Shown here: positions 1 to 31,411 of the stretch, piece by piece | How the letters are laid out: every line of letters starts with the position of its first letter | Numbering within the stretch: the first letter of the stretch is position 1 | IMG/VR virus record: IMGVR_UViG_2852270433_000001 | Span: 1-31,411 of that record | Length of the DNA stretch: 31,411 nucleotides | Strand: one strand, 5' to 3' | Origin: a virus | Notes under the pieces: model-generated | The model's input: the letters and a program-made list of their open reading frames with translations, nothing else | Told to the model about the DNA's origin: nothing | The model's database searches: none | Position numbers and translations under genes: made by a program

Positions 1-1188
1 ATGGCAGGCATCATCAAACGCAACAATAAATGGGTGGCCGTCTTCCGGTCTCTGGACGGCAAAGAGCTGCGGAAAACCACCGGAATCGACGTGGTTCCCA
101 GGGCGCTTCTCCCGGGAGCGAATAAGAAATCGGTCATGTCGCAAAATGAAGCGCGGGCGCGTCTCGTCGCCCAGGAGATGGAGAAGGAAGCCCGCTATGG
201 GGTTTTTGACTTGGACAAGGTGAAGGCCATTGCCGGAGATCAAGCGGGCGTGCTGAAAGCCACCATGAACGGCATGACGGTGAGCCGGTTCCTGTTTGAC
301 TGGCTGGATGGACGGAAAAACAAGAAGCGGGCCTATGAGCGGGACGGCATGGCCGTCCGCCGGCTGCTGGCGTACCTCGGAGACCGACGGAATATGCCCC
401 TGGGCGCCTTGAATAAAGGCATGGCTAAAGATTTTGTAGAAACTGAATTAGAGCGCGTTTCCGCAGGCACCGTCATCCGCTACGTGTCCACGCTTTCCAC
501 GGCGTTCAATGTCGCTGTAGACCGGGAGATCCTTTCCCGGAATCCGTTCCGGGGCGTCATGCCTTCCCGGTCGGACCACCAGGCGGAAAAGCAGCTGCGC
601 GGCGCGTTCACGATGGAGGAAGTAAATACCATCATTGAATGCTTCCCGGACGAATGGCCGGATCTGGTGCGGGTGTGCCTCTACACCGGAGGCCAGCGCC
701 TCGGAGACCTGGCGACGCTGAAATGGGAGCAGATTGACTTGAAGAACTCCTTCCTGTTCATGACCACGCAGAAGAGCCGGCGCCGCATGAACAAGCCGAT
801 CATCCAGCCCTTGAAAGAGGTGTTGGAAAGGCGTCTGCTCAACCGGGTGAACGATTACGTGTTCCCTTTGGCGGCACTTCGCCATGCCCATGCGGGCGGG
901 CGTTCCGACAAGCTTTCCACGGAGTTCACCACACTCTTGAAAACGTACGGAATCATCCGCGAAATGCCCGGGGAAGTAAGAGGCGACCGTCACCGGCTTT
1001 CGGAAAAGAGCTTCCACAGCCTCCGGGCGACCGCCGTGACCGTCCTGCGCCTGGCCGGTGTGTCCCCGGATTTATGCCGCTTCATCGTCGGGCACGATTC
1101 CGAAGAAATTGAACGGGTCTATTTCCGTCCGGATTCTGCGGACGTCCAGGCGGCCATGAGCAAGATCGCAGTCGGCGTGGCCCGTTAG
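1..1188 (+). CDS. int: Tyrosine recombinase / phage integrase
   Basis: 395-aa ORF. The C-terminal catalytic signature is visible (FHSLRATAVT = H-x-x-R box; VGHDSEEIERVYF = H ... Y nucleophile). An upstream R sits in TGGQRLGDL. The position at the edge of a phage gene set fits. Confidence 0.9.
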   Translation: MAGIIKRNNKWVAVFRSLDGKELRKTTGIDVVPRALLPGANKKSVMSQNEARARLVAQEMEKEARYGVFDLDKVKAIAGDQAGVLKATMNGMTVSRFLFDWLDGRKNKKRAYERDGMAVRRLLAYLGDRRNMPLGALNKGMAKDFVETELERVSAGTVIRYVSTLSTAFNVAVDREILSRNPFRGVMPSRSDHQAEKQLRGAFTMEEVNTIIECFPDEWPDLVRVCLYTGGQRLGDLATLKWEQIDLKNSFLFMTTQKSRRRMNKPIIQPLKEVLERRLLNRVNDYVFPLAALRHAHAGGRSDKLSTEFTTLLKTYGIIREMPGEVRGDRHRLSEKSFHSLRATAVTVLRLAGVSPDLCRFIVGHDSEEIERVYFRPDSADVQAAMSKIAVGVAR

Positions 1189-1204
1189 CCTCCTTCCCCT
1201 CCCT

Positions 1205-1234
1205 GATCATGTTGTTGACGTCAACAACATGATC
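1205..1234. terminator. Perfect 30-bp palindrome between convergent int and glycosyltransferase genes (probable bidirectional terminator hairpin)
   Basis: GATCATGTTGTTGAC|GTCAACAACATGATC, 15+15 nt with no mismatch. It starts 17 nt after the int stop and overlaps the last codons and stop of the minus-strand ORF 1221-1976. A moderately T-rich tract follows on the + strand. Confidence 0.45.
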
Positions 1235-1976
1235 CGTCTTCGTTTTGCGGGAAACGGTAGCGGAACAAGGCGTCCATCGCGCGGGCCCGCTCAGATTTCG
1301 GGATGTTCGTTGGGCGCGGGTTGCCGAAGGTAACCATCCAGAAATCCGCGTATTTCTGCGGAGTCACGGCGATGCTGAACCAGTTCCAGGCCGTCCACTT
1401 CCCTTCCCGGTAAAAGGGCGTCCAGGGTTCATCAAGGCGGATTTGTTCCGTGGGGAAGTGATTCTGAACCGCCCGGCAGATGGTGAGGTCTTCCGGTGCG
1501 AGCGGAGGAAGGTCAGCCTGTTCCAGCTCCTTCGCCGCCAGTCTGGCCGCCCGGCCGCTGATGGCGTAACACGGCCCATAGGCGGAACGTTCGGAAGGGT
1601 GGCTGGGGACCTGGTAGCCGGAGGCATGGAGCGCCAGCCCATGGAGCTGCATGTCTCGGACCCAGTCCCCCGACAACAGGAGCGTATCGGAGTCGATTTT
1701 GACGATGATGTCTTCGTCCTCCGCTTCCCCGGCCAGCGTGGAAATGATGCCCCGGACGCATTCCGGCCCGCGTAGGTTCCCGTTCCTTGGCCAGCTGGTT
1801 TGACAATACCGCGCCCCGGCTTCAACAAGGGCAGTTCTGGCGCGTTCAGCAATGGGAGTGGATTCATCGTCCACCACCGTGATGACGGCTTCGGGGAGGG
1901 CCGCCGCAGCGCACCGGACGCAGACGAGAGCTTCATCGGCGTCGCCGGCATAGGTGAATAGGTAAATTCTGATCAT
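1221..1976 (-). CDS. Putative GT-A fold glycosyltransferase (lysogenic-conversion moron candidate)
   Basis: 251-aa ORF with an ATG start. The N-terminal Rossmann-like beta strand is followed by VVDDEST and a later KIDSD (DxD-like) motif typical of GT2-like enzymes. It is the last gene of the late strand, next to int. Confidence 0.45.
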   Translation of the reverse strand: MIRIYLFTYAGDADEALVCVRCAAAALPEAVITVVDDESTPIAERARTALVEAGARYCQTSWPRNGNLRGPECVRGIISTLAGEAEDEDIIVKIDSDTLLLSGDWVRDMQLHGLALHASGYQVPSHPSERSAYGPCYAISGRAARLAAKELEQADLPPLAPEDLTICRAVQNHFPTEQIRLDEPWTPFYREGKWTAWNWFSIAVTPQKYADFWMVTFGNPRPTNIPKSERARAMDALFRYRFPQNEDGSCC

Positions 1977-1987
1977 GATGTGTCTGG

Positions 1988-4132
1988 TTAAGCAGGACCA
2001 TAGGGGTAGAAGGTTCCTCCGAAGACCGGTATCTGAATCATTCCCATGGCGTATTGCGTCACCTGGTCGTCTTCGATGTCGGCAATCAGGAAGGAATAGT
2101 CGAAGTTGACGCCCGGTTTTTCTTCGTCAAGCCTGATTGGGTACACCGTCCCCGGAATGCCGGAGACGTCAACGCCCGTCAATTTGGCGTCCTGGTCAAA
2201 GTGGACGTTGAGCCATACTTCCCCGCTGGTTTGGGTGAGCTGCACCCACGAGGACCCGGAACTGCCCCCCTGCGGGTATTTGCCGAGCAGATTTCCGTTC
2301 AGGTAGAGCGCGCCGGGCTTGATTTGCGCCCCGGTGACGGCGCCCTCCGTATCTTTCTGTACCCGCACCTGAAAGCCGTATTCCGGCGCGGGCGTGGCTT
2401 CTCCCGTCGCCGTCGTGATGTGCTGGCTGATGGTGGGGGATTCCGGCTTGGGGTCAAAGCCGTATTCCGTCGATTCCGGCGCGCCCTGCATGTTTTCCAG
2501 CGTGGAGGATCTGCGTGACGTAGCATTCACGCGCTTCAATTCTACCCATTCTTCAATCCCCAGTTGTTCCGGCGCGCCGTAGGACAGGGAAATCACGTTG
2601 GTCTGCAGGTCGCGCGAAACAGTCTGAATCATGGTGTTGATGTTCTGCCAGGCGGGGTTTCCTCCCAGCAGCGAGACGCGGCGGCCCATGTATTGCCGCG
2701 TCTGCGCTTCTCCCAGCGCGACAAAGGAAATAGAGCCGTCCCACGGCAATTCCTGCATGGATTCCCAGACCGTTTTCGCAATGTCCCCATAGGGCACTCC
2801 TTCCGACGGTTCCGGCGATTCCCCTTCTTCCGGACCGTTGGAGGGCTGTTCCCCGTTGTAGATGCCGTCAATGGGGTAGCTCGCGTTGGGGCGGTCCATG
2901 GTGACCAGATCCACCGAGAATTCTTCCCAGAAGCAGGGCACGCCTTGCAGCGTTCCCACATTCTTGAATTTCTCCCTCCACTTGGACGCGGCGCTTTCCG
3001 GGATGGCAAGACGCTGCTTGACGGTGGCGTTGCACCATTGCGGGCGGAGGGATTTGGTATGAATTTGCCCGTCCGTCAGTTCATAACCCGTGGCGGAGGT
3101 GTTGTAGCCCCTGGGCTTGTCTTCCTCCGTTCCGTCCCAGGGCTTCCCGGTGATGGTCGGGTCCTGGTCATAGACGGCAATGGACCCTACATCTTTCATC
3201 CACGGGAAATGATGTTGCCAGAAACTGTTGATCATGTCGTTCTGGTCAATCCTGGTTCCCGTCACTTTCATGCGCTGGTAGGACAGGCTGCCGGCCCTGG
3301 TTCCCTGCACCGGCTGCGGATCTTCTACCGGCTCCCCCGTAGAACTGTATTTGGAGTAGTAGAAGTCTACTGACGTCCGGTAAACAATGGAGTGCGGCAA
3401 GGTCGGGTCCCCGTCTTCCGGGTATTTGGACAGGTAGGAGACGCGGTAGCCGTTGCTGCCGGTCGTTTCCGCGACGATAGCCACGCAGGGAGGCACGAGG
3501 TCGCCCCGGGGGATCAGGGAGACGTCCATGGACTTGACCGTTTCCGTCGGCTGCAGGGGAAGCGCAATGGGCGTCAGGGCGTCATAGTCCGTGATGATGA
3601 GCTTGGGGCGCGCTCCGCTGTAGTCGTAGTACGAGACCATCCGGGGCGACCAGCGGCGGATGGATTGAAGGAGGCTGCCCAGCGTATCGCAGGAGGCGTT
3701 CCACGGAATCAGCATCTTGTCGTCGCTGATACGCAGCTCGTAGTCCGCCGGGTGGTGTTTGGCAAGGTTCAGCACCCGGGAGAGCGCGGAGGAAATGCTT
3801 ATCTTCGGAATGATGCCGCCCCCTCCGCTGACTTTATTCCACATGGAGAAGACCGGCTTCCATTCGGAATCCAGCGCAAAGCAGTTGTCCAGCCAATACC
3901 AGGGATCGGAAAAGACGATTTTCCACGCACGGGAAGAGCCGCTGTAGGTCTTTTCGATGCTGGAAACGAGACCGGAAAGAATGGTGTTCCCGTTTTGGGA
4001 AATGGTGACAGTGTCGAACTGTTGGAAGGGCAAGACCTCGCCCAAAGTGCGGACGGGATAAACCGCGGTGATGGCGGAGGCGGAAAAGCTTTGCTGGTCG
4101 TGGGTCAGGCTGGACGGCTTGAGCGCCAGCAA
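1988..4132 (-). CDS. Large distal tail / host-recognition structural protein
   Basis: 714-aa ORF downstream of the tape measure in the late operon, with no recognisable enzymatic motif. The ORF-track start is TTG at 4132. The frame stays open upstream to a TAA, with an in-frame AGG at 4157-4159. Confidence 0.55.
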   Translation of the reverse strand: MLALKPSSLTHDQQSFSASAITAVYPVRTLGEVLPFQQFDTVTISQNGNTILSGLVSSIEKTYSGSSRAWKIVFSDPWYWLDNCFALDSEWKPVFSMWNKVSGGGGIIPKISISSALSRVLNLAKHHPADYELRISDDKMLIPWNASCDTLGSLLQSIRRWSPRMVSYYDYSGARPKLIITDYDALTPIALPLQPTETVKSMDVSLIPRGDLVPPCVAIVAETTGSNGYRVSYLSKYPEDGDPTLPHSIVYRTSVDFYYSKYSSTGEPVEDPQPVQGTRAGSLSYQRMKVTGTRIDQNDMINSFWQHHFPWMKDVGSIAVYDQDPTITGKPWDGTEEDKPRGYNTSATGYELTDGQIHTKSLRPQWCNATVKQRLAIPESAASKWREKFKNVGTLQGVPCFWEEFSVDLVTMDRPNASYPIDGIYNGEQPSNGPEEGESPEPSEGVPYGDIAKTVWESMQELPWDGSISFVALGEAQTRQYMGRRVSLLGGNPAWQNINTMIQTVSRDLQTNVISLSYGAPEQLGIEEWVELKRVNATSRRSSTLENMQGAPESTEYGFDPKPESPTISQHITTATGEATPAPEYGFQVRVQKDTEGAVTGAQIKPGALYLNGNLLGKYPQGGSSGSSWVQLTQTSGEVWLNVHFDQDAKLTGVDVSGIPGTVYPIRLDEEKPGVNFDYSFLIADIEDDQVTQYAMGMIQIPVFGGTFYPYGPA

Positions 4133-4183
4133 GTCATTGATGGTGATGTCGTGATTCCTGGTGTTTGTAAAATGGTTAGTGGT

Positions 4184-4720
4184 TTATTTCTTATCGGCGA
4201 TCTTTTGGAGCAACGTCAGAACCTTCGCACACCAGAAACAGCCAAGGCAGGAGAAGGCACCTGATAACAAATAGATGAAGGCTAGTGGAAACTGATGATG
4301 ATAAAAATTGCTTAAAAATAATACAATACCAGCAATAATCGTCATTGCTCCCACTACTTGAAACATCCTCTCTACTGTAATTTTTAGAGGCTCTTGCTCA
4401 TTTAATTCTTGGATTTTGAGCAAAGCACGTTTTTCTTCTCTCTCATTTAAGAAGGCTTCTCTTCTTTTTTCTGACTTATCTAAAAGAACTTCAACAAAGC
4501 TTTTCTTTGGTTGCCGCTCCGTTTCTTTTTCTTCTGCTTTTCTATTGGTGTTTTTGGTCAGATAATAAACCTTTCCAAAGGATAGCCATTCTTGACCCCC
4601 TTCAGGGCAAACAAGAGTTTCTGACAAGATTTTTCCTTCCTTATACAAGGCTTCAAGTTCTTCAAAAGAGTAGGGTCCCTCAGCATTGTTTGAGTTGGAA
4701 GCGACGTAATAATTAGCCAT
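4184..4720 (-). CDS. GYF_2 (DUF4339)-like domain protein with C-terminal transmembrane helices
   Basis: The N-terminus YYVASNSNNAEGPYSFEELEALYKEGKILSETLVCPEGGQEWLSFGKV fits the GYF_2 pattern (GP.s..el..l...G.i...tlv...g...W). A charged coiled linker is followed by two hydrophobic helices. ATG start. The DNA is low GC compared with its neighbours. Confidence 0.6.
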   Translation of the reverse strand: MANYYVASNSNNAEGPYSFEELEALYKEGKILSETLVCPEGGQEWLSFGKVYYLTKNTNRKAEEKETERQPKKSFVEVLLDKSEKRREAFLNEREEKRALLKIQELNEQEPLKITVERMFQVVGAMTIIAGIVLFLSNFYHHQFPLAFIYLLSGAFSCLGCFWCAKVLTLLQKIADKK

Positions 4721-4766
4721 AGTGGTATGGTGCTATAATCCGGCGTTAGTGCAAGCCTAAAAGCTG

Positions 4767-6635
4767 TTAAAAGCCTCCGGCAAGCCGGTTTATCCCTGTT
4801 TGCAATCTTCCGTTGCCCTTCTGCACTATCTTCAAGATTTCCTCGAATTTAGCATCTACATATTTTTTCGTATCTGCCTGCACGGCATTTACCTTGCTCG
4901 CCTGTGCTGTTGCTATGGTTTGTAAATAATCCATCAATTTTTTTGAGTATTGTCCATTTTCTCTCAATACGTTTTCCATAACATCAAACACGCCTTGAAG
5001 CTCGCTGGGGTCGATTTCCGTATCTTTGTCCGAAATGCTTTCCGCAAGGCGTTTCTTCCCTGCATTCAAAGCTTCGCGGGCAGCTGCAATCCGGGCGCGT
5101 TGCTGGGCGGTAGGATGCTCGGGTACGCCTTCAAGGGCAATGCCGCGGATCATCGCCTGCTGCCTCTCGGCGGTCTGCTTTTGAGCCTCCCTTTCGGCCC
5201 GTTCACGAGCCTTCTTTATTTTTTCTTCATTTCTTCGGGCTTCCTCTGCTTCTTCCCTGTCTCTTTGCAAGTTAAATGATTTAACCTTGCCGGCGTCTAT
5301 TTGGTTTTGAATAGCGTCGATTTGTTCCATGTTTTTGATAGATGCTTCGGTCGAAGCCATTGCATCCCCCAAAGAACCGGCTTTCTCTGTTAAATCATCA
5401 AACTGTTTTTTCGCGGCGTCCGTATTCTTCTTAAACTCTTCTACCGCAGCTGATGCTTGTTTGAAGCGACTATTAACATCTGTTCCTTGTCTATAGTCAA
5501 ATTCAAGATTTACGCCGCCGGCTCTTAACGAATCCTGAAATTCTCCCAATCCAGATTGGGCAGCATTTAATTCTTCTTGCGCTGCTGTACGAGCAACTAA
5601 AAGACGTTGATTTTCCTCTTGTGCTTGAATTAAGTATCGTTGAGCGTCCTCACGTCGAGTGGCATTTGGGGCATATTTCACTCCTATTTCTCTTCTTTGT
5701 ATTGCTTTTTGTATTTCGGGTAATTTTTCATTTATCTCATCGATACTCCGTTGAGCACGTTCTTGCTGCTGTAAAAGGCCAAGAATATTTTGAATAGAAG
5801 GAAGGTTCCCCTGCTTGAATTGCATATCAAAAGCATGAGCTTCGGCCGCATCTCTGGCCTTGACTGCCTCCGCAAGCTGTTTCCCCATATCCATATAGTT
5901 AGCTTGCTCTACGCTTAAATCACGCTGGCGGATTTTCTGGTCCAGATTCTGATCCACCATCATCAGGCCATAATCTCGTTGCCTCTTGGTGATTCTTCCT
6001 TGCTGGTAGTCATTTTCCAGGTTGACGCGCTCAAGCTCTGCCTGGCGTGTATCAATTCCTTTCTTACGGGCCGCTTCCTCCCGTCTCAAGCGAATTTGTT
6101 TTTCAAGTTCTTCCGTTTGATATTCGAATTCACGGGTAATGCCCTTTACATAGTTTTGATACTCTTTATTAACGGTTTTGGTGCGTTCTTGCTGGTTGAA
6201 TTCCTGCAAAGCCTGATAACTTGCCCGGATAGCCTGACGAGAAGCTTCGGCAATCTCTTTGCTATGCTCCTTCATTTTTTTGGCGAGATCCGCCGACTTG
6301 TCTTCCGTTTTTCCCATCCATTCGTAAAGCTTCGCTCCGGCCAGAACGGCAAGCGACATCGCGCCGGCCAGACCTGCGCCGCCTCCGAATCCTATCACCA
6401 GCCCGGGAATGTTGTTCAGGATGCCCTTGATGCCGTACTGCACGTCGTCCATGAAATAGGCGACTTGCAGCAACCCCTGTCCCATGTTCTTCACGCTCCG
6501 GGTTGCTTGCTGGCTCCCCTTATCAAGTTGTTCCGTCGACTTGTTCAGCACGTCGATCTGCTGTTTGGCTTCTTCCACGCCTTTTCCGTCCAGCGTGGAC
6601 TTGAGTTTGATTTCGATTTCTTTCTTGGTGGCCAT
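4767..6635 (-). CDS. Tail tape measure protein
   Basis: 622 aa. A Gly-rich hydrophobic segment (GILNNIPGLVIGFGGGAGLAGAMSLAVLAGAKLYEW) is followed by about 480 aa of E/K/R/Q/A-rich coiled coil. The position in the tail module fits. Confidence 0.75.
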   Translation of the reverse strand: MATKKEIEIKLKSTLDGKGVEEAKQQIDVLNKSTEQLDKGSQQATRSVKNMGQGLLQVAYFMDDVQYGIKGILNNIPGLVIGFGGGAGLAGAMSLAVLAGAKLYEWMGKTEDKSADLAKKMKEHSKEIAEASRQAIRASYQALQEFNQQERTKTVNKEYQNYVKGITREFEYQTEELEKQIRLRREEAARKKGIDTRQAELERVNLENDYQQGRITKRQRDYGLMMVDQNLDQKIRQRDLSVEQANYMDMGKQLAEAVKARDAAEAHAFDMQFKQGNLPSIQNILGLLQQQERAQRSIDEINEKLPEIQKAIQRREIGVKYAPNATRREDAQRYLIQAQEENQRLLVARTAAQEELNAAQSGLGEFQDSLRAGGVNLEFDYRQGTDVNSRFKQASAAVEEFKKNTDAAKKQFDDLTEKAGSLGDAMASTEASIKNMEQIDAIQNQIDAGKVKSFNLQRDREEAEEARRNEEKIKKARERAEREAQKQTAERQQAMIRGIALEGVPEHPTAQQRARIAAAREALNAGKKRLAESISDKDTEIDPSELQGVFDVMENVLRENGQYSKKLMDYLQTIATAQASKVNAVQADTKKYVDAKFEEILKIVQKGNGRLQTGINRLAGGF

Positions 6636-6653
6636 GGTGGTAGATGTGGAGGG

Positions 6654-6935
6654 TTATCGTTGAGCGCGGGCTTCTTCGATGACGAAAGCGGGCAGTTTCC
6701 CGGCGGTGAGGGCGTTTCGGGATTCTTCCACGCGTTTCTGCAAGGATTCCAGGAGCATCATATCCCGGATGATGACGCCGAAGGCATGGGAAGGATCGAC
6801 ACCGGCGGCTTGAGAGGCAGTAAAGACGCTTTCCTTCAATTCCTGCACCGCCTGGTTCAGGTTCGGGTTCTTGCCGCACTCTTCGGCAAATTCGACAAAA
6901 AGCCGTTCTATTCCGTTTTGTTGTTGTTCGTTCAT
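6654..6935 (-). CDS. Small protein immediately upstream of the tape measure (possible tail assembly chaperone)
   Basis: 93-aa acidic ORF with an ATG start, 18 nt upstream of the TMP start. The call is by position only. Confidence 0.35.
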   Translation of the reverse strand: MNEQQQNGIERLFVEFAEECGKNPNLNQAVQELKESVFTASQAAGVDPSHAFGVIIRDMMLLESLQKRVEESRNALTAGKLPAFVIEEARAQR

Positions 6936-6949
6936 GATGGATTATTCTG

Positions 6950-8464
6950 TTAAGATGGGTATTCGGTGGAAGTGTAGCGGATGACGAGGGATAATCCGAA
7001 CGTACGTCCGGGCACCGTGGCTGCCGCGGGGTAGGCCTCGTCTCCGAGACCGTCAAACGCCTGCGGATTGGCCAGCATGGCATGCTGCTCATAAATGCCG
7101 TTCTGGTTTTCCACGACCAGCTGCCAGTCCGAGCGGATTTCCACGCCGGGAGAAAACGTCCATTTCACGTTTCCGCCCTCTCCGGTGGAAACCGCCTCGC
7201 TGCTGGTCGCTAGAAGAGAGGCAGACCCGTTTTCCACCCGGTAAAGCGTTAACGTGCCGGAATTGGAGCTGGTGGGGTTCGTCGTGATGATTTCCTGCAG
7301 CGTCAGTCCCTTTCCTTCGGGGTTGCCTTCCGGGAAGTCCGGATAAACGTCCGAGGGAATAAACCTCCATGAGGAATAACTCATCGGATTATCCGAGTAT
7401 TCCCCTCCGGGCGGGGGAAGCTGATGATTTCGGGTGACCAGTCCTGCCCTCAATACGCGGATTGTCTGTTTTAAACCGGAATCCGCCTGTGTCGCGGAAA
7501 CGACGACGGAGCCGGCCCCTCCTTCATTGGGCGCCGCGGTTAACGTGAAGGACCCGTTATTTCCGTTCGTGATATCGGAGATGACAACGGAAGAGCTGGG
7601 AGAATTGGGCGTCCAGTCAACGCTGACTGCCCCCGGGTCATAATAGGAAGTCACCTGGACCTGGTAGCTTCCGCCAGTAACGGGAACCTGTACCTGGGTT
7701 GGAGCAAGGCTGAATGAGTAAGAGGGTTGAAGCTGACGAAATTCAACCTCAACAGTCTGTCCTGTTCCGTCCTGAATGACCTGGAGCGACATGGTCCTGT
7801 CCTGATCTCCTTCATTGGCCGCGACGATAACCTTGAATGTCCCGTTGTTGCCGTTGACGATATCGGAAACGGTTAATCCTTCGGAAACGTCGGCAATCTG
7901 CCAACCCTGCCCTACCGGTCCAGGGCTGAACGACGATTCCACATTAACGGTGTATTCGCCTCCCTTGACGGGAACGTCGAAAGAAGAGGGCGTCACGCTG
8001 AATATCCAGTTGGAATTGTCCGGGGTCCGGTCGGTGACCGTCATGGTCAGCGTGACCAGCAGGCACAGATAGCCGTCTTCGGGAGACGGCGGAGGAACAA
8101 AGTTCTCCGTCTCAAACTGGTAGCCGGTGATGACGGCGGCAAAACGCCATTGCGGCTGTTCGGCGAACTGCAGGTACAGATAGCCGTTCTGGTTGCTGGC
8201 CAGCCAGAGAGCCATGTTCTCCTGCCAGGTGGCCATGTCCTGGTAATCGACGAACCAGCGGTAAAACGCGATGGTGCGCTGCTCCACGGCGCTCCCAAGC
8301 CCCTGCGCGAACGCCCTGGGACCGTCTACCAGCGACGTTTCAAATGCTTCCATGGAACCGCCGAAACGGGGCGGCTCCGGCGTATCGTCCCAGAGGTTGA
8401 GCAGCTGAATCTGGTTGCCGGCGGCGGAAACGTAGCGGGCTGCGTAGGGGGCCTGGTAGGTCAT
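6950..8464 (-). CDS. Tail-associated protein with two tandem BACON/Ig-like domains and a C-terminal beta-rich domain
   Basis: 504 aa, ATG start. Residues about 155-244 and 251-339 are clear internal repeats (VPVKGGEYTVNVES...VSDIVNGNNGTFKVIVAANEG / VPVTGGSYQVQVTS...ISDITNGNNGSFTLTAAPNEG). Confidence 0.6.
   Translation of the reverse strand: MTYQAPYAARYVSAAGNQIQLLNLWDDTPEPPRFGGSMEAFETSLVDGPRAFAQGLGSAVEQRTIAFYRWFVDYQDMATWQENMALWLASNQNGYLYLQFAEQPQWRFAAVITGYQFETENFVPPPSPEDGYLCLLVTLTMTVTDRTPDNSNWIFSVTPSSFDVPVKGGEYTVNVESSFSPGPVGQGWQIADVSEGLTVSDIVNGNNGTFKVIVAANEGDQDRTMSLQVIQDGTGQTVEVEFRQLQPSYSFSLAPTQVQVPVTGGSYQVQVTSYYDPGAVSVDWTPNSPSSSVVISDITNGNNGSFTLTAAPNEGGAGSVVVSATQADSGLKQTIRVLRAGLVTRNHQLPPPGGEYSDNPMSYSSWRFIPSDVYPDFPEGNPEGKGLTLQEIITTNPTSSNSGTLTLYRVENGSASLLATSSEAVSTGEGGNVKWTFSPGVEIRSDWQLVVENQNGIYEQHAMLANPQAFDGLGDEAYPAAATVPGRTFGLSLVIRYTSTEYPS
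7448..8002 (-). repeat. Two tandem ~90-aa domain repeats (BACON/Ig-like) within the 504-aa tail protein
   Basis: The protein-level repeat is seen directly in the translation. Copy 1 is about 7733-8002 and copy 2 about 7448-7714. Confidence 0.6.
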
Positions 8465-8470
8465 GGGCGG

Positions 8471-9001
8471 TTACTGGTTGAGGTAGTCCTTCACCCCTTC
8501 GGCAATCGCTTCGGCAATGCGTCCGGGATGGTCCTTCATCAGGGCGGCGTTTTCAGGATTGGTGATAAAGCCGCATTCGCACAGCACCCACGGGCAGCGG
8601 GTCCTTTTCAGGACGGCGAGGCCCGGACGCGACTGTACGGTATTGGCCCGGCCGGGAAGCAGGCGGGAAAGAGGTTCCGCGATGCACATGGCCAGCCTGC
8701 TGCCCTTGACGCTGCCCGGGTAAAAACACACATGGGCCCCATGGGCCTGGGGATTGTCGGAAGCGTCGCAATGCAGGGAGATGCCGAAGTCATAGCCGCC
8801 TTCATTGGCGGCCTTGATGGTGGCGTTCAAATCCTGGGCATTGCTCATGCCAGGAAAGTCAATCACGTCCACCTTGGCGCCCAGCTGCCGCAGCATGGGG
8901 GCGAGGCATTCGGCGATCGTCACGGCGACGGCGTGTTCTTCAAGCCCGTTCCCGCGGGCTCCGGTGTTGTTGGCATGGCCAATATCAATGGCTATTTTCA
9001 T
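8471..9001 (-). CDS. N-acetylmuramoyl-L-alanine amidase (Amidase_3 family) endolysin
   Basis: 176 aa. The MKIAIDIGHANNTGA ... ISLHCDA ... ECGFITN pattern is typical of AmiC/CwlD-type zinc amidases. A strong SD (AAGGAG) lies 8 nt before the ATG. There is no signal peptide. Confidence 0.9.
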   Translation of the reverse strand: MKIAIDIGHANNTGARGNGLEEHAVAVTIAECLAPMLRQLGAKVDVIDFPGMSNAQDLNATIKAANEGGYDFGISLHCDASDNPQAHGAHVCFYPGSVKGSRLAMCIAEPLSRLLPGRANTVQSRPGLAVLKRTRCPWVLCECGFITNPENAALMKDHPGRIAEAIAEGVKDYLNQ

Positions 9002-9066
9002 GAGTATTCTCCTTTAATGGTTGGTTGTTAATATGATTGAACTTGTAAGAAAAACTTTACAGTTGG

Positions 9067-9219
9067 TCAGTGTTCATACATCCGAAGGAACACAAGGGAC
9101 GCAATGGGGAAGCAGAACGCGGAAATGCCCGCCGTCGTATCGCCGCACGCGGCAAAAACGCCGGCCATCACGCACCCCATCAGCGGCAGAAGAACGGAAG
9201 GGGACAGTAGCTTATTCAT
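9067..9219 (-). CDS. Small hydrophobic protein with lipobox-like LMGC (spanin/holin-accessory candidate)
   Basis: 50-aa ORF below the track cutoff: MNKLLSPSVLLPLMGCVMAGVFAACGDTTAGISAFCFPIASLVFLRMYEH. Its ATG overlaps the upstream stop as ATGA (9216-9219). It lies between a TM/coiled-coil gene and the endolysin. Confidence 0.35.
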   Translation of the reverse strand: MNKLLSPSVLLPLMGCVMAGVFAACGDTTAGISAFCFPIASLVFLRMYEH

Positions 9220-9467
9220 TTTTCCAGTTTTCTTTCTATGTTTTCAATTCTGACGGCAAGAAGTTGGATCGCCTTGGCCGTCTCGACCTGGGCCTGTGTC
9301 TGCATGGTCATCAGGTCACACAGCCGGTCATTATGGTGTCCCATGACATCCCCGATGTACCAGCAGGACGCGCCGCAAATGACCAGCGAGAGCATGAGGC
9401 AGGCAAACACGGGTGACGCCTTGGCAAAATCCATGAAACGCGCCGGTACTTCGGAGAGTTTGCACAT
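9216..9467 (-). CDS. N-terminal TM plus coiled-coil protein (i-spanin-like or holin-like)
   Basis: 83 aa. A hydrophobic helix (ASPVFACLMLSLVICGASCWYIG) is followed by a predicted coiled coil (QTQAQVETAKAIQLLAVRIENIERKLEK). It is adjacent to the endolysin. Confidence 0.45.
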   Translation of the reverse strand: MCKLSEVPARFMDFAKASPVFACLMLSLVICGASCWYIGDVMGHHNDRLCDLMTMQTQAQVETAKAIQLLAVRIENIERKLEK

Positions 9468-9471
9468 GGTG

Positions 9472-9762
9472 TTACTTCTTGGAGGGAATTACCTGCACAA
9501 CGGGCGGAACGTCCGTTTCGGGTTGCGCCTGTGAATAGGAAATATGGCCCGGTTCCAGCACCAGGCAGGAGCCGTCCTTGCATACGACCGTCTTGTCCGG
9601 CGTTACGTCCACGGAATGGCCGCAGCCGGGTTGCGTCAGAATCCCCGCGGCAACCAAGGCCCCAATCACAGCTCCGGCAATGACTTTTGCCCAACTCTCT
9701 TTAATACCCCAACCGGTCAGGAGACCAGTCAGCCAACTCACTTTTTCTTTATTCGTACTCAT
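9472..9762 (-). CDS. Small membrane protein (holin candidate)
   Basis: I chose the internal ATG at 9762 (MSTNKEKVSWLTGLL...), which abuts the stop of the upstream gene at 9764. This gives 96 aa with the TM helix WAKVIAGAVIGALVAAGILT. The longer track ORF (to 9987) would overlap the upstream gene. Confidence 0.4.
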   Translation of the reverse strand: MSTNKEKVSWLTGLLTGWGIKESWAKVIAGAVIGALVAAGILTQPGCGHSVDVTPDKTVVCKDGSCLVLEPGHISYSQAQPETDVPPVVQVIPSKK

Positions 9763-9763
9763 A

Positions 9764-10168
9764 TTATTTAATAGTGAAATGCTTGAAAAACGCCACCGCG
9801 GCGGGGGCGGTAATGACGAACTCCGGGTAGTCGCGGTCCGTAAAAATCCTGCGCCCGCCCTGTGGATTGACGGCTTCCACGGCCAGATACACCGCCTCCA
9901 CTCCCACAATGGGGTCATCCTCATTGACAGGATCCGGGTAATACCAATCCTGTGTTGCCCACACCTGGACGGCCTGCCAATCCTCACCCAATCCCACCAG
10001 CGCGGCCACTACGGCGGCCATGGCCGGGGTCTGGTTCGCCGGAATCTCGTCCTGCGTATAGCGGTCTATGCGGGTGTACCCTTCCTCGTCCTGGTAAATG
10101 GCCGCCAGGCCGAATTCATCCCATTGACCGGGTTTCGGGAACTGTATTTGTATCTCGGAATTATTCAT
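9764..10168 (-). CDS. Hypothetical acidic protein downstream of the fibre gene (possible fibre assembly factor)
   Basis: 134-aa ORF. Its ATG overlaps the fibre stop as ATGA (10165-10168). No motif recognised. Confidence 0.4.
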   Translation of the reverse strand: MNNSEIQIQFPKPGQWDEFGLAAIYQDEEGYTRIDRYTQDEIPANQTPAMAAVVAALVGLGEDWQAVQVWATQDWYYPDPVNEDDPIVGVEAVYLAVEAVNPQGGRRIFTDRDYPEFVITAPAAVAFFKHFTIK

Positions 10169-12105
10169 GATTCTATCGGCACGTTAATATCTTCAAAAGC
10201 TGCGGTTTCCTCGGATTCAACGGCATTCGTTCCTATCGCGTCCAACCCGTAGAAAAGCGGGTTGATATTCCCCGGCTGGTAATAGGCATATTCGCCGGGC
10301 CCGGCGTAAACGGAAGCCGTTCCGCTGGTGGTGTTGATCACGTCCGTCACCCACCGGGAAATGCCGACGCCGGTCTCAAAATTGGAGACGCCCCGGCAGG
10401 TGGCGATCTTGAACAGGTTGTTGGTCTGTGCCCCCGTGACCAGCAGCCAGAGGCCTCCCAGGTTTTCGTAAACGCGGCTGTTGGCAACCGTCTGCTGCTG
10501 GTAAATAATCTTGCACACCGTCCACGGGACGGGTTCGTTTTGCGTTGCCGGGATAAAGCTGGTCGTCGTCTTGACCTGCCATCCATCGGCGGACGTCAGC
10601 GCATAAATTTCCCGCACGCGCACCGTATATCCGTTGCGCGTTGTATCGCGCACATTGTCAAAGGTGATGTCCAGAATCTCCCCGGAATTAAATGCCAGGT
10701 CATTGCCCGGAATAATCGTGTAGGAGTCGGTGGTAAGGTCCGTCCTGATTGTTTTTGCCCCCCGGCCGATGCCCATCGTTATCTTCGCCGCGGCCGTGGC
10801 GCGCCAGACAAATGAAAAGCCGGCCCAGGAAGAATAATTCCATTGGGACCTGGGGCCTTCAAAGGGGGCCTGAATAGTCGTGTGAGCGCCCGCAGGAATG
10901 CCTATCATGGCCATCTGGTAGGGAACCGTTTTAGTCACCGTTGCCGTGCCGGTAGTTGTCAGCGAGTCCGTGTTCAGGAAAGCCGCCGCCGCATAAGCAT
11001 TGGCTGCGCCTCCCATGCCCGCGGCATACAGGCGGTTGACGCCGGATTCATTGGTCGGCGCTCCCACGGCCAGCGGAATGTTGACGCCTCCATTGGCGTT
11101 GATGGCGCTTGAAAACGTGGACGCCCCCGCGCAGTTGAAGCTGGCGCCCTGGGAAATATTCAGGATGCCGGATTCTACCATGAATGTCCCGCGCAGCCAG
11201 CCGCCCGAACGAAGATCAACGGACTGATAAAACCTGGTGATTCCGTAAATCTGATTCAGGGTTCCGGCGCTTCCGCTTCCGTCCGGGTTGTTGACGACCA
11301 GAGGCCCGTTGATAGTAGCCGATTCAGCGGTCAGGGCTCCCCCGATGTTGACGTCGCCGACGTTGGACGTCAGCGTCCCGGGCTCTCCCTTTTCCCCTTG
11401 TGGTCCCTGGGGTCCTGCCGGACCTTCCGGCCCCTGGGGGCCCTCCGGGCCTTGGGGCCCCGCCGGGCCTGTCTCTCCCTTCGGTCCCTGCTCGCCCGTA
11501 TCTCCCTGAGGTCCACGTTCCCCGGTTTCGCCGCGTGGGCCTTGCGGCCCTTCGGGGCCGGTTTCACCCCGTTCACCCTGCGGGCCTGACGGTCCCTGAG
11601 GACCAACATCCCCGCGGGGAATCGTGAAATTGAGCAGATAGGATCCTGATTCAGTTCCCTTGACGGCTTCCGCGTTGGCGGGCGTCCCCGGTTCCCCGGT
11701 GGTGACCTGACCCACGGACAGATTAAAATTCTCGGCGTACTTTTTGGCCTGTTCCGCGTACCAGGCGGCGCTGGACGCGTTGTCAAGCATGACCTGCACG
11801 CAGCCGCTTCCTTCCGGCAGCTGCACGACGACCGCGCCCGCCACGGCCTGCTGTTCGTCCGGCAAGTCCGGCGTCACCCGGCCCGAAGAAACAAAGCGTC
11901 CGTAGAGGAGCGGGTTTTCCTCGCTGCCGTCGTCCATGAAGACGTCGTAGGACCACATGCCCGCGGGAACCGAAGCCCAGGAAATAACGCCGTTGCCCTC
12001 GTCATCGCGTGAAAAGCCGAACTCCGTCACGCCCGTCTTGAGACGGACAGCGCCGCGCAGGGTGACGCCGCTCATATCGACGGGATCGCCCTGAAAATCC
12101 ACCAC
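10165..12105 (-). CDS. Collagen-like repeat tail fibre
   Basis: 646 aa with about 26 uninterrupted G-X-Y triplets ([28 protein letters not shown]...) preceded by [13 protein letters not shown], followed by a ~400-aa beta-rich C-terminal region. The track start is GTG at 12105. An in-frame AGG at 12169-12171 lies directly after the upstream terminator. Confidence 0.8.
11377..11613 (-). repeat. Collagen triple-helix G-X-Y coding repeat
   Basis: Gly at every third residue over about 79 aa (residues ~165-243 of the fibre ORF). Confidence 0.9.
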
Positions 12106-12174
12106 GCGGACGACCAGGGACTGGTTCAGCCCTGTGACGGTCCGGATATCGTATTTGCCTGCCTGCTGCCTGAG

Positions 12175-12209
12175 AAAAAAAAGAGGATGCGGGGGCGCAG
12201 CGCGCCCCC
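12175..12209 (-). terminator. Rho-independent terminator/attenuator inside the late operon
   Basis: On the minus strand: GGGGGCGC-GCT-GCGCCCCC (8-bp GC stem, 3-nt loop), then GCATCCTC and a run of 8 T. It lies 13 nt after the stop of the 185-aa gene. Confidence 0.6.
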
Positions 12210-12221
12210 TGGTGAAACGCG

Positions 12222-12779
12222 TCAGGAACCCGGCGCCGGCGTCACGTCCTGCACATTGGAGGGCGTGAACTGGTACTTGCCGCGATAATCCATTTCGAAC
12301 TCGAACTGGGGTGAAGCAATCGCCGTGGTGTGTTCGGGATCCTGCAGGAGGCGCAAGGCGCCATGCGCCGTTCCGACCAGATAGATAGTACCCACGTCGT
12401 TCTGATACCAGAAGTGAAGATACCCCTCAATCTTATTGTCGCCGCCATGTCCGACGGTGGTCGATTCCTCGCCGTTGGCGGGAGGCGCTCCCAAGGCGAA
12501 AGAAAGCTGGAACCATTCGGGGGACATGTCCGGCGTGGTGAAGGTCATCCGCTTGCCGGTCGTGGTGTTCTTGCGCTGCTGGCGATATCCCAGCGCACCG
12601 CCGTAAAAGCGCGTCACTTCCCCTTCGACCTGGGTGGCGACGGACTGGAACGCTCCCAGCAGCCCGAAGCTCACCCAGGGCTGTTCAGGCCCGGCGGTCG
12701 GATCCGTTGGCGGAGACGTCGGAGGCGTCGGAAACTGGTCCGGCCCGGTGACGTAAGAAGCTCCCTCGTCTTCAGTCAC
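12222..12779 (-). CDS. Structural protein, putative major tail protein
   Basis: 185 aa from GTG at 12779. It is followed by a terminator, which suggests abundant product. The frame reads as coding for another 30 codons upstream (ATTYDPTFTNRNVTPQITGVLAIFLPDGIK), back to an AGG at 12870-12872 with no canonical start in between. Confidence 0.5.
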   Translation of the reverse strand: MTEDEGASYVTGPDQFPTPPTSPPTDPTAGPEQPWVSFGLLGAFQSVATQVEGEVTRFYGGALGYRQQRKNTTTGKRMTFTTPDMSPEWFQLSFALGAPPANGEESTTVGHGGDNKIEGYLHFWYQNDVGTIYLVGTAHGALRLLQDPEHTTAIASPQFEFEMDYRGKYQFTPSNVQDVTPAPGS

Positions 12780-12886
12780 CTTGATGCCGTCGGGGAGGAA
12801 AATAGCTAGAACGCCGGTAATCTGCGGCGTTACGTTGCGGTTGGTAAAGGTGGGGTCGTATGTAGTAGCCCTGATGCTTGAAACGG

Positions 12887-13084
12887 TTAGTAGATGATGG
12901 ATGCCTTGCCGTCGGCTTCCAGTTTATCGGCGAGTTCTTTCGTAACACGAATATGCGCTCCTTTCAAGAACGTTGAACGCCCTATCCTCACTTCTTTGGC
13001 CAGAATGAGAATGTTCGTGTCGATGACGGCGGCCTGCTCCGTCTTCTTCTCCGGTTCGGTGTTGGCTGCAGTTGCTTTGCTCAT
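12887..13084 (-). CDS. Hypothetical small virion-module protein
   Basis: 65-aa ORF. Its ATG overlaps the upstream stop as ATGA (13081-13084). Confidence 0.5.
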   Translation of the reverse strand: MSKATAANTEPEKKTEQAAVIDTNILILAKEVRIGRSTFLKGAHIRVTKELADKLEADGKASIIY

Positions 13085-13347
13085 TTGATGTCAACAAGGT
13101 TGAGGGTTGCCAGAGCTTCCGCGATGGTCGCGGGAAGTTCCGGGGTGTCGGTTTTCATGGAGAGGCTGATCACCAGCCCTCCGTCCAGTTCGGCGCGGGT
13201 GCGAATGACCCGCACGGCCTTCTTGTCAGTTGTTTTCTTCTTTTCGTCCGGTGCGGACGGCGTTTTGCCGGCGGTTTCGGAAGATTCGTCCGGCTTCGGG
13301 ACGTTCTTCCGCACGGCCTTCTTGTCAGTTGTTGATGCTTTGTTCAT
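13081..13347 (-). CDS. Hypothetical small protein with Lys/Thr-rich disordered N-terminus
   Basis: 88-aa ORF with an ATG start. It contains an internal TTDKKAVR peptide repeat encoded by a 25-bp direct DNA repeat (13210-13234 and 13309-13333). Confidence 0.5.
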   Translation of the reverse strand: MNKASTTDKKAVRKNVPKPDESSETAGKTPSAPDEKKKTTDKKAVRVIRTRAELDGGLVISLSMKTDTPELPATIAEALATLNLVDIK

Positions 13348-13855
13348 AGAATTCTGGCTTGGTTCTCATGTTAATATTAACCGGGACACGGTAATCCACG
13401 GTCAAAACGTTCATTTGCCGCTTCTCGCCGTCAATGATGGCGGAGGAGGAAAAACGGCCTTTGATTTTGGGTTTCATCATCGCCGGTGCGGAAAAGGGAA
13501 GAGGATTCCAGTTCCACAGGGCTTCTTCAATCACGTCCCCCACCGCCCGAAGATAATAATCAGGCGTCAGGCATGCCGCCGGGAACAGGGACGCGTTGTG
13601 ATAAATGGAGGCGATGATGAAATACTGACGCCACATCGTCGGCGCTTCCGTTTGTCCGTGCCCGTCCTGGTATTCTGCCGCGTCCCCGGGGCACACCAAA
13701 ACGACGCCGTTGTTGCCCATCGCCGACATGATGATGTCATTGGCGGCATACTGGGGGTCGAAGGGCCGTTCGAAGATGTGGCAGTTCAGCGCTCCCAGGC
13801 TCTTGAGGCGTTCAATGAGGCGCCGGCACATGGTCTGGTCGATGGATGGGATCAT
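13325..13855 (-). CDS. Head-tail joining / tail completion protein (by position)
   Basis: I chose the ATG at 13855 (MIPSIDQTMCRRL...), which overlaps the upstream stop as ATGA. This gives 176 aa. The longer track form would overlap the upstream gene. Confidence 0.4.
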   Translation of the reverse strand: MIPSIDQTMCRRLIERLKSLGALNCHIFERPFDPQYAANDIIMSAMGNNGVVLVCPGDAAEYQDGHGQTEAPTMWRQYFIIASIYHNASLFPAACLTPDYYLRAVGDVIEEALWNWNPLPFSAPAMMKPKIKGRFSSSAIIDGEKRQMNVLTVDYRVPVNINMRTKPEFYEQSINN

Positions 13856-14517
13856 GGTTCGTTTCCGATGTTGGCAAGGTAGGTTTCCGCGGCGCGCTGC
13901 GCCATCCGGTCCATCGTCGGGAGAATTCCCGGCGTGGGCGGGATCGTGACTTCGCGGCACAGCACGTAGAGCACGTCGCCCGTTCCGGCTCCCTGGCGGA
14001 ACAGTTTGCGGGCCGCTTTCTTTCCGGTGGCTGATTGCGCCGTCTTGAGGATGAGGACGCCGGTCACATTGCCGTTGCGTCCTCCGTTCTTGGAGGGGAT
14101 GAATTGCAAGTCCTCTTTGCGGAAGCCGGCGCTGTAAATGCTTCGGGCCCCGCCATGGCCGCGAGGGGCGTTGATGGTGGGGATAGCCAGGTTCCGGATC
14201 GGGTTCCCGGTGATTTCCGAGGTGCGCCCCGTGGGGCGGAGCGGCCCGCCCAGATAACCCTGCGTGCCGATCCAGTGAAGACCGATGCCGCGCCAGGCGA
14301 TGGAGACGCTGACGCCCTCGGCGGTTTCTTCCATCGTGGTGGCGTCCGCCGCGCCGTCGTAGTAGTCCTTGCCCTGCTGGCGCAGGGTTTCCTGAATGAG
14401 CAGGCTCAAGGCGACGCCGGACTTGCGGAGGGCGGTTTTGTGCCGGGCCGCGGACGGCTCCATGTCGGCAAACGCCCGGTCAATCTCGTTCTGGTCGATG
14501 TGGATGGTTACAGCCAT
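13852..14517 (-). CDS. Virion morphogenesis / head-tail joining protein (by position)
   Basis: 221-aa ORF with an ATG start that overlaps the upstream gene end by 10 nt. Confidence 0.4.
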   Translation of the reverse strand: MAVTIHIDQNEIDRAFADMEPSAARHKTALRKSGVALSLLIQETLRQQGKDYYDGAADATTMEETAEGVSVSIAWRGIGLHWIGTQGYLGGPLRPTGRTSEITGNPIRNLAIPTINAPRGHGGARSIYSAGFRKEDLQFIPSKNGGRNGNVTGVLILKTAQSATGKKAARKLFRQGAGTGDVLYVLCREVTIPPTPGILPTMDRMAQRAAETYLANIGNEP

Positions 14518-15644
14518 TTGGAGGGTAAAACGTAAGGGGTGGGCAGTTCCACGCGGAGGGCTCCGGCGACGTCTTCCACTTTCTTGACGTGCCCGGAATT
14601 AAGGCGCCAGGTGAATTCTCCCTCTTCCTTTGGGGAAACGGGGATATACTGGCGGGAGGACGCGGCGGCCACGTCTGCGGGCCGGGCGTACCAGACGCCT
14701 TCCGGTTCGGAGAACAGGCGGTCCAGCAGTCGGTCCAGGTAGAGGGCTGCCAGCGTTCCTGCCACGGCTCCCCCGGCCGCCGCCAGGCGGAAGGCCTGGG
14801 ACTGGCGCAAGGGGATCTCTTCCGGGAAATCCCCGGACAGGACGTCCGCCAGTTCCGCGTCCGTGTAAGGGCGCGTCCCGTTCGGGTCCGTGTAGGCAAA
14901 GGTGGTATTGCCGTCGTTCCCGGTCTTGACGCGCACGGCGTCTTTCAGGATGCGGCGGATCTTGTTCCTGTTGGATTCCGTCACGCCTTTGGCATTGCTT
15001 TCCAAGGTGGCGTTGAAGCTGGCGGGAGCGGGACGGACGCGCGACACGTCCAGCCCGGCCGCGCGGGCTTCTTCGGCGCCCACGGGGGCAATGTTCATTC
15101 CGGACAGGTAGTCAAAGGGCGGGTAGGGAGTTCCGAACCGCGAGAGGCGGATCCAGATGTCGGAGGCCGCCAGCGCATAGCCGACTGTTTCTCCGCGGAT
15201 GAAACCGGATGATACCGCTTCCGTGGCTTCTTCTTCCAGCCCGGCCCGGGCACGGTTCCAGCGTTCGGCCCAATAGCGCGGGTCTTCCCGCCCCTGGGAG
15301 CGGTAAAATTTGAAGACGGCCGTGTCTTCGTCCTGCGTCCAGTCGTACCAGTTCCGATAGCCGTGGGCCATGGCCGCGTTGGTTTCCATGACGACCTGGA
15401 TGCGGACCCAGGAGGACAAATCCTGAATGCCTCCCTGCCCCGTCGCCGGGGGGCGGTATCCCTGCTGCCGCAGGGTTTCGCGGATGGCCCGCTGCGCTTC
15501 CTCGTAGCTCAAGGCTCCCGAGGCCACCTGTGACGCCTTGTCCTCAAAATCGGACAGGATGACGCCGGGTTCCACCCCGGACACGAAGAAGGCGCGCTCG
15601 GCGTAGTCGTTGGCAATCATTTCCATTTGGGCGGCGGTCATCAT
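14508..15644 (-). CDS. Minor head / morphogenesis-like protein (weak SPP1 gp7 / Mu gpF-like pattern)
   Basis: I chose the ATG at 15644 (MMTAAQMEMIANDY...), which overlaps the upstream stop as ATGA. This gives 378 aa. The segment RIQVVMETNAAMAHGYRNW resembles the conserved R..i..Te...a...G core of head morphogenesis proteins. Confidence 0.4.
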   Translation of the reverse strand: MMTAAQMEMIANDYAERAFFVSGVEPGVILSDFEDKASQVASGALSYEEAQRAIRETLRQQGYRPPATGQGGIQDLSSWVRIQVVMETNAAMAHGYRNWYDWTQDEDTAVFKFYRSQGREDPRYWAERWNRARAGLEEEATEAVSSGFIRGETVGYALAASDIWIRLSRFGTPYPPFDYLSGMNIAPVGAEEARAAGLDVSRVRPAPASFNATLESNAKGVTESNRNKIRRILKDAVRVKTGNDGNTTFAYTDPNGTRPYTDAELADVLSGDFPEEIPLRQSQAFRLAAAGGAVAGTLAALYLDRLLDRLFSEPEGVWYARPADVAAASSRQYIPVSPKEEGEFTWRLNSGHVKKVEDVAGALRVELPTPYVLPSKWL

Positions 15645-16117
15645 CTGTAGGTGCTTCTCATCGGATTGAACCAGGGGCGGCGCGTGTAGCGCGGCATCAT
15701 GTAGGCGGGATCCGCGGGAGCGGAGCCGTCCACGCTTTCCGGAAGCATGTCCCCTTTGGCGTAGAGCGCCAGCATCGCGTCCGCTGATTCGGCGGCCTTC
15801 TGGCGCGTCTCGGTCAGGTTGAGCTGGTAGCGCAGATAGAGCTGCCGGATAATCAGCGGCCATGCCAGGGACCGCATGCTTTGAGGGATGTCGTACATGC
15901 CGCTGTTTTGGAGCGATTGCCGCAGGGCGAGGTTGTTGGCCAGCGCCCCGCGGATGGTCATGCAGACATCGTTGACCGCCTCCATCATGACGTCCCGGTA
16001 GTCCAGGCTGCGCTGCTCCCCGGAGGTCACCAGGGCGTCGCGTTCGGCGGTGTTGAGGCCGAGCAGCCGATCGGCTTCGTCGGTGGAAATCGTGGACCAG
16101 GCAGGAAAGGCGGACAT
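15641..16117 (-). CDS. Head-tail connector-like protein
   Basis: 158-aa ORF directly after the capsid gene, with an ATG start. The call is by position. Confidence 0.4.
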   Translation of the reverse strand: MSAFPAWSTISTDEADRLLGLNTAERDALVTSGEQRSLDYRDVMMEAVNDVCMTIRGALANNLALRQSLQNSGMYDIPQSMRSLAWPLIIRQLYLRYQLNLTETRQKAAESADAMLALYAKGDMLPESVDGSAPADPAYMMPRYTRRPWFNPMRSTYR

Positions 16118-16137
16118 GATGGAGGCGGGCGTTGGGG

Positions 16138-16974
16138 TTAATCGGCGGAGGCCGTGTTGATGCGGATGATGGCGCCGGGGTTGGTCAGCTTGGTCAGCGA
16201 ATAGACCCGGTTGGTCACCTTTGTCTCCTTGTTGGTCGGGAAGTATTCCGTCGTTACTTCCCGCTGGAATTGTCCATTAAGCGCAAAGGTCTTGATAGCC
16301 GAAGCGTCAAACTGCGTCGGGGAATCTTCTTTATAGAGGATGTAGACGTCGTCTTCCATCATCGTCTTTCCTTGACCGGACGGATCATAGAAAGGCATGT
16401 TGTTGACGAAGACTTCATTCATCCTCATGAACAATGATCTGTTCAACAGATCTTCATTGAAGAGGCCGACGCTGTTGTATGACACCACCTCTCTTGCCAG
16501 CGGATTAGCCCGAAGACGGGCCCAGGCATTGGAACCGAAAACAATGGTATTCGGCATTTTCCCGGCAGTGGCATTGATGGTGCGGATCGCGTTGTCCAAA
16601 TCCGTCAGCGGGTTTTTCTGCGGATTATCCCAATCGCCATAACCGGACGCTGCCGGAACCTGGCTTTCGATGAGCTTGGCGCGCTGGTATTCATAAGACG
16701 TGACGAATTTCGATTCCAGGAAGCGGGCATGAGCGAGCAGAATCGCCTGCGCCTTCTCCCTGTTGACCCCCAGCAGAATATCGGGAATCGGATCCGTCAG
16801 CGCGTACCCCTGAAGGGTGTCGGTTTCGTTCCTTCCGAGCATGGAGGTCTGGCGGGGCGGTTCTCCCGGCGCGACCTGGATGGGCTCCACCGTAAACGCG
16901 GCCGGCGTGTCCCAGACCATATACTGGAAAGAGATGTCGTAAACCGGAACAAGCGGAGCGATGCGATTGATCAT
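16138..16974 (-). CDS. Major capsid protein (lambda gpE-like pattern)
   Basis: 278 aa from the ATG at 16974. NRIAPLVPV near the N-terminus and the downstream layout resemble the capsid-E family. It follows a decoration-like gene, as in lambda D-E. The frame is open and coding-like for 28 more codons, back to an AGG at 17059-17061 (ANLFYSAYQFTDVL...). Confidence 0.65.
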   Translation of the reverse strand: MINRIAPLVPVYDISFQYMVWDTPAAFTVEPIQVAPGEPPRQTSMLGRNETDTLQGYALTDPIPDILLGVNREKAQAILLAHARFLESKFVTSYEYQRAKLIESQVPAASGYGDWDNPQKNPLTDLDNAIRTINATAGKMPNTIVFGSNAWARLRANPLAREVVSYNSVGLFNEDLLNRSLFMRMNEVFVNNMPFYDPSGQGKTMMEDDVYILYKEDSPTQFDASAIKTFALNGQFQREVTTEYFPTNKETKVTNRVYSLTKLTNPGAIIRINTASAD

Positions 16975-17094
16975 GGAGTCCCGTTCCGTATTCCCCGCAC
17001 CGACGGAGAAAGAGGTCAGGACGTCCGTGAACTGATAAGCTGAATAAAATAGATTAGCCCTTGTGGTTGGTCTTTCTAATGGTTAGAGGTGAGG

Positions 17095-17526
17095 TTATGC
17101 GGCCGCAACCTGGTATTGAGCGACAAAACCGATTTCTATTTTCCCCGGCTCCCAACGGTTATGGATGGCTCGTCCATAGACGGTTTCTCCGCTGGCGGCG
17201 GCTTTCCAGGTCCCGTTGGCGGTGATGGTCACCGGCGTTCCTACGCTGATCGTTCCGGGAGTCTCGGCAAGAGACGCTTTGGCCAGACCAGCGAACATGC
17301 CGACCAGAACGGCGCAGCAGGTGCCACGGTCCGGCTGGATTTGAGTGACAAGTCCGAGCAGCTGGTCCTGGGTGGGAAGAGCCGTCAGCGGGGTTCCGAT
17401 CAGCTCGGGAATATCCGGGTTTCCGGTCAGTGCGACGACGCATCCTTCCAGGGCGGACAGGTCAACGCCTTCCGGCGCGTTGAAGTAGACTTCGGCGTCT
17501 GTTTGGGTGATGTTGATTGATGGCAT
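17095..17526 (-). CDS. Head decoration-like protein (DUF2190-like)
   Basis: 143-aa ORF between the protease/scaffold and capsid genes, with an ATG start. It is Gly/Ala/Thr-rich and beta-type in composition. Confidence 0.4.
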   Translation of the reverse strand: MPSINITQTDAEVYFNAPEGVDLSALEGCVVALTGNPDIPELIGTPLTALPTQDQLLGLVTQIQPDRGTCCAVLVGMFAGLAKASLAETPGTISVGTPVTITANGTWKAAASGETVYGRAIHNRWEPGKIEIGFVAQYQVAAA

Positions 17527-17546
17527 TGGTTTTTAGCGGTTAGTGG

Positions 17547-18671
17547 TTATCGTTCGTTGACAACAATGAAGCCTTCGTCGGTCGCTTTCTGGTAGGCGTC
17601 GTATCGCTTCATTCCTCCCTTCATGAGTTCGTTCACACGGTTGTTGAATGCGTCAATGGATTCCTTCTTGCGAAACGGATCAGGGGGATTCAGCGTCGCG
17701 CGGCGGTTCAGAGGCGTCCTTTGCGGAAGCTTCTTCTGCTCCGGCTGCTCCTGTTTCGGTGCGGGCGCCTGGCGGTTGAGCGCACGGATAAAGGCGTTCA
17801 GCGCGGCGGGGCTTTCCCGGAGAGAGTTTTTCAGCTCTTCCCGGCGTTCTTCCGTGAATTCCTCGCGTTCTTCCTCGTCCAGCGCGTTTTCGTACGTGCT
17901 GACGGCGTCGTCCACTTCGGCGTTCACGTGATCTTTCTCACGCTTTTCCAGCGAGAGCAGTTCATCAAGTCGTCCGAGGATCGCCCTGCTCATATCGTCG
18001 GTGCCGTCAAATTCGACATCCAGCTTGTCAAGCAGGGAATCGAACAGGGCCCGCTGGGCCTTGTCCATTTCCTCGGATGGATATTCTCTATTGTCGTTGT
18101 CCATAATGGTGTTCTGGGTTGTTTTCCCCTCTTCGCGGGGCTTTTGTGGTTTGGGATCGCCCCCGGCCTCGTCTACAGAGGCGGGGGAAGTCTGTCGGTT
18201 GACCAGCGGCCGCTTTCCTTTGATGCGGGGCCGGTTGGTCAGGGCAAAGCCGGTCAGGCGCGAAGGACGGTAGACGCCGTCCGTCAAGGTCATACCTTCG
18301 CCGTATTCCGTGGATGACTGCGTGTATTCCTTGTCCTGCAGCATCTTCAGGCCGCGCGGCGTCCATTCGATGAAGCCGTAGAGTTCCAGCGTGCCGGAAG
18401 GGTCTCGGTAGGTGTCCAGCCTCTTGAGCCATCCGAGTGCCCGCGTATCGCGGGAAAGGTCGTGGCTCAGGTGGTCTCCGTCGATGAGCATGCCCGGGCC
18501 GTCAAAGGTGCGGGCGTTGAAGTCGTCCACCATGTCCTGGATCGCCTGCTCGTCGACGCGCAACACGGCGGGTCCTTCGCCGTAGTCGACGTCATGATCC
18601 CCGCTCTTCTCGACGTGGAACCAGCCGTTGGCGGGTCGGGACAGGTCATTGATTTGTTTGGTAGCGATCAT
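17547..18671 (-). CDS. Head maturation protease / scaffold fusion
   Basis: 374 aa. The N-terminal ~170 aa globular domain (GWFHVEKSGDH...DGDHLSHD) resembles Mu gpI-type proteases. The C-terminal half is highly charged coiled coil, typical of scaffolds. It overlaps the portal end. Confidence 0.5.
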   Translation of the reverse strand: MIATKQINDLSRPANGWFHVEKSGDHDVDYGEGPAVLRVDEQAIQDMVDDFNARTFDGPGMLIDGDHLSHDLSRDTRALGWLKRLDTYRDPSGTLELYGFIEWTPRGLKMLQDKEYTQSSTEYGEGMTLTDGVYRPSRLTGFALTNRPRIKGKRPLVNRQTSPASVDEAGGDPKPQKPREEGKTTQNTIMDNDNREYPSEEMDKAQRALFDSLLDKLDVEFDGTDDMSRAILGRLDELLSLEKREKDHVNAEVDDAVSTYENALDEEEREEFTEERREELKNSLRESPAALNAFIRALNRQAPAPKQEQPEQKKLPQRTPLNRRATLNPPDPFRKKESIDAFNNRVNELMKGGMKRYDAYQKATDEGFIVVNER

Positions 18672-20091
18672 CGTTAAATCCTTTCATGAGGCCGGCGTAA
18701 ATCATTTGCTGCAGCTGTTCATAAGCGTCGGGCGGAATGAGCGCTTTTTCCGGTTCCCTGTTGGACGCCGTCACCGGAACGGGTTCCTGCGTGTCCTCGA
18801 TGGACATGCCGATCTTTTCTTCGATTTCGGTTTTCTCGGGGCGGACGCCTCCGTCCGCAAGCGCGGCGATTTCCTCGGCCTTCTGCAGAGGCGTCTGGAC
18901 GGTGTCAAAGGTGATGTGGAGGCGGGCCAGCGGTTCGCCGTCTCCCAGGACTAGCGGGCTGATGGCGGCGTTAAAAGCTTCGGCGACTTTGGAGCAGACG
19001 GCGGAGACGACCGAATTCCAACTGTCCGTGTGCGCTCCCCCGGCCAGTGTGCCGGAGCCTGATTCATTCAGGACGGTCAGAGTGCCGGCCATTACAAACC
19101 TCACCTGGTCCTTGTCAGACATGTTGATTCGGGACAGGAAATAGTTTTCGTTGATGTTGGAGGCTTTCAACGGTTCTGCAGTGCAGCCGGGAGGCAGCAC
19201 GATGGAGGCTCCCGATTTGAGTTCCTCGCACGCTCGTTGCAGCGCGACCATGATGTCGGGGCTCGCGTCCTTCGGAGCCGTGATGATGGCCGGGGCGCTC
19301 CCGTAGCGGTCCATGTGATTGTCCCAGGTGACTTTGGCGTGATTCCGCTCAAAAGAGGCGCGGGTTGCCGGGAAAAGAATGGGGTTCCGGTGCTCCATGA
19401 CCACGAGCGTTTCATCTTCCACGCTTTCGCCGGTGTCGACGCCGATGTAACATTGAGGGTTAAACTGCCATTCGTTCAACTCTCCGGGGCGGACCCAATA
19501 GCGTTGGGGGATGAATTCAAAGCGGCGGCCCCAGGCGTCCTCAATGTATTGGAGATGGGCGTAACCGTAAAACATGGCGGAAGCCAGCTGACCGAAAGCC
19601 TGTTGAAGTCCGGTGACGGAGTGATAGAATTCTTCCAGCGCGTTCTGCTGTCGCTTGGATTCTGGGCTGTCGTCCGCGGCGTCAATCTTCCATCCCTGCA
19701 TGGAGACGCTTTCAATGAGCCGGGAATAGAGCATGCCCAGCAAGCCGTCCGAGTAGATGACCTCGTCCCAAATGAGCATTTGGCGGGCAAAGGCTCCCCG
19801 CCGCGCTTCGTTCCGGGCGTCAATCAGGGTTTGCAGGTCGGCGCCCTGTAACGGATCCCAATATTCAAACCATTGGGGCTGGTTAGGCTTCCTGCTCTGT
19901 TCCGTCAACGCTCGCCGGGTGAGTTCCGTTTCAAGCTCCTTGATTCTGGTCTCCTGTTGGGCGACCAGCTTCGGGGCGTTGAGGATATTTTTGACGGCGT
20001 TAAACCTGAGGCTAAAGAAAAGGTGGTTGCAGGGGAAGGAGTTGGACCTTCGATTCGGGGACAGGAACCCCGCGTGATACCGTTTCACCAC
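18646..20091 (-). CDS. Portal protein
   Basis: ~480-aa ORF directly downstream of terL and upstream of the protease. The track start (GTG at 20091) gives an implausible R/S/F-rich leader. The true start is probably further in (in-frame AGG at 20005-20007, or TTG at about 19911-19913). Confidence 0.65.
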   Translation of the reverse strand: MVKRYHAGFLSPNRRSNSFPCNHLFFSLRFNAVKNILNAPKLVAQQETRIKELETELTRRALTEQSRKPNQPQWFEYWDPLQGADLQTLIDARNEARRGAFARQMLIWDEVIYSDGLLGMLYSRLIESVSMQGWKIDAADDSPESKRQQNALEEFYHSVTGLQQAFGQLASAMFYGYAHLQYIEDAWGRRFEFIPQRYWVRPGELNEWQFNPQCYIGVDTGESVEDETLVVMEHRNPILFPATRASFERNHAKVTWDNHMDRYGSAPAIITAPKDASPDIMVALQRACEELKSGASIVLPPGCTAEPLKASNINENYFLSRINMSDKDQVRFVMAGTLTVLNESGSGTLAGGAHTDSWNSVVSAVCSKVAEAFNAAISPLVLGDGEPLARLHITFDTVQTPLQKAEEIAALADGGVRPEKTEIEEKIGMSIEDTQEPVPVTASNREPEKALIPPDAYEQLQQMIYAGLMKGFNDDRYQTNQ

Positions 20092-20104
20092 CCTGCGATT
20101 GTTT

Positions 20105-20142
20105 ACATATCGTCATATATTGATATCTTGATATGTTGTCAA
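20105..20142 (-). promoter_or_regulatory. AT-rich palindromic intergenic element between terL and portal, with a promoter-like -35
   Basis: Inverted repeat ACATATC (20105-20111) / GATATGT (20130-20136). Internal TGATAT direct repeats and an EcoRV-type GATATC. On the minus strand a perfect TTGACA (20137-20142), then 17 nt, then TATATG. Confidence 0.3.
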
Positions 20143-20145
20143 CAC

Positions 20146-21492
20146 CTAATATCTCCCGTAAGCGCGTTTTGATGACACGGGCCGGGCGTACCAGGCTCCC
20201 AGCGTCCGCGCCAGTCCGCTGTTCCGTCGCGCGTGCCAGGCCATGACGAGGGCGTCAGCCCGGTCTGGGGAGCGAACGCCCCGTTTCGCCATATCTTCCT
20301 TGCTCTCAATTCGGACGCGGCCTATTGCGTCGGTTTGGAGTCGGGGCGCCACAAGCTGTTCAATCGTATCCTCGTCAATATCGAGGATGAGTTCTTTTTC
20401 CTCGATGGCGCGTGCCAGGGCCCGCCATGCCTGGGCTCGCAGATTGACAAAGGCTTGTGTGTCATCCGCCGGGAATCCGCCCCGGTAGGAGTGCACCGGA
20501 AAGCCCTCGGCGCGGAAGTCGTCAATGATGGGCAGCCCCAGGCCGTCGCCGTCGGCAAAGATGCGGTCGGCGGAGATGCCGAGTTCGGCGGCCTTTCGGC
20601 GGAAACGTCCGCGTGCTCCTACAGTGTCCGGGTCAGACCAGTGGTCGGCGATGAAAAAACGGTTGCCCTGCCCGGCCGCGAAGACGTTTTCATCACCCCC
20701 CGCGGCAAAGTCGAAGCCGCCGCAGGTCTCCCCGGTGTCCAGGAAGGGAGGCGGGTTGTTGACCAGCTCCATGAGGGCACGTCGGGAAATGACGGATTGT
20801 CCGTCAAGGTCGGTGAATTCACCGAGGATGGCCGAGCGATAGAAGGAGGACTGCTCCCCGTATTCTTTCTTCAGGCGTTCGGCCTTGCCCGGGTCGTTGA
20901 TTTCGATGTGCGGGCAATCCTCGTATTTGACGCGGATCTTGTAGTAGAGGGATGAATTTTTGTGGAAGCAGTCGTAGAAGGTGCCGGAATCAGCACCCGG
21001 CGATGAGGTGATGAACGCGTGAAAGAGCGTGCAGCGTGAAACCGCGGTGAAGATGGAGTCGGGAATGGTCTTGGCCTCGTCAAGGACGTAAAAGACCGGG
21101 TCCACGTCGGGCGAGATTTTCGGATGCCACCCTTCCGCTCGTCCGGCGTTGTCGGTGGAGAATCCCACGGCAAACCCTCCCTCCGGCGTGCGGATCTCCG
21201 TCTTGTTGAAGGTCCATCCGGAAAAGAAAGGATTGTCCATGTAACGGCGAAGCGCGGGAAAGAGCTGCTTTTCTACCTGCATCCACGATGAGGACGTAAC
21301 CGGGACCTGTCCCCGCGGAAAACAGGTGAGAAAGTACAGGATGGCCGGCGCAATGCAGTTGCTCGTCTTTCCGGAGCCGTTAGGAGCGACCAGGGCCACG
21401 CTTTTCCCTCCCAGGGTCAGCTTGCCCAGGGATAACGCCTTGATGGCCTCCACCTGCCATGGATAGGGGTCAAGGCGGAGGATATGGCGCAA
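20146..21492 (-). CDS. terL: Terminase large subunit
   Basis: 448 aa. Walker A is VAPNGSGKTS, preceded by LDPYPWQ, with a C-terminal nuclease-like half. The track start is TTG at 21492. An in-frame AGG at 21517-21519 lies two codons after the terS stop. Confidence 0.85.
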   Translation of the reverse strand: MRHILRLDPYPWQVEAIKALSLGKLTLGGKSVALVAPNGSGKTSNCIAPAILYFLTCFPRGQVPVTSSSWMQVEKQLFPALRRYMDNPFFSGWTFNKTEIRTPEGGFAVGFSTDNAGRAEGWHPKISPDVDPVFYVLDEAKTIPDSIFTAVSRCTLFHAFITSSPGADSGTFYDCFHKNSSLYYKIRVKYEDCPHIEINDPGKAERLKKEYGEQSSFYRSAILGEFTDLDGQSVISRRALMELVNNPPPFLDTGETCGGFDFAAGGDENVFAAGQGNRFFIADHWSDPDTVGARGRFRRKAAELGISADRIFADGDGLGLPIIDDFRAEGFPVHSYRGGFPADDTQAFVNLRAQAWRALARAIEEKELILDIDEDTIEQLVAPRLQTDAIGRVRIESKEDMAKRGVRSPDRADALVMAWHARRNSGLARTLGAWYARPVSSKRAYGRY

Positions 21493-21525
21493 GAAGAAGC
21501 TGACGGGAAGTCGTGTCCTGACGGG

Positions 21526-21933
21526 TTAGGGATGGAGTTTGCCGGCGATGGTTTCCAGCGCGGTTTTCTCGTCTTCCTGCAGCTGGGCGAGCTGCTCGGG
21601 GTCCAGCGTGATTTTCCGTTCCAGCGGCGCGCCGGGAACGCCGGCGACATCCTGGCGGACCCGGTCTCCGAATTTCTCAGGCGCGAAGCGGGCGGCGACT
21701 TTCAGCCGGGTTTCAATGGCGAGCTTCTTCGCGGCGACGGAGGCGGAGCCGCATTCCGGGTCAAGGGCGACTTTCGCGGCTTCGTCGGCCAGCTCCTGAC
21801 AGGCGTCGAGCATGGCTTCCGACTGCGCTTCCCGCGCGCGTTGAATGAGTTTGGAAAACTCCGGCTTTGTTTCACGCCAGTTCCAGACCGTCCAGACCTC
21901 CGGCATGTGGTCATCGGAGCAGATGGATTTCAT
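21526..21933 (-). CDS. terS: Terminase small subunit (HTH-type); N-terminus apparently extends upstream of the first ATG
   Basis: Immediately upstream of terL. The in-frame upstream sequence KRKPGRPSLYTEELAAEIASRLANGET-MKSICSDDHMPEVWTVWNWRETKPEF...RAREAQSEAML matches the common GRP..YT.EL...I...L..G.S...IC....MP...TV..W....PEF...YARARE.Q pattern of small terminases. No ATG/GTG/TTG lies between the TAA-TAG stops (22042-22047) and 21933. Confidence 0.65.
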   Translation of the reverse strand: MKSICSDDHMPEVWTVWNWRETKPEFSKLIQRAREAQSEAMLDACQELADEAAKVALDPECGSASVAAKKLAIETRLKVAARFAPEKFGDRVRQDVAGVPGAPLERKITLDPEQLAQLQEDEKTALETIAGKLHP

Positions 21934-22043
21934 GGTTTCCCCGTTGGCAAGGCGGGAGGCTATCTCGGCGGCCAGTTCCTCGGTGTAGAGGCTCGGCCGC
22001 CCCGGTTTTCTTTTGGTGGTAGGTTTCTTTTTCCTGCGGCTCT

Positions 22044-22073
22044 ATTATAGGAGGCAACGGATATCCAATTCAA
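22044..22073 (-). promoter_or_regulatory. Candidate late-operon promoter (sigma70-like)
   Basis: Minus strand: TTGAAT (22068-22073), an 18-nt spacer, then TATAAT (22044-22049). The predicted start site falls within a few nt of the AGG at 22033-22035, so the transcript would be near-leaderless. Confidence 0.4.
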
Positions 22074-22125
22074 GCGCGTTGTTTGTTCTTGATTCGCAAC
22101 GCTCATTTTTCAAACTGTGGGGCGT

Positions 22126-22641
22126 ATGAAACGATGTCCTATCTGCGGCAAGGATGTTCCTCCCCGCGCGGGCAAGCGCGACAGCGTGTACTGTTCCCGG
22201 GCCTGCCTCCAGGCTCACTATGCGGAGGCCTGGGAAACGCTCACATGCCCTGTGTGCGGGAACGTATTCCGGGCCCAAAAACTGTGGCACCGTCAATACT
22301 GCTCTGCGGAGTGCGCCAACCGCGCCCAGCGAGGGAGGAAAATCACGTCCGCAGCGTTTTTGGAGGCCTGCCGTCATCGTGGCGTTTGGGGACCTCGCAA
22401 GCATCCGAGGACCGGGAAATTTGAGACGAATTGCCACGCCAAAGTCTGGCGCGTGGAGTCGCCGGAAGGAGAAGAGGTAACGGCGCGCAATCTCAAGCTT
22501 TACATGGTCACCCGTTTTGGCGAAACCGAAGGCAAAAAGATTTATAAACTCCTGACCTGCGCCGCCTGCCGTTTCCGCAAATCTGGGAGAGGCACGGGGG
22601 CCGGATGGCGGATTCTGGAAGCTCCATCCGTCCCGGAATAA
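22126..22641 (+). CDS. Double zinc-ribbon protein with a C-terminal domain resembling those on free-standing phage endonuclease-like genes
   Basis: The duplicated motif is CPICG...YCSRAC and CPVCG...YCSAEC. The C-terminal WRVESPEGEEVTARNLKLY...GAGWRILE resembles the W.l..P.G....v.NL..F......GW pattern. I prefer the ATG at 22126 over the GTG at 22117. It is the only + gene here, opposite terS. Confidence 0.5.
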   Translation: MKRCPICGKDVPPRAGKRDSVYCSRACLQAHYAEAWETLTCPVCGNVFRAQKLWHRQYCSAECANRAQRGRKITSAAFLEACRHRGVWGPRKHPRTGKFETNCHAKVWRVESPEGEEVTARNLKLYMVTRFGETEGKKIYKLLTCAACRFRKSGRGTGAGWRILEAPSVPE

Positions 22642-22677
22642 AAAAGGGGCGGCTTCGAAAAAAACCGCCCCTTTTTA
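22641..22677. terminator. Bidirectional rho-independent terminator
   Basis: AAAAA-GGGGCGG (22646-22652), a 12-nt loop, CCGCCCC (22665-22671), then TTTTT. It starts at the stop codon of the zinc-ribbon gene. Confidence 0.75.
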
Positions 22678-22824
22678 AGGGAAATGGGCGTTGCCGCCCG
22701 GATGATCTTGCGATCGTTTTAATCCACAGCCCCGAAGGGCTGAACGTTCAGAAAGAACGCCTCCTCCTATCATTTTTTGATGGAGGACGACAACGAAAAA
22801 AATCTTCTTTTTTCATTTTTTCTC

Positions 22825-22853
22825 TTGCAATACTAAACATTGTTTAGTATATT
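22825..22853 (+). promoter_or_regulatory. Sigma70-like promoter with an embedded palindromic operator
   Basis: TTGCAA (22825-22830), a 17-nt spacer, then TATATT (22848-22853). The spacer and box edges form the perfect palindrome ATACTAAACA-T-TGTTTAGTAT (22830-22850). Confidence 0.55.
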
Positions 22854-22923
22854 GATCTTGTTGACGGGAGGTAAGGGACCAACCGGAGACACAATCCAAA
22901 ACCAAACCAGAAAGACTAAAACA

Positions 22924-23181
22924 ATGAACGCTGATAAAACTTACAAAGTCCGAGAAATATTCACCTTTCACCGCCATGAAATAGCTATTGCCGGAGAAGT
23001 GGTGAAAAACTATGACGAAGAAGGAAGAACCTATAATTTTTATTGCCCGGTGCGGGAAGTCCACGGCGTAAGGCATGGACTTGTCAGCGGCAATGTTCCG
23101 GAAGAAGTAAAAGACTTTGTTGATGTGAGAGACATCCTTGAAAAAGCGGAAGAATACGATGTGGTTGTAGATTGGGACTAA
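22924..23181 (+). CDS. Small acidic protein, unknown function (anti-defence candidate 1)
   Basis: 85 aa from the ATG at 22924 (MNADKTYKV...). The longer track form starts inside the promoter. About 19 D/E versus about 11 K/R. Its initiation region is about 88 percent identical to that of the next gene. Confidence 0.55.
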   Translation: MNADKTYKVREIFTFHRHEIAIAGEVVKNYDEEGRTYNFYCPVREVHGVRHGLVSGNVPEEVKDFVDVRDILEKAEEYDVVVDWD

Positions 23182-23210
23182 AATAAAACCAAATCAGAAA
23201 GAACAAGACA

Positions 23211-23534
23211 ATGAACGACAACAAAATCATCACCACGGAAGACGGCGAAGAAATCAATCTGAGCGCGCTTGAACGCGAATTCGGTAGCTATGATTTTGAA
23301 GGACACACCTACTATGCTGCTCGCCAAATGGAATTAACCAATCGTCTTTTTGACGGATGCTACAACGACGCGGAAGAAGGAGAGGAATACATCTCGGAAT
23401 ACTCCGCGCCCGGATACGACGAAAACGGAAACCCCGTGGAAATCTTCATGACTTTCACGCAGGTGAAAGGTGAAGAGATAGACCCGGAAAACCTTAACTG
23501 GTTCCAGGACTCCGACCGCGTTGAAGCCCTCTAA
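23211..23534 (+). CDS. Small strongly acidic protein, unknown function (anti-defence candidate 2)
   Basis: 107 aa with about 27 D/E versus about 6 K/R. ATG start. No recognisable motif. Confidence 0.6.
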   Translation: MNDNKIITTEDGEEINLSALEREFGSYDFEGHTYYAARQMELTNRLFDGCYNDAEEGEEYISEYSAPGYDENGNPVEIFMTFTQVKGEEIDPENLNWFQDSDRVEAL

Positions 23535-23542
23535 CCATGATT

Positions 23543-23566
23543 CCAGGGCGGTGCATGCCGCCCTGG
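23543..23566 (+). promoter_or_regulatory. GC-rich hairpin between the acidic ORF and the HTH gene
   Basis: CCAGGGCGG-TGCATG-CCGCCCTGG: a 9-bp perfect stem and 6-nt loop with no U tract. It ends 7 nt before the ATG at 23574. Confidence 0.5.
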
Positions 23567-23573
23567 CACAGCT

Positions 23574-23774
23574 ATGACTATTCAAGAATTTGTTGATTGG
23601 GTGCAGTCCAGATACCATTTGCGATCCAAAACTTCTGCGGTCAAAAAGGCTGCGCACATGTTGCGGGTGACGGAAATGGCTGTTTGGCAATGGTTGAGAG
23701 GGTCCAGACAAACGAGTCCTTCCATGGAGCTGCTGATGGAGCTAATCACCCGTCACGGATTGCCGGACGAATAG
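23574..23774 (+). CDS. Cro/YdaS-like helix-turn-helix regulator (Aca-like position)
   Basis: 66 aa. VKKAAHMLRVTEMAVWQWLRGSRQTS fits the aA..Lgvs..aV.qW..g.r HTH pattern. It is the last gene of the plus-strand cassette. Confidence 0.7.
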   Translation: MTIQEFVDWVQSRYHLRSKTSAVKKAAHMLRVTEMAVWQWLRGSRQTSPSMELLMELITRHGLPDE

Positions 23775-23791
23775 ACCTATACGAGATTCCA

Positions 23792-23809
23792 GGGGGATTT
23801 TCATCCCCC
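23792..23809. terminator. Hairpin between convergent operons (weak terminator candidate)
   Basis: GGGGGAT-TTTC-ATCCCCC: a 7-bp stem with no clear U tract on either strand. It overlaps the stop of the 336-aa minus gene. Confidence 0.3.
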
Positions 23810-24811
23810 CAGTCCTAATTCTTTTCTCCATTCTCGCAGTTCTTTCGCCGCCGTGTCGGTATCCACAACGGGCCCTTCCGGCTGCCGTGGTTCTTCGGGC
23901 TTCGGCTTCTTGCGGGATGCTGCCGGCTTCCAGCGTGTTTCCTTCGCCCAGCGATCCGCGTGGGTGAGCACATCCCCGAAGCACTCCCAAAACTTCTTGC
24001 GGCTGTCCGGACGCCAAAAAGCCTTATTACTCCGGTCATGCGTCAAGCTGCTGGCGTAGTAAGCCTTGAGCATCTCCATATCCCGCGGCGTCACCCGCCC
24101 CTGTGCGGATCGGTAAGCCTCAAGTGCGGCGGCCTGCTCAAGGGCGGTTGGCAAAGTCCGGGACCAGGATGGGTTGATTGCAAGGGTGGCAACCACAAAC
24201 CGGGCAGCACCGGGAGAAGATCCCAGGTCCGCGTGGTTGTCGGCGCAGTGCATCCCCCGGACGTCGTTCAAGCGTTCCCGATCCGGGAAAGGAGAGGCAG
24301 GCAGCGCAGGAGCAGTGGACGGCTCTTCCCCCGGTGTACTGTCCACCGTAGTAGTTTCTCCCTCTCTATTCCCTTTCTTTTCTTTTCCTTTCTTTTCGCT
24401 TTCCGACGGAGTGTCATTTGCTATCCAAGGTTGGTTTCCTATGTTGGAGCCAACGTTGGTTTCCGGCATAGGTTCCGACGTTGGTTTCCGGCCTCCCTTC
24501 CTGCCATTGGCACGCGCAATTTCTCTTTTGCGCTCAATTTCTCGCTGGGCGTCAGCAGGATAAAAAGAAATGACAAGATCGTCCCCGTCCCAGTGGTACA
24601 ATCCGCAGGACTCGGCTACCTCGGAGGCCATGACCCCGCAAGACTGCATCCAGCGGCGATCTCCCCAGGACCTGGCCCCGGCAATCCGTCCCATGTTCTC
24701 CTGGTCGCAGGACCAGGCTACGAGGGAAAGCCAGGTGGCCCTCTGGGTGGGATCGGCGCCGATGTACTCATAGGAGCGGATAACGTAAAGTGGTATATTA
24801 ATGTATTCCAT
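23801..24811 (-). CDS. Putative replication initiation / replisome organiser protein
   Basis: 336-aa ORF at the end of the early operon: an N-terminal globular domain, a central Lys/Glu/Gly-rich linker and a C-terminal domain. Three DNA iterons and a polypyrimidine tract lie inside the linker coding region, as lambda ori lies within gene O. Confidence 0.4.
   Translation of the reverse strand: MEYINIPLYVIRSYEYIGADPTQRATWLSLVAWSCDQENMGRIAGARSWGDRRWMQSCGVMASEVAESCGLYHWDGDDLVISFYPADAQREIERKREIARANGRKGGRKPTSEPMPETNVGSNIGNQPWIANDTPSESEKKGKEKKGNREGETTTVDSTPGEEPSTAPALPASPFPDRERLNDVRGMHCADNHADLGSSPGAARFVVATLAINPSWSRTLPTALEQAAALEAYRSAQGRVTPRDMEMLKAYYASSLTHDRSNKAFWRPDSRKKFWECFGDVLTHADRWAKETRWKPAASRKKPKPEEPRQPEGPVVDTDTAAKELREWRKELGLGG
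24430..24492. repeat. Three iterons at 25-bp spacing (ori candidate)
   Basis: GTTGGTTTCC at 24430, 24455 and 24480. Copies 2 and 3 share the 15-mer ACGTTGGTTTCCGGC. The adjacent tract 24355-24404 is 48/50 pyrimidine on the + strand. Confidence 0.55.
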
Positions 24812-24814
24812 ATC

Positions 24815-25339
24815 CTATAACCCTTCTGTCTCTTTTACTCCTTCGCCAAATGTGGGTGAGAGCTGTATTTTTCTGCCTTGAACAGTATTGATCTTTAACG
24901 GTTTCTGGATGTATAGACACGCTGTCAAAAGGCTTATTTCTGCGGCGCGGTTTATATCAGGGAAGCGGCCGCTGGGTCGGATTTCCCGAACCCTTCCGCC
25001 AGGGAGAACATACAGTAATCCCCAAAGTCCCGGCACGTCATCAAAAGTGATGACTCCCGGCTCGCATATGTAATACCGATACATACCCATTCCTTTTTTA
25101 GGATGGATGCGGAACGGCTTTTTAAGGTCTGCCAAAAAGTCCGCTCGGCTGGTTTTTGCCTCCACAAGAACGCTCGCATATCCGCCAAACCCTATGGCGT
25201 CAGGCTTCTCGTCAGTAATAATGCAATTCGGTTCAGCGATCGCTACCCGGCAACGTTTAGTGCCCATAAGCCAGCGTTCTGCTATTTCGCACAGTTCCCG
25301 GTGCGTCCGTGGAATTAAAGATGTTGGTTTGCGTGGCAT
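24815..25339 (-). CDS. PD-(D/E)xK nuclease-like protein (MmcB/DUF1052-like pattern)
   Basis: 174 aa. EKPDAIGF...SVLVEAKTSRADFLADLKKPF matches the D...(E/V)-x-K-x-S-R-x-D-F core of MmcB-type proteins. Confidence 0.45.
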   Translation of the reverse strand: MPRKPTSLIPRTHRELCEIAERWLMGTKRCRVAIAEPNCIITDEKPDAIGFGGYASVLVEAKTSRADFLADLKKPFRIHPKKGMGMYRYYICEPGVITFDDVPGLWGLLYVLPGGRVREIRPSGRFPDINRAAEISLLTACLYIQKPLKINTVQGRKIQLSPTFGEGVKETEGL

Positions 25340-25351
25340 ATCAAAAAAGCG

Positions 25352-25821
25352 TCAGTTGGGGGTTGTAGATTTCATGAAGACGAGGAAGACAGTCTTCCCG
25401 CGACGGTGCCCGAACAAAGGTTCCCGGCTGGCCAGTTTCAGCACTTTTGCCGTTGAAATCTGATCCTCGCACCACTTGAACACCAGGATTCCTCCCGGCT
25501 CCAGCACCCGGAAACACTCACGGAAGCCGGCCTTCAAATCCTCCCGCCAAGTCTCCCGGTCCAGTTTTCCGTACTTTATGGCCAGCCAGCTATTTTCTCC
25601 GGCGTGGAGCAAGTGCGGAGGGTCGAACACGACAAGTCGAAACGTTCCGTCGCTGAAAGGCTCTTTCGGCAATCTCCGACAACATCCGGCTTGATTTCCA
25701 GGGCGCGCCCGTCGCAAAGAGTGTGAGACTCCTCCCGGCGATCCATGAACACCACGTCGGGATTTTGCCGATCGAACCAGAACATGCGGGACCCGCAGCA
25801 GGCGTCAAGAATGGTTTTCAT
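25352..25821 (-). pseudogene. SAM-dependent (DNA) methyltransferase split by a frameshift
   Basis: Frame A (25576-25821) encodes MKTILDACCGSRMFWFD...IKPDVVGD (motif I). Frame B (25352-25717) continues with RRLPKEPFSDGTFRLVVFDPPHL... (motif IV DPPH) and ...VLEPGGILVFKW. The two frames overlap around 25660-25690 and a -1 shift is needed to join them. Confidence 0.7.
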
Positions 25822-27232
25822 GCCCCCTCCTTTCTACAATCTGAATCCTGCGTCCGATATACCACATGACCGGCACGGCCATGCTGTTTCCCGTAGCTTT
25901 ATAGCGGTGGCTGTCCGGGCAATCCTCGGCAGATTTGCCCCTCCACGGAATCAACGTCCAGTCATCTGGGAAACCCTGCAAACGCTCGCACTCCCGCGGC
26001 GTCAGACGGCGCACAATGTAGTGATAAACTGGATTATACTGCAACACCATGTTATTTCCTTGACCGGCTTTTCCACCGCCGCATGAGACTGTGGGCTGAA
26101 CATCTTCGTAGAGCCTCATTTCCGCCCTCTGGTTTTCATAAAGACCAAAGCACACTCCCGGAATCTTCCCGCCGGCCGTCAGGGTGTACATGGGATCTCC
26201 CACATCCCCCCAGCCTTTTCCGGTCACGTCATTGTCGCTCTGCCGTATGGCGTTGCGTATATCCACAGGGAGGCACACGCATTGATTGACGGCTCCTCCG
26301 CCGTGACCGCTCCGCAATGTCGGAGCTACATCAACACAGGCATCCCTTCCCGCGTCGTTTTGGGTAAAAACCACCAGATTTTGACACTCATCCCCTGCCG
26401 GACCTCCCGTCCCCTTCGCCCAATGAGCCGTAACGCACGGCGCCACATCAGGCACCAGGTACGCCCCGCGCTGCCTGAAAATCTCCTGGTCGCTCATGCC
26501 GACTCCTGACTTGTGGGCGAACAAGGTGGGGTGGACTCGTCCCCCATCCCAATGCGAACCCTCAAAGCGGCTTCCAGCATCTCCGGCAGCTTCTTTCCAC
26601 GCCTTTCGGCACGCCTCAAGATCCCCCGGCACGCGTTCGCCGACAGGTAATAGCGCGTCGGCACAGGCCCAGTTTCCAGCACCTGCCACAGCCAGGACAA
26701 ACACACGTTTTCGTCGCTGGGGAACTCGGTGCCATTGGGCGTCAAGCACCCTCCACGCCACGGTTCTTTTGGGGCCGGCCACCACACCGCTATTGGGGTG
26801 CTTCCTCCCTCCCCCTGGAGGGAGGACGGGGGCGTCAGCTCCGCAAAGAGCGCCCAGGAAGCATCCAAACGCATTATCCGGCGTAGATAAGACTCCGGGG
26901 ACATTTTCCCACAAGACCCATTTAGGGGCAAAGTGGTCAGCCATGCGGCAGAAAGTGAGGCAGAGGTTTCCCCGGTCATCTCCGAGACTGCCGCGCTTTC
27001 CGGCGACGCTGAACGCCTGGCAGGGGGTTCCTCCGACCAAAAGGTCAATTGCTGGTATATTCCATTCATGGTATTTTGTCATATCGCCGAGGTTAGGAAT
27101 GTCCGGAAACCGCTCGGCGAGGACGGCGGACGGAAAAGGTTCAATTTCGGAAAAAGCCACGGGGGCCCATCCCAGGGGTTCCCATGCCACGGATGCGGCT
27201 TCGATGCCAGAGCAGACGGAGAGGTATTTCAT
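25805..27232 (-). CDS. dcm: DNA (cytosine-5)-methyltransferase
   Basis: 475 aa with motif I SVCSGIEA, motif IV GGTPCQAFS, motif VI WENVPGVLS, RRLTPRECERLQGFPDDWT and motif X ATGNSMAVPV. Confidence 0.92.
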   Translation of the reverse strand: MKYLSVCSGIEAASVAWEPLGWAPVAFSEIEPFPSAVLAERFPDIPNLGDMTKYHEWNIPAIDLLVGGTPCQAFSVAGKRGSLGDDRGNLCLTFCRMADHFAPKWVLWENVPGVLSTPDNAFGCFLGALCGADAPVLPPGGGRKHPNSGVVAGPKRTVAWRVLDAQWHRVPQRRKRVFVLAVAGAGNWACADALLPVGERVPGDLEACRKAWKEAAGDAGSRFEGSHWDGGRVHPTLFAHKSGVGMSDQEIFRQRGAYLVPDVAPCVTAHWAKGTGGPAGDECQNLVVFTQNDAGRDACVDVAPTLRSGHGGGAVNQCVCLPVDIRNAIRQSDNDVTGKGWGDVGDPMYTLTAGGKIPGVCFGLYENQRAEMRLYEDVQPTVSCGGGKAGQGNNMVLQYNPVYHYIVRRLTPRECERLQGFPDDWTLIPWRGKSAEDCPDSHRYKATGNSMAVPVMWYIGRRIQIVERRGHENHS

Positions 27233-27552
27233 GATTCCCCCTCCTTTCTTGGTTCCCAGTTGACAGGATCAGCCCATTGAGAACATTTCGCGCAGGGGGA
27301 ATTTGATGCAGGTAATTTGAAGTGCAGACAGTTATTGCAATATCTGTCTTCCATTGGCACCCACGCCCGGCACGCGGCACGCTTCTGCCATGCGTCACGG
27401 ATGGCATCTTCAACGCCGTACATTATCCGGGGTTCTCCGTGGTAATCGCCGCATTCTTTGAAGCCTTCTGTGAAGCGCATGAGGCTTTTCCGCTCTTTCA
27501 GGATTCCAAGGGCTTCTCCGTACTTCAAAATATCTTTCTGTTCAGCATTCAT
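27229..27552 (-). CDS. Hypothetical Cys-rich protein
   Basis: 107-aa ORF, ATGA-coupled at both ends (27549-27552 and 27229-27232), with a C-terminal CNNC...CAKC cluster. Confidence 0.5.
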   Translation of the reverse strand: MNAEQKDILKYGEALGILKERKSLMRFTEGFKECGDYHGEPRIMYGVEDAIRDAWQKRAACRAWVPMEDRYCNNCLHFKLPASNSPCAKCSQWADPVNWEPRKEGES

Positions 27553-27653
27553 TTTCCTTTTATTTTGAATATAATATATTGGATAATTAAAATAATCCCC
27601 AACACGATTAAAACTGAAACCGTGATAATATCAAATAAATCAATAATTATCAT
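27549..27653 (-). CDS. 34-aa single-TM micro-ORF
   Basis: MIIIDLFDIITVSVLIVLGIILIIQYIIFKIKGK. Both ends overlap neighbouring genes as ATGA. It lies in a ~20 percent GC tract and is below the ORF-track cutoff. Confidence 0.3.
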   Translation of the reverse strand: MIIIDLFDIITVSVLIVLGIILIIQYIIFKIKGK

Positions 27654-27811
27654 TTATTATCATCCTTTCTTGGTTCATCGTCGCTGTATTCTATAAAAAC
27701 TCTTATAGCATCTAGAAAACCTTTAATCTTTCCTGCCAGGTAATAGTAATACCCAAAGACAGCAATGGTGGCCAATATAACGAAAAGCTGTATAATATCA
27801 AAAAGCATCAT
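27650..27811 (-). CDS. 53-aa single-TM micro-ORF
   Basis: MMLFDIIQLFVILATIAVFGYYYYLAGKIKGFLDAIRVFIEYSDDEPRKDDNK. ATGA overlaps at both ends. Below the ORF-track cutoff. Confidence 0.35.
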   Translation of the reverse strand: MMLFDIIQLFVILATIAVFGYYYYLAGKIKGFLDAIRVFIEYSDDEPRKDDNK

Positions 27812-28041
27812 TTGGCTCCTTTCCGTTTAAGTGTCATCTCATTCTTTTCGGGATTTGTGTTAAGTTCATACGCCAAATCTTCCGCTTTGAAATAGGATTC
27901 AGCTTGTGACAATGGGTTAATGTAAAAAATAGCTACAAGTTCGTTCTGTTTTATGTCAAATACCTCATACCCTCCAACTCTATCATCAGGTAAAAACATT
28001 GTGCCCCTATGTACTCGTACAATAAAGTTATCATCGTCCAT
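27808..28041 (-). CDS. Hypothetical protein
   Basis: 77 aa from the ATG at 28041 (MDDDNFIV...), preceded by AAGGAGG with a 5-nt spacer. The longer track form lacks an RBS. Confidence 0.5.
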   Translation of the reverse strand: MDDDNFIVRVHRGTMFLPDDRVGGYEVFDIKQNELVAIFYINPLSQAESYFKAEDLAYELNTNPEKNEMTLKRKGAK

Positions 28042-28405
28042 TGTCCCCTCCTTTCTGTTTAAGTTCCCACGGCCACTTTTCAATAACATGTTGTTCTATA
28101 ATATATTTATTTCCTTGCGAGTTTATCACCATCAGTTCTCCACACTGCATGTCCTTATCAAGAACCGTGACAGGATCGGTTCCCCATAAAACCTCATCTC
28201 CGGGCCAAACCCTCATGATGGGCGGGAACAGAGAAACAAGCCTATCCATATCTTCAATACATGCCTTCTTGCTTTTCCAAAAATGGGAACTCTGGAAGAA
28301 GCAGTTGTAGCAACCAGCAACCCAGTCGGTTGTTATTCCCTGAACATCATATCCTCGTATGGCTTTCAAAGGTGTGCCGCAAATAGGGCATTGAAGCGTT
28401 TTCAT
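28031..28405 (-). CDS. Lar-like (restriction alleviation) zinc-ribbon protein with a C-terminal extension
   Basis: The N-terminus LQCPICGTPL...GCYNCFFQSSHFWKSKKACIEDMDRL follows the Lar family pattern CPFCG...C.nC......f.s..eAie.WN. It lies next to the recT/exonuclease genes, as lar does in the Rac prophage. Confidence 0.4.
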   Translation of the reverse strand: MKTLQCPICGTPLKAIRGYDVQGITTDWVAGCYNCFFQSSHFWKSKKACIEDMDRLVSLFPPIMRVWPGDEVLWGTDPVTVLDKDMQCGELMVINSQGNKYIIEQHVIEKWPWELKQKGGDNGR

Positions 28406-28746
28406 TTAATATCTCCTTCTTGTATGATTTCCACGTTCCAGCCTGTTTTCATTTTTTGAACAGCTACAAAAACAAAGGGGAACTTATCAGCCGCCGCCTT
28501 GATTTTTACCCGGGCATCGTCACGCCAGAAGCCTTTCACTTCGTGGAATTCAAGGGTGCCGTCAGGACGGACGACCATGAAGTCGGGTGTGTAGGAGCAT
28601 CGGCTCCCAAGGATCAGTTTGACGGCCTCAAACTTGAATTCCCTTATCTCTCCCTTGGCTTGGAGGCTGGACAAGTAAAAGCCATAGTCGGCTTCCGTCT
28701 TGTTCATCACTCCGGGCCGGTGGATCGCTCTTGCCATAGTCCTCAT
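28402..28746 (-). CDS. DUF1064-like PD-(D/E)xK nuclease (possible junction resolvase)
   Basis: 114 aa. SYTPDFMVVRPDGTLEFHEVKGFW...VKIKAAADKFP matches the Y.pDF.v...dG....eVKG......K.K pattern. Confidence 0.55.
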   Translation of the reverse strand: MRTMARAIHRPGVMNKTEADYGFYLSSLQAKGEIREFKFEAVKLILGSRCSYTPDFMVVRPDGTLEFHEVKGFWRDDARVKIKAAADKFPFVFVAVQKMKTGWNVEIIQEGDIK

Positions 28747-29411
28747 GCCGCCCTCCCTTCTGTGTCCGGGCGGATTTGGGGCATAATGCGAGTGTAAGCC
28801 TCAAGGTATTTTGGGCCGAATTCGTCCAGAGCCGCCTTGATACGGTCGGTGTACTCGTCCCATTCCACCTTGATTAAAAACGGACGCAGGCCGGGGCAAT
28901 AGGAGAGGAAATACCATGCACGCAAGCCAGTCACCGCCATGGAGCCGTGCACCTGGGGTTTGTATTTGTCCGGCAATACGCCGTCCAGCAGATACCGGGC
29001 ATGATGCTTGGAGAGAGGGCACTTGATTTCAAGGCCAGCTTCCACGGCTTCTAGGGCATCACCCACTAGCCCGTCAGGGCTGCACCCTATGGGCGCTTTT
29101 TTGCGGCGGATAAAGCCCACTTCCAGCACCTTCTTCCCGGTCAATTCTGTGAAGAGTTCACGGGCTTCCGGTTCAAGGGCTTCGCCGCGGTCCGTGTGAA
29201 AGTTCCCTTCAAATTTGATTTCGTCCGGACGGAGGCAGGAGCAGCACAATTCAATGATTAAATCATCCTGCTGGGCTGACGGTTTCCCGGTTTTGGGAGT
29301 GATCAGCCGGTCAAGATTGCTGGCGGTCAGATGCCCAGAACGCAGCTTAAACCACAGGTCGCTACGTTGCGGCACGTCATCATAGATGACTATATTTTCA
29401 AGATCCAACAT
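28743..29411 (-). CDS. YqaJ-type viral recombinase exonuclease
   Basis: 222 aa. The N-terminal RSDLWFKLRSGHLTASNLDRLI (W...R.G.iTaS) and the downstream acidic/Lys catalytic pattern fit. It is paired with recT. Confidence 0.8.
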   Translation of the reverse strand: MLDLENIVIYDDVPQRSDLWFKLRSGHLTASNLDRLITPKTGKPSAQQDDLIIELCCSCLRPDEIKFEGNFHTDRGEALEPEARELFTELTGKKVLEVGFIRRKKAPIGCSPDGLVGDALEAVEAGLEIKCPLSKHHARYLLDGVLPDKYKPQVHGSMAVTGLRAWYFLSYCPGLRPFLIKVEWDEYTDRIKAALDEFGPKYLEAYTRIMPQIRPDTEGRAA

Positions 29412-29414
29412 GGC

Positions 29415-30347
29415 TTAATAGTCCTCTCTATTGGCTGGCACGAATTTGCGCTGTGGCACATTCATGCATTCAAAAAAATCGTCCGTCTGTTCTTTGGGTT
29501 CAGGCAATCCTTCCGTCACCGGGGACTGTTTTTCCTCCGGTTCGGGCGGATTAAAGGGGTCTATTTCCTCGTTTTCTTCCTTGTTCGGTGTCACATTCCT
29601 CATTTCCTTGGCGAATTCATGATCGTCGGCGCTCTGCAACGCTTCCTGGATGCACAGAGGCAAATCCCATTGCTTGGAGGCACGCTTGATGACGGTTTTC
29701 AGCCCCATCTGATCAAAGTCGGTCACCCACGGCCCCACTATTTCCCCTTTCTTGTTCCTTGATTTGGTTCGGTGCATGATTTCCTCAACGGCGTGCAGGC
29801 TCATACGTTCCCCATGCAAATAGCTGTCCTTGTCTGTCCATGTGCAGTAAAAGCCCCTGATGGGATCTTTGGTATCGTCCCATCCCGGTATATGACCCAT
29901 CGTGAATTTGCCGTCATCCAGGCGCCAGGAGAACGGCTCTCCTTCCCGGACAATGCCGATGTTAAGATTGGTGACACCATTGGAGCGGGCCATACGCATC
30001 AGCCCCCGGGCGGAAGGTATCGCTGCGCAAGTTAAGATTGACTGTCCGCTTGACTTATCGTTGACCCAGAAGGGTACCAGATAGCCGTGGATGCCGTCCG
30101 GCTCGCAACGCATCATCAGGAGGTTCTTGAGGGCGGAAATCAGCGTCACAGGGGCGCATTTCTGCAGTTGCGGGGTTTTCTGGCAGCAGTGCCAGAAGAT
30201 GCTGATGCAACGTTCCGGCGTCATTATGCCCTCAACGAGTCCCGTTATGGCGTTTTTCATGTCTTTCGACATGACAATTTCATAGAGTGTCTTTTTTGGG
30301 ACTGGATTTTGAGGCAAATTGAGTTTATCTATTGGTTCGTTACTCAT
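29415..30347 (-). CDS. recT: RecT-family single-strand annealing protein
   Basis: 310 aa. GYLVPF...IPSARGLMRMARSNG...IVREGEPF...GPW...MGLKTVIKRASKQWDLP follows the RecT consensus. Confidence 0.8.
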   Translation of the reverse strand: MSNEPIDKLNLPQNPVPKKTLYEIVMSKDMKNAITGLVEGIMTPERCISIFWHCCQKTPQLQKCAPVTLISALKNLLMMRCEPDGIHGYLVPFWVNDKSSGQSILTCAAIPSARGLMRMARSNGVTNLNIGIVREGEPFSWRLDDGKFTMGHIPGWDDTKDPIRGFYCTWTDKDSYLHGERMSLHAVEEIMHRTKSRNKKGEIVGPWVTDFDQMGLKTVIKRASKQWDLPLCIQEALQSADDHEFAKEMRNVTPNKEENEEIDPFNPPEPEEKQSPVTEGLPEPKEQTDDFFECMNVPQRKFVPANREDY

Positions 30348-30372
30348 CTTCGTTCATGTTGTGTTGTAACAG

Positions 30373-30410
30373 GCCGGGTTCAGTTGCCGCTGACCCGGCT
30401 ATTTTGTTTC
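30373..30410 (+). terminator. Terminator-like hairpin oriented against the early operon
   Basis: GCCGGGTTCAG-TTGCCG-CTGACCCGGC: a 10-bp stem with one bulged T, followed on the + strand by TATTTTGTTTC. It lies in the gap between the recT gene and the gene upstream of it, both on the minus strand. Confidence 0.35.
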
Positions 30411-30804
30411 AGTTAAAAAAGGTTTTAATCAGCAGGAAGAAGACAAATAAGATAAATCCTCCTGCCAAGACGATCAGAGACCACACAAAAAAGGCCATGA
30501 ACTTTTCAAAGAGCCTTTCTATCCCAAAGGCTTTGGGCTTGGCTTCTTGGGTGTAGTTCCAGCACCGTTCCGCGTCGTCCGGGATGCCGTTGAGGCGTTC
30601 CCGGGCACACAAAGGGCACAGAAACCGGGCGCAGAAGACCCCGTTCTGATGGTCCCCTACAAGAGACATCCATGAAGTCGAGGCTTTCAGCGGCTCGGCG
30701 CACATGTAACAGCGGGTCGTCTTGGACGGGTGCGGGTTGTCGGTGAGCGTTTCCACCATCCCCTTGAAGGGGCCCCGGTCAATGATGTGTTGATGTGTGG
30801 TCAT
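30409..30804 (-). CDS. Cys-rich (CxxC...CxxC) protein with a C-terminal membrane anchor
   Basis: 131 aa with CYMCAEP and CPLCARE motifs and the terminal hydrophobic helix FFVWSLIVLAGGFILFVFFLLI. Its ATG overlaps the upstream stop as ATGA. Confidence 0.5.
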   Translation of the reverse strand: MTTHQHIIDRGPFKGMVETLTDNPHPSKTTRCYMCAEPLKASTSWMSLVGDHQNGVFCARFLCPLCARERLNGIPDDAERCWNYTQEAKPKAFGIERLFEKFMAFFVWSLIVLAGGFILFVFFLLIKTFFN

Positions 30805-31112
30805 TTTCTTTTGTTAGTTAAGTATTTTTCCACGTCTTCCATGTTATAAAGGGTTCCTTTTCCGACTCCTTCCAGCCTTCTTACATTCTTCCCCGCCCGT
30901 GCCAGAATGTTGTCCATCTGCCGGGATGAAATGTCATAATAAGTGGCTAAGGTGGAGCTTTTAGCGTATTTCTTTTCGATTGCTCCGAAAATGGAAACGG
31001 AAGACGATTCAGGCGTAGAAGGAACAGGCGTTGTTGCCAGCTCCCGCAATACTCCGGCCAGCGTTTCCAGCGCGGTCGCAAGGGTGGTCATGGTTGTGTC
31101 GTTTTCGCTCAT
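30801..31112 (-). CDS. Small HTH DNA-binding protein (excisionase/AlpA-like or early regulator)
   Basis: 103 aa. The C-terminal STLATYYDISSRQMDNILARAG...GTLYNMEDVEKYL resembles HTH_17/MerR-type excisionase-family folds. Confidence 0.45.
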   Translation of the reverse strand: MSENDTTMTTLATALETLAGVLRELATTPVPSTPESSSVSIFGAIEKKYAKSSTLATYYDISSRQMDNILARAGKNVRRLEGVGKGTLYNMEDVEKYLTNKRK

Positions 31113-31243
31113 GTTCGTTCTTCTGAATTGGCCGCCCGGACGGGTTTCCCCGCGCCTGCCAGACCGTATTACTCTATATACCTATGATGTTTTTGGTTTT
31201 GGTTTTAGGCCCCACCTGGGCCGGGCGATTGGTTAAAAGTCAG

Positions 31244-31411
31244 TTAGTCGTCGTAGTGTCCGTCCGGGTTGTAGCATTGGGGAGCGTGGTCAAAATCCCA
31301 CTCGTCAATGGCCTGCTCTATCTGCTCCAGGAGTCCAACCGCGACGCCGTAGGAAATAGGTTCGCCGTCAACCCGGATGCACCGGTCTTCGTCGTCGTAT
31401 TCAATGGTCAT
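31244..31411 (-). CDS. 55-aa acidic hypothetical protein
   Basis: MTIEYDDEDRCIRVDGEPISYGVAVGLLEQIEQAIDEWDFDHAPQCYNPDGHYDD. The ATG is exactly at the window edge and the stop TAA is at 31244-31246. Below the ORF-track cutoff. Confidence 0.4.
   Translation of the reverse strand: MTIEYDDEDRCIRVDGEPISYGVAVGLLEQIEQAIDEWDFDHAPQCYNPDGHYDD

Follow-up and report, generated by a model that had tools for sequence, protein, structure and literature searches.

A probable AGG-initiation system with a phage-encoded initiator-like tRNA(CCU) in temperate Akkermansia phages

Key late genes of a temperate Akkermansia phage appear to start at AGG codons read by an initiator tRNA with the anticodon CCU that the phage itself encodes; from comparative sequence evidence, we give this reading a probability of about 0.85. 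The window analysed is the whole stretch of 31,411 nucleotides of the IMG/VR record IMGVR_UViG_2852270433_000001. Seven late genes had been predicted to carry an AGG where the start codon is expected. Sequence inspection confirmed the AGG at 7/7 sites, all on the minus strand; each is read in the frame of a long ORF and lies 5' of the first ATG, GTG or TTG of that ORF. The neighbouring genes had been said to use ATG normally, and the remaining 15 late genes of the window do start with ATG, with no AGG starts beyond the seven in the late region. The genes and their putative AGG starts are listed below, together with the endolysin gene.

21526..22035, minus strand, terS, 169 aa, AGG start at 22033-22035
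20146..21519, minus strand, terL, 457 aa, AGG start at 21517-21519, 6 nt past the terS stop
18646..20007, minus strand, portal (Portal_Mu family), 453 aa, AGG start at 20005-20007
16138..17061, minus strand, major capsid protein (MCP), 307 aa, AGG start at 17059-17061
12222..12872, minus strand, tail gene of 216 aa (originally given as 185 aa), AGG start at 12870-12872
10165..12171, minus strand, collagen-repeat tail fibre, 668 aa, AGG start at 12169-12171
1988..4159, minus strand, large tail protein of 723 aa (originally given as 714 aa), AGG start at 4157-4159
8471..9001, minus strand, endolysin (amidase), ATG start at 8999-9001 in the window

Counting from the AGG, the first canonical start is codon 35 (ATG) in terS, 10 (TTG) in terL, 34 (TTG) in the portal gene, 30 in the MCP gene, 32 (GTG) in the 216-aa tail gene, 23 (GTG) in the fibre gene and 10 (TTG) in the large tail gene. 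AGG is rare inside the 22 late genes of the window (32/6532 codons, 0.49%), so that AGG at 7 of the 22 start positions by chance has a binomial probability of ~1e-11. The occurrence of AGG at late-gene starts thus exceeds chance by far. Two other ORFs, at 13325..14479 and 14508..16184, seemed to be start-less and were rejected because both have ordinary ATGA overlaps, and the ORF at 9472..10008 begins with ATG as well.

The tRNA and the AGG starts co-occur in well over 100 related Akkermansia phage loci. Among the tRNA-carrying loci, AGG stands at the start of terS in 102/102, terL in 115/116, portal in 126/126, MCP in 114/115, the 216-aa tail gene in 83/83, the fibre gene in 77/77 and the large tail gene in 24/24, in the last case with alleles down to 74% identity included. 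At each site the start AGG stays unchanged across 22-41 distinct sequence contexts (41/41 for terS, 40 for terL, 39 for portal, and 35 each for the 216-aa tail and fibre genes) and never changes to a synonymous arginine codon, whereas most internal AGGs do so and drift freely, which refutes the coincidence that had been offered as one explanation. A syntenic relative, which as a negative control is one lineage of three contigs (L011-L013), has no tRNA; where its terL, portal, MCP, 216-aa tail and fibre genes align with the AGG starts, it reads ATG or TTG. Start codons also interchange between ATG and AGG within the tRNA-carrying clade, in the MCP and terL genes of one locus (L009) and in the endolysin gene. 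Many tRNA-carrying relatives begin the endolysin gene with AGG, and the tRNA-carrying loci show 12 distinct AGG contexts and 9 ATG contexts at this start. In the single prophage found by a scan of GTDB species representatives (L046), the endolysin start reads TTAAAGGAGAATACCC AGG AAAATAGCC. A scan of IMG/VR for an initiator tRNA that combines a CCT anticodon with the canonical acceptor CGCGGGG/CCCCGCA gave no match, and the system was seen in the present phage group alone. At least one satellite-like element (L107) seems to have its own copy of the tRNA and a terS gene with an AGG start.

The only tRNA gene in the window is located between terL and portal, behind a promoter-like element.

20024..20097, minus strand, tRNA gene, 74 nt, anticodon CCU (ARAGORN, Rfam tRNA model, cloverleaf fold)
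20114..20142, minus strand, promoter-like TTGACA-17 nt-TATATG (sequence reading, putative function)

The tRNA had gone unrecognised in the original prediction, in which part of it was taken as a possible portal N terminus. The alternative portal AGG proposed at 20092-20094 is nt 4-6 of the tRNA gene and no start, and the GTG at 20091, the portal start in a program-made ORF list, also falls within the tRNA. It had nevertheless been suggested to look for a CCU-anticodon tRNA of the initiator type, and such a tRNA is present in the window itself, which supports the unusual initiation mechanism that the prediction had listed among its explanations.

ARAGORN types the tRNA as tRNA-Arg(CCU), and the Rfam tRNA model scores it at 52.7 bits with the 1:72 pair marked as non-standard. 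It has a C1xA72 mismatch, G2:C71, C3:G70, A73 and an encoded CCA, and its anticodon stem is GGG:CCC, giving the three G:C pairs (29-31:39-41) next to the anticodon loop that mark initiators. In E. coli, a mismatch at 1:72 works against binding by EF-Tu and promotes formylation, and G2:C71, C3:G70 and A73 are determinants for the formyltransferase. Comparison of 21 distinct variants showed C.A at 1:72 in 21/21, and the other 20 of the 21 modelled pairs are paired in 420/420 cells with compensatory changes in nine pairs. The CCT anticodon is invariant, as are C3:G70 and A73 (21/21); G2:C71 is present in 19/21 variants with G.U in two, and three G:C anticodon-stem pairs are present in 17/21, the other four having two G:C pairs plus A:U or U.G. 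With E. coli genes as stand-ins for the host Akkermansia tRNA-fMet and tRNA-Arg(CCU), the acceptor stem agrees with metZ (tRNA-fMet) at 16/18 positions vs. 6/18 with the elongator argW(CCU), and the identities of the tRNA to them are 70% and 54%, respectively. E. coli argW has G1:C72, and the host tRNA-Glu and tRNA-Cys flanking related loci likewise have a first G and a complementary C at 72. At 11:24 all 21 variants have U:A in place of the initiator A11:U24; the D-loop is short, T-loop position 55 is C in most variants, and position 37 is G in most variants instead of the A37 of an elongator tRNA-Arg(CCU). The variant comparisons show that the tRNA has initiator architecture and is under selection. 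In its body the tRNA is initiator-like, yet judged by its anticodon (CCU, not CAU) it is no tRNA-fMet.

The AGGs could instead be true starts that the host tRNA-fMet reads weakly as near-cognate codons, with the phage tRNA serving as an elongator tRNA-Arg(CCU) for a rare codon. The rarity of AGG in the late genes would suit such a role, elongator tRNAs are common in phages (PMC10264068), and the native initiator tRNA is slightly promiscuous at many codons including AGG (bioRxiv 10.64898/2026.04.16.719103). However, the 1:72 mismatch is kept in every variant along with the maintenance of every other pair, and the acceptor stem resembles that of an initiator rather than argW. Internal AGG is no more frequent than in the tRNA-less relative beyond a small difference (0.49% in the window vs. 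0.34%), and such similar use with and without the tRNA argues against a codon-supply role. Weak initiation is also implausible for the most abundant virion protein, and it would leave unexplained the ATG or TTG at all these sites of the tRNA-less relative. We consider this explanation unlikely.

The reading of the AGGs as initiator-tRNA-dependent starts is consistent with the N-terminal segments that they would add. Family profiles and distant homologues extend over the N termini 5' of the canonical starts. In terS, Pfam Sf6_terminase covers residues 17-128 and PHROG 1482 covers residues 5-133; since the profiles begin at residues 17 and 5, a start at the first ATG would cut the domain. For terL, both L009 and L011 have an ATG within 1-2 codons of the AGG position, and the TTG nine codons downstream could also serve as a start. 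The portal AGG sits 16 nt beyond the tRNA 3' end, and at the residue aligned with it the tRNA-less L011 has TTG (LIKTLKNLF vs. xFNAVKNIL). The MCP gene has ATG at exactly the AGG codon in L009 and also ATG in L011, and distant PF03864 homologues align from residue 1; in public annotation the protein is cut to 278 aa. The L011 orthologue of the 216-aa tail protein begins MATTLSPDY (xATTYDPTF in the window), and that of the fibre has ATG at the aligned position (MSTPALYNIKTLTGL vs. xQQAGKYDIRTVTGL). In the large tail gene, synonymous changes lie between the AGG and the TTG nine codons downstream, itself a possible start. The AGG start of this gene is the least certain because a tRNA-less orthologue was not at hand for comparison. 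Across the segments from AGG to the first canonical start (160 codons), the variable sites number 30, 24 and 107 at the first, second and third codon positions, indicating that these segments evolve as coding sequence under purifying selection. Two accessory signals of the original prediction fared less well. The purine motif AGAAAGAC, reported before the capsid AGG and two ATGs, is present exactly at 17070-17077 (minus strand) and 22909-22916 (plus strand) and absent before the ATG at 23211, and two matches are no more than chance (27/100 shuffles reach 2). The hairpin and T-run described as a terminator before the fibre gene fails the criteria of a terminator scan.

Initiation at the downstream canonical codons, which would give the 278-aa MCP and make AGG a Shine-Dalgarno (SD)-like purine element or an arginine codon of an upstream extension, is very improbable. 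Gene callers take the first ATG, GTG or TTG, AGG is the core of the SD motif, and in terL and the 723-aa gene a TTG lies only nine codons past the AGG. However, no canonical start lies 5-13 nt past any AGG, and in L009, in L011 and among the endolysin alleles, ATG takes the place of AGG in frame at that very codon. The 9-34 codons past each AGG vary mostly at third positions, the Sf6_terminase and PHROG profiles and the distant capsid homologues cover the N termini, and the similarity between relatives collapses directly 5' of the AGG. At the level of sequence comparison, the AGGs are shown to mark the true start positions.

That the AGGs are sequencing, base-calling or assembly artefacts, or inactivating ATG-to-AGG mutations of a dead or decaying prophage, is effectively refuted by the comparative data, although a probable 1-nt deletion in a methyltransferase gene compared with all relatives means that the window is not error-free or fully intact: the same AGGs occur at well over 100 loci from projects independent of one another (the deposited genome of Akkermansia phage DTMo-2021a, a virome contig, genomes of isolates, IMG/VR, and metagenomes from ENA and JGI), the genes are under purifying selection, and the matching tRNA is kept with compensatory changes. 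Six of the seven sites read CAGG, and a C at -1 also precedes 7/15 ATG genes of the late region. A methylation-linked CATG-to-CAGG base-calling error was rejected in view of the >100 independent assemblies and the C-preceded ATG starts in the same genome. Pairing of the -1 C with G37 of the tRNA is likewise unsupported, since C(-1) is common before ATG and the A37 variants retain it.

The region upstream of terS contains a second promoter-like element.

22044..22073, minus strand, promoter-like TTGAAT-18-TATAAT (from sequence, transcription start predicted)

Its -10 hexamer ends 8 nt 5' of the terS AGG, so near that the predicted mRNA would be leaderless or have a leader of roughly 2 nt. A TAnnnT hexamer lies 6-9 nt 5' of the AGG in most of 32 distinct upstream contexts, drawn from at least five unrelated upstream modules. 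The terS mRNA probably has little or no leader, in which case recognition of the 5'-proximal AGG would rest almost wholly on codon-anticodon pairing. The element before the tRNA ends 16 nt 5' of it, in the short gap after the terL stop. The flank carrying it is kept in relatives, and L011 has TTGACA-17-TATGTT at the equivalent place; the element fails the -10 rule of the promoter scan by its last base, G.

In the proposed mechanism, the prophage would supply a dedicated initiator tRNA with the anticodon CCU in place of CAU, and AGG would be the real start of terS, terL, portal, MCP, two tail proteins and the fibre, and of the endolysin in many relatives. The host initiator tRNA is mismatched at the middle base of AGG and should initiate poorly on these codons, so that efficient synthesis would need the phage tRNA. 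The tRNA is predicted to be charged by a host synthetase, to be brought to the ribosomal P site by the initiation apparatus of the host, and to act there rather than in elongation; the window has no synthetase-, formyltransferase- or initiation-factor-like gene. E. coli ArgRS recognises C35 and U36, and MetRS requires CAU. The inserted residue is thus probably arginine, possibly formylated, and virion proteins may carry an N-terminal (formyl-)arginine. The D-loop AACGGUA places U at position 20 and is without A20, an identity element of E. coli ArgRS. The purpose would be to gate virion assembly, packaging and lysis, or to set a threshold for them, through a translational control private to the phage. 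A simple order of tRNA first and late genes after is not obvious, since the tRNA gene lies within the late region, with terS and terL upstream of it.

In bacteria and their viruses, initiation at AUG, GUG or UUG through a single tRNA-fMet is regarded as almost universal. It is quite likely, on the present comparisons, that these temperate phages of Akkermansia, a major bacterium of the human gut, have a natural orthogonal initiation channel, in which the starts of packaging, capsid, tail and sometimes lysis genes were reassigned to AGG together with a matching initiator tRNA(CCU). If true, a start signal would for the first time be known to have been reassigned naturally, and the AGG/CCU pair of synthetic biology would already have a natural counterpart. 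Phage gene control would gain a further layer, in which essential late proteins are not startable by the host alone. The system would also explain a systematic mis-annotation, including the truncated 278-aa capsid protein of a very common Akkermansia prophage in hundreds of contigs. Gene finders and tRNA classifiers should then seek 1:72 mismatches with non-CAU anticodons. The system would also offer a ready-made orthogonal initiation part, and raises questions on formylation, proofreading by IF2 and IF3, and the stability of proteins with an N-terminal arginine.

The phage tRNA shares with bacterial tRNA-fMet (E. coli metZ/metW/metV/metY) the C1xA72 mismatch, G2:C71, C3:G70, A73, the three G:C pairs and a near-identical acceptor stem. 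It differs in its anticodon, in U:A at 11:24, in a shorter D-loop, in C55 in most variants and in being phage-encoded; with CCU, it cannot read AUG, GUG or UUG and is an unlikely substrate of MetRS. The AUU start of infC is a regulatory non-AUG start read by the normal initiator. The GTC start of sigR is another regulatory non-AUG start (PMC5472188). Both resemble the phage starts in being non-standard, and both control protein amount; however, they rely on weak tRNA-fMet pairing under IF3 scrutiny in single genes with no dedicated tRNA. Phage elongator tRNAs, which compensate for codon usage or evade tRNA-targeting defences (PMC10264068), are likewise encoded in phage genomes, and ARAGORN places the present tRNA with tRNA-Arg(CCU), but it differs from them in the 1:72 mismatch, the initiator-like acceptor stem, the lack of internal AGG enrichment and the link to start positions. 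Suppressor tRNAs of gut phages recode stop codons (PMC10879173, PMC11210395). As there, a phage tRNA would alter the meaning of a codon, the affected codons cluster in late, structural and lysis genes, and the affected genes would be misread by the host machinery alone and are mis-annotated by standard gene callers. The tRNA is in the late region, and every AGG start belongs to a packaging, head or tail gene or, in relatives, to a lysis gene. In contrast to stop recoding, the altered signal is a start, with an initiator-type tRNA presumably in the P site, rather than a stop in elongation, and the late genes have no in-frame stops of the kind that suppressor-type reassignment entails. No natural initiator tRNA with an anticodon other than CAU came up in a search of open-access papers and bioRxiv preprints, only the engineered i-tRNA(CCU)/AGG. 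Anticodon mutants of initiator tRNA have been engineered, such as the amber initiator tRNA (bioRxiv 10.1101/524249), and i-tRNA(CCU)/AGG ranked first among 12 non-canonical pairs in each E. coli strain tested (bioRxiv 10.64898/2026.04.16.719103). The phage tRNA follows the same design, in which the initiator body is kept, the anticodon is changed and translation would start at the complementary non-canonical codon. Unlike the laboratory-built tRNAs, the phage system would be natural, under selection, used by 7-8 essential genes and widespread in human-gut Akkermansia prophages.

A temperate, siphovirus-like Akkermansia muciniphila prophage makes up the window. Pfam/PHROG profiles place an integrase at one end, and the minus strand carries an early region with RecET and methyltransferase genes as well as a long late operon. 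Over its late region, the prophage has 88% identity to Akkermansia phage DTMo-2021a (CP084202.1). The late operon runs from terS through terL, portal (Portal_Mu), a Mu-like protease, the major capsid protein (MCP, Phage_cap_E) and tail genes to a collagen-repeat fibre, an endolysin, a probable tape-measure protein (a reading from sequence, with no family match) and a 723-aa large tail protein. In a 55-kb isolate-genome contig (IMGVR_UViG_2850266918_000004, loci L143 and L155), the 723-aa tail gene occurs twice, with 96% and 91% identity to that of the window, which points to a pair of related prophages or a tandem array in that genome. Host-type tRNA-Glu UUC and tRNA-Cys GCA with normal GGTTCGA T-arms (our own reading) flank the related loci L143-L166 and may mark integration sites of the integrase-bearing prophage. 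A small DNA-methyltransferase-like gene (25352-25821, minus strand) is present as two overlapping ORFs (25576-25821 and 25352-25717). In every relative examined the ORF is intact (158-159 aa) with one extra base near 25661; thus, the window has a 1-nt deletion, either a genuine frameshift or a sequencing artefact.

Seven late genes (terS, terL, portal, MCP, a tail gene of 216 aa from the AGG, fibre and large tail protein) had been proposed to carry AGG at the expected start, and inspection of the minus strand confirmed all seven AGGs, each in frame with its own gene. The first downstream ATG, GTG or TTG is 9 to 34 codons away. The AGGs are 6-138 nt past the stop of the preceding gene, that of terS being at the operon head. 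AGG is rare internally (32 of 6532 codons in the late genes), so its presence at 7 of 22 start positions is not due to chance (~1e-11, our arithmetic). The remaining 15 late genes start with ATG, as the original prediction held for neighbouring genes. Several apparently start-less ORFs were rejected as extra cases, being ordinary ATGA overlaps. The leaders of the AGG genes are A/C-rich and have no Shine-Dalgarno sequence, and the same is true of most ATG genes in the window. In terL and the 723-aa tail gene, a TTG is nearby and could also serve as a start. An alternative AGG suggested for portal (20092-20094) is no start, as it forms nucleotides 4-6 of a tRNA gene; the GTG taken as the portal start by automatic ORF listing is also inside this gene. 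It is the single tRNA in the window (ARAGORN), located between terL and portal, and its CCU anticodon is complementary to AGG, so that the initiator-like CCU tRNA looked for was found inside the window itself:

20024-20097, minus strand, tRNA(CCU), sequence CGCAGGGUGGUGAAACGGUAUCACGCGGGGUUCCUGUCCCCGAAUCGAAGGUCCAACUCCUUCCCCUGCAACCA

Five independent lines of sequence evidence indicate that the AGGs are start codons. Orthologue alignment with L011-L013, the only tRNA-less lineage compared (syntenic with the window, 64% capsid identity, 43% GC), showed canonical start codons, ATG or TTG, at the residues aligned with the window AGGs in five genes.

Start codons of the tRNA-less lineage at the residues aligned with the window AGGs (x, AGG-encoded residue)
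terL: ATG, MSKPYFPVSLFF vs. window xTRLPVSFFL
portal: TTG, LIKTLKNLF vs. window xFNAVKNIL
MCP: ATG, MPNNFCTAVQFTDVL vs. window xANLFYSAYQFTDVL
tail gene: ATG, MATTLSPDYANRNV vs. window xATTYDPTFTNRNV
fibre: ATG at the aligned residue

Within the tRNA-carrying clade, swaps between ATG and AGG occur exactly at start codons. The related locus L009 has ATG at the identical codon of MCP and one codon off in terL, and retains AGG at terS, portal, tail and fibre. The endolysin starts with ATG in the window (8999-9001, minus strand); among 21 distinct contexts in tRNA-carrying phages, 12 have AGG and 9 have ATG. The endolysin AGG (e.g. around 18292 in locus L046) is preceded by a good Shine-Dalgarno sequence, AAAGGAG, showing that AGG starts are not confined to genes without one. 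AGG was found in 41 distinct 183-nt contexts for terS, 40 for terL, 39 for portal, 34 for MCP, 35 each for tail and fibre and 22 for the large tail protein, and the DNA directly 5' of the AGG is often unrelated between relatives or contains indels. The segments between AGG and the first canonical start are conserved as protein: across their 160 codons, variable sites number 30, 24 and 107 at codon positions 1, 2 and 3 (chi-square ~80, our arithmetic), Pfam Sf6_terminase begins at residue 17 of terS, PHROG profiles begin at residue 5 of terS and residue 13 of MCP, and distant capsid homologues align from MCP residue 1. Internal AGGs mostly become CGG, CGC, CGT, AGA or AAG in divergent relatives, whereas start AGGs never do. 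The start AGGs are thus constrained as a codon, not as an amino acid.

The Rfam tRNA model scores the tRNA(CCU) gene at 52.7 bits, with the first acceptor pair flagged as non-standard. The tRNA has a C1xA72 mismatch, G2:C71, C3:G70, discriminator A73 and an anticodon stem closed by three G:C pairs, the features that separate initiator from elongator tRNAs in E. coli. Aligned with E. coli genes, it shares 70% identity with the initiator metZ vs. 54% with the elongator argW(CCU), and its acceptor stem and 3' end share 16 of 18 positions with metZ vs. 6 of 18 with argW. Compared with E. coli tRNA-fMet, it has another anticodon, U11:A24 in place of A11:U24, a shorter D-loop and, in most variants, C instead of U at T-loop position 55; U55 is almost universal in tRNAs. 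The T-loop is mostly UCCAACU or UCCAAUU, with the usual UUCAAYU in a few variants. Most variants carry G at position 37, and a few carry A.

The tRNA(CCU) is present in 127 of 139 scanned loci (IMG/VR, ENA/JGI metagenomes and one GTDB MAG); the loci without it are contigs ending before the site and the one tRNA-less lineage. Of the 21 pairs modelled, 20 are maintained in each of its 21 distinct sequences, with compensatory double changes at 9 pairs. Position 1:72 is C.A and the CCT anticodon is invariant in all 21; a paired 1:72 was never seen among them, though one transition would close it. These sequences indicate that the tRNA(CCU) is under selection as a tRNA keeping its mismatch.

A tRNA(CCU) copy also occurs in L107 (ULRR01030325.1), where, in the region 565-9000, what comes after the 3' end of terL and a first tRNA(CCU) at 565-638 is no portal but the following features:

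767-1966, integrase
2130, AGG at which the ORF of a terS homologue begins (60% identity)
between the terS homologue and the second tRNA, Rha-like regulator
3253-3326, second, divergent tRNA(CCU), also C1xA72
after the second tRNA, excisionase-like and primase genes

L107 looks like a satellite or other mobile element adjoining the phage tRNA, with its own tRNA copy and AGG-start terS.

Internal AGG frequencies (0.49% in the window vs. 0.34% in the tRNA-less relative) speak against a codon-supply role for the tRNA(CCU). As its anticodon is CCU, the tRNA is not expected to be charged by MetRS. C35 and U36 are identity elements of ArgRS; A20, also one in E. coli, is absent from the tRNA(CCU). Our best guess for the N-terminal residue is Arg, perhaps formylated. 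MCP translated from AGG would begin with (f)R-ANLFYSAYQFTDVLTSFSVGAGNTER or ANLFYSAY..., and the tail protein with (R)ATTYDPTFTNR. Pfam/PHROG profile searches found no synthetase, formyltransferase or initiation-factor gene in the window, so host enzymes must do the work. In the literature searched, initiator tRNAs with a non-CAU anticodon are engineered ones only, with no natural one described, and two scans of IMG/VR found no CCU initiators with a canonical acceptor stem. An engineered i-tRNA(CCU)/AGG in E. coli gave the highest expression of 12 non-canonical pairs in every strain, in a study that did not determine the inserted amino acid (bioRxiv 10.64898/2026.04.16.719103). Thus, AGG/CCU initiation can work.

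Hundreds of Akkermansia contigs have an MCP entry of 278 aa, named 'major capsid protein / hypothetical protein [Akkermansia muciniphila]', and the public protein clusters with the 278-aa form (P0017, P0025, P0030 and P0039) do not have the first 29 residues. The entries are short because AGG is not among the starts that gene callers accept. Annotations of terS, portal, the tail gene and fibre must be equally truncated.

A promoter-like TTGAAT-18-TATAAT is located 5' of terS (within 22036-22073, minus strand) and ends 8 nt before the AGG. A TAnnnT hexamer is found 6-9 nt before the terS AGG in most of the 32 distinct contexts compared upstream of the gene, which represent five or more unrelated modules. 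Such a short distance between a -10-like hexamer and the AGG points to an mRNA that would be leaderless or have a ~2-nt leader, starting approximately at the AGG. Recognition of a leaderless terS mRNA would rest on codon-anticodon pairing. A conserved TTGACA-17-TATATG element is 16 nt upstream of the tRNA(CCU), and the portal AGG is 16 nt past the tRNA 3' end. Directly before the fibre AGG (12172-12221, minus strand), a GC-rich hairpin GGGGGCGCGCTGCGCCCCC is followed by 8 nt and a T8 run. The hairpin and T8, predicted to be a terminator, fail the spacing rule of the terminator scan but are kept in relatives. The hairpin/T8 may be a transcriptional divide between the head and tail genes and the fibre and lysis genes. 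As a conjecture, AGG initiation by the tRNA(CCU) would likely put a translational lock or threshold on the proteins of packaging, capsid and tail and, in some cases, of lysis. Other gut phages recode stop codons in their late genes (PMC10879173, PMC11210395), and such a lock would be analogous.

Follow-up and report, generated by a model that had tools for sequence, protein, structure and literature searches.

Anti-CRISPR operons of the acr-aca type, known from Pseudomonas and Pectobacterium phages, consist of acr genes followed by a gene for a helix-turn-helix (HTH) Aca autorepressor, such as Aca1 or Aca2, that binds inverted repeats in the operon's own promoter. Pentapeptide-repeat proteins such as MfpA and Qnr are classical B-DNA mimics, and in P22 ImmI an antirepressor is controlled by a small repressor whose operator overlaps the promoter. 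Among RNA anti-CRISPRs, Racr are solitary repeat units, of which RacrIC1 adjoins AcrIC5 (PMC10651486), and Cracr RNAs combine a single pseudo-repeat with a pseudo-spacer and a rho-independent terminator (bioRxiv 10.1101/2024.10.29.618823). In Akkermansia, type I-C CRISPR-Cas is present in all species, partly alongside II-C, and its spacers target Akkermansia phages (PMC8278651). No anti-CRISPR reported for Akkermansia phages was found in a literature search.

The window analysed here covers positions 1 to 31,411 of record IMGVR_UViG_2852270433_000001 and is an Akkermansia temperate phage. It contains a cassette of two small genes and a terminal HTH gene whose layout a preliminary description had likened to acr-aca operons. 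With the comparisons given below, the cassette is read, with moderate confidence, as an anti-defence operon of acr-aca organisation that is mobile and optional in Akkermansia phages.

Genomic context and boundaries of the cassette

The nearest relative, Akkermansia phage DTMo-2021a (CP084202), has only 61 bp where the window has 1760 bp (blastn breakpoints: window 22039 to locus 5939, and window 23800 to locus 6001). The block between these points is therefore accessory, and it is mobile; the GC content of the cassette is 44% against 56–60% in the flanks. The features of the block and its borders are as follows.

22040–23799, unstranded: accessory block, flanked by the small-terminase gene of the late operon and the replication gene of the early operon
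22117–22641, plus strand: Zn-finger/HNH-like gene, 174 aa, basic (pI 9.8), directly 5' of the cassette
about 22641–22680, unstranded: bidirectional intrinsic terminator, left end of the module common to Mu-like prophages
22686–22699, minus strand: hairpin 2, GGGCG-GCAA-CGCCC, between the repeat-like element and the terminator
22716–22744, minus strand: solitary type I-C CRISPR-repeat-like unit, hairpin CAGCCC-UUCG-GGGCUG (stem CAGCCC/GGGCTG) then handle UGGAUUAAAAC (TGGATTAAAAC)
22825–22853, plus strand: sigma-70-type promoter, TTGCAA, 17 nt, TATATT (scan match 9/12)
22830–22850, unstranded: 21-bp dyad, putative operator, ATACTAAACA-T-TGTTTAGTAT, perfect 10+1+10, filling the promoter spacer
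22860–22880, plus strand: conserved 5'-UTR motif GTTGACGGGAGGTAAGGGACC, near-invariant across loci with diverged operators and proteins
22924–23181, plus strand: ORF1, 85 aa, pI 4.9, optional cargo, candidate inhibitor
23211–23534, plus strand: ORF2, 107 aa, pI 4.05, net charge −21, commonest cargo, candidate inhibitor
23543–23566, plus strand: intercistronic 9-bp hairpin CCAGGGCGG-UGCAUG-CCGCCCUGG, between ORF2 and the HTH gene, read from the sequence
23574–23774, plus strand: 66-aa HTH protein, conserved 3' anchor, putative Aca-like autorepressor
23792–23809, plus strand: 3' hairpin, overlapping the stop codon of the convergent replication gene

The left terminator, placed at 22641–22677 in the preliminary description and called strong and bidirectional, folds at −19.7 kcal/mol on the plus strand and −24.5 kcal/mol on the minus strand (z = −4.9) and is bordered by A6 and T5–6 runs, in agreement with that account. 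Homology between window-type and Mu-type loci begins at this terminator. The convergent hairpin reported at the 3' end likewise exists (−13.6 kcal/mol), but its presumed strength does not hold: it lacks a U-tract and is therefore a weak terminator at best. Its left arm arrived with the cassette and its right arm belongs to the phage backbone.

Two corrections concern the surroundings. The cassette is not the sole plus-strand block besides int, given the conserved plus-strand 174-aa gene at 22117–22641. The product of this gene matches phrog_1271 HNH endonuclease (4.4e-10), with weak treble-clef/zinc-ribbon matches only in Pfam, and has 64–100% amino acid identity in the loci of related phages. 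Among relatives the gene is present or deleted, the last 16 codons remaining in L005-type loci, and it is probably a separate passenger rather than part of the cassette. Nor is the space between terminator and promoter empty insulation, as a conserved structured element is present there.

The promoter, its dyad and the HTH gene

A promoter scan recovered the TTGCAA-17-TATATT promoter already described, with the −35 box at 22825–22830 and the −10 box at 22848–22853 separated by a 17-nt spacer, and its position is kept in all loci that retain the module. The spacer palindrome was also found as described, a perfect 10+1+10 that is unique in the window, where shuffles of the window give 0.00 expected matches. 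As in acr-aca operons, the dyad overlaps the core promoter. When 11 distinct promoters were compared, the inner 8 pairs of the operator were approximately 98% complementary, and four of them had changes in both arms, whereas no pair had a change in a single arm. Four operator classes were distinguished, each paired with a distinct variant of the HTH recognition helix. This tracking of recognition-helix variants by operator classes supports Aca-like autorepression, in which the dyad would be the binding site of a dimer of the 66-aa protein. Control of the promoter by LexA was set aside, given that the dyad varies together with the cassette's own HTH.

The HTH stands at the 3' end of every related cassette with 53–98% identity, sometimes as one domain of bigger proteins of 196, 311 or 434 aa. 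In the window it had been described as a 66-aa Cro/YdaS-like protein; the open reading frame is as stated, and the Cro/YdaS label is based on sub-threshold matches. Pfam YdaS_toxin was matched at E = 0.0017 (18.6 bits, where the cut-off is 30) and PHROG repressors at E about 0.005, and the best match of the HTH profile among all PDB sequences is the XRE-type HTH 2a6c (E = 0.46). No recognised Aca family was found for the HTH in PDB, Pfam, NCBIfam or PHROG, among the families that could be checked. In this respect the cassette departs from known acr-aca operons, as it does in its new cargo families, in the host phylum, Verrucomicrobiota, and in that some of the anchors are multi-HTH proteins of 311–434 aa. 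The 196-aa protein, with a cargo domain fused to the HTH, recalls AcrIIA1.

The name of the best Pfam match, together with weak antitoxin-type matches in NCBIfam, would suit an antitoxin role for the HTH in a type II toxin-antitoxin module. Such a module is very improbable, since all of these matches are sub-threshold and reflect a generic HTH only, the proteins encoded upstream are acidic, mutually unrelated and freely swapped or lost, and no toxin family of PADLOC or Pfam was matched.

The cargo proteins ORF1 and ORF2

ORF1, ORF2 and the HTH gene are co-oriented with gaps of 29–39 nt, and thus share with acr-aca operons the arrangement of small orphan genes upstream of a small HTH gene within a single operon on one strand. 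That the two small ORFs, of 85 and 107 aa, belong to no recognisable family was borne out by the lack of any match in Pfam, PHROGs, NCBIfam or PADLOC. The claim that both are strongly acidic applies to ORF2 and not to ORF1, which is only moderately acidic with a net charge of −8. Aspartate and glutamate make up 25% of ORF2 and lysine and arginine together number only 6, which agrees with the roughly one quarter D/E and few K/R noted before. Judged by eye, the cargo proteins are acidic and without a long hydrophobic stretch, and hence look soluble.

Homologues of ORF1 form 15 clusters with 57–94% identity and conserved length; ORF1 itself occurs in only part of the related cassettes (the window, L017 and L018). 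ORF2 has 43 close homologue clusters, and its domain was recovered in 172 representative clusters at E < 1e-3 among 1.84 billion proteins, none of which has a Pfam family for this domain. ORF2 is a member of a widespread, unnamed phage domain superfamily, whose members lie in phage early or accessory regions, with one fused to an RHH DNA-binding domain. In relatives of the window ORF2 is joined in frame to other cargo. ORF1 and ORF2 were considered as paralogues and this was rejected (hhalign probability 0.9%).

The AF2 model of ORF1 has a pLDDT of 72 and that of ORF2 a pLDDT of 87, the latter being beta-rich with a single short helix in the secondary-structure readout; the predicted fold of ORF2 is regarded as confident and appears novel. 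Foldseek searches of the PDB with both models returned nothing at E < 1e-3 (TM ≤ 0.37, E > 0.1), and HMM searches of PDB sequences returned nothing below E = 0.05. The best BFVD match of ORF2 by Foldseek, an uncharacterised protein of the Mu-like Salinivibrio phage SMHB1, is marginal (E = 1.9e-3, TM 0.54). Across Foldseek of the PDB, Pfam, PHROGs, NCBIfam and PADLOC, both ORFs are therefore without a homologue of known function. A 102-aa cargo protein of related loci gave nothing useful in PDB sequence searches, and neither it nor ORF1 or ORF2 showed sequence or predicted-structure likeness to known Acr proteins (AcrIC1–IC9 and other structurally solved Acr), Ocr or ArdA.

The strongly negative charge of ORF2 (−21) is a property of the DNA mimics Ocr, ArdA, MfpA and Qnr, and in sister cassettes a pentapeptide-repeat protein (Pfam PF00805, 1.5e-38) is alternative cargo. 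The operon might then be anti-defence and not anti-CRISPR, with acidic and pentapeptide-repeat cargo as DNA mimics or decoys directed at restriction-modification (RM), BREX or other DNA-sensing systems, and with the CRISPR-repeat-like element irrelevant. The presence of BREX and RM loci in A. muciniphila (PMC10799925) is in keeping with this, as is the position of the module in Mu-like prophages, where it adjoins an orphan methyltransferase gene of a kind typical of anti-restriction. However, the predicted folds of ORF1 and ORF2 match neither Ocr nor ArdA, that of ORF2 being beta-rich with one short helix, the window has no pentapeptide-repeat gene, and the most conserved part of the module, the I-C repeat-like unit, would be left unexplained. 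This reading is considered unlikely.

Exchange of cargo among related loci

Across approximately 40 related loci, the genes between promoter and HTH gene are exchanged, and these two themselves are constant. The cargo found 5' of the same HTH includes ORF1, ORF2, the pentapeptide-repeat protein (PRP) and the 102-aa protein, as well as the fusions N95-ORF2 and PRP-ORF2, the last seen in one contig, and a fusion of an acidic domain with the HTH. In all, at least five cargo families plus several fusions occur at related loci. The module, whose shared content is the terminator, the repeat-like element, the promoter, ORF2 and the HTH, is carried by two unrelated phage backbones. In siphovirus-like phages it lies between terS and two different replication modules, and in Mu-like Akkermansia prophages it lies at the prophage end, ahead of an orphan N6/N4 methyltransferase. 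A conserved HTH anchor with variable cargo, and an accessory block found in unrelated phages, are both features of acr-aca operons. Reading the HTH and methyltransferase of the Mu-like loci as an R-M system with its controller (C protein) was set aside, as no endonuclease gene follows and the operator sits 5' of the cargo genes.

The variability among related prophages that the preliminary description had proposed to check is thus present, the cassette being absent from DTMo-2021a and its cargo exchanged in the roughly 40 loci. For the acr-aca layout the outcome is divided. Its accessory nature, the fixed HTH and promoter with swapped cargo, the occurrence in two backbones, the HTH-tracking dyad, the I-C repeat-like neighbour and the presence of type I-C throughout the host genus all favour it, whereas ORF1 and ORF2 are unlike known Acr, Ocr and ArdA and the HTH falls outside the Aca families that could be checked. 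On balance, these comparisons of sequences back the layout more strongly than a single sequence could.

The cassette also has the form of a textbook phage moron: it is an optional block on the plus strand, set between functional modules, it has a promoter and terminators of its own, and its GC content is below that of the flanks. P22 ImmI is a precedent for a small repressor-controlled switch. The cassette could accordingly be an ordinary autoregulated moron or an immunity-region-like switch under a Cro-like repressor, with no counter-defence role, whether as an antirepressor module or with superinfection-exclusion or host-modulating cargo. This is judged improbable. Small cargo of at least five unrelated families, plus fusions, takes turns 5' of one anchor, which marks an arms race and not a lysis-lysogeny switch. 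The soluble appearance of the cargo, judged by eye, is unlike most exclusion proteins, and two unrelated phage types, which must have different repressors, carry one and the same module. Further departures from morons are a dedicated, putative autorepressor with a co-varying operator, a cargo turnover of the counter-defence type and the adjacent CRISPR-repeat-like element.

A type I-C repeat-like element on the opposite strand

The repeat-like unit between the terminator and the promoter is newly described here. When the window was scored with a covariance model of 10 independent type I-C repeats, the top match was 22716–22744 (13.6 bits, E = 0.03). Matches at the same position in relatives reached 20.1 bits (L004) and 18.3 bits (L022), compared with at most 11.7 bits elsewhere in 87 kb, and in every locus that retains the element the top match lies at the same spot (best E 3e-4). 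Across loci the stem of the element covaries and the handle is near-invariant. Each locus has a single copy, which lies outside any array and is not accompanied by cas genes; the window has no second copy. In a scan of viral contigs, all 23 of the non-chance matches were located approximately 200 nt upstream of the cassette; the repeat-pattern matches in L104, L111 and L112 were dismissed as chance, being inside coding regions of phages with 40% GC. In L017 and L018 the repeat-like element has been lost and the operon kept.

Read along the minus strand, the unit is followed by a tail of 5 to 40 nt containing hairpin 2 and then by the strong terminator, which is the order of a Cracr/CreR layout. 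Hairpin 2 is 100% paired in 9 distinct sequences, with two of its five pairs changed on both sides. In Mu-type loci TTTTTGTTTT follows it on the plus strand, so that hairpin 2 can be read in these loci as a terminator of that strand as well. Window-type and Mu-type loci have different tails, and no shared tail target is evident. A mini-CRISPR array formed by hairpins 3 and 2 was rejected, the gap between them being just 4–16 nt.

Given a type I-C-repeat-like hairpin and handle followed by a terminator, the element is, from its sequence, a candidate RNA anti-CRISPR (Racr or Cracr). It resembles Racr as a single I-C-like repeat outside an array, without cas genes and adjoining an acr-like operon, and resembles Cracr in the succession of repeat-like unit, short tail and intrinsic terminator. 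Unlike either, it is situated on the strand opposite the acr-like operon and not inside it, and its promoter was not found. Canonical type I-C repeats also have a stem-loop that is longer by 3–4 nt.

For A. muciniphila, one type I-C repeat has been published, GTCGCTCTCCGCAAGGAGAGCGTGGATAGAAAT (PMC8530359), and no further Akkermansia repeat sequence was found in the literature and supplements. The handle of the element shares only 9 of 12 bases with this sole published repeat, a further difference from Racr. Arrays with the GTGGATTAAAAC handle that were recovered from metagenomes came mostly from organisms of approximately 35% GC and had no spacer against this phage. Scanning viral contigs for the published Akkermansia-type handle returned arrays of 55–61% GC with a different stem and no spacer matches, and an exact search for the published repeat returned only the end of a contig of 42% GC and a match attributed to chance.

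The region 22680–22757 might instead consist of stacked insulating hairpins or of the 3'-UTR structure of the upstream gene, with the GTGGATTAAAAC match arising by chance, and this is regarded as a serious alternative of somewhat less than even probability. The E value at the level of the window is just 0.03, and 3 of the 12 handle positions are not those of the published Akkermansia repeat. Rfam searches of 22500–23000 gave sub-threshold sRNA and terminator matches only, and no CRISPR-DR family. A minus-strand promoter was not identifiable, with no consensus sigma-70 site upstream of the element in four locus types; the scan was insensitive, as the plus-strand promoters of three of the four were also missed. 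Hairpin 2 carries a plus-strand T-run in Mu-type loci, and the changes in paired positions are from G-C to C-G or to A-U, so that covariation does not tell the strands apart. Set against this, a single-stranded handle that stays near-invariant while the stems change is the pattern of a CRISPR repeat, and the L004 and L022 elements outscore that of the window with nothing close in 87 kb. Hairpin 3, moreover, has no U-tract on either strand and is therefore not a terminator.

Proposed function of the module

The operon is probably anti-defence, with anti-CRISPR as the most likely form. In the proposed mechanism the near-consensus promoter would fire upon infection or induction and drive the expression of one to three small cytoplasmic proteins, mostly acidic, with the HTH gene last. 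These small proteins may bind and block a host immune effector, the likeliest target being the type I-C CRISPR-Cas complex present in every Akkermansia species. As the HTH protein accumulated, its dimer would shut the operon down by binding the 21-bp dyad in the spacer that separates the −35 and −10 boxes. The repeat-like unit on the opposite strand may be made as a small RNA, which could act as a Cas5/Cas7 decoy in the manner of Racr or redirect these proteins in the manner of Cracr.

A bolder and rather doubtful version, put forward tentatively, is that of a composite counter-CRISPR module that unites new protein inhibitors, a new family of Aca-type repressors and, on the opposite strand, an RNA that mimics the I-C repeat. 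ORF2 would be the founding member of the 172-cluster superfamily and the operator specificity of the repressor would fall into at least four classes. The repeat-mimic RNA would end at the shared bidirectional terminator, with the RNA gene and the acr promoter arranged back to back. As no report of an anti-CRISPR for Akkermansia was found, such a composite module could be the first in Verrucomicrobiota.

Among next-generation probiotics Akkermansia muciniphila is a leading one and, since type I-C is present in every Akkermansia species, this system is an obvious handle for genome editing and for the prediction of phage susceptibility. Inhibitors, if validated, would explain the persistence of temperate phages in Akkermansia despite abundant matching spacers, and would provide off-switches for type I-C-based editing. 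A new Aca family, if real, would serve as guilt-by-association bait in a phylum for which the literature search found no reported Acr. Because the ORF2 domain occurs in 172 clusters across many phages, its function would annotate a sizeable part of phage dark matter. The repeat-like element, if active, would extend RNA anti-CRISPRs to Verrucomicrobiota and would mean that divergent repeat mimics evade the identity-based searches used so far.

Further conserved elements of the transcript

Two further elements are found on the plus strand of the cassette. The predicted fold of the 5'-UTR motif at 22860–22880 is non-significant (z = −1.7). The hairpin between ORF2 and the HTH gene may uncouple or attenuate expression of the HTH; it is retained in L002 and L004, and the sole change in L002 still pairs, as G-U in the plus-strand RNA.

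Organization of the cassette

The window represents a temperate phage of Akkermansia, whose best match is Akkermansia phage DTMo-2021a (89% identity across 78% of the first 25 kb). The features listed for the cassette (22825–23809) in the preliminary description were all recovered at their positions, including the TTGCAA and TATATT promoter elements separated by 17 nt, and a perfect 10+1+10 palindrome that occurs only once in the window (0.00 matches expected from shuffles). The palindrome spans the promoter spacer and reaches one base into the −35 and three bases into the −10 element.

Features of the cassette and its surroundings
1–1188, plus strand: integrase gene
20146–21933, minus strand: large and small terminase genes, at the end of the late-gene run
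22641–22677, both strands: hairpin forming a good intrinsic terminator, stronger on the minus strand (−24.5 kcal/mol, z = −4.9)
22825–22830, plus strand: −35 element TTGCAA
22830–22850: palindrome
22848–22853, plus strand: −10 element TATATT
22924–23181, plus strand: ORF1, 85 aa
23211–23534, plus strand: ORF2, 107 aa
23574–23774, plus strand: HTH gene, 66 aa
23792–23809: 3' hairpin
23801 onward, minus strand: early genes (replication protein, C5-methyltransferase, YqaJ exonuclease, RecT)

The layout of the integrase, late and early genes places the cassette at the early/late junction, opposed to both operons. The bidirectional nature proposed for the upstream terminator was borne out, while the hairpin at the 3' end is present but lacks a U-tract. 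The cassette had also been considered the only plus-strand block besides the integrase; this does not hold, because a 174-aa Zn-finger/HNH-like gene at 22117–22641, a real gene given its conservation in relatives, lies on the same strand. The GC content of the cassette is 44%, against 56–60% in its surroundings.

Two non-coding segments downstream of the promoter were also observed. A 5'-UTR motif, GTTGACGGGAGGTAAGGGACC (22860–22880, plus strand), is almost invariant across loci with diverged operators and proteins, its conservation exceeding that of the coding sequence; its predicted fold has no significance. A 9-bp GC-rich hairpin (23543–23566, plus strand) separates the stop codon of ORF2 from the start codon of the HTH gene and is retained in L002 and L004, two Mu-like Akkermansia prophages, with a single change that still allows G-U pairing in plus-strand RNA. 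This hairpin could be an attenuator of HTH expression or a processing site, and is reminiscent of the RNA-level control described for Aca2.

The cassette is optional and mobile

In DTMo-2021a, the positions equivalent to 22039 and 23800 of the window are linked by 61 bp in place of a 1.76-kb block, and the HNH-like gene and cassette are therefore optional. Homologues of ORF2 revealed two kinds of locus: phages with the window-type backbone, some carrying a different, IstB/DnaC-like replication module, and Mu-like Akkermansia prophages encoding Gam and an AAA_22 MuB-like protein. Homology shared between the two begins exactly at the terminator and stops past the HTH gene. In the Mu-like prophages, ORF2 and the HTH gene are located at the prophage end, directly before an orphan N6/N4 DNA methyltransferase (L002 6664–7362, L004 6609–7328), a position that resembles that of the anti-restriction com-mom region in phage Mu.

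The HTH gene is constant and the cargo changes

Approximately 40 related loci were collected from viral contigs by an HTH profile search and a DNA-pattern search. The HTH gene is the last cassette gene in every sufficiently sequenced locus (53–98% identity), with varying gene content between it and the promoter.

Cargo arrangements between promoter and HTH gene
ORF2 alone: the commonest arrangement
ORF1 and ORF2: the window
ORF1, pentapeptide-repeat protein and 102-aa protein
Pentapeptide-repeat protein and 102-aa protein
In-frame fusion of a 95-aa domain to ORF2: found on three independent contigs
In-frame fusion of a pentapeptide-repeat protein to ORF2: found on a single contig, possibly an assembly error

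The alternative cargo, found in L017–L019, L024 and L009, consists of a genuine pentapeptide-repeat protein of 122 aa (PF00805, 1.5e-38) and a 102-aa orphan protein (MKKYIIPQKF...). In some loci the HTH forms part of a larger protein: 196 aa in L018/L019, where a 130-aa acidic N-terminal domain is fused to it in what looks like an Acr-Aca fusion; 311 aa in L022/L023, with four tandem HTH units; and 434 aa in L093/L100/L113, with about eight LGKxPDxEIAKKFGYS-type repeats after the HTH.

Every cargo gene in the window and in all related loci follows a translation-initiation motif, (aaaacc)aaa[t/c]cagaaaga[a/c]..a[a/g]acaATGA. The window holds copies at 22749–22758, 22903–22923 and 23190–23210, one of which sits beside the repeat-like element described below. 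Wherever genes were gained, lost or fused in frame, the junction falls at this motif, which therefore appears to serve as both a translation-initiation region and a recombination point. In L002, the promoter was lost by deletion between two copies.

The putative operator co-varies with the HTH

Eleven distinct promoters aligned without gaps. With the arms of the palindrome scored as pairs, the inner eight positions were ~98% complementary, four having changed on both arms and none on one arm only; shuffled and slid controls all scored far below this.

Operator classes and recognition helices
TACTAAACA-T-TGTTTAGTA: window type; TEMAVWQW
TACTGCTCA-A-TGAGCAtTA: L004; GERTVWQW
TACTATTCA-A-TGAATAGTA: L024; REITVWQW
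TACTATAAA-T-TTTATAGTA: L022 and L093; TEDAVWKW and SDILVWKW

Across these comparisons, the operator varies as a protein-binding site co-evolving with the HTH would. RNA structure does not explain the dyad, since it lies upstream of the transcription start. The simplest reading is that a dimeric HTH protein would block the spacer between the −35 and −10 elements.

ORF1 and ORF2 belong to no structurally known family

Both ORFs had been described as strongly acidic, which is accurate for ORF2 (25% D+E, 6 K+R, pI 4.05, net charge −21), whereas ORF1 is moderately so (pI 4.9, net charge −8). ORF1 has 15 clusters of conserved homologues of the same length and ORF2 has 43, and no relatedness between the two proteins was detectable. 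The predicted model was confident and beta-rich for ORF2 (pLDDT 87) and moderate for ORF1 (pLDDT 72). Neither had a fold match (none at E < 1e-3; TM ≤ 0.37) or a sequence match in the PDB, placing both outside every structurally known Acr, Ocr or ArdA family. The main rival to a CRISPR-Cas target, that these proteins are DNA mimics directed against RM or BREX, is considered rather unlikely.

The Mu-like Salinivibrio phage SMHB1 supplied the top BFVD match of ORF2, an uncharacterised protein (E = 1.9e-3, TM 0.54). When 1.84 billion representative proteins were searched with a profile, the ORF2 domain proved widespread across many phages (172 clusters at E < 1e-3, 42 at E < 1e-10; P0084, L138 4001–4456, is one of the hits) and frequently C-terminal in longer proteins. 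In 54 sampled members, no Pfam family was assigned to this domain; one of them carried an N-terminal RHH DNA-binding domain. All four distant members sampled were in phage-like neighbourhoods, mostly among small unannotated genes.

A type I-C repeat-like element lies beside the promoter

The stretch between terminator and promoter is conserved in both phage types. On the minus strand, 22744–22716 reads UUCAGCCCUUCGGGGCUGUGGAUUAAAAC, a 6-bp GC-rich hairpin directly followed by UGGAUUAAAAC, a one-base variant of the canonical type I-C 5' handle UGGAUUGAAAC. A covariance model was built from ten type I-C repeats, taken from the data of two papers and from arrays found via other patterns; the A variant is absent from all ten, a choice meant to avoid circularity. 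With filters off, 22716–22744 was the best match in the window, at full length (13.6 bits, E = 0.03). Across 87 kb of related loci, the same position was matched in every locus retaining the element, including L004 (20.1 bits, E = 3e-4) and L022 (18.3 bits), and no other site scored above 11.7 bits.

The stem, like a second hairpin (22686–22699), was 100% paired in nine distinct sequences; four pairs had changed on both sides, and the handle was nearly invariant. A covarying stem with a near-invariant handle is, at the level of these alignments, the conservation pattern of a CRISPR repeat; the compensatory changes are compatible with either strand. On the minus strand, the element is followed by a short tail (5–40 nt, differing between phage types) and then the strong terminator, and the putative 140-nt minus-strand RNA has a predicted fold of −64.6 kcal/mol (z = −5.9). 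All 23 non-chance pattern matches in IMG/VR lie ~200 nt 5' of the cassette.

Type I-C CRISPR-Cas with a TTC PAM is found in every Akkermansia species, with spacers that target Akkermansia phages (PMC8278651). RacrIC1 is a solitary type I-C repeat adjoining AcrIC5 (PMC10651486), and Cracr RNA combines a single pseudo-repeat with a pseudo-spacer and a rho-independent terminator (bioRxiv 10.1101/2024.10.29.618823). The only published A. muciniphila repeat (PMC8530359) has 9 of 12 handle bases in common with the element and a longer stem, and arrays with the element's handle come mostly from gut organisms of 35% GC, with none of their spacers matching this phage. The element was lost in two loci, and in Mu-type loci hairpin 2 and its T-run may be interpreted as a terminator on the plus strand. 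No consensus promoter was detected on the minus strand 5' of the element by a scan insensitive enough to miss also the plus-strand promoters of three locus types. The element is somewhat more probably than otherwise a genuine repeat mimic; that it acts as an anti-CRISPR RNA is given less credence.

Human-gut metagenomes (L025–L089) contain a large family of type I-C arrays whose repeats end GTGGATTAAAA(C/T), not the usual GTGGATTGAAAC, in organisms of ~35% GC. None of their 334 spacers matched the Akkermansia phage loci.

Proposed function

The cassette is very probably an HTH-autoregulated, mobile accessory operon, and most likely an Aca-type counter-defence operon. The promoter would fire early, ORF1 and ORF2 would bind a host immune effector, and the HTH dimer would then shut the promoter, with the repeat-mimic RNA possibly providing a second layer. 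Type I-C CRISPR-Cas is the favoured target by a slight preponderance. Anti-defence of some kind is probable, as it combines this explanation with the non-CRISPR alternative.

The cassette has the layout and architectural hallmarks of an acr-aca locus, but its HTH belongs to no known Aca family among those compared and its cargo to no known Acr family. On present comparisons, the Aca-like family and the cargo families are best filed as new. Literature searches found no anti-CRISPR reports for the phylum of Akkermansia. If confirmed, the back-to-back pairing of the cassette with a divergent type I-C repeat mimic would be the new part.

Other candidate accessory segments

The basic product of the plus-strand gene at 22117–22641 contains two zinc-finger motifs of the form CxxC...CxxC and matches an HNH endonuclease in PHROG. 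The gene points away from the terminase operon. Some relatives carry it and others show a clean deletion (the L005 type, where the last 48 nt are left), so it is possibly a mobile or homing element in its own right. Within the early region, GC content falls to 36% at 27400–28000, a segment of small unannotated ORFs that may represent a second accessory insertion.
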